Shown here: positions 1 to 64,000 of the stretch, piece after piece
Numbering within the stretch: position 1 is the stretch's first letter
Layout: the number at the start of each line of letters is the position of its first letter
DNA from: Octopus sinensis
Lineage: Eukaryota
Direction: 5' to 3'
DNA length: 64,000 nt
Assembly (NCBI RefSeq): GCF_006345805.1
Contig: NC_043021.1
Location: 5,952,001-6,016,000 of the forward strand
Translations under genes and position numbers: made by a program
The notes under the pieces: model-generated
Database searches by the model: none
The model's input: only the letters and a program-made list of their open reading frames with translations
Told to the model about the DNA's origin: nothing

Positions 1-104
1 TGCAGAGTAAGTATACATCGAAACAAAAACTAGAAAATTTCGTATATTTTTAACTAGCAGAGATACCAGGCATTGCTCAGGATTAAAATGGAATAATTTG
101 TATA

Positions 105-379
105 TCTTTATATATAAAAGAGAAGTTGCGTGTCTGTCTCCTACGATTTAGATTCCTAACTACTCCAACATTTTGCGGTGCAGTTTAACCAAAACCGGGT
201 ATCTTATAGTCGTGATTCATATCGAGCCCTTCTGGGTATTAGCGCGTGTCTACGATTTAAAAAAAATTTACCATAATTTTTTCCCCATTTTTAACGCATT
301 TTTTTGCTATTTTTTGGCTATAACTCTCTAAAAATGCTTATATAGTTATTTCCCTTACAAACCCGAGCGATACTGCTAG
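105..379 (+). mobile_element. Non-autonomous Helitron-like element
   Basis: Starts TC (TCTTTATATATAAAAG) after an A and ends CTAG before a T. The 3' hairpin (CCCGAGC...) is partly deleted. A sister copy lies inverted at 56607-56949. Confidence 0.75.
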
Positions 380-521
380 TATATATATATATTACAGTTA
401 TGTTGAAACAAGTGATATGGGAAAGTGTAACAGTGACGACAAATCATTTGAGGAGTAAATGGTAGGCTAATTCGACTAAGCGACATGTCATGTGTCCGTT
501 TGGAGGATTTCAGGCCCTAAC

Positions 522-720
522 CTGTCATAAAAAATTCAGGGTGGTGGGTAAGTGATTTTTGAACGCACCTCAAAGCTATCAGTAGGTATCTCCTTTGTGG
601 CGGTCGGCGCTGCGTCCAACGACCGATCGTCTGAAGCTTTGACACCTCCTTCGGGTCTGTTGTCGTACATAAAGTAAATTTGGAGGAACTTTGGTTGTTC
701 ATTTGTGGGTGAAGACTGCG
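522..720 (-). CDS. Candidate internal coding exon of an unidentified minus-strand gene
   Basis: Acceptor ccatttcag and donor ACAG|gttagg bound 199 nt of non-repeat sequence. It is open in phase 0: RSLHPQMNNQSSSKFTLCTTTDPKEVSKLQTIGRWTQRRPPQRRYLLIALRCVQKSLTHHPEFFMT. I do not recognise the protein. Confidence 0.4.
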
Positions 721-742
721 CTGAAATGGTATGTGATGTATA

Positions 743-1117
743 TTCTCTTTTACTTGTTTCAGTCATTTGACTGCGGCCATGCTGGAGCACCGCCTTTAGT
801 CGAGCAAATCGACCCCGGGACTTATTCTTTGTAAGCCCAGTACTTATTCTATCGGTCTCTTTTGCCGAACCACTAAGTGATGGGGACGTAAACACACCAG
901 CATCGGTTGTCAAGCAATGCTAGGGGGACAAACACAGACACACATACATATATACGACAGGCTTCTTTCAGTTTCCGTCTACCAAATCCACTCACAAGGC
1001 ATTGGTCGGCCCGGGGCTATAGCAGAAGACACTTGCCCAAGATGCCACGCAGTGGGACTGAACCCGGAACCGTGTGGTTGGTTAGCAAGCTACTTACCAC
1101 ACAGCCACTCCTGCGCC
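743..1117 (-). mobile_element. tRNA-derived CORE-type cephalopod SINE (full length)
   Basis: The reverse complement starts GGCGCAGGAGTGGCTGTGTGG (A box) ... GGTTCAGTCCC (B box), followed by a CORE-like GGGCAAGTGTCTTCT. Many sister copies occur in the window. Confidence 0.85.
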
Positions 1118-1129
1118 TATGGATGAGGA

Positions 1130-1745
1130 CAGCTGCATAAAGTGCTGATCTCTAACTATGGAGGGACCCTGTGGAAGAGGTAAACCCAGGAAGATATGAG
1201 ACGAGGTGGTGGAATATGATCTTTGGATGTTGAGTTTCACGGAGGCAATGACGAGTGACTAAGACTTTGGGGGATTTGCTGTGCTTATGAAGAGATGTTA
1301 AGCATAAGTGAAACTGTAGGTGTGGCCAGCGCCAGTGACATGTCAAAGCATTCGTGCCAGTGACACGTACAAGACATCCAGTACACTCTATAGAGCAGTG
1401 GTTTTCAACCAGGGTTCCGCCAGTACAATCCAGGGGTTCCGCAAGAAGTTACAAAACTGCTAAAATCGGCAGTAATTTTTAATTCTCCTGTGCAGATATG
1501 TGTGCGTAAGACAAATTATTGCACAGGGGTTCCTCGAGCCAGTGAAATGTTTTCTTGGGGTTCCGCTCTAGCAAAAAGTTTGAAAAGCACTGCTATAGAG
1601 TGTTTAGCATTGGGAAGGGCAACCGGCTATAGAAACCAAGCCAGGACAGACTGGAACCTGGTACAGCTCTCTGGCTTACCAGCTCTAGTCAAACCATCTA
1701 ACCCATGCCAGCATGAAAAAACAGACTTTCAATGATGATGATGTA
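1130..1745 (+). mobile_element. Degraded RTE LINE 3' end with (GAT)n tail, interrupted by a hAT MITE
   Basis: Degenerate EGPCGRGKPRK..DEVV RTE C-terminal motif, a GGAAGGGC motif, and an ATGATGATG tail. Confidence 0.6.
1396..1592. mobile_element. hAT-type MITE
   Basis: TIRs CAGTGGTTTTCAA / TTGAAAAGCACTG and a perfect 8-bp TSD CTATAGAG (1388-1395, 1593-1600). Confidence 0.85.
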
Positions 1746-2130
1746 TTCATCATCATCATCATCATCATTGTTTAGCGTCCGCTTTCCATGCTTGCATGGG
1801 TTGGACGGTTCAACTGGGGTCTGGGAAGCCAGAAGGCTGCACCAGACCCAGTTTGATCGGGCAATGTTTCTACAGTTCAATGCTCTTCCTAACGCCAACC
1901 ACTCCATGAGTGCAGTGGGTGCTTTTTACGTGCCAGACAAGTCTGGCAAACGGCCACGAATGGATGGTGCTTTTTACGTGCCACCGGCACGAGGCCAGTC
2001 GGGGCGGCGCTGGCAACAGCCACGTTCGGATGGTTCTCTTACGTGCCACCGGCACTGGTAACTCAGCTGCAATTTCCATTGATTGATTTCGATTCAGATT
2101 CTCACTTGCCTCAACAGGTCTTCACAAGTA
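1735..2130 (-). mobile_element. RTE-related SINE or RTE 3' UTR repeat with (GAT)n tail
   Basis: A (CAT)n run on the plus strand followed by the family sequence with repeated GTGCCACCGGCAC / TTTTACGTGCC motifs. Same family at 15478-15690, 36415-36800, 53060-53485, 54600-54780 and 60525-60925 (minus), and at 55250-55703, 61870-62060 and 63380-63640 (plus). Confidence 0.75.
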
Positions 2131-2451
2131 GAGTACTATATATATATTTTAGTAACACAATTCGTGAAAAGGTTAAAGTAACATGAACAAGAACAAAAAG
2201 GGTGTAAATATATCATCTTTATTTATAACTTATTTTTACATAATATATACACACATATGATACATATAATAATTTTACAAATGCAAAGGATCTGCAGTGT
2301 TTCCACTAAAAGGACTCAGAATACCCAAAGAGGTAACTTTTAGACAAAACTATCCTGTTGAGGTGCAGGAGGGGGGGGATATTAAAAAAAAGGAAGAAAA
2401 AGATTAAAAAAGAGAAAATAGCTTCAATAGATTTGAATGTGTAACAGGTAT

Positions 2452-3200
2452 TCATACTCTTTACTCTTTTACTTGTTTCAGTCATTTGACTGCGGCCATG
2501 CTGGAGCACCGCCTTTAGTCGAGCAACTCGACCCCGGGACTTATTCTTTTGTAAGCCCAGTACTTATTCTATCGGTCTCTTTTGCCGAACCGCTAAGTGA
2601 CGGGGACGTAAACACACCAGCATCGGTTGTCAAGCAATGCTAGGGGGATAAACACAGACACACACACATATACATATATATATACATATATACGGCAGGC
2701 TTCTTTCAGTTTTTGTCTACCAAATCCACTCACAAGGCATTGGTCGGCCCGGGGCTATAGCAGAAGACACTTGCCCAAGATGCCACGCAGTGGGACTGAA
2801 CCCAGAACTCTTTTTTTTTTCTTACTTGTTTCAGTCTTAGACTGCGACCATGTTGGGGCTTTAAGAATTGTTGAATTAAATTGACTTTTAATTTGAACTA
2901 AAAATTCAACACCAGTATCATTTTTTTTTTGTAAAGCCTGGTACTTATTGTATCAGTCTCTTTTGCCGAACTGCTAAGTTATAGGAAAGTAAATACATCA
3001 ACATGGTTCTCAAACACACACATATATACGACGGGCTTTTCTCAGGTTCCATCAACCAAATCCACTCACAAGTCTTTGTTTGGTCAGCCTGAAGCTACAG
3101 TAGAGGGCATTTGCTCATTGTGCCACACAGTGGGACTGAACATGGAACCACGTAGTTGGGAAGCAAACTTCTTACCACAAAGCCACACCTAAAAGCGTGT
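2452..3200 (-). mobile_element. Two adjacent CORE-type SINE copies (one truncated, one older)
   Basis: Directly alignable by eye to 743-1117. Confidence 0.75.
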
Positions 3201-3679
3201 GTATATATATTTGTGCAAATAGTTGCATCATGGTCGTAGCCACAGCTTTCACGGCACATACACTGTCAGGTAATGTTCACCTGTATTTTTTTATTTTTAT
3301 TCTTTTACTTGTTCCAGTCATTAGACTGTGGCCATGCTGGAGCACCAGCTCGAAGAATTTTAGTCGAACGAATTGACCCGACTACTTTTTTTTGTTTTAA
3401 AACCTGATACTTAGTCTATTTATCGCTTTTGCTGCACCGCTAAGTTACCAGCTGTCTAGTGGTGGTCAGGAACAAGCACAGATGCAAGGATGCACACACA
3501 TAAGAAAAAAAAATTGAAATTGCAGGCTTTCAGAAGATATCAAATGCGTTTTTATGTCCCTTAATAGTTTTCGAGACATTCAATGTCAAAATGTGCCCAA
3601 GACTTCTGGAACACCCTGAATATATATTGAACTCACCACATATGAGGTGTCACTGCAAAAATAAGGATCCTCCATTTCG

Positions 3680-4080
3680 CCATTACATAAGAGAGAAGTG
3701 GAAAAGATACCTAGATGACTGCTTTATCATTTGAAAGGACACCATTGATAAAATTTTGGAGTTCAAATCAATACCAAATAATATAAACTCTAACATTCAA
3801 CTCAATGGAATGTAGCAAAAATCCGCTCCCTTTTTTTGGATATTATGATAAAAAAAAAATCAATAACCAAATTATAACTGACATCTACTAGGAACCCATG
3901 GTCTCAAAGTAACATCTCTTGTGTAGCTCATGCCACCTGAAACACATCAACAGAAACATCCCCTTTTATTTAGCAAATTCGTATAATGGTTGCATGTATA
4001 TTTTATTTAGTATAAAATCTTGTTTGATTTCCTTCGTTATTATCAGGGTAATGGCAATTTCACTGAAATTTTTTAGGGGT
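3680..4080 (+). mobile_element. Degraded Penelope-like RT fragment
   Basis: WKRYLDDCFII motif at about 3698-3730, followed by degenerate PLE thumb sequence (FLDIMI, TDIY, HINRNIPFYLA). Confidence 0.7.
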
Positions 4081-4083
4081 GTA

Positions 4084-4868
4084 CATACTAGCAAATTCCG
4101 GGAGAGGGGCTACCCAGGGAAACCTCCAGTTACGTAAAACATCTGCAGGAGAGGCTGACTGAGGTACACCAGCAGGTTAGAGAAGCCCTGAAATTTTCGG
4201 GTGAAGTAATGAAGCGTCGGCACGACACCAGGGCTAGTGAGGACGATGAGGTGTGGTTCCACAACCCCCGGCGAAAGAGAGGGCAGTCTCCGAAGCTGCA
4301 GAGTCCTTGGGAGGGGCCTTACACGGTGGTGACTTGTTTGTCCAATGTAACATACAGGATTCGAGTAGGCAGGAGGTCTTCCCTGAAAATTGTACATGCG
4401 AAACGTCTGTGGAGGTACCATGGGACTGGCCAGTTCAGCTGGAGCTCGCCCTCGGAAGTACGGTTATAGTGTGCTTCTGTCGGGTCGACAAAGCTTAGGG
4501 AGAGGGTAGTGACATGAAGGTCAAAATGGAGAAAAAGTGCGGTGACCTAGTTTCGTGGTTTGGCGCCGGACAGACTGGGGAAAGCTTTTGTTCTGTCATT
4601 TCTAGGGAAATTAATGAGGTTGGAAGATACATCTGACCCTTATCCGGTCAAGCAAAGTTCAAGGAAAAAATCAAAATGCTACCCTTTAAAATGCGGCGAG
4701 CTGGGGGTTTGTTGATAAGTTGGCCTGGGTTGGTCAGAGACAGTGAATGTGAGAGCTGTCAGGCGAGGGGTAACAACAAGGATGACAAGTGTGACGAGAA
4801 GGACAGGCAGATAGTATTGAGGACATGTCAAGCGAAAGGAACTAAGGGAGATTACGGCGAGAATGCAG
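4084..4868 (+). mobile_element. Ty3/gypsy integrase C-terminus, polypurine tract and partial LTR
   Basis: Encodes KLQSPWEGPYTVV (GPY/F module). PPT AGGGAGAGGGTAG is followed by TG at 4510. Same family as 28690-29110. Confidence 0.85.
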
Positions 4869-5090
4869 CTATAAAGGATCCAGATACAGTTCCGAAAAAC
4901 ACCATTCTTGCAAGCTTTGATGTCACAAACCCATACACGAACATACCACACACCCTAGGTCTGGAAACAATAAAACAATCGGTAGAAAAATACAGGGAAC
5001 TCATAGACGAACGTATATATAGATATATTTACTGCAATATTTGCAGCCTTAATAAAGCTGTCTTCGTACGAAACAATTGTACCGAAATAT
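4869..5090 (+). mobile_element. Penelope RT fragment joined to the right half of a pLTR hammerhead
   Basis: TILASFDVTNPYTNIPH (RT motif). GTACGAAACAATTGTAC at about 5065-5081 matches the 3' half of the ribozyme at 19902-19990. Confidence 0.7.
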
Positions 5091-5225
5091 TGATCCATTC
5101 TTGTTGCTTTTTTCTTATTTATAATCACCCCGCATTATCTTATGGTTAACGCCATATAGATTTCTGGTGCATCTAAGTTAAGTACCACATTCATGTGAAT
5201 TCAACAGAACTCACTTGAATCTTAA

Positions 5226-6178
5226 TTGCTTTTACTGAATATATTCCCATACAATCTGTATGTTTTTCCGGTACTTAATTTCTCAGCAAGAATGGAGAAA
5301 GTAAACATTGAGTTTTCCCCTAAGGAAATCCCCCTTCACAGTAAAGACGAATATAACTGGCTACTTATCCATAGGATTAATGACTTCATTAGAAGAATTA
5401 GATGGAAAACGTACCACTTCGATGTCAAGCAGAAAAAGATCACTCAAGTAAGGAATATTGATAAGAACTTCGGCAGAATATTTAGAAGCAGAAAGAATCC
5501 ACCTCCGAACCCACTCCTGGAAAATTTCGAAAAGGATTTACTGAATCTCATAGAAAAGATTAGATTCAAAGAACACCCGTTAAGATACAACCCCCACCTC
5601 AAGCATCTCAGTAAATTTATTCATTCAACCCGGAACAAACAAGGAATATTAGTACCAGCTGATAAAACTGGTAATCTGTATAGAGTAGATTATACACTTT
5701 ACAGCAAGCTAATTAAGAAAGAGCTCAACTCCAAATACAAAATTACTACTAAGAGAAATTTAAAAGAAACAAACCTAGAAATGAAGGAATTTATGGAAAG
5801 ATATAATTTAACGGATAGAACAGAACCGCTTATACCGTGTGAACCTAGGATTAATCTCAAGGACTACAAAAGGAATTTCATGGAAAACCCGTCGGTAAGG
5901 CTTATTTGTCCAACTAAGTCAGATATTGGCCGACTTAGTAAATCTATCCTTGATATTGTTCTACCCCAAATAACCCCGCTTCTTCCCTTAAGTCTATCGA
6001 TAAATACCGATGAGGTATTAAAATGGTTTAACTCCCTAACCAATACTAATAATCTGGCCTTTATTCAATTCGACATAAACAACTATTACTCTAGTATTTC
6101 CCCTATTCTATTAAATAAATCACTTATATTCGCTATGAATCGCTCCCTCAGATCTTGAGAGGAAATAGACATTGTACT
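5226..6178 (+). mobile_element. Penelope-like RT, N-terminal part
   Basis: 310-aa ORF with VPADKTGN, PRINLKDYK..F..NPSVRLICPTKSDIG and FIQFDINNYYSSI. Further pieces at 6776-6945 and 7918-8205. Confidence 0.9.
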
Positions 6179-7319
6179 AATCCATGTAAATAAATCCCTT
6201 TTTAATCATGAAACAATGTATTTATTAATACACACACACACATCCACTACATTTGGTGACCCCGTCAAACGAATTGCGCCTTCCCCGGAACTAGCTTCAT
6301 CAACCGCGTCGAAGAATTACAGCTTGCACATCACCCGGCAACGAAACACCTGAGAATTCCGAACACAATGGACCTCCCGGAACCCCAGCGGCCAACATCA
6401 CACCTCCGATCGACATGGCATTTCAAGCTGCGATATTCTTGCATCATTCATTATTGTTTTTAAAAAAGAAATCACACCAAATCTGCACAAATGACCACCC
6501 CCACCGCAATCACATACAATAATCAGAATGACCACTGACCACCACGCGCGTAATTCAAAGTTTGTAAGTTCTTCAGTGTGATATCACCACGTGCGAAAAA
6601 AATTTTCAATATGGCTTCTGCATATCCAAGTCTAAAAGGAATTAATCACCGCGATATTGCCATTACCACGGCTACAACAGCAGGATAGCATTAATTGGCT
6701 TAAGAGGCATGGCCTTTTGAATACCCAGAAAATATGTATATCGTGTGGAAGTACCATGAGTGAAATAGCGAAAAATAGCTAGAAAAACATTTATAGAGTT
6801 TGAGGGAAAATTATGGACCAGAGCAGACACTCCTAATAATTTTGATATACCCATGGCTCCAGTGATTCGGCTGAGGTGACTAATTTAGTAGGCGTGTAAG
6901 AGTTAGCACTTCCTTCTCTAAGCTTAGATTTGAAATCGAATCCAAGAATCATCGGTCATCAAAAACCAATGCATGTATAGGCACGAAATTTAAAGATCCT
7001 TTGTTCTGTCAAAAAGTGATTGATCATCTCCCTTTGACCTGCGACCTCAGCCATGTCAGGCGAAGTTCAACTGGACAAGCGCTGACCTACTTAAGTAGTA
7101 ACTCTGTTGCAGTAAGTCTATCTTTCTAGCTGTTTCAAATATTATAAATACAAGGGAAAAATAGAGAAAGAAACACAATCGGAGCTGACACACCAGCAGA
7201 CACCCCGCATTTTGGAGACGACAGAAAAAATGCCTACAGGCTACTGTTTCGAATGATTCACGCACCCACCCACATACACAAACATATTCATCTTTATTAT
7301 GTGCTCTATACCAGCAATG

Positions 7320-7917
7320 TGTAGCATTTGCTTACAATTGTATGTAGTGTATTTATAATCCATGTAAATAAATCCCTTTTTAATCATGAAACAATTTATG
7401 TATTTATTAATACACACACACATCCACTACATTTGGTGACCCCGTCAAACGAATTGCGCCTTCCCCGGAACCAGCTTCATCAACCGCGTCGAAGAATTAC
7501 AGCTTGCACATCACCCGGCAACGAAACACCTGAGAATTCCGCCGAACACAATGGACCTCCCGGAACAGAATCCAGCGGCCAACATCATACCTCCGATCGA
7601 CATGGCATTCCAAGCTGCGATTTCTTTGAAAATTCCACCATTCTGGACCCACGACCCTGCATTATGGTTTTACCATATAGAGGCACAGTTTTCCTCTCAC
7701 AGAATACTGAGCGATGCATCTCGACTTTCGCATGTTATCGGTTCTCTATCGCCAGAAATAACAAACGTTGTCCATGATCTTATCATGGCACCACCCGGTT
7801 CTGTGTCGTACGACACTTTTAAAACCACGCTGATAAACAGAACCTCCGAATCACAACAGAAACGACTTCACCAGCTTCTGATATCGGAAGAATTGGGTGA
7901 CAAAACGCCGTCCCAGC
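7320..7917 (+). mobile_element. Ty3/gypsy short LTR, tRNA-Trp-type PBS and gag 5' part
   Basis: TGTAG...CTACA at 7320-7431 with AATAAA, and PBS TGGTGACCCCG at 7434. Gag motifs KIPPFW..DPALWF..IEAQF and EELGDKTPSQL. A partial copy lies at 6179-6435. Confidence 0.85.
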
Positions 7918-8419
7918 TTCAATTCGACATAAACAACTATTACTCTAGTATTTCTCCTATTCTATTAAATAAATCACTTATATTCGCTATGAATCGCTCC
8001 CTCAGATCTTGAGAGGAAATAGACATTGTACTTTTAGCTAGAAAAACATTTATAGAGTTTGAGGGAAAATTATGGACCAGAGCAGACACCCCTAATAATT
8101 TCGATATACCCATGGGCTCCAGTGATTCGGCTGAGGTGACTAATTTAGTAGGCGTGTAACAGTTAGCACTTCCTTCTCTAAGCTTAGATTCAAAATCGAA
8201 TCCAAGAATCATCGGTCATCAAAAACCAATGCATGTATAGGCGCGAAATTTAAAGATCCTTTGTTCTGTCAAAAAGTGATTGATCATCTCCCTTTGACCT
8301 GCGACCTCAGCCATGTCAGGTGAAGTTCAACTGGACAAGCGCTGACCTACTTAAGTAGTAACTCTGTTGCAGTATGTCTATCTTTCTATGGTATGTTCTG
8401 TTTAAACTTTATAAATAAA

Positions 8420-10182
8420 TATATTCTTGCATCATTCATCATTGTTTTTAAAAAAGAAATCACACCAAATCTGCACAAATGACCACCCCCACCGCAATCA
8501 CATACACCAATCAGAATGACCACTGACCACCACGCGTGTAATTCAAAGTTTGAAAGTTCTTCAGTGTGATATCAACACATGCGAAAAAATTTTCAATATG
8601 GCTTCTGCGTATCCAAGTCTAAAAGGAATTAATCACCGCGATATTGCCATCGCCACGGCTACTACAGCAGGATAGCATTAATTGGCTTAAGAGGCATGGC
8701 CTTTTGAATACCCAGAAAATATGTATATCGTGTGGAGGTACCATGAGTGAAATAGCGAAAAAAAATTTGTCGGATGAAGTAATATGGTCATGTGGAAGGC
8801 CTTGTAGGAAAACCGTTTCAATTAGAAAAGGAACATTTTTAGAAAATAGTAAATTGAACTGTCAACAAATTATAGATACATTGTATTACTGGGCCAAAGA
8901 AGATTTAGCCAAGGGAATAGGACAGGAATGTCATATAGCAAATGTAGCCGTAACAGATTGGAGGAAATATTTGCCGTGATATATGTGCAGAATATTATGT
9001 TGCACAGAACATTAAGCTCAGAGGGCCGAATCGAATTGTAGAGATAGACAAAAGCGCGTTTGTGAGAAGAAAGTATAATGTTGGCCATCGGGTTAATACG
9101 CAGTGGGTATTTGGCACGCTAGAAAGAGATACCAGAAGATGCTTTTTAGTGGCAGTGGAAGATTGGACAGCGGATACCCTTTTACAAATTATAGAAGACC
9201 GTATATTGCCTGGTACAACCATAATTTCCGATCTTTGGCGTTCGTATAATACGCTCAATCAGCTAGGGTACAGACATTTGACCTTGAATCATTCAATAAA
9301 TTTTGTTGATCCGGTACCATTTGCCACAACCAACCATATAGAATGTTTATGGAAGCATGTGAAGAATCGTAACAGAAGAGAAAACGGAACAGCCCGAAAT
9401 TTACTTCAGACCCATCTCATCGAACTCATGTGGCGCTATGAATTTAAGGACGATATATTCGGAAAGTTAATGGAGCAAATTCGACAGCTATATCCATGTG
9501 TTTGAGACCTTAGAGAGTATAAGTATCTACACAGCATAAGTATCACATTTATTTTTAAACTTAACTTCAAGCTTCATTTGTTTTATATTTTGATGCGTTT
9601 TTGATAAATTTTGTTGATCCGGTAACATTTGCCACAACCAACCATATAGAATGTTTATGGAAGCATGCGAAGAATCGTAACAGAAGAGAAAACGGAACAG
9701 CCCGAAATTTACTTCAGACCCATCTCATCGAACTCATGTGGCGCTATGAATTTAAGGACGATATATTCGGAAAGTTAATGGAGCAAATTCGACAGCTATA
9801 TCCATGTGTTTGAGACCTTAGAGAGTATAAGTATCTACACAGCATAAGTATCACATTTATTTTTAAACTTAACATTTGCCACAACCAACCATATAGAATG
9901 TTTATGGAAGCATGTGAAGAATCGTAACAGAAGAGAAAACGGAACAGCCCGAAATTTACTTCAGACCCATCTCATCGAATTCATGTGGCGCTATGAATTT
10001 AAGGACGATATATTCGGAAAGTTAATGGAGCAAATTCAACAGCTATATCCATGTGTTTGAGACCTTAGAGAGTATAAGTATCTACACAGTATAAGTATCA
10101 CATTTATTTTTAAACTTAACTTCAAGCTTCATTTGTTTTATATTTTGATGCGTTTTTGATAAATTTTGCGCTAGCTAGTGCC
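8420..10182 (+). mobile_element. Merlin (IS1016/ISXO2-like) DNA transposon, frameshifted, with triplicated 3' end
   Basis: CxxC zinc ribbon (CISCGGTM), IVEIDKSAFVRRKYNVG, QWVFG, ILPGTTIISDLWRSY and TNHIECLW. Putative right terminus GCGCTAGCTAGTGCC. No matching left TIR was found. An N-terminal partial copy lies at 6436-6775. Confidence 0.9.
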
Positions 10183-10560
10183 CTGGAATTTGAGTCGTAT
10201 GTGAAATCCAGCACCAGCAATTTCTGAGTGAGTGGCGGCTCTGGATTCTAAGCAAAAAGAGGAAAGATCCCCGAGGTTGACAGATTTGGGGATAGCTCTG
10301 AACCTTCTGAGAGGGACAAGGAGACGACTGGTGTGTGTTGCTGGCATTGTGGGAGACCTGGACATAGGCGGCAGGACTGCTACAGCTTGAGGAAAGAGAG
10401 AAAACCGGACGGTAGAGCGGGGTCTGCTTTCAAGGGCGAGTGCTGGAGGTGTGGAAAAAGGGGACACATGCAGTATGACTGCCCAACAGGAACTACGGAA
10501 AGCAAAGAAAGAGAGTTGGGAAACTAGGAGGAGTTGGTACCAATATGATGGTACCAAGTG
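10183..10560 (+). mobile_element. Ty3/gypsy gag C-terminus with two CCHC zinc knuckles
   Basis: CWHCGRPGHRRQDC and CWRCGKRGHMQYDC, then GN*EEL at the gag-pol junction. Confidence 0.85.
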
Positions 10561-10689
10561 GTGGGACCCCAGGGCTGCGAGGTACCACATTGGCTACAGG
10601 GGAAGAGCGCAAGGATAATCATAATAGCATTGGTATTGGTGATGCGGATGGGACAAATCCTTCTGGACACCTACCTGCTGATGTCGCCA

Positions 10690-11580
10690 CCAGCAAACGA
10701 GACCCCTGCACTGCACTAAAGTCCTGAAAATTGGAACATGGAATGTAAAGGGAATGAACATTGGGAAGTTGGACACCATCAAGAAGGAAATGAATCGGTT
10801 AAACATCGATATCCTGGGAGTCAGTGAAGTTCATTGAACTGGCGATGGTTTCTTCAACTCTGGTGATCATACAATGTACTTTTCAGGCAATAGTAAGACC
10901 AGACAACATGGAGTGGGATTTATTCTATACAAGAGAATATCCAAGTGTGTTGAAAGTTACCAGACCATGAGTGATTACCATTCGCATCAAAGCCAAACCC
11001 AACAACATCCCATTGCTACAAATCTACACACCAACTGCCGACGAAGACGAGACTGAACACTTCTAGGCAGAAATTCAGGGCGCAATAGAGGAAACACCAC
11101 GAGCAGATGTTGTGTATAGTCTGGGAGATTTCAATGCCAAAACTGGAGAAAGGGCAGAAGCAGACATCGTTGGCAAATATGGATTAGGAGAACAGAATGA
11201 AGCAGGAGATCGACTGGTCCAACTTCGTCAAGAACAACACATGCGGCTAACCAATGCTTGGTTTTGGCAACCAAGAAGACAGCTATAAGAAATCGACCTA
11301 TGATAAACAATGATGTGACTATAAAAATTCTTAACAGAACGTGTGTAAAATGTGGAAGGGTGTGCCTCTCAGTTGGAGGTCTAAAAAGGCATGTTAAGAG
11401 AGCGCATCTGGTGGCACCTGTTTCTCCTGCCAGCCAGCACAGTTGTCCAGTATGTAATAATATGTGTAAAAGCTTGGCCGGGCTTAAAAGTTACATAAAG
11501 GCATCACATGGCAACAATCAGGAATCATTTCAGTAAGTCTTCTCGGCAATGGCTTTTCTCGTGTAACAAAGATGCAACGG
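10690..11580 (+). mobile_element. Internally deleted RTE LINE (AP endonuclease fused to C-terminal C2H2-like fingers)
   Basis: LKIGTWNVKGMNIGKL..DILGVSE, HGVGFIL and GDFNAK, then CVKCGRVCLSVGGLKRH and CPVCNNMCKSLAGLKSY. Confidence 0.85.
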
Positions 11581-11852
11581 TGATATGTGTATGTTTGTGT
11601 GTATATTAGAAAAAATAAGGTACTCAGAGATCTGGATGGTTGCACATATACAAATATTTATTAACATGTCACATTACACAACGTCCTCAACACACTGCAC
11701 CATCTATCAACTTCACGACAGAAACCAACTATAACGAACTTCCCTTCCTAGACATCAACATCAAGATACACAACTCCATCGTCACAACAGATATCTACTA
11801 CAAAAAAACCTGACACACCAATATTAAAATTTCTACTAATGCCACCCATACC

Positions 11853-12030
11853 TATTTCTTTATTACCCACAAGGGGCTAAACATAGAGGGGACAAACAAG
11901 GACAGACATAGGTATTAAGTCGATTACATCGACCCCAGTGCGTAACTGGTACTTTAATTTATCGACCCCGAAAGGATGAAAGGCAAAGTCGACCTTGGCG
12001 GAATTTGAACTCAGAACGTAACAGCAGACG
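11853..12030 (-). mobile_element. 5'-truncated tRNA-derived SINE inserted in Penelope
   Basis: B box GAGTTCAAATTCC on the minus strand and an A-rich tail. 16-bp TSD TAATGCCACCCATACC at 11837-11852 and 12031-12046. Confidence 0.85.
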
Positions 12031-13774
12031 TAATGCCACCCATACCATAGAAAAAGAAACATCCCATAGAGTATGGCAAGACGCATATGCAGTATAGTGG
12101 CCGACTCACAAACACACCAAATAAGACTAAATGAACTTAAAAAGTTCCTACTAGAACAGAAATACCCACTCAAATTAATAAAACATGGAATCTCAAGAGC
12201 AATGAAACTGGACATCACACAACTCAGAACTCCAAAAAACAAAAGCAAAGAAAACATCATCCCATTCATAAACACACAACCCTGGAGTTACCAACATGTT
12301 TCAAATTATACAATCAAACTTACCAATAGTCGTACAAAGCCCCAAAATGGGAAGCCTATTAAACAAAAACTGCGTAAGAAACAGTAAACGCCAAGAGAAA
12401 AACCTGAAAAAACAACTGACAAGAGCAAAACCGAATTCTTTGTGAAAGAATGTGGAGATAGTAGATGTGGGATCTGCAGTAACCCCATCTACAAATATAT
12501 AGAGGAAAACAGCCAAATAAAATTAAGAGTGGACACACATTCAAAATAAATGCAAACATGAATTGCAAGACACAAAACTTAATATATTGCATAACCTGTC
12601 CCACGGGCAAGGAGAACTATATAGGTGAAACTGGCAATTCTTTATGCCAACGAGCCAGAATTCACCAACAACATATCCGACAGGGAGAGCTACAAAAAAT
12701 TCCACTAAGTAAACACTTAGAAACACGTGGAGAATGAAGATTCAAAATCTTTCCCTTCTATAAATGCCCAAAGAATGACACCTTCTTCAGAAAAAATGTG
12801 GAATAACACTTCATAGCAAAATTCTCTCCCAAACTGAATGGCTGAAAATATGAAAATCACATCGACTTCCTTATAAACCCATCTGGAACCCTAAGATATA
12901 TGCATATGTGGGTGTGTGGATGTACATACATAAATAGAGACATTCCTGCATCCAGATTTTCCAACCCATACGGGGAATGGGTATCAAGCATTGGACAATA
13001 ATGATAAGTCCAGATAGTTTTTTTGAAAAATGACTTTCATTATTCCTCATCAAAACAGACCCCCTTAGAGTAACCATCTGGTCTTGCCATTTTCACAGAC
13101 CAAGAATCAACTTGTCATCTTCTATTGAAAGAACCGACCAACTGTATAGATATAAAAACATTTTTTCTTCTTTCTTTCCTTCTCTTTTCCATTGACTTTA
13201 AGAAAAAACACATTTTTTCACTTTGAAAATATTTTTCTTTCAGACCCCCTGGTGAGCTGGTTGAACCAAAGTAAGCATCTGTTCTAGCCACCTACTAAAA
13301 AATATATTCTTTTCCTTTTCTCTTTGTCTCTTGTTCAAAATGCTTCCTTTCAGATACACAGACACACACTCCCTATCGCTTTCTCCCTCCACCATCTCCC
13401 CATTCCTCTCCCTCTTTTCTACCCTATACACTCCACATTACTCTTCCCCCCACCCCAACCCATTCACTAATACTATAAAAAGACAAATCCTTTCACAAGA
13501 TTTAAATCTGAAGAATCTATTAGAGCAGATGTAAGCGCTCATATGTGATTTATAGAAACATGTGACATATTAATAAATATTTGTACATGTACAACCATCC
13601 AGATCTCTGAGTACCTTACATTTTCTAATGTGTGTCATTCTACATTGAGAGAAGAAAGAGATGAACGCTTCAACTCTATGCTGCTGCCGCATTATGTCGT
13701 ACGTGAATGAGAGGATTTGCATCCCCAACCAAGAATTTTTAATGTAACACATGTCCTTGTGGAAGCTGTTGTGC

Positions 13775-13852
13775 GCGGCTGAAGAAGGCCACAGACATAC
13801 ATTATGCATTGTTATAAATCTGTCTAATAAAGGCCCGAAACATATGTACCGC
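13775..13852 (+). ncRNA. Type I hammerhead ribozyme (Penelope pLTR)
   Basis: Stem I GCGG/CCGC, CUGAAGA at 13779-85, stem II GGCC/GGCC (A.C mismatch at its base), GAAA at 13837-40, palindromic stem III CAUAUG, GUA cleavage after 13848. Confidence 0.75.
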
Positions 13853-13918
13853 TGAATCCTTTGCATCATGTTTTTATTTTATTTTGATCAATTTATATAT
13901 ATATATACACACACACAA

Positions 13919-14890
13919 GTTCCTCAAGATGGCTGTGGATCAAAAGAGGAGAACCATGGGGTAGTTAGTTGGCCATCTGGACACGGGGTCTGATCAGCAC
14001 CAGTTGGGTCACCTGGAGGAGGGTGTATGATGTTGAAAGACCCCAAAAACACCCGATGATGCCAGGCACATCACTAAAGAGGTGTCCAAATGCATCAGTC
14101 ATTGATGTATGCACACAACAAGCACTCTCAGTGACAACTAGGAAAGACTGGAAGACAACCATGAAGAGGGTGGTGACCACTGGAGAGTCAGTGACAGCCT
14201 GGAAAGGCGGCAACCTGGGCAGAACGGGCTGGCAACCCCAATGTGTGTCCTCTGAGGAGGAGGACTCCCAGAATAAGCTGCGATGAATCCAATGGAGAAA
14301 AACTGCCACGGGGTGCCTGATAGAGAGAGGGGGGGAGAATGTGTACCCCAGTTGGACAGATATATATCGTTAACAGACCCTAGCAATGGACAACGGACTA
14401 TGAGCAAGAAGTGTACATGCGATAAAGTCCGCAAGAACATCCACAGCCTAAAGATCCACCAAGTAAGGCTTAAAGTGCCCGTTGGAAGCAGAAACATCAC
14501 ATCGCACAGGTGGTCCAACCTGGTGAGACGCAGGAGAAACCCGGCCTGGCGTCACCCCATAGTGCCTGGAACTAATCCCCTGAGCATCAAATGGCCAGCA
14601 TCTAGCATGACCTCACTGTGGAAGCAGTTCGCATCAAGGGAGTGAGAAGGAGGAAGGTCATCCGCAGTAACACCAATGCAGCAGAGAGGGCCACAAGATG
14701 GCTGTGGATCGAAAGAGGAGAGCCATGGGGTAGCTAACTGGCCATCTGGACACAAGCTGGGGTCTGATCAACCCCATCTAGGTCACCTGGAGGAGGGCGT
14801 ATGATGCTGAAAGACTCAAAACACTCAATGGTACCAGGCACATTACTGAAGATGCGTCCAGATGCATCTGTCATTCATGTATGTACACAA
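13919..14890 (+). mobile_element. HERO/NeSL-type (restriction-like endonuclease) non-LTR retrotransposon: 3' end followed by an internally deleted copy
   Basis: C-terminal SSRWLWIKRGEPWGS* and AAERATRWLWIERGEPWGS*, each followed by the same ~190-bp 3' UTR. N-terminal degenerate finger KCTCDKVRKNIHSLKIHQ, plus PGETQEKPG..SPH and IKWPASSMTSLWKQF. Confidence 0.75.
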
Positions 14891-14956
14891 CAATATGTAC
14901 ATAAATATATGTATAATAACAAATGAATAAATAAAACATATGCATATATACATGCA

Positions 14957-15289
14957 TATATGGAAACAGGACACCAAAAAAACGAACACAAACAAAACCA
15001 AGGAAATGGACATTTTTCTTAATGAAAAAACAGAGTACAAGACATACGGCACAAGGAACATTCCCCTTCTTCAGCCGCCTGTTTCATCTACTCCACGTTT
15101 CAAATGTAAAGGTGGGAAGGACTGCTTTTGCAGAAAGGACTGTTTCAACGAAGTCGTGTCCCGCCTTTACCTTCGAAACGCAGGGTAGATGAAACAGAGG
15201 CAGCTGAAGAAGGGGTATGTTCCTTGTGTTGTATGTCTTGTACTCTATTTTGTTGTTGTTTAAGAAAAATGGTGTCCTGTACCCATATA
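14957..15289. repeat. Long imperfect inverted repeat (foldback) of Penelope pLTR sequence
   Basis: 15027-15100 is the near reverse complement of 15176-15250. The central and outer segments also pair. The ORF track shows mirror peptides (EYKTY.TRNIPLLQ) on both strands. Confidence 0.85.
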
Positions 15290-15349
15290 TATATGATAGA
15301 TCGTTAGCTCCTACACGCATTTTTTGCTTTCCTTGTCTCTCTCTGTGTA

Positions 15350-15388
15350 TCTTTCTGTCGAAGAGCATAGGCTCGAAACGTAAAAGAC
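15350..15388 (+). ncRNA. Minimal hammerhead-like motif with variant core
   Basis: Stem I UCUUU/AAAGA, core CUGUCGAA (non-canonical), stem II GAGC/GCUC, GAAA, palindromic ACGU stem III, GUA triplet. Confidence 0.45.
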
Positions 15389-16220
15389 TTTTTCTATTCC
15401 TGAGCGCTATACTAATACATTTGTTTGTTTGTACTCCACCTGCCTTTTGTTTATTTTCGTAAACTTTCCCTTTATATCATCATCATCATCATTTAACGTC
15501 CGTTTTCCGCGCTAGCACGGGTTGGACGGTTTCGACCGGGGTCTGGGGAGCTCGGGACTGCCCCAGGCTCCAGCCTAGTCTGGCAGTGTTTCTACAGCTG
15601 GATGCCCTTCCTAACGCCAACCACTCCGCGAGTGTAGTGGGTGTTTTTTACGTGCCACCTGCACAGGTGCCAGAGGGGTCTGGGATCGGCCACATATATA
15701 TATATGTATGATATAGGGTAAAGAATCATTAATTTATTAATAATTGTATACCCTGTATCTATAATGATAATTCACTCCCTGTTAGTAAATTGCAGTTTTT
15801 CTGTGTTACTGCTTGTAACAAGGTTGTAACAAGGTTGAACAAGGACAGATACGGAATTACTCATTACTCATCTATATAAATTCGGAAATGCTGCCTCTTA
15901 TGTTATGTTCAATGTCGCTTGATTGAGCGTGCATGCGTTTGTTAGCATTTTCAGATTTATAATCTAGAATATCACGCTGAAGGGAATGAATTTTACACCA
16001 TTCTAATCCCGAAACGCATACATGATTAACTAAGCCTGGTTGATTTCGTTATTTTCTCTCCTTTTAGCTTATGTAAGTTACAAGTATTACTGTCTGTTGT
16101 GATATATTGTTGAAGAATTACTAGTTTTAACTGCTATTTCTACATTTTGGTATGTGGTGAAGCAATTTTTGCTGATCCCTTGTGTGTGTGTATATATATG
16201 TATACATATATATATATATA

Positions 16221-17620
16221 CAGGGTGTTCCAAAAGAAACAGTGCACTGAACATTTTCATAGGTATACATAAAGAAACAGTGCACTGAACACAAGAAAGG
16301 ATATTTATAGTTGAAAATGTTTTCCCAAAAGATTTTAAATATTATATTTAGATAATTTAGATATCTAAATTTTAGATATTTATATTAAATATTCTTTTGT
16401 TTCAGGGACCCTTTGAAAATGGTGCTTACCTTACAAGAAAGGATATTTATTGTTGAAAATGTTTTCCGAGATGGTGGCAAATACACAAAAGAAGTGCAAG
16501 AGTCATTTCAAGAAAAATTTGGTGCAGAACGTTTGCCGCATCGAAATTGTGTTTCCGCTTTGTTGCATAAGTTCAAAAAAACTGGAAGTGTTCAAGACAA
16601 ACCCAAAAGTGGCCGCCCAAAAGTCGTTACAGATGCAGTCTTACAGAATGTTACCAACAAACTGCAGAGGAGCTCACGAAAGTCTTTGAGGCGTTTGTCT
16701 CAAGAAACTAGGATATCTCTAACATCAACTCACCGAGCAGTGCATCAACTTAAATTCTTTCCATATAAAGTGCATGTTGTTCATGAACTGAAGCCTCAGG
16801 ATTCAGAAAAACGCGTACTCTTCTGTCGGTGGTTTGAAAATTTTATTCTAGAGAAAGGTGAAAACATTTTAAACCATACATTCTTCAGTGATGAAGCATG
16901 GTTCCATTTGTCCGGGTACATGAACAGTCAGAACTCTAGAGTGTGGTCTACAATAAATCCTCATGCTCTGTTTCAGAAACCACTCCACGATCAAAAAGTT
17001 GGTGTTTGGTGTGCTTTGTCAAGGCGGCGTATAATTGGACCTATCTTTTTTGAAAACACCATCACATCTGAGTGTTACATTCATAACATCCTGGAGCCAT
17101 TTTTTGATCAACTGACGGAGCAAGAAAAGCAACAAGGCTGGTTCCAGCAAGATGGTGCAACTGCACATACGGCTCGTGTCAGTATGGCTGCAGTTGGTGA
17201 TGTCTTTGGGGATCGTGTGATCTCTCGTGGTTTGTGGCCACCTCGATCACCGGATTTAACACCTCCTGACTTTTATTTGTGGGGCAAATTGAAAGACTCA
17301 GTGTATGCAGACAATCCTCGAACTACGGATGAACTGAAGCAGAAAATAACAAGTGTTATTCAAAACATCAAACCTGATGAACTTGAGTGTGTTTTTCAAA
17401 ATACGCAGCGTCGCGCTCGTTTATGTCTGCAGGTGAATGGCGCACACTTTCAACAGTTATTGTAGATCATATCTTACTGCACGAGTCAATCCTCAATCGT
17501 ACTTTAGTTGATAAGGTATTGAATTTGTGAATATTTGCAATAAATAGTATTTTTCTGTGAGTTTTGTTTCTTTGGGTTATTAGCATATTCCTACTGCACT
17601 GTTTCTTTTGGAACACCCTG
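16221..17620 (+). mobile_element. Full-length Tc1/mariner transposon (rosa/Visitor-like)
   Basis: Perfect 26-bp TIRs CAGGGTGTTCCAAAAGAAACAGTGCA (16221-16246, 17595-17620), flanked by TA within TA repeats. Length 1400 bp. Confidence 0.95.
16419..17465 (+). CDS. Intact mariner-family transposase, DD38D spacing
   Basis: Uninterrupted ORF from ATG 16419 with an N-terminal HTH and FSDEAWF, FQQDGATAH, WPPRSPDLTPPDFYLWG. There are 38 residues between the second and third catalytic Asp. Confidence 0.92.
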   Translation: MVLTLQERIFIVENVFRDGGKYTKEVQESFQEKFGAERLPHRNCVSALLHKFKKTGSVQDKPKSGRPKVVTDAVLQNVTNKLQRSSRKSLRRLSQETRISLTSTHRAVHQLKFFPYKVHVVHELKPQDSEKRVLFCRWFENFILEKGENILNHTFFSDEAWFHLSGYMNSQNSRVWSTINPHALFQKPLHDQKVGVWCALSRRRIIGPIFFENTITSECYIHNILEPFFDQLTEQEKQQGWFQQDGATAHTARVSMAAVGDVFGDRVISRGLWPPRSPDLTPPDFYLWGKLKDSVYADNPRTTDELKQKITSVIQNIKPDELECVFQNTQRRARLCLQVNGAHFQQLL

Positions 17621-17629
17621 TATATATAT

Positions 17630-18445
17630 ATGAGACTTGGACGGATGTCAACCAGTTCCTGCACTGCCTCAAACTTTGCGCCTTCTACCACGCGTCTCCG
17701 CAGCATCACGACAATCAGGATTGCTTTTTGGAGCTGGGGTGCCTCCGTCGCCGCAATGACATTGTCATCAAACCGGCGGACAAAGGCGGAGCAGTGATGG
17801 TGTGGCGCGCGGATCTCTACAGGGAGGAAGCGCTCAGCCAGCTTCAAAATCCCCTCTTCTATCGCCTCCTCCCCTCCTCTTCCTACCAACAGCAAGTGTC
17901 CTTCACTATCCACGAACTCATCTCCTCTTCTGCTTTCCCCTCCACCGCCACCAACCTCATCGTCCGCACCTCCATCTATTTCCTTCCCAAAATTCATAAG
18001 CCCAATACCCCTGGCCGCCCCATTGTTTCGGCCTGTAATTGCCCAACTGAACACATTTCCCTATATCTTGACTGCATCCTGTCCCCTTTAGTCAAAGCCC
18101 TCCCTTCCCACATACATGATACCAACCACACCCTCCGTCTCTTCAATTCCTTTTCCTTCCCTTCCAGCCCTTCACACCTCTTCTTCACCCTTGACATCAA
18201 ATCACTGTATACGGTAAATCCCCACAACGACGGTCTCCTAGCTCTCCAACACTTCCTTAACCGTCGTCCCGACCCCACCCTCCTCCACCTGGCAGAGCTT
18301 GTCCTAACCCTCAACTGTTTCACGTTCGTCGGGGAGACGTACCAGCAGGTGTCCGGGGTCGCGATGGGAACGAGAACGGGCCCCAATTTCGCCAATCTCT
18401 TTGTTGGCTACATTGAGGCCCAAGTATTCTCCCAATTCTCCGACC
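17630..18445 (+). mobile_element. Penelope-like RT fragment (distinct clade)
   Basis: IVIKPADKGGAV, LPKIHKPNTPGRPIVS, TLDIKSLYT and QVSGVAMGTRTGPNFANLF. Confidence 0.9.
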
Positions 18446-18905
18446 CCAGAATTATACAGAAGCAAAATTCTGGATCGGCCAAAAAATAACTACATTACAG
18501 GCCGAACCAGCCACCTTAGAAGAATTTACCGAGGTGATAGATATCGGCGACAAACATCTACCAGTTATGGTAGAGGGCCGCCAACCTAGGTGCTTCCTAT
18601 GCGGCAAAAAGGGACACCTCAGGAAAAGTTGTGAACTGGCAGAGATAGAGAGAATGGTCAAGTGAGGGATGGATAGCAGCAGCATCAAAAAGAAAGCACA
18701 AAAATCCCTCCCCGGAAAAAGGAAAAACCGAGAAATTAAGAAGGCAAAAAAGCCGGAAAACAACATCAACAACGCTTTTGTCGCAATCCGAACAGTGGAG
18801 AGTGAGGTGACGAGGCGCATCGAGACACACCACCTGCAGGATATAGAGGTGGAAAACAAGTTAAAGAGGAAACTAATAAAGATTTACAAAATAAACCAAA
18901 AAACA
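18446..18905 (+). mobile_element. L1/Tx1-like ORF1 fragment with CCHC knuckle
   Basis: VIDIGDKHLPVMVEGRQPRCFLCGKKGHLRKSC at about 18534-18632. Confidence 0.6.
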
Positions 18906-18984
18906 TAACGTGTTGGCGAACGATTTCAGGTGGGACGTGGGCCCTCTGCGGATGGAGGTCTCGAACCGTCTGTACGAGGGTCTC

Positions 18985-19740
18985 CTCAACAACAACGGCC
19001 TACAGAAAGATCTCGTCTACATATGCGATGTACGATCAGGCCCCGATGATAAAAGAAAATCGTACATCAGAATGACCTCAAATAGTTTTAAGACTTGCTG
19101 GTACACCCACACACATTCGTTCCGGCGACCTGACAAATCTAACCAGACTACTCTCGCCGCCCATATCTGGCACCTTAAAAGGAACTCCATCCCCTTCAAG
19201 ATCAAGTGGAGACTACTCCAGAGAGCGCGTTCTTACACGGGAGGCCATACTTGCTGTGACCATTGCATTTCTGAGAGCTTGGAGATCTTATTCGCCAAAG
19301 GCCCTCTCCTCAACAAGATCTCGGAACACTCCTTGCCCCCTCAACAACAACTGCCTACAGAAAGATCTCGTCTACATATGCGATGTACGATCAGGCCCCG
19401 ATGATAAAAGAAAATCTTACATCGGAATGACCTCAAATAGTTTTAAGACTCGCTGGTACGCCCACACACATTCGTTCCGGTGACCTGACAAATCTAACCA
19501 GACTACTCTCGCCGCCCATATCTGGCACCTTAAAAGGAACTCCATCCCCTTCAAGATCAAGTGGAGACTACTCCAGAGAGCGCGTTCTTACACGGGAGGC
19601 CATACTTGCTGTGACCTTTGCATTTCTGAGAGCTTGGAGATCTTATTCGTCAAAGGCCCTCTCCTCAACAAGATCTTGGAACACCCCCCAAACTGTATGC
19701 ACAAAATCTATGCAAACTACAAAAATTATAGACCCACCCA
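18985..19740 (+). mobile_element. Penelope GIY-YIG endonuclease, tandemly duplicated (355-bp period)
   Basis: DLVYICDV...KSYIGMTSNSFKTRW..H and CCDLCISESLEI occur twice. TACAGAAAGATCTCG is at 19001 and 19356. Confidence 0.9.
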
Positions 19741-19901
19741 ACCACCCGATTGACGACACCCCCCACCACACCAGTCTGTGACGAACAAGAAGGGCGATGT
19801 GGTAAATGAACCTGAGCAGATGTGTCGAACCTTTCATAGAACTCACTCCTAATACTTCATAAAGATAGCCACACTCTCTAGGATGTCTGGAAAACATGTG
19901 A

Positions 19902-19990
19902 TTTAGCTGATGAATACGGGACATTTGTATTTGCTGCAATATTTGCAGCTTTGAATAAAATTGTTCTTAGTATGAAACAATTGTACTAAA
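19902..19990 (+). ncRNA. Type I hammerhead ribozyme (Penelope pLTR)
   Basis: Stem I UUUAG/CUAAA, CUGAUGA at 19907-13, extended stem II (AUAC/GUAU, GGGACA/UGUUCU, GCUGCAA/UUGCAGC), GAAA at 19974-77, stem III CAAUUG, GUA cleavage after 19985. Confidence 0.88.
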
Positions 19991-20490
19991 CTACTAATCC
20001 ATTCTTGTTGCTTTTCTCTTGGTTTTAAATTTCAAACTACTAGCCAATCAAATTAATCTAAATAATCATTACCTAGTGGTCAGAATTTCTAAACTCATAG
20101 TTATTTTGATCTTGAAAGGATGGACTTGGTGCAAACTTAACTGTATCTATTATTATTAATATTAATATTAATAGTAATTTTTATTGACTTTTATAGCTTT
20201 ATAATTTTATGAACTGAACCATGGTTTTAATTATTATTTTTCATCTCCCTATGTGTTAGTTTTTAAAAACTATTAGCCAAATATGTTTAATAACTGTGCT
20301 TATTAATATTAATATATACACTGATATATATTTTGTTTTATTTTGTTTTGTTTACCTTGCATTATTGTACCAATGAGTATTATATTATACAAGTGTAGCA
20401 TTATGAAGTTTATGCATAAGTTTTTATATTTTACATTTTTATATTTATATGTATATGGAAAAATAATTTTTTCACAATTATAACAAATTT

Positions 20491-20607
20491 AATTCTCTGA
20501 AGAGGCCGTGGGGCATCCTTGTTAATGCCTCATTTATACCTGCCTTTATGGCTTATAGGTTAAATGAGGTATGACTGCCCTTGCTGCCGAAACAGCTGTC
20601 AGATTTG
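20491..20607 (+). ncRNA. Type I hammerhead ribozyme with long stem II
   Basis: CUGAAGA at 20497-503, stem II GGC/GCC, GGGCA/UGCCC and CCUCAUUUA/UAAAUGAGG, GAAA at 20589-92, stem III CAGCUG, GUC cleavage after 20600, short stem I UCU/AGA. Confidence 0.8.
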
Positions 20608-20814
20608 ATTTAATTACATATTATATTTGAAATGTTATACTTATATCTCTTTGTCTATTTACCTTTACTGTATATTTTGTATAATGCCTTTACTGATATG
20701 TAATGGTGTAATAAAGTATTGATTGGGTATCATCTGATAGTTGATGTTTTATTGATTTAAGTATGTTTCTCCATTTTCTAATTTTGTAGTATATATATAT
20801 ATATATATATATAT

Positions 20815-21400
20815 AAACGAACACCACAACCCTCTTTTCCAAAACTCACCCCAGTTTTCAGAGTTGGCACTGCCAATGTTGCTAGGTCTAGTGAGATTGT
20901 AGAAATGCTTGAAAGGAGACGGGTTGATGTATGCTGCATACAAGCAGTAAGATGGAGAGGAGCTTCAGCTAGGATCCTCACAGGCAAGGCACATAGGTAT
21001 AGTCTTCTGGCAAGGTAACATGAATGGTGTAGGCATACTCTTTGCAGAGAAATGGGTGAATACGGTCACAGAGGTTGTTAGGGTATGAGATAGAGGGCTT
21101 AAGCTCAGGCTAGTCCTGCAGAATAGCACAGCTACAATTTTCTCCGCCTACGTCCCACATGCGGGACTACCAAATGATCAGAAGGACCACTTTTATGATA
21201 CCCTTCAGGCTACCTCAAAGACAAGTGGCAATGACCTCAGCTTTGTAGCTGGAGACTTCATTGGGCATATTGGGCAGGAATCTGGTATCTTCACTAGGGT
21301 ACATGGTGGCCATGGTATTGACACTCAAAATGATGAGGGAACCAGGCTACTGGAGTTCTGTGATGCATGTAACCTTTTAATCTGCAACACTGACTTCAGT
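20815..21400 (+). mobile_element. RTE LINE AP-endonuclease fragment
   Basis: RVGTANV..EIVEMLERRRVDVCCIQ..RWRG, GVGIL, SAYVP, AGDFIGHIG and NDEGTRLLEFC. Confidence 0.85.
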
Positions 21401-21614
21401 ATATATATATACAGATCTGGCGCGATTGTCAATCACAGAATATAACTGGCTACTTATCCATAGGATTATAAATATATAGTCGCGAACTTTCCTCTCTTCT
21501 TATCTTCTACCAGCTCTCAAAATACACAGTCACTTTCTTTCTCTATTTCTTCTCTACCCTCTATCACACTATTAAATTTTAAATATAATTAGATAGATAA
21601 ATAAAATATCCAAC

Positions 21615-24095
21615 ATGTCCAGAACCTGGAGAAGTGACGAATTGGCGTTGTTCCAGAGAGCCTGGCAATGCGCCGACGGAGATAACCCTATGCACTTGTA
21701 CAATCTCACATTGGCATGCTTGATGCCATCTTTGACAACGAACAAAGTAAAGATGGCAAGGATGGAGACGCGGGTGCTGATGAAAAAAGTCACCCCCACC
21801 TGGTAGACACCCATGAAGAAAACTCCATGGCGTTGTTCCTGAGAGCCTGGCAATGCGCCGACGGAGATAACCCTAACAATATAATTACGGCTGCGCTGAA
21901 GACCGGCAGTTATAAAAGGACAATAGCTCAGATAGAGTGGAAGAAGCAGGAGTTCATACGCTCCTATGCACTTGTACAATCTCACATTGGCATGCTTGAT
22001 GCCATCTTTGACAACGAACAAAGTAAAGATGGCATGGATGGAGACGCGGGTGCTGATGAAAAAAGTCACCCCCATCTGGTAGACACCCAGGAAGAAAACT
22101 CCATGGCGTTGTTCCTGAGAGCCTGGCAATGCGCCGACGGAGATAACCCTAACAATATAATTACGGCTGCGCTGAAGACCGGCAGTTATAAAAGGACAAT
22201 AGCTCAGATAGAGTGGAAGAAGCAGGAGTTCATACGCTCCTATGCACTTGTACAATCTCACATTGGCATGCTTGATGCCATCTTTGACAACGAACAAAGT
22301 AAAGATGGCAAGGATGGAGACGCGGGTGCTGATGAAAAAAGTCACCCCCACCTGGTAGACACCCATGAAGAAAACTCCATGGCGTTGTTCCTGAGAGCCT
22401 GGCAATGCGCCGACGGAGATAACCCTAACAATATAATTACGGCTGCGCTGAAGACCGGCAGTTATAAAAGGACAATAGCTCAGATAGAGTGGTAGAAGCA
22501 GGAGTTCATACGCTCCTATGCACTTGTACAATCTCACATTGGCATGCTTGATGCCATCTTTGACAACGAACAAAGTAAAGATGGCAAGGATGGAGACGCG
22601 GGTGCTGATGAAAAAAGTCACCCCCACCTGGTAGACACCCATGAAGAAAACTCCATGGCGTTGTTCCTGAGAGCCTGGCAATGCGCCGACGGAGATAACC
22701 CTAACAATATAATTACGGCTGCGCTGAAGACCGGCAGTTATAAAAGGACAATAGCTCAGATAGAGTGGAAGAAGCAGGAGTTCATACGCTCCTATGCACT
22801 TGTACGATCTCACATTGGCATGCTTGATGCCATCTTTGACAACGAACAAAGTAAAGATGGCAAGGATGGAGACGCGGGTGCTGATGAAAAAAGTCACCCC
22901 CACCTGGTAGACACCCATGAAGAAAACTCCAGTGAGAAACCTGCCCGGGAAGTAAACATAAGTGCAAGTGATCCTACCAGCACCAAAAGCCATGGAGACG
23001 AAAGAACCAAAAAAGGAGGAAAAACTAAAAAATGAAACAGCCAAGGATAGAAGCAAACCTGACTATCCATATACCAAAAAGAATGGAAACAGACAGCGCA
23101 CACGGGTGTGCAGGTTCTACCTGAGAGGTGTCTGCTGGCATGGAGAGGAAGGTGCACGCGGGCTTTTTAGCACATCGGGGACCCTGCCGCAGAGACACGA
23201 AACAGGTCAGAAACCAACTACCAAAAGGAAAAGGGATGGTCCACGCACCACCTGCCCCAAAACGGAGGTACGCAGATGTGGTGTGTGCTACAAACCGCCA
23301 ACATGTTATTGAAAGGGCAGCTGCTGAACAAGAATCTTTTTTGTGCATGGCACAAGATTGTACAGCAGCTGACCTGGCTCCATCAAACTCAAACTCACAG
23401 ATGGGACTATCCGCAATACACAAGACCACCACAGCAAATAGACCCAAGGAGGACACCGCTGGCAACAGCATACACCTCACCTCGATGCTCCTACTGAACA
23501 TCAGAGGACTGCTAACACTCAGTAACAGGACAAAAATCCCGTTCCTGAGAGATTTTGTTGCATGCAATCAAGCCTTATGCATAGCACTAACGGAAATGCA
23601 CCTGAAACCGGATATAGCAGATGCGGAGTTACAGGATCAAAGGGTGAAAAAACCAGGAATAGAAGTGGAATTGCAAAAGATGGAAACAAACAGCGTACAC
23701 GGGTGTGTAGGTTCTACCTGAGAGGTTCCTGCTGGCATGGAAAGGAAGGTGCAGGCTGCCGCTTTGCACATCGGGGACCCTGCCACAGAGACACGAGGCA
23801 GATGGACAAACCATCAACACAAGGAAAAGGAATGGACCACGCACCACTTGCCCCAAAGCGGAGATGTTGTGCGTGCCACAAACCACCAACATGATGTTGT
23901 CAAAAGGGCAGCTGCTGAGCAACAATCTTTTTTGTGCATGGCACAAAAGATTGTACAGCAGCTGACCTGGCTTCATCAAACCCAAGGCCGCAGGTGGGAC
24001 TACCCACTATATACCAGACCACCACAGCAAACAGACCCAGGATGACACCACCGGCAACAACGTACACCTCACCTCGATGCTCCTACTGAACATTT
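21615..24095 (+). mobile_element. LINE subfamily A (Myb/SANT-like + CCCH ORF1, start of APE endonuclease), followed by a duplicated piece of subfamily B (about 23630-24095)
   Basis: MSRTWRSDELALFQRAW; VCRFYLRGVCWHG; RRYADVV; MLLLNIRGL..CIALTEMHL. Disrupted by frameshifts. Confidence 0.85.
21700..22930 (+). repeat. 276-bp (92-codon) in-frame tandem repeat inside LINE ORF1
   Basis: ATGGCGTTGTTCC recurs at 21827, 22103, 22379 and 22655. Copies differ by single substitutions, including one TAG at 22493. Confidence 0.95.
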
Positions 24096-24354
24096 CTGTC
24101 TCGAATCAGAAATTGGCTTCAGAATTAAATAACCCTTTCTTCACACTTTAAAATATATATATATTTTAATATATTTTCACTCATTTTCTTTCTCTTTTTC
24201 CACCTTCCTTCTCTCCCCGTCTGTGTATATGTGTATGTGTGTGCACGTGTATGTATGTGTGTGTGTGTGTATGTATATATGCATGGATGTGAACTTTCAC
24301 GAACTTTAGATAGATAAATAATCTTTCCCCTCTTTCTTACCCTCCCATCTCTCC

Positions 24355-24905
24355 TCTTTCAGATACTCCATCTTCTAATTAGCCTTAAGATGAAATAACG
24401 TTTAATACTGTTTAATATTGTTTAACATTGTTAATAATTTTTCAGATACTCTATCTTCTAATTAGCCTTAAGAATAAACAACGTTTTTACCCACACTTTA
24501 ACATCTAATTTTTTACCCACACTCTAATATCTTTCTAATTAGCCTTTTTACCCACATTTTAAATATTTGTTAATATATTTTCAGATACTCTATCTCCTAA
24601 TTAGCCTAAGATTAAATAACGTTTTTACCCACAAACTTTAATATTGTTAATATTAATAATACTCTATCCTCTAATTAGCCTTAAGATTAAATAATGTTTT
24701 TACCCACACTCTAATATAATATTAATATTGCTAATATATTTTCAGATACTCTATCTCCTAATTAGCCTTAAGATTAAATAACGTTTTTACCCACAAACTT
24801 TAATATTGATTGATTGATTGATTCCAGTTCCAGCCTATGAGCTGTGGCCATGCTGTTAATATTTTTTTTTTTTTTCCCAAATACTCTATCTTCTAATTAG
24901 CCTTA
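24355..24905. repeat. Degenerate tandem array of about 7 monomers with core ATACTCTATC(T/C)(T/C)CTAATTAGCCTTAAG
   Basis: The core appears near 24362, 24445, 24530, 24583, 24660, 24745 and 24881, separated by variable AT-rich spacers containing TTTTTACCCAC. Confidence 0.85.
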
Positions 24906-24967
24906 ATATCTTCTTGTCTTCTCTCGAACATGGTTAGATAGATAAACAAATAGACAGATCATCCAGC

Positions 24968-27555
24968 ATGTCCAGAGCATGGAGACCTGACGAACTAGAT
25001 TTATTCGTACGAGCATGGGGGTGCGCCGGCGGAGATAGCCCTAGCGAGGTGATTGCGGCTGCGCTGAAGAGCAAAGGCTACAAGAGGACAGCAGCTCAGA
25101 TGGAGCGAAAGAGACGGGAATTAGTGCGCTCATATGCGCTTATACGGTCGCACATTGGCGCACTTGATGCCATCTTTGAGAACGAGCGGGGCAAAGATGG
25201 CAAGAATGGAGACGATGAAAGAAGTCACCCCCACCTGGTGGACGCCCGGGAGGAAGTTTGGAATGAGAAACCTGCCCGGGAAGTGAATCCAGGTGCAAGT
25301 TCTCCAACCGGCAGCAAAGGCCATGGAGACGGAGAACCCGGTGAAGAGGTAGAGGGAGGAGGAAGAACTAAAAGAAGGGCTGGTAGAGCTAAAGGAAAAG
25401 CTCAAGCAGGACCAAAGGGTGAAAAAACCAGGAATAGAAGTGGAATCACAAAAGATGGAAACAAACAGCGCACACGGGTGTGTAGGTTCTACCTGAGAGG
25501 TTCCTGCTGGCATGGAAAGGAAGGTGCAGGCTGCCGCTTTGCACATCGGGGACCCTGCCAGAGACACGAGGCAGATGGACAAACCATCAACACAAGGAAA
25601 AGGAATGGACCACGCACCACTTGCCCCAAAGCGGAGATGTTGTGCGTGCCACAAACCACCAACATGATGTTGTCAAAAGGGCAGCTGCTGAGCAACAATC
25701 TTTTTTGTGCATGGCACAAAAGATTGTACAGCAGCTGACCTGGCTTCATCAAACCCAAGGCCGCAGGTGGGACTACCCACTATATACCAGACCACCACAG
25801 CAAACAGACCCAGGATGACACCACCGGCAACAACGTACACCTCACCTCGATGCTCCTACTGAACATCAGAGGACTGCTAACACTCAGTAACAGGACAAAA
25901 ATCCCGTTCTTGAGAGACTTTGTTGCATGCAATCAAGCCTTATGCATAGCACTTACGGAAATACACCTGAAACCGGACATAGCAGATGCGGAATTACACA
26001 TACCACAGTATTTTGTACTACGGACTGACAGAAAAGAAAGGAGTCATGGAGGAGTTGCTATGTACATCCGTGAGGACCTCACACCCCAGGTCCTTTTGTC
26101 ATACACAAACTCGGTGTGTGACACACTAATTGTACATATAAGGCAACTTGGTGTAGTTGTGTGTGCTACATACCGCCCTCCAGGTGCCCCATGGACCATG
26201 CACTACCTGCCCCAAAACGGAGGTACGCAGATGTGGTGCGTGCTACAAACTGCCAACAAGAATCTTTTTTGTGCATGGCACAAAAGATTGTACAGCAGCT
26301 AACCTGGCTCCATCAAACTCAAACTCGCAGATGGGACTATCCGCAATACACAAGACCACCACAGCAAATAGACCCAAGGAGAACACCGCCGGCAACAGCA
26401 TTCACCTCACCTCGATGCTCCTACTGAACATCAGAGGACTGCTAACACTCAGTAACAGGACAAAAATCCCGTTCTTGAGAGACTTTGTTGCATGCAATCA
26501 AGCCTTATGCATAGCACTTACGGAAATACACCTGAAACCGGACATAGCAGATGCGGAATTACACATACCACAGTATGTTGTACTACGGACTGACAGAAAA
26601 GAAAGGAGTCGTGGAGGAGTTGCTGTGTACATTCGTGAGGATCTCACACCCCAGGTCCTTTTGTCATACTCAAACTCGGTGTGTGACACACTAATTGTAC
26701 ATATAAGGCAACTTGGTGTAGTTGTGTGTGCTACATATCGCCCTCCAGGTGCCCCAAGCCATGTAGACAAAATAGAAGAAGTTCTAGTCACATTAGAACG
26801 ACACATAAGTGTACTTCTCATGGGAGACTTCAATCTACCCAATGTCAGATGGCCCGAGGGCCTACTCTCCCAGGAATGACACGATGTGAACGAGGACAGG
26901 CGAGGTCCCTCCTGAACTTCATCAACACCCTGTACATGGAGCAAGTAATACTCCAACCAACCAGGGCAGGTAACACACTGGATCTCTGCTTCACAAATAA
27001 TATGGATCTCATCCATAATGTGAAAGTGACACCAACACTACTCTCAGATCACAACATGGTAGAGCTGACCATGTACGGGCCAAAGGAAAGCATGGACATG
27101 CAGCCTACAAGAAACTCTCAGAATCTTTCCAGCTTGAACTTCCATAAGGCAAACTGGAAACAAATTGAGAAAGAGATCCTCAAACAAAACTGGCCTGAAT
27201 GTCTCTCCTCGCCAGACATCGACATGAAACTTCAACAATTCATGTCTGTAATGCAAGCCATATGCTACAAATGTGTCCTAGAGAGAAAGGTTACTGTACA
27301 CAAGAACAAAATCCTCAGAGAGAGGAAAATTCTAACGAGACGGCGTACAAAAGTTTCAAATCGCCTAAACATACAAATTGAAAGCAGTGAAAAGTCCCGC
27401 CTGAAAATAAAACTGTTGGAAATTGAAAAATGTCTGCAACTCTCCCATGAAAAGGAAAGAGCAGACAAAGAAGCCTGGGCTATAGACAACATAAAATCTA
27501 CAGGTATGCCAAAGAAACAGCTACGGTGCACTGTAGGATAGGGCCACTCTTTACC
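24968..27555 (+). mobile_element. LINE subfamily B: ORF1 plus APE endonuclease, with internal duplication (25850-26200 repeated at about 26415-26760)
   Basis: MSRAWRPDELDLFVRAW..IAAALKSKGYKRTAAQMERKRRELVRSY; CRFYLRGSCWHGKEGAGCRFAH; HGGVAMY, ATYRPP, MGDFNLP, TLDLCFT, SDHNMV. Confidence 0.9.
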
Positions 27556-27639
27556 ACTGCAGATATAAAATCAGAGGCAGCGATGATTGATTACATAACA
27601 CTTTGAATTATTTATTTATTGAGAATTTGTACAGACAGT

Positions 27640-29800
27640 TTGAGCCGTCGCCCTTGTGAATCGGACTGCAAGCATTGTGCAGGAAGAGAAGAACATAGTA
27701 GCGGGTGCAGGCGTACTGTAGTGACCGGGTACGTATCCACTGGAGAGTTACGGAGGAGACAGCTGGAGGATGCCGACTTGGGGCCGGTGGTGGAGTGGCT
27801 GCAGCAGGGAACAGCGAGACCATCTTGGGAGGAAGTATCCAGGTCCGGCCCCGAAACTAAAAGCTATTGGGGCCAGTGGGACCTTCTTCGTCTGAACGAC
27901 GGGTTGCTTGAGGGGCGCTGGGAAACGCCCAATGGCCTGAGTAAATATTGGCAGTTGGTGATCCCCAGGGGGATGAGACCTGAACTGTTGGAGGAGGCCC
28001 ACAACCAGATCACAGTGGACATCTGGGGGTCAAGAAGACGCTGAGTCGGCTGCGGCACAGGTTCTATTGGACAGGCATGCGTCGGGACGTTCAGGAATGG
28101 TGTCGATCTTGTGATGTATGCTGCGCCAAGAAGGGACCGGGGAGGCGGGGTGGGGGTGTGCCCCTCTGCAGTTGTACCAGGTTGGTGTGCCCATGGAAAG
28201 GATAGCCGTGGATATAGCTGGACCGTTGCCACTCACGGAAAGAGGCAACAGGTACATGTGTGTGGCCATGGACTATTTCACAAAATGGCCTGGGGCATAT
28301 GTCATCCGTGATCAGGAGGCCACATCCGTTGCGCAGGTGTTGGTAGACCAGTTCTTCTGTGGGTTCGGTATGCCCCAGGAGTTGCATTCCGATCAAGGTA
28401 GGAACTTTGAATCGGCTGTGTTCCAGGAATGTTGTAGGCTGTTGGGGATTAAGAAGACCAGAACAACCCCAATCAGATGGGATGGTGGAAAAGTTTAATT
28501 GGACACTGGGGCAGGAACTAGCCAAATACTGTGTAGACAGACAGTTGGAGTGGGACTTAAAGCTGCCCGCGCTGCTGCTTGCTTATCGTTCCGCGACGCA
28601 CGAGACGACTGGCTATACGCCTGCAAAGCTGATGTTGGGCCATGAAGTAAGGCTCCCAGTTGATCAGGTGTTGGGAAGACCTCCGGGAGAGGAGCTACCC
28701 AGGGAGACCTCCAGCTACATAAAACATTTGCAGGAGACGCTGACTGAGGTACACCAGCAGGTTAGAGAAGCCCTGAAATTTTCGGGGGAAGTAATGAAGC
28801 GTCAGCACGACACCAGGGCTAGTGAGGTCGACTTCAAGGAGGGCGATGAGGTGTGGTTCCACAACCCCAGGCGGAAGAGAGGGCAGTCTCCGAAGCTGCA
28901 GAGTCCTTGGGAGGGGCCTTACACGGTGGTGACTCGTTTGTCCGATGTAACGTACAGGATTCGGGGAGGCAGGAGGTCTTCCCCGAAAATTGTACATGCG
29001 AAACGTCTGTGGAGGTACCATGGGCCTGGCCGGTTCAGCTGGGGCTCACCCTTGGAGGTGCGAGTTTAGTGTGCTTTTGTCGGGTCGACAAAGCTTAGGT
29101 AGTGGGTAGTGCTATGAATGGTTCAATCTAAGGACAGTTGGCTGCGACCTACTTTGGAATATATCCATTGTCCTGTCAGATTCAGGTGGATTGATTGGTT
29201 CTGGGTAGACCTGCGACCCCTTTCAGGTGAACTAAAGTTCGTTCTAAACACCCCTTAAAAAGGAAGAACCTTGAGCTGTAAACACAGTTGGCCGGAAACT
29301 CTGCTAGAGACGAGTCAGTCGAGGACAGAGCAAGTAACAGGTTGTTTTCTGCTGAGACAGATGAAAGACAGGGAGGATTAAGGAACTAAGAGACTGCAGC
29401 GAGAGGGCTTGGCAATTACAGTAGTAATTTTCTGAAATAGTTGCAGACGGAAAAGGAACGTCTGGTAAAGTTTTGTTTGTGTTTAATTATGTTTTGATAT
29501 GTGAAGAAAAAGAAGGAAAGAGTTGTGGTATTTATGTAAAAAGAATTGTATTGATACGTGATACGAAAAAAAAGAGAAAGAAGAAAAAGAGAAGGAAAAA
29601 GAATCAATGTATTGAAATGTAAAAGAAATGAGACAGTAAAAAAAGAACTATGAACTGTAGTGTTTTGAATTGATCTGATTTGAACATTATTTGATCTGAA
29701 CTTATTTGTCTATGAACATTGTATATGCCTTTTTATGTGTTTTGAAACAGAACTGTTGTCTCCGGACTGTTTAAATGCTTTGATGTGTTGATTCTCTTAA
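27640..29800 (+). mobile_element. Ty3/gypsy pol 3' part (integrase), PPT and LTR
   Basis: LLEEAH, ERIAVDIAGPLP, MDYFTKW, LHSDQGRNFES, PQSDGMVE, QSPWEGPY. The LTR begins TG at 29110. Its right end is uncertain. Confidence 0.9.
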
Positions 29801-30025
29801 TTGCTTGTATTTACCTGATGTATCTTGATATGTAATTGATGTTGTAACAATTGTAATAGTCATATAAACTAGTTGTTAACGTAGCCAATTGCCTTGCCTT
29901 CTTTGTGTCTCTTCCTGCTGCTGCTGTTGTAGTTGTTGTCGTTATCTCTCTCCTCTCCGGGGTTCCGCGGCAAACTTTCCCGTTTGAGCGAGCGACGGCA
30001 GGTGGTCCGTAACAATATGTATATG

Positions 30026-30062
<37 letters not shown>

Positions 30063-30514
30063 TTCGTTGGAGATTGTATCTCGCCAACATCTGTATTTGT
30101 CCCCTCTACCGAAAAGGTAATTATTTCTACGCCTGCTGCTATGTTTGTTGTTTTTGCCTCATTTAGTCTAAAGTCGTATGACAACCACCGTTATATTATA
30201 TTTTGTTTAACCGTTACCGTTTTCCATTTCGTTTTCGTCTCTCGTATTTACATCCGTCTCGTGCGTTCACATTCCCGTCTTCTACCAAGAAATCTAATGC
30301 TTACAGCTTAGTTTTTTTTCTTGGGGCTGGCTGGCCGAGTTGGAGCAAATATCAGAATTGAACAGCCGAAATTTGCTATGATGATTCGGTGTCTGACTGA
30401 AGATTGAAGGCTTCGAATGATTTGTCTGTGTTCCGTGTTTGTCCCTTCCTGTATTTCACGTTCTTTATATATAAAACATTTATTCTTATATATATACATA
30501 TATGTATATATGAT

Positions 30515-33500
30515 ACCAAGATGGCGCCGAACTAACAACAAGTGTGTGTTAACGTGTCTCTCCTAAAGATTAAAGAAGTCCTTCCAGAGATCGATGTTAT
30601 CAGAAGCGAAATTTGTCTGCAAAGTGAATATAAGTGAAAGTACAAGACACTGTATTTGAGAAGAATATTTTCGCTTTTGATATAGTATTTGCAACTAGAA
30701 CATACCTCGTGAATATATGTGTTAAAAAGCACGTGTGTTACTTCCTGCAATCGAAGTGAATTTGTCTGCGAAATTTTTTGTCTGTGAAACAACAAGACAC
30801 AGTATTTTAGAGAAGGATATTTTCGCTTTTGATGTCGTATATCTGCGTGTTCTGAAAGCCTCTGAAAATTTGCTGCCTAATACCAAATCGCTTAAGAAAA
30901 TATAGAAAGTATCGTTAATTTTTTGCATCTACGAAATCGGAACTCTAATTCCTTTTGTTTACAAAATACGATTGAGGAATATCAAAGGTCTATCTTCCTT
31001 TCTTATAAAACAGAATCACGGTAAGTATTCTCTCTCTCAGCCAGTAAGGTAAGAAAAATATTATTTATTATCATTAGTGTTCTTTCAACCAGAAGATAAT
31101 AATTAAAAAAAGATCTCTCTCCATCCACCAGACCCTCTATATCCGCTCTCACTCTCCCCTCCTCCCTCTCTCAGATCAACTTTCTCACATCTCACCCCCC
31201 TCTCAGTTCCTCAACTTCACTCATTCTCTCTTGTATCTATATACCGCCCTCTTTCTCCCTCTCTCTGCCTCTTCGCCCCTTCACAGGTCAAACCCCTTTT
31301 CCTCTTCTCCTTTTGTCCACTTATTTCTTTCTCTACACCACCCTCCCTGTCCCTTTACTACACTCTCTTGCACCTCTGTCGCGCTCCCTCTTTCAATCTC
31401 CCCCTTTTTTTCTTCCTACCTTTCCTCTCCCTGCTCCCTCTCTTGTCTCTTTTTTCCTCTTTCTGTCTCCTTCCTCCACACCACCCTCTCTGTCCCTTTA
31501 CTTCACTCCCTGGTACCTCTATCCCTCTCCATTTTATCTCTCAGCCTTTCTACTCCCTGCTCCCCCTAGGGTCCACCCTCTTGTCTTTCTTTTCCACCCT
31601 GCTCCTTTACTTTCTTTCTACTACACCTCTATCCCGCTCACTCTCCTCCTGCTGACCTGCCATTCTTTCTCTTTTTTCCCTCTTTATTTTCTCTTTTTCT
31701 CTCTTCTCTCAGGACAATCCCCTCGTCTCTCTCTACCCCCCCCCGGCTTTTCTCCTTTCTCCTCTCCAGTCAACCATCTTATCTTTCCTTCTCTCTCTGT
31801 TCCTATATTTCACTCTCACTATATCTCAGACGAAAATGCCAAGAAACTGGTCTGCGAGAGAGGTGCGATTGTTAGTCCGCGCTTGGAGGATTGCTGAGGA
31901 CGACTCGCTGAACAATATCATTGCAGTGGTGCTGAAGAGCAATGATTTTTCAAGAACCACCGCCCAGATAGAGCGAAAGAAACGAGAATTTATCCGTTCA
32001 TACGCTCTAATCAGGCAACATGTAGACACCCTGGACATCATCCTAGGAGGTGACGGCACCAGGGAAGGCCAAAAGGATGAAGAAAACATCCAGAACCAAA
32101 CGGAGAAACCTAGAACACAGGGAAACAATGACACATGTCCAGCTCCCACACCACAACTGAAGACCAAAGAGGTGCGATGGCCGCAAGTAAAGAAAAGCAC
32201 CCTAAAATTGATGGGAAACAGGAGGTAAAAGGCGACAAAATCAAAGCTAAAAGAAACCCTGTCCAGAGAAAACAAAAGGACCCCAGCAAGAACTATAAGG
32301 GCAAAGAAAGAAACATCTGCAAATTCTACCGGAAGGGGGACTGCTGGTACGGCGTCGAAGGTGCGAACTGTCGCTTTGCACATCAGAGGCCCTACCAAAA
32401 CCGCACGGACGCGAGACAGGGGTCCCTCCCTCGGGGAGAACAAAAAGAAAAATATAAAAGAAGGGAAAAAAGCGCACTGACCACTCCTGAAAGACGATAT
32501 GCGGATGTGGTGCGCGGTAACCCAACAAATGGCCAGCTTCACCCAGATGTGAGAAGGGCAGCAGCTGAACAGCAATCTTTTTTGTGCATGGCACAAAAAA
32601 TTGTTCAGCAGCTGACCTGGCTACAAGCACAAAGCTGGAACTACCACCACATAAGGCCACCACACACACCACAAAAATATTTCTACTGAATGTAGGAGGG
32701 CTGCTGCGCGGAAACTGCAAAAGGAAAATCTCATTCCTGAGAGACCTTGTGACATGCAATCAAGCTATATGCATGGCACTCACAGAAACGCATCTTGAAC
32801 CCGATATAGGTGATGCAGAAATACACATGCTGCAATATGCAGTCATACACACAGATAGAAAAGGGAGGAGCCATGGTGGAGTTGCAATGTACATCCGAGA
32901 TGACTTCATGCCCCAGGTCCTGCTGTCATATTCAAACTCAGTATGTGAAACTCAAATTGTACACATAAGACAACTGAATATCGTCATATGCACTACATAT
33001 CGCCCACCAGATGCCCCTAAACACTCAGGCATGTTTGAAGACTGCCTAACAAAAATAGGAGAAGTCCTCACCAACCTTGAACAACACAATAGTGTATTCT
33101 TCATGAGTGACTTTAACCTCCCCAATGTGGAATGGCCTGGGGGGGGGGGGCAGATGCTCCCAGGGATGACACACCATCAGCAGGCACAGGTGGAGTCCCT
33201 GCTCCATCTCACAAATGCCTCTTTTATGGAGCAAATAGTTCTGCAACCAACAAGGGCAGATAATATACTGGATCTCTGCTTCACAAACAATATGGATATT
33301 ATCCATAATGTTAATGTGATGCCGACAATGATCTTGGATCACAACATAATAGAGCTGTCTATGTATGGAACAAAAGCCCCCGTAGACACACAGCCTATAC
33401 GAAGCATCCACCATCTCTCCAACTTAAACTTTCATAAAGCCAACTGGAAGTTGATTGAGAAAGAGATCCTCAAACAGGATTGGCCTGAATGTCTCTCCAC

Positions 33501-34270
33501 ACCGGACATAAACATGAGACACAAACACTTCATGTCCATAATACAAGCCATATGTGACAAATATGTCCCAGTGTGCAGGGCCTGCACACACAAGAACAAA
33601 AACAGGATTCTTATGAGACGACGGACAAGGATTGCGAACCGCCTGAGCAAGCACACCAAAAGTGGTGAGAAGTCTCGGCTCGAAAGAATGCTAATGGCAA
33701 CTGAGAAAAGTCTACATCAGTCCCATGAAAAGGAGAGAGCAGATAAAGAAGCTTGGGTAATAGAAAATATAAAATCAAACCCTAAAGCTTTCTTTAAGTT
33801 TACCACAGAGACAGCCACAGTGCACCAGAGAATAGGACCTCTCTTCCAAAAAGATGGCTCTCTCACAGGAAATCCCACAAGGATAAGTGAAATACTGAAC
33901 GAACAGTTCCAAAGTGTGTTCACTACACCTCTAGAACACAGGCAAGTAAACAACCCAGAAGAATTCTTTGCCACTTTACCTGCGGCCAAAGAGGCAAAAA
34001 TTGAGTACATCAACATCGAAGATGATGATATCACACTAGCCATAGATGAGATTGACGCAAACTCAGCTGCTGGACCTGATGGATTCCCAGCAATCCTTCT
34101 CAAATCATGCAAATGAGCCCTTGCAAAACCGCTACAGCTTCTTTTTCAGAGCTTTCTTGCAAGTGGTAAGCTCCCAGTCAAATTGGAAGAGGGGTTAATA
34201 TGCCCTATCCATAAGGGAGGTAGCAGAGCAGATGCTAAAAATTATAGGCCTATCTCTCTGACCTCACACG
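30515..34270 (+). mobile_element. LINE subfamily C: putative 5' UTR, ORF1 (from ATG 31836), and ORF2 endonuclease to the start of RT (3'-truncated)
   Basis: MPRNWSAREVRLLVRAW; ICKFYRKGDCWYGVEGANCRFAH; 510-aa open ORF2 frame ending AAGPDGFPAILLK, then NYRPISLTSH. CAAGATGGCG at 30517 may mark the 5' end. Confidence 0.88.
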
Positions 34271-36079
34271 GAGCTTTGTGATTGAATTCGGTAGGTGGTA
34301 GTTACTGTGTGTGTATATGTGCATGTAGGTGCTTGTGCCTCTTGAGCAGTGGTTTCTTATTTGGTTTTTTGTTAGTAGTCTTTTTGGTGATAGAAGACAA
34401 TGGTGGCAGTAGGATGCGTCAGGCTGCAATGTGATCTGGCAAGGTTTCCACATATGTATGCCATTCCTAACGTCAACCACTCCGAGAGTGTGGTGGGTGC
34501 CTTTTACGTGCCACTGACACAGGAGCCAGTCGGGGTGGGGGCTGGCATTGACCACGTTCTAATGGTGCTTTTTACGTGCAACCGGCACAGGGAACCAGTC
34601 GGGCGGCACTGGCAACAAACAATGTTTGAATGGTACTTATTATGGTGCCGCCGGCACAGGTGCCAGCCACGCGGCACTGGCATTGGCCATAATTACAATT
34701 TCCATTTTGATTTCGATCTTGATTTGATTTTGATTTGTGATTTCTGATTTTTGGTTTTACTTGACTCAGAAATTCTTCTCAAGCGCAACTTATCACTCTG
34801 TAATTCAAGGGTACTTTTAAAAAGGGCTGGTTATGCAACACTGGTATAGGCTACAGCTGTGATCTCACTTCACTTGCCGAGTCCTCTTAATCACGTCATA
34901 TTTCCAGAGGTCTCTGTCTCTTGCCATTACCTCTGTGAGGCCCAACATTCGAAGGTCGTTTCACCACGTCATCCCCTGTCTTCCTGGGTCACTCCTTTCC
35001 ACGGGTTCGTTCCACTGTTAGGGTGCAACACTTCTTCCCACAGCTCTCCTCATCCATACACATGACAATACCAGTGCAGTTGTCTCTCTTGTACACCACA
35101 TCTGATGCTTCTTATGTCTAACACTTCTCTCAGGACTCTTCACTCTGCCTTGTGTGCACACTGACATCGTTGCGTTCAAATTATTTAATGAAAGATAGTC
35201 ATTGTTATTTGACCGGGAAATGAATTAATCATTAGTATTTGGCAGTGGACTTGGTTATATCTTTCTTCGTTTGCTCATGGAACTACCATAATATTAGCTG
35301 TGCTGAGACACAATCATATTCATAGTAATGAAGGTTATATGTTCTTTACTCAGATTATATACAATCTATATTGATATCTAGTATTGCACCGTCAAGCACA
35401 GTGCCATTGTATCACATATATACCCAATTATCATGATAATTAATAAGCTATAATTCATTAACTCTCTTACATTTGTATGTCTGAAATGTTAACATATTTT
35501 GCCATAGGAACATCGTGTACCCTCACCTTACATTTTACACCTTGTTAGGGATCATGTTGGGGAAGGGTGTATGGAATTTGGGTTGTGGAGATGTTTTTTA
35601 GGGGACAGATTGTGTGCAGAGTGGAGGGTATACACATAAAGGACATGTCTTTATGGGCTCAGTTTCACTTAATTAGAGAGGAATGTTGATTAGTGAATTC
35701 TAGAGATGAGAGGACAGTGCCATGCCATAGATTTGGCGCAGTTATAAGAAAAGAAAGACAAAGCTAAGAGAAAACTCTTATCAAGTGTTAATTAAATGAG
35801 ATAGTTGCAACATTGTTAGAATATTTAATGTGTTTTTAGAGAAAGAGAGAGAGGCAGAGGGTGGATTTAGGAATGTTAGTCTGTTTTATTGTGGACATAT
35901 TGAGCTATTACATGGGACCACTGTAGAAAGTACAGATATATTGACCAAAACCATAATGGTCAACAGTTGACCAGTAACAACAGAAATTGAATGTCTCACA
36001 ATAACAAGATAGAGTTTAATAAAAATAAAGATGAAGAAAGTTTATTATTAAATGTAAAACTTGGAAATATTTATTTCAG

Positions 36080-36157
36080 GGGCTCCAAAGTTTGAGGACA
36101 GGTGTGTACAAACAGAGGCTACATGTCAGGAATTAGGGGCTGCATCTCAGGCAATTG
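36080..36157 (+). other. Exon-like 78-nt segment (second copy 38529-38606)
   Basis: tatttatttcag|...|gtgagt, symmetric phase 1, open: APKFEDRCVQTEATCQELGAASQAI (APKCEDR... in copy 2). Confidence 0.45.
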
Positions 36158-38269
36158 GTGAGTATAAAATAATAGTTCCCAATTGATTTCTTTAAGGTTT
36201 TATTCCCCCGAGTATATTGTGCTTGAAAGAATAACTGAAAACAGCTTCCATTCCTATTTTCCAATTTAACGATTATCTGTATAATAATTGTATTAAAGAT
36301 ATCGATTTACTGTGAGTTTATGAAATACCCATTGAGGTTAATGCTGTTGGTAATAATGTTCAAATTAGAAGACACAATAGAGTAAATTTTCTCATTTGGT
36401 CACAGAACTCATCATCATCATCATCATCGTTTAACGTCCGTTTTTATAGTAGCATGGGTCGGACGATTTCACTGGCAAGGCAGTAGGCTGCGCCAGGCTC
36501 CAATGTGATCTGGCAAGGTTTCCACATATGTTTGCCATTCCTAACGCCAACCACTCCGAGAGTGTGGTGGGTGCCTTTTACGTGCCACCGACACAGGAGC
36601 CAGTCGGGGTGGGGGCTGGCATCGACCACGTTCGGATGGTGCTTTTTACGTGCCACCGGCACAGGGAACCAGTCAGGCGGCAGTGAGAAGGACCTATGCT
36701 TCTATGGTACTTATAACGTGACACAGGAACAGGTGACAGTCAGGTGGCACTGGCATCGGTCACAACTACAATTTCCATTTTGATTTCGATCTTGAATTGC
36801 TTTTGATTTGTCATTTCTCTTATTGCCTGGTGGACTATGATGAAAATGAGGGGTTTAGGAATGATCCCTAGTGAACTCTTCTTCACTATACTCATTGCCG
36901 ATCCTCACCTTACTACAGGGTCTCTTCAACTCTTATAATCGCTCGTCAATCCCTAGTTTCCGCATTAGCTGTAAAAAGGATTCTATTAAATATTCCACTG
37001 AAATTTCATAAAATCAAGGTTAACGTGGTTGGTAAAATGGATAAATAAGAATACATAATAGAGTTAATGATGTCTTTTAGGACAGAGAACTAAAACATGT
37101 TGTTGTTTATTTGTAAACAGGAGAGTTAACGAGAAAGATTTTCTTTCTTTTACTACTAAGGTCTTTCCAAAGTTTTCTGATAGGTTATTGTTATTGTTGT
37201 TGTTATTGTTATGTAGGCAGATGTCTGTCATGACATGTTGTTTAGGTACGTACCCTGAATGTCTCAGGTCAGAATAACTTTGTTATAAATTAAAGAAATT
37301 AAAAATCAAATCTCTAAGATTATAAGTATAATGATCATTAACGTTGATTAAATATTAAATTTAGTATTGAACGGTGAACATGTTTACATTTAAACAAAAT
37401 ATTGGTGTTGACATAAAATATAAAGATAGGAATTAAATATGAGTTCCCTGTGTGACTTGAACTCACAAATCATTGTTTGTAACTAGACATAATATACACT
37501 TATTACATTGTTTGAACAACATTTACCATCCATATAGTCATACTTTTTCTCACACTTGTTAGATTTTAGATGATATTAATGCTAAACGAGGCCCAGTTTT
37601 CTGAATGTTTCACCCTTTGGTCTTGATTGTTGCGTTCAAATTATTTAATGGAAGTTAGTCATTGTTATTTGACCAGGAAATGAATTAATCATTAGTATTT
37701 GGCAGTGGACTTGGTTACATCTTTCTTCGTTTGCTCATGGAACTACCATAATATTAGCTGTGCTGAGACACAATCATATTCATAGTAATGAAGGTTATAT
37801 GTTCTTTACTCAGATTATATACAATCTATATTGATATCTAGTATTGCACCGTCAAGCACAGTGCCATTGTATCACATATATACCCAATTATCATGATAAT
37901 TAATAAGCTATAATTCATTAACTCTCTTACATTTGTATGTATGAAATGTAAATTTATTTTGTCATAGGGACATCGTGTACCCTCACCTAACATTTTATAT
38001 CTTGTTATGGATCATGTTGTGGAGATGATTTTTAGGGGACAGATTGTGTGTGGGATGGAGCGTATGCACATAAAGGATATCTTTATGACCTCAGTTTTAC
38101 TTAATTAGAGAAGAATGTTGATTAGTGAATTCTAGAGATGAGCGGACTGTGTCATGCCATAGATTTGGCACAGTTATAAGAAAAGAAAGACAATGCTAAG
38201 AGAAAACTCTTATCAAGTGTTAATTGAATAAGATAATTGCAACATTGTTAGAATATTTAATGTGTTTTT

Positions 38270-38305
<36 letters not shown>

Positions 38306-38859
38306 GAGGGTGGATTTAGAAATGTTAGTCTGTTTTATTGTGGACATATTGGGCTATTACATGGGACCACTGTAGAAAGTACAGAAATATTGACCAAAAC
38401 CATAGTGGTCAACATTTGACCATTAACGACAGAAATTGAATGTCTCACAATAACAAGACAGAGTTTAATAAAAATAAAGATGAAGAAAGTTTCTTTTTAA
38501 ATGTAAAACTTGGAAATATTTATTTCAGGGGCTCCAAAGTGTGAGGACAGGTGTGTACAAACAGAGGCTACATGTCAGGAATTAGGGGCTGCATCTCAGG
38601 CAATAGGTGAGTATAAAATAATAGTTCCCAATTGATTTCTGTAAGGTTTTCTTCCCCCGAGTATATTGTGCTCGAAAGAATAACTGAAAACCGCTTCCAT
38701 TCCTATTTTCCAATTGAACGATTATCTGTATAATAATTGAATTAAAGATATCGATTTACTGTGAGTTTATGAAATACCCATTGAGGTTAATGCTGTTGGT
38801 AATAATGTTCAAATTAGAAGACACAATAGAGTTAATTTTGTCATTTGGTCACAGAACTC

Positions 38860-39695
38860 ATCATCATCATCATCATCATCATCATTTAACATCCGTTTCT
38901 TATGGCGGCATGGGTCGGACGATTTCACTGGCAAGGCAGTAGGCTGCGCCAGGCTGCAATGTGATCTGGCAAGGTTTCCACATATGTATGCCATTCCTAA
39001 CACCAACCACTCCGAGAGTGTGGTGGGTGCTTTTTACGTGCCACCGACACAGGAGCCAGTTGAAGTTGGGGCTGGCATCGACCACGTTCGGATGGTGCTT
39101 TTTACGTGCCAACGGCACAGGGAACCAGTCAGGCGGCACTGGCAACAAACAATGTTTGAATGGTACTTATTATGTGCCACCGGCACGGGTGCCAGCCAGG
39201 CGGCACTGGCATCGGCCATAATTACAATTTGCATTTTGATTTCGATCTTGATTTGATTTTGATTTGTGATTTCTGGTTTTTGGTTTTACTTGACTCGGAA
39301 ATTCTTCTCAAGCACAACTTATCACTCTGTGATTCAAGGGTACTTTTAAAAAGGGCTGGTTATGCGCCACTGGCATATGCTACAGCTGTGATCTCACTTC
39401 ACTTGCCGAGTCCTCTTAATCACATCATATTTCTAGAGGTCTCTGTCTCTTGCCATTACCTCTGTGAGTCCCAAAGTTCGAAGGTCGTTTCACTACGTCA
39501 TCCCCTGTCTTCCTGGGCCACTCCTTTCCACGGGTTCCTTCCACTGTTAGGGTGTAACACTTCTTCCCACAGCTCTCCTCATCCATACACATGTCCATAC
39601 CAGTGCTGTTGTCTCTCCTGTACACCACATCTGATGCTTCTTATGTCTAACACTTCTCTCAGGCCTCTACACTCTGCCTTGTGTACACACTGACA
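38860..39695 (-). mobile_element. RTE LINE 3' end with 3' UTR and (GAT)n tail (sister copy 34400-35165)
   Basis: Minus-strand MDEESCGKKCYTLTVEGTRGKEWPRKTGDDVVKR, the degenerate RTE RT C-terminus. Confidence 0.8.
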
Positions 39696-40344
39696 TCGTT
39701 GCGTTCAAATTATTTAATGAAAGATAGTCATTGTTATTTGACCAGGAAATGAATTAATCATTAGTATTTGGCAGTGGACTTGGTTATATCTTTCTTCATT
39801 TGCTCATGGAACTACCATAATATTAGCTGTGCTGAGACACAATCATATTCATAGTAATGAAGGTTATATGTTCTTTACTCAGATTATATACAATCTATAT
39901 TGATATCTAGTATTGCACCGTCAAGCACAGTGCCATTGTATCACATATATACCCAATTATCATGATAATTAATAAGCTATAATTCATTAACTCTCTTACA
40001 TTTGTATGTATGAAATGTAAGCTTATTTTATCATAGGGACATCGTGTACCCTCACGTTACATTTTATATCTTGTTAGGGATCATGTTGGGGAAAGGTGTA
40101 TGGAATTTGGCTTGTGGAGATGACTTTCAGGGGACAGATTGTGTGCGGGGTGGAGGGTATGCACATAAAGGACATGTCTTTATGGGCGCAGTTTTACTTA
40201 ATTAGAGAGGAATGTTGATTAGTGAATTCTAGAGATGGGGGGACAGTGCCATGCCATAGATTTGGCACAGTTATAAGAAAAGTAAGACGAAGCTAAGAGA
40301 AAACTGGTATGAAGTGTTAATTAAATGAGATAATTGCAACAGAA

Positions 40345-41520
40345 GCGGACACCACGGAAAACACTTTCTATCGTATAAAAACCAAAAAATTCCCTCCCAG
40401 GATTAAAGGCTTGGAAGATTTCGAAGCGGACCTGCTGAAAATTATGAACAAAATAAAATTTCGTAAGTCTTTTAACAATTTCCATCATAAATTGAAAAAA
40501 AGATATTAAACATATAAAAAGCCCTCCCCCAAAAAGACGCCTTTATTACTATTAAAGATCACAAAGAGAACTTCCTTTCCAACCCTAAATGTAGGCTTAT
40601 CAACCCAGCCAAGTCAGAACTTGGCATTATTAGTAAAGAAATTTTAGATAAAATAAATGCGAAAATTAAGACCGATACTAGGCTAGTACAATGGTCCAAT
40701 AGTATAGAAGTCGTAGACTGGTTTAAAGCCATTAAGAATAAGAAAAAAGCGAGGTTTACACAATTCGATATTGTTGATTTTTATGCTTCTATCTCTAAAC
40801 AACTGCTAGATAAAGCCCTCGTCTTCACAGAAATTAGTACAAATGATAAGGACATAATCTTCCATGCTAGAAAGACCTTACTTTTCAGTGAGAATGCAAA
40901 GTGGGTCAAAAACACCGACACAGAGGGCGCTTTCGAAGTGAGCATGGGGTCAAATGATGGGGCAGGCATTTGCGATCTTATTGGATTTTTTCTCCTAGAT
41001 ACCTTAGGTAAGACATTCCCTGACGTACATTTCGCCATCTACAAAGATGATGCCCTTGCCTTAACAGCTAATACAAATGGACCAGCACAAGATCGTTTTA
41101 GGAAGGATATTATCCAGCTAATGAAATACTTCGGGCTTAGTATAACTATAGATACTAACCTGACGGTTGTCAATTTCTTAGACGTTTCCTTAGATCTTAA
41201 TAAGAATATTTATAAGCCTTATAGGAAGCCCAATGATAGACTAAGTTACATTAATGTAGGTTCATGCCATCTCCCTATAGTATTCAAAAATTTAGTTAAA
41301 AATATTAGTAAGAGAATTTCTAGCCTCTCCTCCGATAAGGACATTTTTAATAGCGTTGCCCCAGTTTATAATAAGGCTTTAAAAGATAGTGGTTTTAGCG
41401 AAAAAATAAAATATACACCCGTTACTAGCCCAACAGTAAGGAAAAGGAATAATAGAAATAGAAAGGTAATTTAGTTTACACCCCCTTACTCACCCGAGGT
41501 GGCCTTCAATATAGGTAAAG
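40345..41520 (+). mobile_element. Penelope-like RT fragment
   Basis: AFITIKDHKENFLSNPKCRLINPAKSELG, QFDIVDFYASI, FEVSMGSNDGAGICDLIG, YKDDAL and NFLDVSLDL. Confidence 0.9.
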
Positions 41521-44500
41521 AAAACTTAGGCCTTAGGATTACCTTAGACTCGAACTTAACCAAAGCTAACTTCCTTGACGTTACCCTCGATTTAGAAACC
41601 TTCCTTTATTACCCGTACCATAAACCTAATGAATCCCTTAGATACATAGACATTAATTCTAACCACCCCAAAAATATATTAGACAACGAATTAGATGGTC
41701 TTTTTCGACCACCCTGATGTAGCATCTACCAATAATGAAATGTACGGCTTCAAATCTAATAAGGCTCCTCCCACCAACAGCCTACTTGAACCTTTTGAAG
41801 AAGACCTCTTCCTTATGATAAAAAATATCAAATTCAGGAAAGTCAACCTACCTTTCCAAACGGACCTTAATGAGAAACTCTCGAAAATGAAAAGCTCCCC
41901 GCACCTCCATGTCCCTTCCGACAAAACAAAAAATATTTACGCGGTGATTCCCGATACCTACAACAGACTGGCTGATAACGCCATCACAGCTAAGTACAAA
42001 AAAGTTGATGACACGGCTTTAACTGAAAGTAACTTAGCCGGGAAGAAGATCGCCACTTCCCTTAAACTGGATGACCGAACAGAACCTCTGAGGGTTATAC
42101 TTTTTTTAAAAACTTAGGCCTTAGGATTACCTTAGATTCGAACTTAACCAAAGCTAACTTCCTTGACATTACCCTCGATTTAGAAACCTCCCTTAAATTG
42201 CCACTTCCCTTAAACTGGATGACCGAACAGAATCTCCGAGGGTGAAGTCCCCACACTTCACCCTAAAAGACCACAAAAACAATTTCGACAATAAACCATC
42301 GGTCCGACTGATTAACCCAACCAAGTCTGACATTGGATCTGTCAGCAAGATCCTGGACAGGATTTTACCTAAAATACGTGAAGCATCACCCCTTCCACTC
42401 TGGAATAGGACTTCCGAGGCAATAACTTGTTTCCGAGATTTACCTGACAAGAGCAACACCCGCTTCCTACAATTAGATATCGAGGAATATTACGCCTCTA
42501 TATCGGAGAGCCTGCTGATTGACATGATTAACTTCGCTAGGACCTTCTCCACCATCACCGAAGCCGAGCAGGATGTGATCCTCCATGCACGTAAGACCTT
42601 TCTTTACCATGACGGATCCCACTGGATCAACAAAAAATCCTAGACCCCCTTCGACGTCAGCATGGGTGCTAGCGACTCGGCTGAAATAAGTGACCTTGTG
42701 GGCCTAGTCATCCTCCATAGGTTGAAGACCCTATTCACAGGCCTCTCCGGTGGTCTCTACCGCGATGATGGCCTTTTTGCCCTACACAAAATAAACCCTA
42801 GGACCACGAATGGGTTCCGGAAAAACCTTTATACTTTTTTTAAAAACTTAGGCCTTAGGATTACCTTAGATTCGAACTTAACCAAAGCTAACTTCCTTGA
42901 CATTACCCTCGATTTAGAAACCTCCCTTAAACTGGATGACCGAACAGAACCTCTGAGGGTGAAGTCCCCACACTTCACCCTGAAAGACCACAAAAACAAT
43001 TTCGACAATAAACCATCGGTCCGACTGATTAACCCAACCAAGTCTGACATTGGATCCGTCAGCAAGAAGATCCTGGACAGGATTTTACCTAAAATACGTG
43101 AAGCATCACCCCTTCCACTCTGGAATAGGACTTCCGAGGCAATAACTTGGTTCCGAGATTTACCTGACAAGAGCAACACCCGCTTCCTACAATTAGATAT
43201 CGAGGAATATTACGCCTCTATATCGGAGAGCCTGCTGATTGACATGATTAACTTCGCTAGGACCTTCTCCACCATCACCGAAGCCGAGCAGGATGTGATC
43301 CTCCATGCACGTAAGACCTTTCTTTACCATGACGGATCCCACTGGATCAACAAAAAATCCTAGACCCCCTTTGATGTCAGCATGGGTGCTAGCGACTCGG
43401 CTGAAATAAGTGACCTTGTGGGCCTAGTCATCCTCCATAGGTTGAAGACCCTATTCACAGGCCTCTCCGGTGGTCTCTACCGCGATGATGGCCTTTTTGC
43501 CCTACACAAAATAAACCCTAGGCCCACGAATGGGTTCCGGAAAAACCTTTATACTTTTTTTAAAAACTTAGGCCTTAGGATTACCTTAGATTCGAACTTA
43601 ACCAAAGCTAACTTCCTTGACATTACCCTCGATTTAGAAACCTCCCTTAAATCGCCACTTCCCTTAAACTGGATGACCGAACAGAATCTCTGAGGGTGAA
43701 GTCCCCACACTTCACCCTAAAAGACCACAAAAACAATTTCGACAATAAACCATCGGTCCGACTGATTAACCCAACCAAGTCTGACATTGGATCCGTCAGC
43801 AAGAAGATCCTGGACAAGATTTTACCTAAAATACGTGAAGCATCACCCCTTCCACTCTGGAATAGGACTTCCGAGGCAATAACTTGTTTCCGGGATTTAC
43901 CTGACAAGAGCAACACCCGCTTCCTACAATTAGATATCGAGGAATATTACGCCTCTATATCGGAGAGCCTGCTGATTGACATGATTAACTTCGCTAGGAC
44001 CTTCTCCACCATCACCGAAGCCGAGCAGGATGTGATCCTCCATGCACGTAAGACCTTTCTTTACCATGACAGATCCCACTGGATCAACAAAAAATCCGAG
44101 ACACCCTTCGACGTCAGCATGGGTGCTAGCGACTCGGCTGAAATAAGTGACCTTGTGGGCCTATTCATCCTCCATAGGTTGAAGACCCTATTCACAGGCC
44201 TCTCCGGTGGTCTCTACCGCGATGATGGCCTTTTTGCCCTCCACAAAATAAACCCCAGGACCACGAATGGGTTCCGGAAAAACCTTTACACTTTTTTTAA
44301 AAACTTAGGCCTTAGGATTACCTTAGATTCGAACTTAACCAAAGCTAACTTCCTTGACGTTACCCTCGATTTAGAAACCTCCCTTCATTACCCGTACCAT
44401 AAACCTAATGAATCCTTTAGATACATAGACATTAATTCCAACCACCCCAAAAATATATTAGACAACCTAGTGAAAAGTGTCTCCATTAGGATATCTAGCC

Positions 44501-44905
44501 TCTCTGCCACCGAGGATATCTTTAATGCCGCAGCCCCCTATTACGAGGCCCTGGCCCGCAGTGGCTTTAGAGATAAGATCACCTACATTAGCATAGCCCC
44601 ACGCCCACCCAAGAATAATAGGCGAAGACACATTAGCTGGTACAACCCACCCTTCAACCGTGAAGTTTCAATACCTGTAGCTAAAATTTTCTTCACTCTC
44701 TTACAAAAACACTTCCCCACCCAACATAAGTACTATACAATCCTTAATAAGAACACCATTAGACTCTCCTACTCCACCACACCCAATCTAGCTAGGAACC
44801 TAGCCAACAATAACGTCAAAAAACTTAATAAATCTACTTTTTCCGAAGCCCATCCAGCATCCGACAGCAACTGCAATTGCAACTGCCCTGATAAGACTAC
44901 TTGCC
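41520..44905 (+). mobile_element. Penelope-like RT with the catalytic core repeated three times in tandem
   Basis: GTGAAGTCCCCACAC at 42242, 42959 and 43696 (717- and 737-bp periods). Each unit carries TLKDHK..VRLINPTKSDIG, MGASDSAEISDLVG and YRDDG. The last copy continues to CNCNCPDKTTCP. Confidence 0.92.
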
Positions 44906-44907
44906 CA

Positions 44908-45907
44908 GGACATGACAAACTGTGTCATATTAGACCAGTAACTGACAAACTTTCTGAGACATGCTTGGAAAACTACAATCCTCATAAAGAACAGTCCATT
45001 GATTAAGGAATGATAACCTTCAAAGGAAGACTGTCATTCAAACAGTACTTACTGGCCAAACCCACAAAATTTGGAATAAAAGTATGGGAGCGTGCTTCAC
45101 CGAACAATGGATACGTATGGTGAAGGACCTAACTTGGAAATTGATTGGAAAATCGCATGTGATTTACATGGACAATTTTTTATCAAGCCCAGAACTGAAT
45201 GCTTGTTACATGAAAAGATCTACTCTTGTGGCACCGTTAGAATAAATCACCGTGGAATGCCAGAAGCGATCAAAAGTGCCAAATTAAAGAACAGAGGAAA
45301 ATCCCTTACAATGCAGAAAGGCAACCTAGTAGCAACAGCATGGAAAGACAAGAAGATTGTGACTTAACTAAGCACAAACTGCGATCCTACACAGAGTAGT
45401 GCAAAGACATCAAAAGGATGGGACCCTAAAGGATGTGTCAGCTCCAAGTGTTTCCGAGCTATACAACAAATATATGTTTGGTGTAGACTTGGCTGACCAA
45501 AAGAGGCTGCAGTATTCCACTTGCAGAAAAGCCAAAAAAATGGTACAAGTACTTGTTTTGATCTTGCACTTGTCGATTCCTTGATTTGCATGCAAAAATC
45601 GCCAAATCATAAGTTGCTGACCAAAACAAACAAGGAAAAAAAGAGAACGCAGTTGGACTTCAGAATGGCATTGGCGCAGCAGATGATCGGAACATTCAGA
45701 GGAAGTAGAAAGCGTAGGGCACCTGGAATGACGGGAAATTGTGAGGATGCACATTGGCCCATTCAATTTGAAAAAGCTGGACGATGTAAGGGATGTGCAA
45801 AGCAGAACAAGAGACACGAAGTCTCTACTGGATGCAGACAATGTAATGTTAGACTGTGCATAAAGAATGACTGCTTTTTCAAGTACCACCAAGAACTGTT
45901 AAAATGA
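44908..45907 (+). mobile_element. piggyBac transposase pseudogene fragment
   Basis: EQSID*GMITFKGRLSFKQYL..KPTKFGIKVW, YNKYMFGVDLADQ, and a C-terminal cysteine-rich domain RCKGC..TGCRQCNVRLCIKNDCFFKYH. Confidence 0.9.
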
Positions 45908-46033
45908 ATTAATTACACTTATTGTGTATATTTCAAGGAATGCTATGTAAATATTGTAAATGAATGCCATTTTTGAAATAATTAACTTTTGGGGGTTTAT
46001 AAAACAGAATTTATAAAATATTCCAATAAATAA

Positions 46034-46392
46034 ATGAGACGCTGCCAGCTACCACCAATCAACAAAAAGGCTGGCCAGGCAGAAAAAACCCTGCAAGAGT
46101 CAAGTCTGTTGGTTCGAGGAGCACAACTATTCAACTCCATTCTGGTACATGTCAGAAATCTATCAGGATGCAGTGTGGAATCATTCAAATTGCAGCTGGA
46201 TAGATACTTAAGCACCATTAGAGATGAACCCCATCTCCCAGGATATACACAACGAGCACAAACTGACTCAAACTCGCTCCTACACATGTCAAAATTAAAC
46301 AGAGAATACAACCTGGCAACCACACCAGACTCTGAGGGTGGAGTCTTCGACTTGGCCTGAGCATGGACTCAAACTCAAATGAAATGAAATTG
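46034..46392 (+). mobile_element. LINE RT C-terminus and 3' tail (CR1/L2 group sensu lato; possibly the family of subfamilies A-C)
   Basis: SLLVRGAQLFNS..VRNLSGCSVESFKLQLDRYLSTIRDEP..GY..RA..SNSL, followed by a short TCAAA/TGAAA tail. Confidence 0.7.
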
Positions 46393-46509
46393 CGAGTTTT
46401 ATGTGTGTACCATTCATTCCAGCAGCAAAATATCTCTGGTAATTAACCCTCACACTGCTGCTGCAGTGAGAGATAAGAACTCCGTGTAGTAGTGAACAGC
46501 CAGATCAGC

Positions 46510-47320
46510 TATGATAGATAAGAAGTTAATGAAATTGTACTTAAGGCCCTAATATATGCAATGAATAAGGTGGAAATGACCAAGGATGAAGTTAAAGTAG
46601 TAAAAATGGCCAGAAAATCATTTATCAGGTATAATATTAAATTGTGGTCTAGGAAAGACACCAGGGATTTTTTGATATCCCTATGGGAGCACCGGATTCC
46701 GCACAGGTTACAGACTATTAGGGATTTACTTATTAGCAGAACTCCAATTAGAAAATTAATATATTGGAGGGTAAATAACAGGTATAACCCAACCTTACCA
46801 TAAAATTAACAAAAACCTGGAATATATTAATGCTAAGAGTAACCATCCACCTTCAATTAAGAAAGCATTAGCAAATAATATAGGGAATTTCATTACTCTC
46901 TTCCAACTAAGGGATATTCAATAAACATGCACCAAATTATAATGAAGCACTTCATAAGGCAGGATATAACAATAATATTTTAAAGAAAACAATAAATATA
47001 AGGACATATTTTCTAGCAATAAATTTGGAGTTGGTTATTCTACCACTAACGTTGGCAATATTTCATCCTTTAATAAATTTAAATATAATAAGTTTTATAA
47101 TAATAAATTAATACCTCCAATGGAGACCAGAATACAATTGATTGTAATTGTAGAGATAAGACTAAATGTAAATTTAATAAATGTAATGTTGAGGATGTAG
47201 TATATAAATGTATTGTGATTTTGAATGATAACAAATACTTACATAGGATCGACTTCCAATAAAACTAAATCACGGGTGGCCCAACATATGAATTCTTTTA
47301 AGAACAGAAATTTGGGCAAG
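46510..47320 (+). mobile_element. Degraded Penelope RT and GIY-YIG fragments
   Basis: KMARKSFI..KLWSRKDT, YINAKSNHPPSIKKAL, CNCRDKTKC..DVVYKCIV and YIGSTSN. Confidence 0.8.
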
Positions 47321-48093
47321 AGTTTTCTACTATAGCCTCAGGCTGACCAAGGCCTTGTGAATGGATTTGATAAATGGAAACTGAAAGAAGCCAGTCGTGA
47401 GTGTGTATTTATGCGTGCATGTCTGTGTTTGTCCCATCATTGCTTGACAAACGATGCTGGTGTGATTATGTCCCTGTAACTTAGCAATATGGCAAAAGAG
47501 ACCAAAAAAATAAGTATTAGGCTTTTACAAAAAATAAGGGGTCAATTCCATCGGCGAAAACCCTTTCAGGTGGTGCTCCAACATGGCTGCAGTGAAATGA
47601 TGAAATAGGTCATACAATAAAAGAATACGCAAATTTGGTCGATACTGGAACTGAATGTAAAGTGGTGGGAATAAGAGGAATGGGGATAATTATAGGAATA
47701 TTTTTTAGGAGTGGGGGAGGGGGTTAATTAGGTGAAAGAGGGCTGAAGAAGGGTAAGAGAGGATTTTATCATTAGAATAGTGGAAAAATTTTCAAAATTT
47801 AAATTAAACTAACACACAAGTGCATTTTTTAACACGCAAAATTCAACCATGAATCAGGACCGAAAATCTTGCCAGCCTGGCAGGGTTTGTGCGTGTCTTA
47901 TACAGAAATGGAGCATGCAAAATTTGTAGTCATAAAGGTTATAAACCTTATTACACAACAGACGGCATTTGAAAAGTAAAGGAAAAAAAAAAAAAAACAA
48001 AACAAAACAATAACAAACGGGATTCCAGAAACTTCCCTGCTGCTGTGAAGTATCAGACAAATGCTTGTAGACAACTCGGATAAAAACCTGGTT

Positions 48094-48174
48094 TCATTCT
48101 ATCTTGCTGTTCTCCATTTGTTTCGTACTCGGAATATAAACTTTAAAGGAGAAATTTGACCGTGAAAAGGATCC
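48094..48174 (-). CDS. POLE2: DNA polymerase epsilon subunit 2, last coding exon
   Basis: tttcag|GSFSRSNFSFKVYIPSTKQMENSKIE*. Matches the human POLE2 C-terminus GSFPRSGFSFKVFYPS as recalled. Confidence 0.93.
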   Translation of the reverse strand, partial: GSFSRSNFSFKVYIPSTKQMENSKIE

Positions 48175-48220
48175 CTGAAAATATAATTAAAAAACAATCA
48201 ATAAGTTGAAAATATGAAAC

Positions 48221-48612
48221 ATACTCTTTTACTTGTTTCAGCCATTTGACTGCGGCCATGCTGGAGCACCGCCTTTATTCGAGCAAATCGACCCCAGGAC
48301 TTATTCTTTTGGGAGCCCAGTACATATTCTATCGGTCTCTTTGCCGAACCGCTAAGTAACGGGGACATAAACACACCAGCATCGGTTGTCAAGCAATGCT
48401 AGGGGGACAAACACACACACGCATATATATATATATACATACATATATACGACGGGCTTCTTTCAGTTTCCGTCTACCAAATCCACTCACAAGGCTTTAG
48501 TCGGCCTGAGGCTATAGTAGAACACACTCACCCAAGGTGCCACGTAGTGGGACTGAACCCGGAACCATGTGGTTGGTAAACAAGCTACTTACCAAACAGC
48601 CACTCCTGCGCC
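48221..48612 (-). mobile_element. CORE-type SINE in the last POLE2 intron (further full copies: 49215-49601 minus, 51607-51985 plus; partial copies 52480-52790, 57640-57830, 59330-59520)
   Basis: Alignable by eye to 743-1117, with A and B boxes. Confidence 0.85.
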
Positions 48613-50259
48613 TTAATTCTGATTTCAAATTTTGACACAAGCCAACAATTTCAGGAAAGCGGGGTACTTAACTGGTACTTATTTTATCGACCCAAAGAGG
48701 ATGAAAGACAAACAGGACCTTGGCGGAATTTGAACTCAGAGAAGATGGACAAAATAGTGCTAAACATGTTGACCAGAGTGCTCATGATTCTCTTAGTTCA
48801 CCACCTTATACATATTAATTTTGACATGCAAAATAGGAACCAGTGTGGTGAAGAAGTTTACTCCCCAACCAAATGCTTTCAATTTCAGTCCCACTGTGCA
48901 ACACATTGGTTTCGCCTAACTATTGGAACGCTTTCCTTCCACAAGAAGTGGAAGAGCATGCATTCTAGTTTGGTGACGGTAGGGTCGGGAGAAGGCAGAC
49001 AGATACACACATATATGACGGACTTCTTTTGGTTTCCACATACCAAATCAACTTACAAAGCTTTGGTTGGTCTGAGGCTATAAGAAAAGGCACTTGCCCA
49101 AGGTGCCATGCAATGGGACTGAACCCAGGACCATGTGGTTGGGAAGCAAGCTTCCAACCACAGCCACACCTGCACTATATGCAAACATTTTCATTAAGAT
49201 GTTTTCTGCTATGATATACTCTTTTACTCGTTTCAGTCATTTGACTGCGGCCATGCTGGAGCACCGCCTTTAGTCGAGCAAATCGACCCCGGGACTTATT
49301 CTTTGTAAGCCCAGTACTTATTCTATCGGTCTCTTTTGCCGAACCGCTAAGTGACGGGGACGTAAACACACCAGCATTGGTTGTCAAGCAATGCTAGGGG
49401 GACAAACATAGACACACAAACACATACATACATATATACGACAGGCTTCTTTCAGTTTCCGTCTACCAAATCCACTCACAAGGCATTGGTCGGCCCGGGG
49501 CTATAGCAGAAGACATTTGCCCAAAATGCCACGCAGTGGGACTGAACCCGGAACCATGTGGTTGGTTAGCAAGCTCCTTACCACACAGCCACTCCTGCGC
49601 CTATGGATGTTTTCCTTAAAAAAAAAGTCCTCAAATACTCCATGCAGCCTCTGTGTGTGTGTGTCATGGACTCTCCCATTGTTAGATGATTTACGAGGGT
49701 TTGGCAATTTCTTGCCAAACAACCACACATGATTTGTTTATAGTGATCAAATGCTTGTGTTCACACAAGCTCTCTCCCTCCATCATATGGACATTACCTG
49801 CACAGGTGAACCCTGTGCCACATGACGAAATGATCGCAGAGCAACATATAATGAAGTGCTTTGCTCAAGAACACAATGCAACGTGCCGTCTGGGAATCGA
49901 ACCCACAATCTCGCAATATATATATAAGATATAAATAATGGTAATTACATATTTTTATTGCAGTAAATTTGACTTACAGCCGTTTCCAGTAATCATTATA
50001 GTTACATTATTGATAGATAGATAGATTTGCTTAATCAGTCCACTGATTTGTTGGGAAAAATTGAACAACCTAAAAAATTAATACTACTTTTGTCTGAGTC
50101 ATTTCTGGTTATCTGATCAAATGATTTTCTTTTGTTAATCTGACATGAATTCACGTCTCCTAATCACGAGATTTCTACTAGAGGTCTTTGTGGACAACCT
50201 ATCAATAACAAACCTATAATGACTACTGGAAACAGATGTATGGCAAACTTACTGCAATA

Positions 50260-50745
50260 TCTCCTCAAAGACATACAGCATCTCGAAAGAGTCCAGAAGC
50301 TGGCTACCCGCATGGTTCATGGTCTCAAAAATTTGTCTTATGAAGAAAGGCTGAGGACGCTCGACCTTTATTCTCTAGAAAAAGGCCGCCACCGTGGTGA
50401 TCTCATTCTCACTCACAACATCATAAGCGGAAAGTGTAACCTCTCGAAAGAGCTGTTCTTCACTCCTGCTCCAGAGCGTCGGCTGCGGGGTCATTCCGAA
50501 AAGCTCTACCTGCGCCGATTTCATCTCAATCGAAGGAGAGGAGCTTTCTCTGTCCGGGTTGCGGATCCGTGGAACAAGCTGCCAGACGAGATGGTGAAGA
50601 TGCCGACGACCGCTTTGTTCAGAGTCTCCCTTGACCTCAAGTGGCCTGAACTCTTTACATGAACACCACCCTGTACTTAACTCCATGTCCCCCTACATGG
50701 CCTTGCTATTTGCTTTTGAGCCAAATTAACTAACTAACTAACTAA
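50260..50745 (+). mobile_element. CR1-type LINE 3' end (other copies 55444-55627, nested in a SINE, and 62459-62905)
   Basis: LERVQKLATRMV..LSYEERL..LYSLEK..RGDLI..LRGHSEKL..FSVRVADPWNKLP, then a (TAAC)n tail. Confidence 0.9.
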
Positions 50746-51027
50746 AGGAAAATTATGCAACGACCATTATTTAAAACTTGTTTTGTGTATCACTGTGTAA
50801 AAGACCAGTATAACCAGAGCACAACCACAAATTTACAAAATAGAATGGTGATGAACTATAACCTCAAACTCTGCCACAAGAATACACAGAGTTCTTTACA
50901 ATACTGTTAGCCTGGTGTTCTAACAGAGAGCTTATAAAGTATTTTGATAATTCCCCACTAATAACTCATGTGTGTGTGTAAGGTGGAAAGCCTGTGAGAT
51001 AAATACACAACAAAACAGAAAACTTAA

Positions 51028-51248
51028 CCCTTTCGATACCAACTCGGATGAAACCGCCTCTAACTCTGTAGTACAAATGTCTTGTTTTCAAAAGTTCTGA
51101 ATTAAAATCTGCCATCAAACCTTAGTCACAATTTATGTTCCTAACACTAGCTTAATGATAACTAAGTTATTTTACTAAATTCATTGTTATATTTAAAATA
51201 ATTGAAAGAACTACAGAGCACCTCAAAATAAATACGGTAACGAAAGGG
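51028..51248. mobile_element. piggyBac-type MITE
   Basis: TTAA TSD at 51024-27 and 51249-52. TIRs CCCTTTCGATACC / GGTAACGAAAGGG. Confidence 0.88.
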
Positions 51249-51264
51249 TTAATGTGTTACTTAC

Positions 51265-51441
51265 GGGATTTGTTATGATGCAGTCAAGAGAATTTACTGT
51301 GAAACCATCGTATTTGCCAGCGCATACAAGTAGATCTGGCAAGGGATAGAGTTGCAAGCCACAGTCATAGGCCCAATAAACTGGACATACATGAAGTGGT
51401 AGTGGACAGAGGTGACCCTGGGACACTATAGTTTTAGCAAA
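51265..51441 (-). CDS. POLE2: POLE2 exon
   Basis: ttttacag|[59 protein letters not shown]|gtaagt; 177 nt, phase 0-0. Confidence 0.96.
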
Positions 51442-53505
51442 CTGTAAAATGAAGAAATAAATAATGGTCAGAAATCAGATTATATATATATTTACATACG
51501 AAGGAAGGAATGTCTCAAGAAATCCTGTCCAACACATAAACTTTGAAAAATGGACATAAAAACAATATTATAAAGCTGATTATGCAAACACAATAAGACT
51601 GAATCAGCGTAGGAGTGGCTGTGTGGTAAGTAGCTTGCTTACGAATCACATGGTTCCGGGTTCAGTCCCACTGCGTGGCACCTTGGGCAAGTGTCTTCTA
51701 CTATAGCCTCGGGCCGACCAAAGCCTTGTGAGTGGATTTGGTAGACGGAAACTGAAAAGAAGCCCATCATATATATGTGTGTGTGGGTGTGTGTGTTTGT
51801 CCCACCAACATCGCTTGAGAACCAATGCTTGTGTTTACGTCCCTGTAACTTAGTGGTTCGGCAAAAGAGACCGATAGAATAAGTACTGGGCTTACAAAGA
51901 ATAAGTCCTGGGGTCGATTTGCTCAACTAAAGGCGGTGCTCCAGCATGGCCACAGTCAAATGACAAACAAATAAAAGAGTAAAGAGAGCATCATCATCAT
52001 TGTACCTCTACTTTTACATGCTTGTATGAACAGACAGAGTTTATCGAAGCAAATTTTCTATGTCCAGATACCGTTCCTCTTGCGAAGCTATTTCATTCAG
52101 TTTTATTTTTATGGTACACCTATCTTAAGCGCATTAAGTTCGACTGATAGATAATTCAGTAATTTGTACAATTCTACTATATTTTGACAAATTAAACTTA
52201 AATGTTGAAGTGAATTGAACGGCTTTTGTGTTTCTTAAATGGCTTACAAACACCTTCCTCGCTGCAATTGTTTTCGTTTCAGCACACGATCTCAGATCAA
52301 ATTACTTGCTATGCAAGTACATCTCCGTAAATCTATATTAAGATTTTGTTGTAAACTCATTTTCTATGCTGGTGTTTAAACAAAACTTTAATAATTTTAC
52401 ATTTTGATAAATTTACCTATAACGAGATAAAAATTATGAAAAAGATTTGGTTAAGAGCCTTTTGTTAAATTACTCTCATTTACTTGTTTCAGTCATTTGA
52501 CTGTGGCCATGCTGGAGCACATCAATATATATATACACATACATACATGGTCCAACCCATGCTAGCATGGAAAGCGGACGTTAAACGATGATGATAACAT
52601 ACATACATATATACACACACACACACGATGGACTTCTTTCAGTTTCCATCTACCAAATCCACTCATGGCTTTGGTCGGCCCGAGTCTATAATAAAAGACA
52701 CTTGCCCAAGGTGCCATGCAGTGGGACTGAACCCGGAACCATGTGATTCGTAAGCAAGCTACTTACCACACAGCCACTCTTACGCCTGTTTAAAAAAAAG
52801 AAATCACATTTGTATGTTCACAGATACAAAAGTTAGTTGTTTTATTAAACCAGTCTAAATTCACGATTATTTAAATGAAACACATAAGGGGCATATTTTG
52901 GTTAGAAATATAGCAACGAAAGGGTCAAGAGAACCCGCCACCCCACACGCCCCCCAAAAAAATGGCACATAGTAAAATTGAATCCATGAGTTGTTAGTTC
53001 TTTCCTTTATTTTAAGATGCCATTCACAAATCAATTTCAATTATAGTCAGCAGAAATCATCATCATCATCATTTAGCATTCGCTTTCCATGCTAGCATGG
53101 GTTGGACGGTTCAACTGGGGTCTGGAAAGCCAGAAGGCTGCACCAGGCCTAGTCTGATCTGGCAATGTTTCTACGGGCTGGATGCCCTTCCTAACACCAA
53201 CCACTCCGTGAGTGTAGTGGGTGCTTTTTACGTGCCACCCAGCACAGGTGCCAGACGGAGCTGAGCAGTTTATTGATGGAAGTGAGAAAAGCAATACCAC
53301 TCCAGTTATCATCATCATCGTTTAGCGTCCGCTTCCCATGCTAGCATGGGTTGGACGGTTCAACTGGGGTCTGGAAAGCCAGAAGGCTGCACCAGGCCCC
53401 AGTCTGAACTGGCAATGTTTCTACGGGCTGGATGCCCTTCCTAACGCCAACCACTCCGTGGGTGTAGTGGGTGCTTTTTACGTAAGATATGAGAGAAATA
53501 CTTAC

Positions 53506-53689
53506 ATGAGTAGGTACATCACCAGAGGTAGGGAATCTGATACAGCTGCGACAAAGCTTGGTAACAATATCTTCTCGAAAGACAACAATCTCTTGTGTGC
53601 AGTATTGGATCCGACAAGGATTGCTGGTGAATATTGCATGAGGGATTTTCTTCCGGAAATATTCTGTGATAGAGTTGGGAATCGCAGGT
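53506..53689 (-). CDS. POLE2: POLE2 exon
   Basis: ttgcag|(R)PAIPNSITEYFRKKIPHAIFTSNPCRIQYCTQEIVVFREDIVTKLCRSCIRFPTSGDVPTH|gtaagt; 184 nt, phase 2-0. Confidence 0.96.
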
Positions 53690-55971
53690 CTGCAAATCAA
53701 AAGGCAAAGAAATGTGAAAGATTCCATAAAGACACAGGTTGTGTGGTGGTTAAGAAGCCCACTTTACAAGTATAAGGTTTTGGGTTCAGTCCCACTGCAC
53801 AGCATCTCGGGTAAGTGTGGTCTACTAACCCTCAGGTAGGCTAATGCCTTGTCAGTGAATGTGGTAGGTAGAAAATGTATGGAAGCCTACTGTCACTTGA
53901 CAACCGGTGTTGGTTTGTTTACATCCCTGTAACATAGCAGTGTAGCAAAAGAGGCTAATAGTATGAGTAATAGACTGAGAAATATATAGTGTGTTCAATT
54001 TGCCTGACTAAACACTTCAAGTAGTACCCCACTATGGTCACAGTCCAATGACCAATACAAGTAAAAGATAAAACAAAAAGAAAATAAAAAAAGAGAAAAG
54101 TTAAACATGGGTGTAAGGTATGGTCATACAGCTAAGAAGTTCACTTCTCAACTAAGTGGTTCTATGTTTGGCCCCACTGTGGAGTACTTTCTGCCAGAAC
54201 CGTGGGTGGACTGATATTTTGTGGAATAGAATTTGGTAGAAGGAAGCAATGCAAAAACCTGGTGCCTGTGTGTTTGTGTGTATCAATGTGTTAGAAAGAT
54301 TATATATTGTTCAGCACCAATTGAAATACGTGGTTAAACAAAAGCATTGTAGTCACAACCATCAATCACCTCACAGGAATACTTTAACATATATGCCATT
54401 ATTTAACCCTTTAGCATTTAAACTAGCCATACCCGGTTAAAAATTCTATCTTATGTACAAACTGGCCAGATCCAGCCTCTCACACCTACCCTACAATGTC
54501 ATTCCAAAAATTATCACATCACTGAAATTTCCAAGATATCAGATCATGCCGGATTAATTTTATAAAATGTGAATAAATATTACATTTGATAGAGTAATCA
54601 TGATCATCATCATCATTTAGCGTCCGCTTTCCATGCTAGCATGGGTTGGACGGTTCAACTGGGGTCTGTGAAGCCAGAAGGCTGCATCAGGCCCAGTCTG
54701 AATCTAGCAGTATTTCTACGGCTGGTTCCCCTTCCTAATGCCAACCACTCCGTGAGTGTAGTGGGTGCTTTTTACGTGCCAGTAATCTGAATGCTAAAAT
54801 GTTAAGACAATACAGGTGTGGTTTGAGGGAGATTTAGCTGCATTTTCTAACAGGTTGTCCTCCTCACCATCATTTAACATCTACCTTCCATCAACATGTG
54901 TGCTTGAAAATGAAGAAAATTTATTTGGTGTTTCCTAACCTTTTTTCCATGTAATACCCCAGGATGGCTTTGAATATAAAATCGTCTTAGTGTTTCCTTT
55001 GTTTTAACCATTTAAACCAACCATATCCAGCCCAAATATTCTACTTGTTTTATATTCAAACAGTCAAGATCTGGCCTCTTACACCTACCCTATAATGCCA
55101 TTGTCAAAATATACAATCACATCATCAAAATCTTAAAACAATGAGATAATGCATGAGAATTCAAACTGATGTTAATAAGCATCAGGTATCACAACTACAA
55201 TTTCAATTTTTGTTTTCCCCATCAACATCAAATTAAAAATCAAATGGAAATTGTAGTTGTGATACCTGTGTCCGTGGCACGTAAAAAGCACCATCCGAAC
55301 GTGGCCAATGCCTGCACTGCCTTGACTGGCTTCTGTGCCGGTCGCACGTAAAAAGCACCCACTACACTCACGGAGTGGTTGGCATTAGGAAGGGCATCCA
55401 GCTGTAGAAACACTACCAGATCAGACTGGAGCCTGGTGCAGCCGTCCGGGTTGCGGATCCATGGAACAAGCTGCCAGACGAGATGGTGAAGATGCTGACG
55501 ACCGCTTTGTTCAAAGCCTCCCTTGACCTCAAGTGGCCTGAACTCTTTACATGAACACCACCCTGTACTTAACTCCATGTCCCCCTACATGGCCTTGCTA
55601 TTTGCTATTGAGCCAAATTAACTAACTGGTTTCCCAGACCCCGGTTGAACAGTCCAACCCGTGCTAGCATGGAAAACGGACGTTAAACAATGATGATGAT
55701 GATGTAAATAAAGAAGAAATTGCATTTGATAGCTGCTTATTTCTTCACATCGTTATGTGAATGACAATGAGAATATGCAACTATGCAATTTCTGTGAAAT
55801 TGCATGACACAACTATGTGAATGCTAAAAGGTTATCAACAATACTCTACTGTGAATCAATGCTAAGAGACAATGATGCAACAATGCTACACAAATTCTAT
55901 GATGTGTGAAGCTATGTGGCACATCTTTCACAGTATATACCATCATTTGATAGAAAGTATGAGATACTTAC

Positions 55972-56086
55972 CGAGGAAGTATGTTTGTAGGTCCTGGGTC
56001 CAATGGACCAGGGACAAATATGAACCTACAACAGTCCTTAAGATTCTGGTATTTGCAGATTATATCACACAATTCAATAAACGATT
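55972..56086 (-). CDS. POLE2: POLE2 exon
   Basis: tttcag|(E)SFIELCDIICKYQNLKDCCRFIFVPGPLDPGPTNILP(R)|gtaagt; 115 nt, phase 1-2. Confidence 0.95.
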
Positions 56087-56606
56087 CTGAAACAACAATA
56101 CAAGATATGTTTTATTATTATTATTACTGATAATATAACGGAGTGGTGGCAAAAGAGCAAACAGTAGTATTTCATTATCCTTTTAGCATTCAAACTGACC
56201 ATATCCTGTTCTGGATGAAAGGCAAAATATAAACAGTACGATAGAATTTGCCTTTTATATATATATATATGGTCTTCAACAGTTAAAACACATCTATTAG
56301 CTGAGGGGAGGATGTAGCTAGAAGGGGTAAAATATCTATAGAAAGGGAGGAAAAGGGGGTGATATGTGGACATGAGATGAAAAGAAATACGAGGTGAAAC
56401 TAAATCAGAATAAGGCTTAACGAAATAAAATAGAAACATTGATGCATGGAATTTTTAAAAGAAAAGCCCTTAAACTGAAATGTCTTAACTGAAGAGATGA
56501 AGTCCCTTTTTATCTATTGCATAATGATCTGAAACATGCATATTAAATGCATTCAAAATATCATTCCTTGATTTGACTTTATTATTATTATACATATATA
56601 GGAATA

Positions 56607-56949
56607 CTAGCAGTATCGCTTGGCGTTGCTCGGGTTTGTAAGGGAAATAACTATATAAGCATTTTTAGAGAGTTATAGCCAAAAAATGCATTTTTTAAAT
56701 CGTTGACTCTTGTAGACATTTTTAGAGAGTTACTTCCCTTATATAATAGCGAAAAAAATGCATTAAAATGAAAAAAAATTAGTAAAATTTTTTTAAAATC
56801 GTAGATGCATGATAATACCCAGAAGGGCTCAATATGAATCACGACTATAAGATACCCGGTTTTGGTTACACTGCACAGCAAAATGTGGGAGTAGTTAGGA
56901 ATCTAAATCGTAGAAAACAGACACACAACCTTACTTTTATATATAAAGA
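56607..56949 (-). mobile_element. Non-autonomous Helitron-like element
   Basis: Minus strand TC...CCCGAGCAACGCCAAGCGATACTGCTAG. Sister of 105-379. Confidence 0.78.
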
Positions 56950-57033
56950 TATATATATTTCAATTAACAATCAGTGTTCATGCATTAGCATATCTGTACC
57001 ACAGATGCAAGGCTGAAAAAGACTATATATTAC

Positions 57034-57154
57034 CTCGAAGTATTTTAGTGTGATTGGCCTGGTGACACAGTGACGTGAAGTTACCACAAAACACAAATGC
57101 AACAGGGGGGTGTTCAGAATAACCACTAAACAACACCTTTAATTTGTCGACCAC
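57034..57154 (-). CDS. POLE2: POLE2 exon
   Basis: tttttag|VVDKLKVLFSGYSEHPPVAFVFCGNFTSLCHQANHTKILR(E)|gtaata; 121 nt, phase 0-1. Confidence 0.94.
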
Positions 57155-58213
57155 CTAAAAACCAAAAACAAGTAAATAAATCACAATTTCTAACATAAGT
57201 ACAAGGATCTAAATTTTGAAGATAGAGATATAAAAAAATTAAGCTAGCACCAGAATAGGGAGTGCTCTTTTAGTAAATCACAACAGAATATCACTTCAGA
57301 AAGGAACTGAATAGAAAACTTTCGTCCACTACTTTATTAATTTGTCAATACAGTTAATTCTAACATTGTTCCTGTAACATTTAATTTTTTTTATCTTTTA
57401 CTGGTTTCAGTCATTGGACTGCAGCCATCATCACCACAGGTTTAGCAGGAAAAAAAATGGTCACACTACTTATTGTCCTTAAGGTCATTATTATATTATT
57501 AGATTAAGGCAAATTTCCTACGGCCAAATGCCATCCTGTTGTCAACCCTCATGTTTCTCAGGAAAGTAATATTTCCCCATAACCAGACGTTTCCATTGAA
57601 GATTGGAAACGAAGGACACTGCTTGTATGACAGTGACACTCATTTACAACTATCACGTGAAGTCAAGACAAGGAGACAGTCGCACACATAATATGCACAT
57701 ACACAATGGTCTTCTTTCAATTTCCATCTACCAAATCTATTCACAAGACTTTGAATAGCCAAAGTGCCACGCAGTGGGATTGAACCTAAAACCATGTGGT
57801 CAAAAAGCAAACTGTTACCATAGAGTGACACCTGCAAATTTTAAAAAGTAAACCAAAGAGAGAGTTGCTAACCTTGCAAGAAATAGCATCCAAATTTTCC
57901 TTTAAATCACAATCTTATCGTTAACCCATTAGCACTGAGATTACTCTGTCAAATGTAATATCTATTCATTCACGTTGTTGTGAATTAATCATGCATTAAC
58001 TTGCAGCTTCAAGATTTTGGTGGTGTGATTGTTTTATTTGTAGAATGCTGCAAGAGGCTGGTCTGTGCCAGTTACAGCATAAAGCAGAATACATGGGCTG
58101 AATTTGGATGGTTTGAATGCTGAAGGGCTAAAAAATAACACACTGAAATGCTTTTTATTTCGGTGCCGCAGCATGGCCGCGACCTTCGGGCCAAAACATT
58201 TTTAAGGATTTAA

Positions 58214-58432
58214 CCCTTTAGTGTTCAGATTATTCAATCAAACATAATGCCTATTGATTCCCATTGATTTGAATTAATCATGCATTATCTCATATCTTCA
58301 AGATCTTGATGGTGTAATTACCTAATGTAGAATAACATTGTAGGGTAGGTGTGAGGGCCTGAATCTGGTCAGTTTGAACATAAAACAGATTAGCTATTTT
58401 GGCCAGATATGGCCGGTTTAAATACTAAAGGG
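58214..58432. mobile_element. piggyBac-type MITE (related degraded copies near 54408-54800 and 57925-58130)
   Basis: TTAA TSD at 58210-13 and 58433-36. TIRs CCCTTTAG / CTAAAGGG. Confidence 0.85.
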
Positions 58433-58446
58433 TTAAGGATATATAT

Positions 58447-58826
58447 GAGCAAAAAAAACCCCCGTACAATGGACGGCGCTGAGTTGTCAAACATTTAAAC
58501 CAAATTTTCTCAAAACAACTTCTCCGGCCGTCCCATAGGCCTCCCCTCTGAGAAACACTGATTTAACCCAAATTTGAGACACCAGCTAACGAAGAAATAA
58601 AGATAGACTTTTTTTTCTATTCCGAGAAAAACGATTTTACAAATGCACGTTCCCACAGCTTTATCGATCGCATTCTCACCTGGAATCGATTTTTGTGATT
58701 TTTTCAACACTTATACATGCGCTGATACTGTTGGTATCTACATATCAAATTTGAGCGCAATCGGATGAAGGATGCTCAAGATCCTAGAAGACACACACAC
58801 AGACAGAACGGATTTTATATAATAGA
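58447..58826 (-). mobile_element. Probable non-autonomous Helitron-like element (second family)
   Basis: The minus strand starts TCTATTATATAAAATCCG followed by a (TG)-rich tract. The 3' CTAG end is degenerate. Confidence 0.5.
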
Positions 58827-58947
58827 TAATTCGGTGTGAATGGTTTTGTTATAGGCCACTGTATTTTACAATCTTGTAAATAACAATAATGGTATTTTTA
58901 TATAAGCTTAGAGCTTATGGCAATCACTGTTGGGGTTGTATACTTAC

Positions 58948-59089
58948 TTTTGGCTCATCTAACCAAACGTCAGACAGAAAGACAAACATGGACTCTTGAT
59001 TTTCGACTTCAAGGTGACGTAGCTTGTCTGAAGCCTTAGCACAGGTTTTGAGAGGACCTCCAAAAAAGTTGATGTTGCCAAAATAGGAC
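58948..59089 (-). CDS. POLE2: POLE2 exon
   Basis: ttgcag|(R)[47 protein letters not shown]|gtaagt; 142 nt, phase 2-0. Confidence 0.96.
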
Positions 59090-60207
59090 CTGCAAGGTCA
59101 GAAGGTCAGAGTATGAAAGAAGCGGAGAAGGGGGCGGAGGAGAAAAGGAAAAACATTACACATGATATAATGCCGCAATAGGTATTTGGTCATGCTGCAG
59201 CAGTCCTACAAATAAAGAAAGGCATTTCTTTGAAACACACAAGCGTAGCAGAGTGGATTAAGACATCTGCCTCCCAACAATCTGGTCTGAGTTTCAGTCT
59301 AACAAGACCCAGGTTGAGCAAAGCCTTCTGAATGAATTCTGTAGACAAACTTAGAGAAGCTTGACACACACACATACATGGCCGTGTGATAAGAAGCTTG
59401 CTTCCCAACCACATGGTTCCAGGTTCAGTCCCACTGCGTGGCACCTGGAACAACTGTCTTCTAATATAACCTTGGGTCGACCAAAGCCTTGTGAGTAGAT
59501 TAAGACAGCAGCTGAAAGAAGCCTGTCATATATATGTTAATAGGGTTAAGACCCCCTTCAGTCATGAATGACCACAGGATTGCACCTAGAAATGGCACCC
59601 TCTGAGGCACAAGTGCAGGCAAGGTTGTTTATGGAAGACCAGTAGTAACCCATGCTTACCCCCCACCTCCCCATACCACCAATGTTATCCAAATGAAAGA
59701 CAAAGGTCGATACAGCTTGGCACCAGTGACATCACAACTCAAAGTGAAATAAAATGTCTTGCTCAAGAACACAACATACAGTTCAGTTCAGGAACCAAAC
59801 TCAGTGTGTATGTGTGTGTGTGTGTGTGTCTGTGTCTCTCGTCATCACTTGCCAACAAGTGTTGGGTGTTTCCCAACCACATGGTTTGGGGTTCAGTCCT
59901 GTGTGACATCTTTACGTCATTATACATCAATATATCTTGTAATGCAATACGTTGTGGAAGCATTTTGTCCCTCAATTACTACAAAAAAAAAAAAATATTG
60001 TACAGGATGCATCAATGCAGTATTGTAATGCGCCACAAATTCCCATTGCATCAACACCACGAGACATCATTGTACTGTGCACTGTGGCACAATCCAAAAG
60101 CAATAAGGAAAACTACCAACGCCATGTAGTTTCAGCAACACTTCACACTGCGGTGTGGCATATACATGCAATTATTGACCAAACAAAAATGTTATAAAGT
60201 GATTTAC

Positions 60208-60329
60208 CTGGTAACGGAGGCAGGTTCAGGTGGTGGGAAGCCAAATGCCGTCACGTGGAAGATGCTGTCTTCATACCAACCTTCAGCTAGTACAAAGCAG
60301 TTTTCAGTGAAAAGTCCAGTGTGGAAACT
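60208..60329 (-). CDS. POLE2: POLE2 exon (AC acceptor)
   Basis: tgctac|[40 protein letters not shown](R)|gtaaat; 122 nt, phase 0-2. Confidence 0.94.
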
Positions 60330-61605
60330 GTAGCACAAGTTAAAGAAACTGACAGAAAGTTTGGATTCACACTTGAAAGCCATAATGAGAGGCAAAAGAC
60401 TAAACAATCAAAGTATGGACATGCGTGCATGTATATTACAGGTTCAGATCTATAGCACACATGTGGTTCAAAAACTATAAATAATATGAAGAGAAAATTA
60501 AAATATAAAACAAAGTATTAAGTTTCATCATCATCTTCATCTAGCATCCGCTTTCCTTGCTAGCATGGGTTGGACGGTTCAACTGGGGTCTGGGAAGCCA
60601 GAAGGCTGCACCAGGCCCAGTCTGATCTGGCAATGTTTCTACGGCTGGATGCCCTTCCTAACGCCAACCACTCCGTGAGTGTAGTGGGTGCTTTAGGCTG
60701 GCAAACGGCCACGATCGGATGGTGCTTTTTATGTACCACCGGCACGGGGGCCAGGCGAGGCTGGCAATGGCCACCGGCATGAGGCCAGTCGGGGCGGCGC
60801 TGGCAATGGCCACGTTCGGATGGTTCTCTTACGTACCACCAGCACTGGTATCACAGCTGCAATTTCCATTGATGTTGATCGATTTTGATTTTCACTTGCC
60901 TCAACAGGTCTTCACAAGTAGAGTTTTGTGTCCCAAGAAGGAAAGGTATGCATAAGTAGAATAGAAATTAGAAGGAAAAGTGTGTTTCAAGCATAATCTC
61001 TTCCTCTGAAAGAACAGACAAGGAGAGAGGAAGAGAGAAAAGAAAAAGAGAACATGTGAACCTATCAAACAGTCACAGCAATCTGAAGAGGTCGCCCTGG
61101 ATATGAGTGACGTGGTGGTGGGGCACAACCAAGTAGAGTGTGCGTGTGTGAATTGCCCTCTTTCAGTATACATATACATTACTCTCTTACTTGTCTCAGT
61201 CATTTGACTGCGGCCATGCAGGACCACCGCCTTTACTCGAGCAAATCGACCACGGGACTTATTCTTTGTAAGCCCAGTACTTATTCTATCATTAGAAAGA
61301 TATGCAGAAAAATCACAATCCATCAGCAAGAGAGGTCAAAGGTGAACACTACATCAAAGAGCAGATAACCTATTGACACTTACCTTCCTCTCCAAATATA
61401 TTTTTGGGGTGTTAATTTTTACTTTCCTGCCTTTTATTAGGTTTGTCTTTAACCATGCTGGAGCCCACACATTCTTCTCACTCCGTACATTGGATAGGGA
61501 TTAACAATTTATTCAACAACCATAAGATAGGCTGTACCAAGTTAGATGACACGAGTAGGTACAACCTCATATTATATTAAAACAAGTCAAAAACAAAAAG
61601 GATAT
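60330..61605 (-). other. POLE2: U12-type AT-AC intron of POLE2
   Basis: 5' site ATATCCTTT (61605-61597), branch site TTCTTTAAC (60347-60339), and terminal AC (60331-60330). Splicing restores DLTGA-SFHTG, colinear with human DLSKA-QFHSG. Confidence 0.92.
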
Positions 61606-61662
61606 TGCTCCAGTGAGATCAATAAGGACTGAGCCACTTGGGTCTTCAAGGTACCATTTCCC
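61606..61662 (-). CDS. POLE2: POLE2 exon (AT donor)
   Basis: tttcag|GKWYLEDPSGSVLIDLTGA|atatccttt; 57 nt. Confidence 0.94.
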
Positions 61663-63099
61663 CTGAAATATTACAAAGAAATAATCTTGATTCACTAGTG
61701 TATCCAATATCAATTTTGACAGCAAATGTTTATATTTGCTTCATAGTATATGAAAAAGAACAGTAGTTTTCAGTGCATAAAAAATCTGTAATTTAAGGCA
61801 TAAGAAATCCATATTAATACTCATGTGTCAAAAACATGTTCGCCCACAACTGAACCAAGATCCTAAAACCAAGGTACCACGTAAAAAGCATTTGTGTGGG
61901 TGCTAGTGCCACATAAAAATGCACCCAGTACACTCTGTAAAGTGGTTGGCATTAGGAAGGGAATCCAACCGTGGAAAACAGGGCAAAACAATGCAACTTG
62001 GTGTGGTCCCGGCCATGCCAGGTCCTGTCAGGCTAACCCATACCAGCATGGAAAACAGGTGTTAAATATTGATGATTACAGGTATGATTAATAAAAAAAA
62101 AGTAATAGTTTACAATACATTTAAAAAATTTTTAACTTTAGAACTGTCAAAGTTCTGGCACATTGGAAATGGATTACCAATGTGCCACAAAAATGGTAAT
62201 CAGTGACCAGGATTGAAATATAGCAAACAAGGGACAAACACATCAATAGAGATCTCCGTTAGCATAATGTAAAATGTTTCAAAATTGGATTGGATTAGGA
62301 TTGCATCAGGAAGGGCATCCAGCAGTAAGAAACATGCCGAAACAGACAACTGGGGTCTGGACAGCTCCCCAGCTGGCCAACTCCTGTCAAATCGTCCAAC
62401 CCATGCCGACATGGAAAATGGATGATATGTAAGATAGCCACCACACGCAAGTAAATTTGTGGCTACCCACATGGTTCTTGGTCTCAAGCATTTGTCTTAT
62501 AAAGCAAGGCTGAAGACGCCCGACCTTCATTCTCTAGAAAAACGCCGCCGTCGCCGTGGTGATCTCATTCTTGCTCACAACATCATAAGCGGAAAGTGTA
62601 ACCTCTCGAAAGAGCTGTTCTTCACTCCTGCTCCAGAGCGTTGGCTGCGCGGTCACTCTGAAAAGCTCTGTCTGCGACAAGTTAATCTCAATCGAAGGAG
62701 AGGAGCTTTCTCCGTCTGGGTTGCGGATCCATGGAATAAGCTGCCGGACAAGATGGTGAAGATGCTGACGACCGCTCGGTTCAAAGTCTCTCTTGACCAG
62801 AAATGGCCTGAACTCTTTGTATGAACACCACCCTGTACATAACTCCATGTCCCCCTACAGGGCCTTGCTTTTTGCTTTTTGAGCCCAAAAATTAACTTAA
62901 CTTAAAGATTTGTGTGAGTATGTTAGCTTTGTCCCCCCACCCATTTGACAACTGGTGTTTTTTTGTCTTTGCCCCTGTGACTAAGTGTTTTGATATCAAC
63001 TTGTTCAACCAAACCCTTCAAGGGTGTCCAAGTGTGGCTGCAGCAAAGAAGAGAGAAAGGATAAAATGAAAAATGTTATAAACAAAAACAATTACAAAC

Positions 63100-63183
63100 C
63101 TCTTTCAGCTGTGTCAGCATCCCAAGAACAATGAGTTCTCCAACTTTAGATGTTGTACCCAGAAGGTGCTCGATCGGTTTCAG
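63100..63183 (-). CDS. POLE2: POLE2 exon (most 5' exon found in the window)
   Basis: ttccttag|LKPIEHLLGTTSKVGELIVLGMLTQLKE|gtttgt; 84 nt. Confidence 0.94.
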
Positions 63184-64000
63184 CTAAGGAAGGGAAATAC
63201 AAAGAGATATTAAATATTCATTAACACATTTGTTATGTCTTGTTTAAAATTTCCAAGAGATAAACCCCAACTTGGTGTTTGGACCTGAAACAACCAAAAT
63301 CCAGCAGAAATATGATGAAAGGCATTTCAGTTATTACCATGCAAAGTTTTTTTTTCAGGAAAACATCTTTTTTAACCAAGGTGCCACATAAAAAGCATTG
63401 GTGTGGGTGATGCCACATGTAAAGCACCAGTGGTGGTGCAATGTGAAAAGCACTGGCAGTGCCACATGAAAAGCACTCAGTACACTCTGAAAAGTGGTTG
63501 GCATTAGGAAGGGCATCCAGCTGTAGAAATCAAGCCAAGATAGAATATGGAACCTGGTGCAGTGTCCCTTGTCTTAACAATTCCTGTCAAGCTGTCCAAA
63601 CCATACCAGCATGGAAAACAGACATTAAATATTATTGGTGACAATCCTTTGAAGACATCTGAGTGACCACCCATACATTCCCTAATTAGACTGATGGCTC
63701 CTTAATTTTCATACAAAACAGAAAATTTTTCAAATATAAATGATATGGCTCAATGGACAGGGACCCTTTGTAGACCACCAATGAATTAAATCAAGCTTTG
63801 TGAAACCTTTTAATATCAAGCCAGCCAAAACTTCCTGTTTGAAGCGACCAAAAGCTTTCCTCAAAATTCCATGCTAATTTATGTTCCAAACATCAGTTTA
63901 ATAACGACAAAGTTATTTCACTAAATTCTTTGTAACATATCTAGGTCTGCTGAACCAAGTCTGACTCGTAGCTAACAAGAATTCAAACAACAAGCGTACC

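Follow-up and report, generated by a model that had tools for sequence, protein, structure and literature searches.

Drosophila flamenco and other uni-strand piRNA clusters consist of tens of kb of truncated, nested transposable element (TE) fragments adjoining a protein-coding gene, a description that also fits the Octopus sinensis locus analysed here; flamenco spans several hundred kb, as compared with ca. 44 kb in the octopus. PIWI and piRNA expression is ubiquitous in molluscs, which have TE-enriched clusters (PMC6128900, PMC12506671), among them those of Lymnaea and Crassostrea (PMC6128900), and in the slug Deroceras laeve the cluster piC10 has been described as "typical unidirectional" (PMC12506671). 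The occurrence of unidirectional piRNA clusters in other molluscs makes the idea of such a cluster biologically plausible. For cephalopods, a literature search returned no map of piRNA clusters.

The TE block and the POLE2 gene

The window, i.e., the whole stretch of 64,000 nucleotides that was analysed, comprises a TE block and the gene adjoining it:

~3.5–47.4 kb (~44 kb): co-oriented TE block, coding TE fragments on the plus strand, 3' of POLE2
48094–61740, minus strand: POLE2 exons, residues ~191–527 (match to human POLE2; DNA_pol_E_B)

The match to residues 191–524 of human POLE2 (E = 4.8e-102) bears out the claim of the initial annotation that POLE2 lies on the minus strand and is transcribed towards the block. 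Its last coding exon falls within 48097–48186 and is followed by a stop codon at ~48,095, so that the block is located downstream of POLE2, outside its introns. Searches of the minus strand for host exons or domains came back empty for both the block and its left flank, and an intron of POLE2 is ruled out by the POLE2 C-terminus and stop, which lie upstream of the block. Three CR1/L2-like RT tails (50144–50659, 55442–55627, and 62438–62821) are on the plus strand, all antisense to POLE2. In cuttlefish, no comparable TE block was found in the 10 kb that immediately follow POLE2, and there is thus no evidence of deep synteny.

Self-comparison revealed sharp block edges, a composition differing from that of the flanks, and a SINE family that is absent from the block but present 14 times in the 20 kb of flanks; it gave no inverted or direct repeats at the two ends of the block. 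The SINE load of the neighbouring POLE2 introns is likewise absent from the block, and the SINEs of the window occur in both orientations.

Content of the block

The block comprises Penelope-like, LINE, RTE-like, gypsy/BEL, Merlin, mariner, and piggyBac pieces, which family comparison assigns to at least 17 distinct, unrelated TE families. The Penelope-like elements are the following:

3504–3731, plus: short Penelope-type RT fragment with a …RYLDDCFII motif at the left block edge (translation reading; no Pfam match)
4637–5146, plus: Penelope-type RT fragment (motif reading)
5226–6335, plus: family PLE2_N, N-terminal region through RT motif 1 (tblastn with PLE proteins, E=5e-52)
12070–12734, plus: Penelope C-terminal region with a GIY-YIG nuclease motif (GIY-YIG E=7e-4 at 12576–12689)
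17650–18486, plus: Penelope RT N-terminal half, family PLE1 (motifs ADKGGA, KIHK…PGRPIVS)
18961–19735, plus: PLE2-family GIY-YIG end, a tandem duplicate with a 355-bp period (tblastn E=1e-26)
40333–41471, plus: Penelope-like RT, family PLE2b (RVT_1 E=2e-4; tblastn)
41475–45120, plus: family PLE2 with an internal 734-bp tandem duplication (tblastn E=1e-135)
46531–47392, plus: further Penelope-like fragments at the right block edge (tblastn E=5e-12, 2e-5)

PLE2_N, PLE2, and PLE2b share 43–50% amino-acid identity (50% between PLE2_N and the 43.6-kb copy, 43% between PLE2b and PLE2), and the PLE2 family profile matches a retron RT. The 3' part of the fragment at 4637–5146 (5026–5116) repeats 19928–20020. 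The PLE1 piece matches a copy in control locus L001 (tblastn E=7.6e-79), the PLE2 element and the PLE2-family end are each 95–97% identical to O. vulgaris copies (nucleotide identity for the latter), and an O. vulgaris copy matches the GIY-YIG piece at 12070–12734 with 85% nucleotide identity.

LINE and RTE-like elements are represented by the following pieces:

10724–11285, plus: RTE-like AP-endonuclease fragment, family 1 (tblastn E=2e-11)
20818–21499, plus: RTE-like AP-endonuclease fragment, family 2 (tblastn E=1e-57)
21687–27585, plus: LINE-a, ORF1 (Myb/SANT-like, CCCH/Torus) and endonuclease (Pfam Torus, zf-CCCH, Exo_endo_phos; tblastn E=2e-72)
31656–34335, plus: LINE-b, ORF1, endonuclease, and RT start (Exo_endo_phos_2; tblastn E=4e-140)
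46034–46357, plus: LINE RT C-terminal tail (tblastn E=3e-5)
13969–14642, plus: unclassified ORF pair (both strands open, strand call weak; no database support)
34405–40341, minus: segmentally duplicated stretch, 91–95% identity (self-comparison)
~34890–35110, with a copy at ~39400–39640, minus: RTE C-terminal tail in the duplicated stretch (translation; weak tblastn, E=0.04–0.07)

The two RTE-like endonuclease pieces are mutually unrelated in the family comparison, the first matching representatives whose full-length members have Exo_endo_phos and RVT_1, and the second giving 2293 phmmer matches (best 1.3e-39). LINE-b is 58% identical to LINE-a in amino acids, and LINE-a holds a 276-bp array repeated 4.5 times together with partial internal duplications. 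The labels HERO and Tx1-like ORF1 used in the initial annotation were not confirmed, the latter referring to the ORF pair at 13969–14642. The short RTE tail, in its two duplicated copies, is the only minus-strand coding piece of the block, as had been claimed; it is visible in translation, with the weak tblastn values given above. Each copy is followed by a SINE-like 3' part, and the few SINE-like copies of the block share the orientation of the tail (n=3 before duplication), in line with the claim that SINEs there are mostly on the minus strand.

The LTR-type pieces and DNA transposons are listed below:

4092–4524, plus: gypsy-type integrase C-terminal fragment (Integrase_p58_C E=1.7e-9)
7440–8273, plus: DUF7041 gag-like ORF and a duplicated PLE2_N piece (DUF7041 E=9e-25 at 7632–7880; tblastn match to PLE proteins)
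10252–10724, plus: retroviral-type gag zinc-knuckle fragment (zf-CCHC E=3e-6 at 10438–10485)
18417–18662, plus: second gag zinc-knuckle fragment (zf-CCHC_2 E=1.5e-3)
27607–29126, plus: frameshifted gypsy integrase with zinc-binding, core, and C-terminal domains (Integrase_H2C2 1.6e-15, rve 5.6e-13, Integrase_p58_C 8.8e-13)
8623–10168, plus: Merlin (IS1595-type DDE) transposase fragment (DDE_Tnp_IS1595 E=1.4e-14 at 9068–9439)
16221–17621, plus: complete mariner (HTH domains; SETMAR catalytic domain E=1.5e-3)
45203–45904, plus: piggyBac transposase C-terminal part (DDE_Tnp_1_7 E=1e-19; matches a Mytilus piggyBac-derived protein)

The integrase piece at 4092–4524 is 89% identical in nucleotides to 28682–29126, while no similarity was found between the two gag zinc-knuckle fragments. 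The DUF7041 ORF sits within a scrambled duplication (6064–7128 / 7351–8762), and the 3' part of the Merlin fragment is a tandem triplication (98–99% identity). The mariner has perfect terminal inverted repeats, an intact 348-aa ORF, and a TA target duplication within a (TA)n tract. In all, recent tandem duplication has occurred in the block at least five times, and one 6-kb segmental duplication is present; the copies are in direct orientation throughout. The fragments match other genomic copies at 97%, 95%, or 85% identity or not detectably, and the mariner is intact; this mixture of ages indicates repeated capture over time.

Strand bias

A Pfam scan of every stop-to-stop ORF of 70 aa or more gave about 20 TE-domain matches on the plus strand and none on the minus strand, whose sole real match is DNA_pol_E_B of POLE2. 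The plus-strand domains are Integrase_p58_C (twice), DUF7041, DDE_Tnp_IS1595, zf-CCHC, GIY-YIG, mariner HTH, Torus/zf-CCCH, Exo_endo_phos(_2) (twice), Integrase_H2C2, rve, RVT_1, and DDE_Tnp_1_7. Searches by tblastn with three fetched protein libraries (Penelope-like, LINE, and RTE-like) gave plus-strand matches exclusively, so that the original observation of coding TE fragments lying nearly all on the plus strand holds in both approaches.

The orientation bias of the block is greater than expected by chance. With at least 17 distinct families, the binomial p for a shared orientation is ~1e-5 to 8e-5; the "about 20 independent insertions" initially counted are inflated by tandem and segmental duplications, but most of the independence is recovered when distinct families are counted, and since these are unrelated, the bias is not a by-product of local tandem duplications. 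Applied to other Octopus loci totalling 262 kb, the same pipeline found 13 plus-strand and 12 minus-strand matches, the longest run on one strand being 4, and a bias of such size is absent from this control (15:0 in the block vs 13:12, Fisher p = 0.0011). Moreover, the fragments of classes without target-primed reverse transcription, namely three DNA transposons and five LTR-type gag/integrase pieces, are on the plus strand in 8 cases out of 8 (p=0.008), and their orientation cannot be set by the insertion mechanism. In a genome of 2–3 Gb, a few such runs could be due to chance if the window had been picked by a whole-genome scan.

Hammerheads, poly(A) signals, and CpG content

All hammerheads had been placed on the plus strand, a claim that was not confirmed: there was no Rfam hammerhead match at the gathering threshold, at E≤1 in the whole window, or at E≤10 in the Penelope regions. 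The one weak plus-strand candidate from a motif scan (19898–19990) lacks a hammerhead fold. The poly(A)-signal argument also lacks support, with 49 AATAAA on the plus and 39 on the minus strand; the minus-strand hexamers (39 AATAAA and 27 ATTAAA) both exceed the Markov expectation and are thus not depleted. The CpG observed/expected ratio of the block (0.60) lies between that of the POLE2 gene body (0.49) and those of two TE-rich O. vulgaris loci (0.75–0.81), and is weakly compatible with germline transcription or methylation.

Origin of the shared orientation

The best single explanation, put forward tentatively and at a little under an even chance, would be that the block is a locus of the uni-strand piRNA-cluster type, transcribed from the minus strand; its architecture is that of a one-strand piRNA-producing silencing locus, for which it is a good candidate. 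Such a block would act as a TE trap with contents filtered by orientation. A long minus-strand RNA would start at or just past the POLE2 3' end, by read-through or from a promoter in ~47.4–48.1 kb, and would traverse the block antisense to nearly every autonomous TE fragment there. Its processing into piRNAs would provide guides against Penelope-like, LINE, RTE-like, gypsy/BEL, Merlin, mariner, and piggyBac elements; "useful" plus-strand insertions would be kept, and the locus would also grow by nested insertion and local tandem duplication. What the sequence shows is the layout of the block, a bias extending over at least 17 families and every TE class, its placement beside POLE2, and how seldom such a bias is met in other Octopus DNA; minus-strand transcription, piRNA production, and selection on orientation are inferred. 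The flamenco-like reading of the initial annotation is partly supported: the block is neither a POLE2 intron nor a single amplified composite element, and its bias did not recur in 262 kb of other Octopus DNA. Its hammerhead argument fails, and its poly(A) argument lacks support. Counting against a cluster are the short RTE-tail and SINE-like pieces, which are sense to the proposed transcript, the undepleted minus-strand poly(A) hexamers, and the cuttlefish region without a comparable block.

It is possible, though doubtful, that the block is a functionless, low-recombination "TE graveyard" formed by neutral accretion, its orientation being chance among fewer independent events, amplified by tandem or partial-tandem Penelope integration, target-primed insertion into the tails of elements already present, and frequent head-to-tail local duplication. 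The direct tandem and segmental duplications fit this explanation, as do the (TA)n or (TG)n tracts at some fragment junctions, a short co-oriented Penelope-like run of four matches in control locus L002 (5.6–17.2 kb), and a possible look-elsewhere effect. However, the distinct families (Penelope-like at 43–50% identity, LINEs at 58%, the unrelated gag and RTE endonuclease pairs) cannot derive from one another by duplication, no insertion mechanism orients the eight DNA transposon and LTR-type fragments, alternating-purine/pyrimidine tracts number only ~8 as against ~25 junctions, and the controls are balanced, with short runs.

Ordinary minus-strand transcription with no piRNA role, i.e., read-through from POLE2, an extended alternative 3' end, or a lncRNA or gene missing from the annotation, could also filter orientation, as sense autonomous TEs bring splice and poly(A) signals and would be removed by purifying selection, an effect known for LINE and LTR elements within genes. 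The antisense RT tails extending the plus orientation into the POLE2 introns agree with it, and so do the SINEs, which lack such signals and are present in both orientations, and the CpG depletion of the block, which is weaker than in the POLE2 gene body and stronger than in the O. vulgaris control loci. Nevertheless, we consider it unlikely: the POLE2 coding sequence stops upstream of the block, no host exon or domain was detected on the minus strand in the block or its left flank, the intronic SINE load is missing, and the minus-strand poly(A) hexamers are undepleted. Intronic antisense bias is usually moderate (roughly 60–70%) and weak for DNA transposons, whereas that of the block is ~95% and includes them.

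The block is not a single amplified composite element, as its families, at least 17 in number, are unrelated and differ in age and terminal repeats are lacking, and the import of one large unit as a whole (either a giant element or a segment copied from another co-oriented locus, in which case the internal orientations would not be independent at this site), with which the sharp boundaries, SINE-rich flanks, and the piggyBac fragment close to the right edge agree, is very improbable, as self-comparison gave no bracketing repeats, its truncated pieces of unrelated elements form no coherent gene set, their adjacency is not repeated in the other Octopus loci examined, and the orientation problem would only shift to the source locus.

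Comparison with known systems

Co-oriented retroelements are also found in head-to-tail arrays, such as the telomeric HeT-A/TART of Drosophila and the Penelope/Athena arrays and tandem Penelope copies, and the Penelope-like elements of the block have internal and tandem duplications as well. These arrays comprise only retroelements, of few families, and are made by the integration mechanism, while the block adds co-oriented transposase, gag, and integrase fragments of unrelated classes. The antisense bias of intragenic LINE and LTR elements is similar in that autonomous retroelements are antisense to local transcription and SINEs are unbiased, a pattern also seen in the POLE2 introns. The block, in turn, lies beyond the POLE2 stop, is far more strongly biased, includes DNA transposons, and has no intronic SINE load.

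The clusters of other molluscs, members of the same phylum, are TE-enriched, favour young Gypsy elements and DNA transposons, and give one-strand reads, as described in the available portions of PMC12506671 and PMC6128900, in which no analysis of TE orientation was found; they are defined from small-RNA reads, and the block by TE orientation alone. Flamenco has a mapped promoter of its own and proven piRNA output and function, while the block is known from sequence; gypsy-type LTR elements dominate in the former, and Penelope-like and LINE fragments, along with three DNA transposons, in the latter. What the two share is that nearly all fragments lie in one orientation, and a single transcript of the opposite strand would be antisense to them.

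POLE2 and the Position of the Block

The window is eukaryotic, with a G+C content of about 41%, and its transposable-element (TE) copies are 93–97% identical to Octopus vulgaris sequences, which places its origin in that species or a close relative. POLE2 is located on the minus strand, where the Pfam domain DNA_pol_E_B is found and where seven concatenated exon translations match residues 191–524 of the 527 of human POLE2 (E = 4.8e-102). Its exons extend from about 61.7 kb to the final coding exon within 48097–48186, whose translation ends in ...ENSKIE directly before a stop codon. POLE2 transcription is thus directed at the TE-fragment-dense block lying at about 3.5–47.4 kb, as the initial annotation had stated, and the coding sequence ends about 0.7 kb from the right edge of the block. 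With its C-terminus and stop codon at about 48.1 kb, POLE2 ends before the block is reached; the latter lies downstream of the gene, and the possibility that it is a POLE2 intron is ruled out. No host domains were found by Pfam on the minus strand between 1 and 47 kb, a search that short unannotated exons could escape.

The roughly 700 nt past the POLE2 stop codon (minus strand, 47400–48096) contain no canonical AATAAA, only variants such as AATAAG near 47952; hence, the sequence does not allow the POLE2 3' end to be placed, and transcripts may conceivably read through into the block. The LINE tails within POLE2 introns (50.1–50.7, 55.4–55.6, and 62.4–62.8 kb) are also on the plus strand, like the block, antisense LINE tails being the expected pattern for intronic LINEs.

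Orientation of Coding TE Fragments

Stop-to-stop ORFs of at least 70 aa from both strands were translated and scanned against Pfam. Because Pfam is nearly blind to Penelope RTs, tblastn was also used on both strands, with three libraries of fetched homologous proteins: Penelope-like, LINE, and RTE-like.

Coding TE fragments of the window (position, strand, feature, method)
4.3 kb and 28.0–29.0 kb, plus, gypsy integrase domains, Pfam
7.6 kb, plus, DUF7041, Pfam
9.1 kb, plus, Merlin/IS1595 DDE domain, Pfam
10.4 kb and 18.6 kb, plus, gag zinc knuckles, Pfam
12.6 kb, plus, GIY-YIG, Pfam
16.4 kb, plus, mariner HTH domains, Pfam
23.7, 25.4, and 32.3 kb, plus, LINE ORF1 CCCH/Torus domains, Pfam
26.5–27.1 and 33.0–33.4 kb, plus, AP-endonuclease domains, Pfam
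40.7–41.1 kb, plus, RVT_1 (weak match), Pfam
45.2–45.6 kb, plus, piggyBac DDE domain, Pfam
5.3–6.3, 6.8, 7.8–8.3, 19.0–19.7, 40.3–45.1, 46.5–47.0, and 47.1–47.4 kb, all plus, Penelope-like matches, tblastn with homologues of the 43.6-kb ORF
23.5, 25.8–27.6, 32.5–34.3, 46.0–46.3, and 50.2–50.7 kb, all plus, LINE matches, tblastn with Exo_endo_phos and RVT_1 homologues
10.7–11.3 and 20.8–21.5 kb, both plus, RTE-like matches, tblastn (full-length homologues carry EN and RT)

Among the ORFs of at least 70 aa, Pfam detected no TE domains on the minus strand of the window, the sole real match there being POLE2, whose detection indicates that the pipeline is able to find minus-strand genes. ORFs of 43–69 aa gave no Pfam matches on either strand and are uninformative. 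The RTE endonuclease pieces had no match in PDB and were identified by a search with representatives. In total, matches to TE proteins cover about 29 kb of the 43.6-kb block, and at least 17 TE families are present, nearly all as fragments.

The shared plus orientation of the coding fragments, on which the initial annotation was built, was recovered with both Pfam and tblastn (15:0 for merged loci, about 20:1 for fragments). The only coding exception is the one already noted there, a short, degenerate RTE C-terminus on the minus strand (about 34.9–35.1 kb), with a second copy at about 39.4–39.6 kb that stems from a segmental duplication. The tail is seen in translation, with weak similarity (E about 0.04–0.07), and is followed by SINE-like sequence on the minus strand, of which further copies occur in both orientations in POLE2 introns. 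The labels "HERO" and "Tx1-like ORF1" could not be verified, and the 14-kb ORF is left as unclassified.

Duplications, Independence and Age of the Insertions

Local duplications in the block (position, feature)
21687–22931, plus, 276-bp unit repeated 4.5 times in the Myb/SANT-like region of a LINE ORF1 (92 codons, in frame, 99% identity)
42095–44385, head-to-tail duplication with a 734-bp period, within a Penelope RT
9296–10168, triplicated 3' part of Merlin in units of 250–310 bp
18984–19684, duplicated GIY-YIG segment with a 355-bp period
between 23.1 and 26.8 kb, repeated LINE ORF1/EN pieces (self-comparison)
6.1–8.8 kb, scrambled duplication (self-comparison)
34.4–40.3 kb, segmental duplication of about 6 kb (self-comparison)

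In self-comparison, the block abounds in local duplications in direct orientation. Those at 42095–44385, 9296–10168, and 18984–19684 are recent, head-to-tail, 96–99% identical, and situated inside TE coding sequence, and local tandem duplication seems to occur readily at this locus. The 276-bp array (21687–22931) gives rise to a long repetitive plus-strand ORF and, on the minus strand, to a shadow ORF of 494 aa.

The figure of about 20 independent insertions proposed initially is therefore an overcount owing to local duplication, while the distinctness of the families stands. The three PLE2-type (Penelope-like) pieces share only 43–50% pairwise amino-acid identity, the LINE families LINE-a and LINE-b are 58% identical, and the two gag pieces are mutually unrelated at E<1e-3, as are the two RTE-EN pieces. 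When one event is allowed per family, at least 17 lie on the plus strand versus 1 on the minus strand (binomial p about 1e-5 to 8e-5); this count takes in gypsy integrase, DUF7041 gag, two unrelated gag pieces, Merlin, mariner, piggyBac, two RTE-like elements, LINE-a, LINE-b, one LINE tail, the Penelope-like PLE1, PLE2_N, PLE2, and PLE2b, and the unclassified 14-kb ORF. The three DNA transposons and five LTR-type pieces, belonging to classes whose integration mechanism is unable to set orientation relative to a neighbour, are all on the plus strand (8/8, p = 0.008). The orientation bias is real and statistically unusual.

Insertion directed by tails or microsatellites is rejected as its general cause, because the block contains only about 8 alternating purine/pyrimidine microsatellite tracts versus about 25 junctions. 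The fragments vary in age: PLE2 copies are 95–97% identical to copies elsewhere and a PLE1 piece 85%, while others have no nucleotide match. The mariner at 16221–17621 is complete: its terminal inverted repeats (ACAGGGTGTTCCAAAAGAAACAGTGCA...) are perfect, its transposase ORF of 348 aa is uninterrupted, and its TA target duplication lies within a (TA)n tract. The element may come from a recently active family; an exact look-up of this ORF in public assemblies returned nothing on record.

Penelope-Like Elements and Hammerhead Motifs

In Penelope-like elements, characteristically, the RT precedes a C-terminal GIY-YIG nuclease that has a Cys motif upstream of it. In the PLE2 fragments these traits are seen in the family alignment, which contains YRDDG, the CxC...C...C motif, and Y.G...FK.RY.NH; the family profile matches a retron RT (E=0.006), Pfam gives RVT_1 (E=2e-4), and the homologues of the 43.6-kb ORF are retroelement proteins of about 700 aa. 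The Pfam GIY-YIG domain is seen only in the other Penelope family (12576–12689).

A hammerhead ribozyme is recognised by a covariance-model match or by a CUGAUGA...GAAA core with helices I–III. The plus-strand hammerheads of the initial annotation were not borne out, as Rfam gave none at the gathering threshold or at E<=1 in the window, nor at E<=10 in the Penelope regions. A core-motif scan yielded one candidate on the plus strand (19898–19990), with a truncated copy at 5026–5116; it was rejected, its minimum-free-energy fold not being a hammerhead and its motif being missing from the other Octopus copies and loci. The sub-threshold Rfam "microRNA" matches at 24223–24287, 30004–30077, 16166–16236, and 15063–15215 coincide with (TA)n/(TG)n microsatellites or with local palindromes, and all of them are artefacts.

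SINEs and Poly(A) Signals

A SINE-like family of about 400 bp (type copy at 736–1125) is represented by 14 copies in both orientations, located at 1–3.4 kb and 47.3–61.3 kb, that is, in the left flank and POLE2 introns (20 kb of flanks). Self-comparison found no copies of it within 3.7–47.3 kb, and the block is sharply bordered against SINE-rich DNA; either the block postdates the SINE burst or it forms a compartment closed to this SINE. A tRNA scan for orienting the SINEs found none. Depletion of poly(A) hexamers was not seen on the minus strand of the block (39 AATAAA versus 49 on the plus strand).

Comparison with Other Octopus DNA

Four other Octopus loci, 262 kb in total (two of O. vulgaris, one of O. 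sinensis, and one of O. bimaculoides), were analysed with the same library and thresholds as the window, excluding the four elements by which they had been found. Their coding TE loci are divided into 13 plus and 12 minus, the longest same-strand run being four, versus 15:0 in the window (Fisher's exact p = 0.0011); with the fetched proteins only, the ratios are 12:7 and 10:0 (p = 0.06). A comparable bias, which if common would have weakened the initial proposal, was not encountered in these controls, and the comparison shows, for a small and non-random sample, that Octopus DNA is not strongly co-oriented by default.

The observed-to-expected CpG ratio is 0.60 in the block (3680–47320), 0.49 in the POLE2 gene body (47321–64000), and 0.75–0.81 in the two O. 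vulgaris loci; the intermediate depletion in the block hints weakly at germline transcription or methylation. The same O. vulgaris loci (GCA_951406725.2) carry two annotated "hypothetical protein" models, L001 10001–108631 (98 kb) and L002 10001–41913 (32 kb), both starting in a Penelope-like copy 95–97% identical to 41.7–44.9 kb of the window; the models may reflect transcription initiated in TEs or artefacts of annotation.

Origin of the Orientation Bias

Few known processes give strong co-orientation across TE families. With gene-body filtering, mechanism-driven arrays, and a composite element all fitting poorly, two explanations are left: selection of orientation relative to a minus-strand transcript, as in a piRNA cluster, and neutral accretion. 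The latter, aided by chance and duplication, is unlikely though worth serious consideration, and chance could produce a few runs of this kind in a genome of 2–3 Gb.

Filtering of orientation linked to transcription, with no piRNA role, is rather improbable. As gene-body filtering it would act between the exons of an opposite-strand gene, but the block lies beyond the POLE2 stop codon and no minus-strand exon was found in it; moreover, its bias is far above the usual intronic one and includes DNA transposons, and the SINE load of introns is missing from it. A mechanism-driven head-to-tail retroelement array, of the Penelope tandem or telomere type, is rejected since Merlin, mariner, piggyBac, and gypsy/BEL gag and integrase pieces are co-oriented too. 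Import of the block as a single giant composite unit is highly improbable, as self-comparison revealed no bracketing terminal repeats and the block is filled with truncated, mutually unrelated TEs instead of a coherent gene set.

The block is therefore best described as a candidate locus of the uni-strand piRNA-cluster type, a reading given a little under an even chance on sequence features. It is plausible, and it withstood the checks for a POLE2 intron, a single composite element, and a like bias in other Octopus DNA. In the proposed mechanism, the block would be transcribed from a start at the 3' end of POLE2, a housekeeping gene, or by read-through beyond it; the locus would combine Penelope-like, LINE, LTR, and DNA-transposon sequences in antisense, and would grow by local tandem duplication. 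The combined proposal, in which the block would be the first uni-strand "master" piRNA locus to be defined in a cephalopod, fed from the POLE2 3' end, antisense to multiple TE classes, and enlarged by tandem duplication, is put forward tentatively and with somewhat more doubt.

Cephalopod genomes are very rich in repeats, and LINE activity has been linked to the cephalopod nervous system. If the proposal is true, unidirectional piRNA clusters, a known class, would extend to a lineage with no described examples, a flamenco-type, orientation-selected architecture would have evolved or persisted outside arthropods, and such loci could be sought in cephalopod genomes by a signature drawn from sequence alone. 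Being anchored by a housekeeping gene and recognisable from sequence alone, the locus offers a concrete site for testing whether one-strand clusters and orientation-based selection of insertions are at work in cephalopods, and the block may serve as a template for a genome-wide, orientation-based search. Should the bias prove neutral or result from ordinary transcription, it would caution against calling piRNA clusters by TE co-orientation alone.

Comparison with Known piRNA Clusters

A uni-strand piRNA cluster is defined by abundant 24–32-nt, 1U-biased small RNAs from one strand, by one long precursor antisense to TEs and transcribed from a defined promoter, and by a position beside the same flanking gene conserved in related species. 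A search for POLE2 homologues yielded no Octopus orthologue. At the POLE2 locus of the cuttlefish Acanthosepion pharaonis (L003), too remote and short to be informative, no dense TE block is present in the first 10 kb past the gene (40034–50033), which contain a single LINE RT fragment (40734–41120) antisense to POLE2. No mapped piRNA cluster for any cephalopod was found in the open literature. In molluscs, PIWI and piRNAs are broadly expressed, piRNA clusters are enriched in TEs, and typical unidirectional clusters occur in a slug (PMC6128900, PMC12506671); small-RNA libraries of O. bimaculoides exist (PMC12479628).

The block is unlike head-to-tail retroelement arrays, which are made of end-primed retroelements of few families, in containing transposase, gag, and integrase pieces. 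Clusters of the flamenco type are dense arrays of mostly truncated TE fragments from multiple families, with a strong shared orientation, and the block resembles them in both respects.
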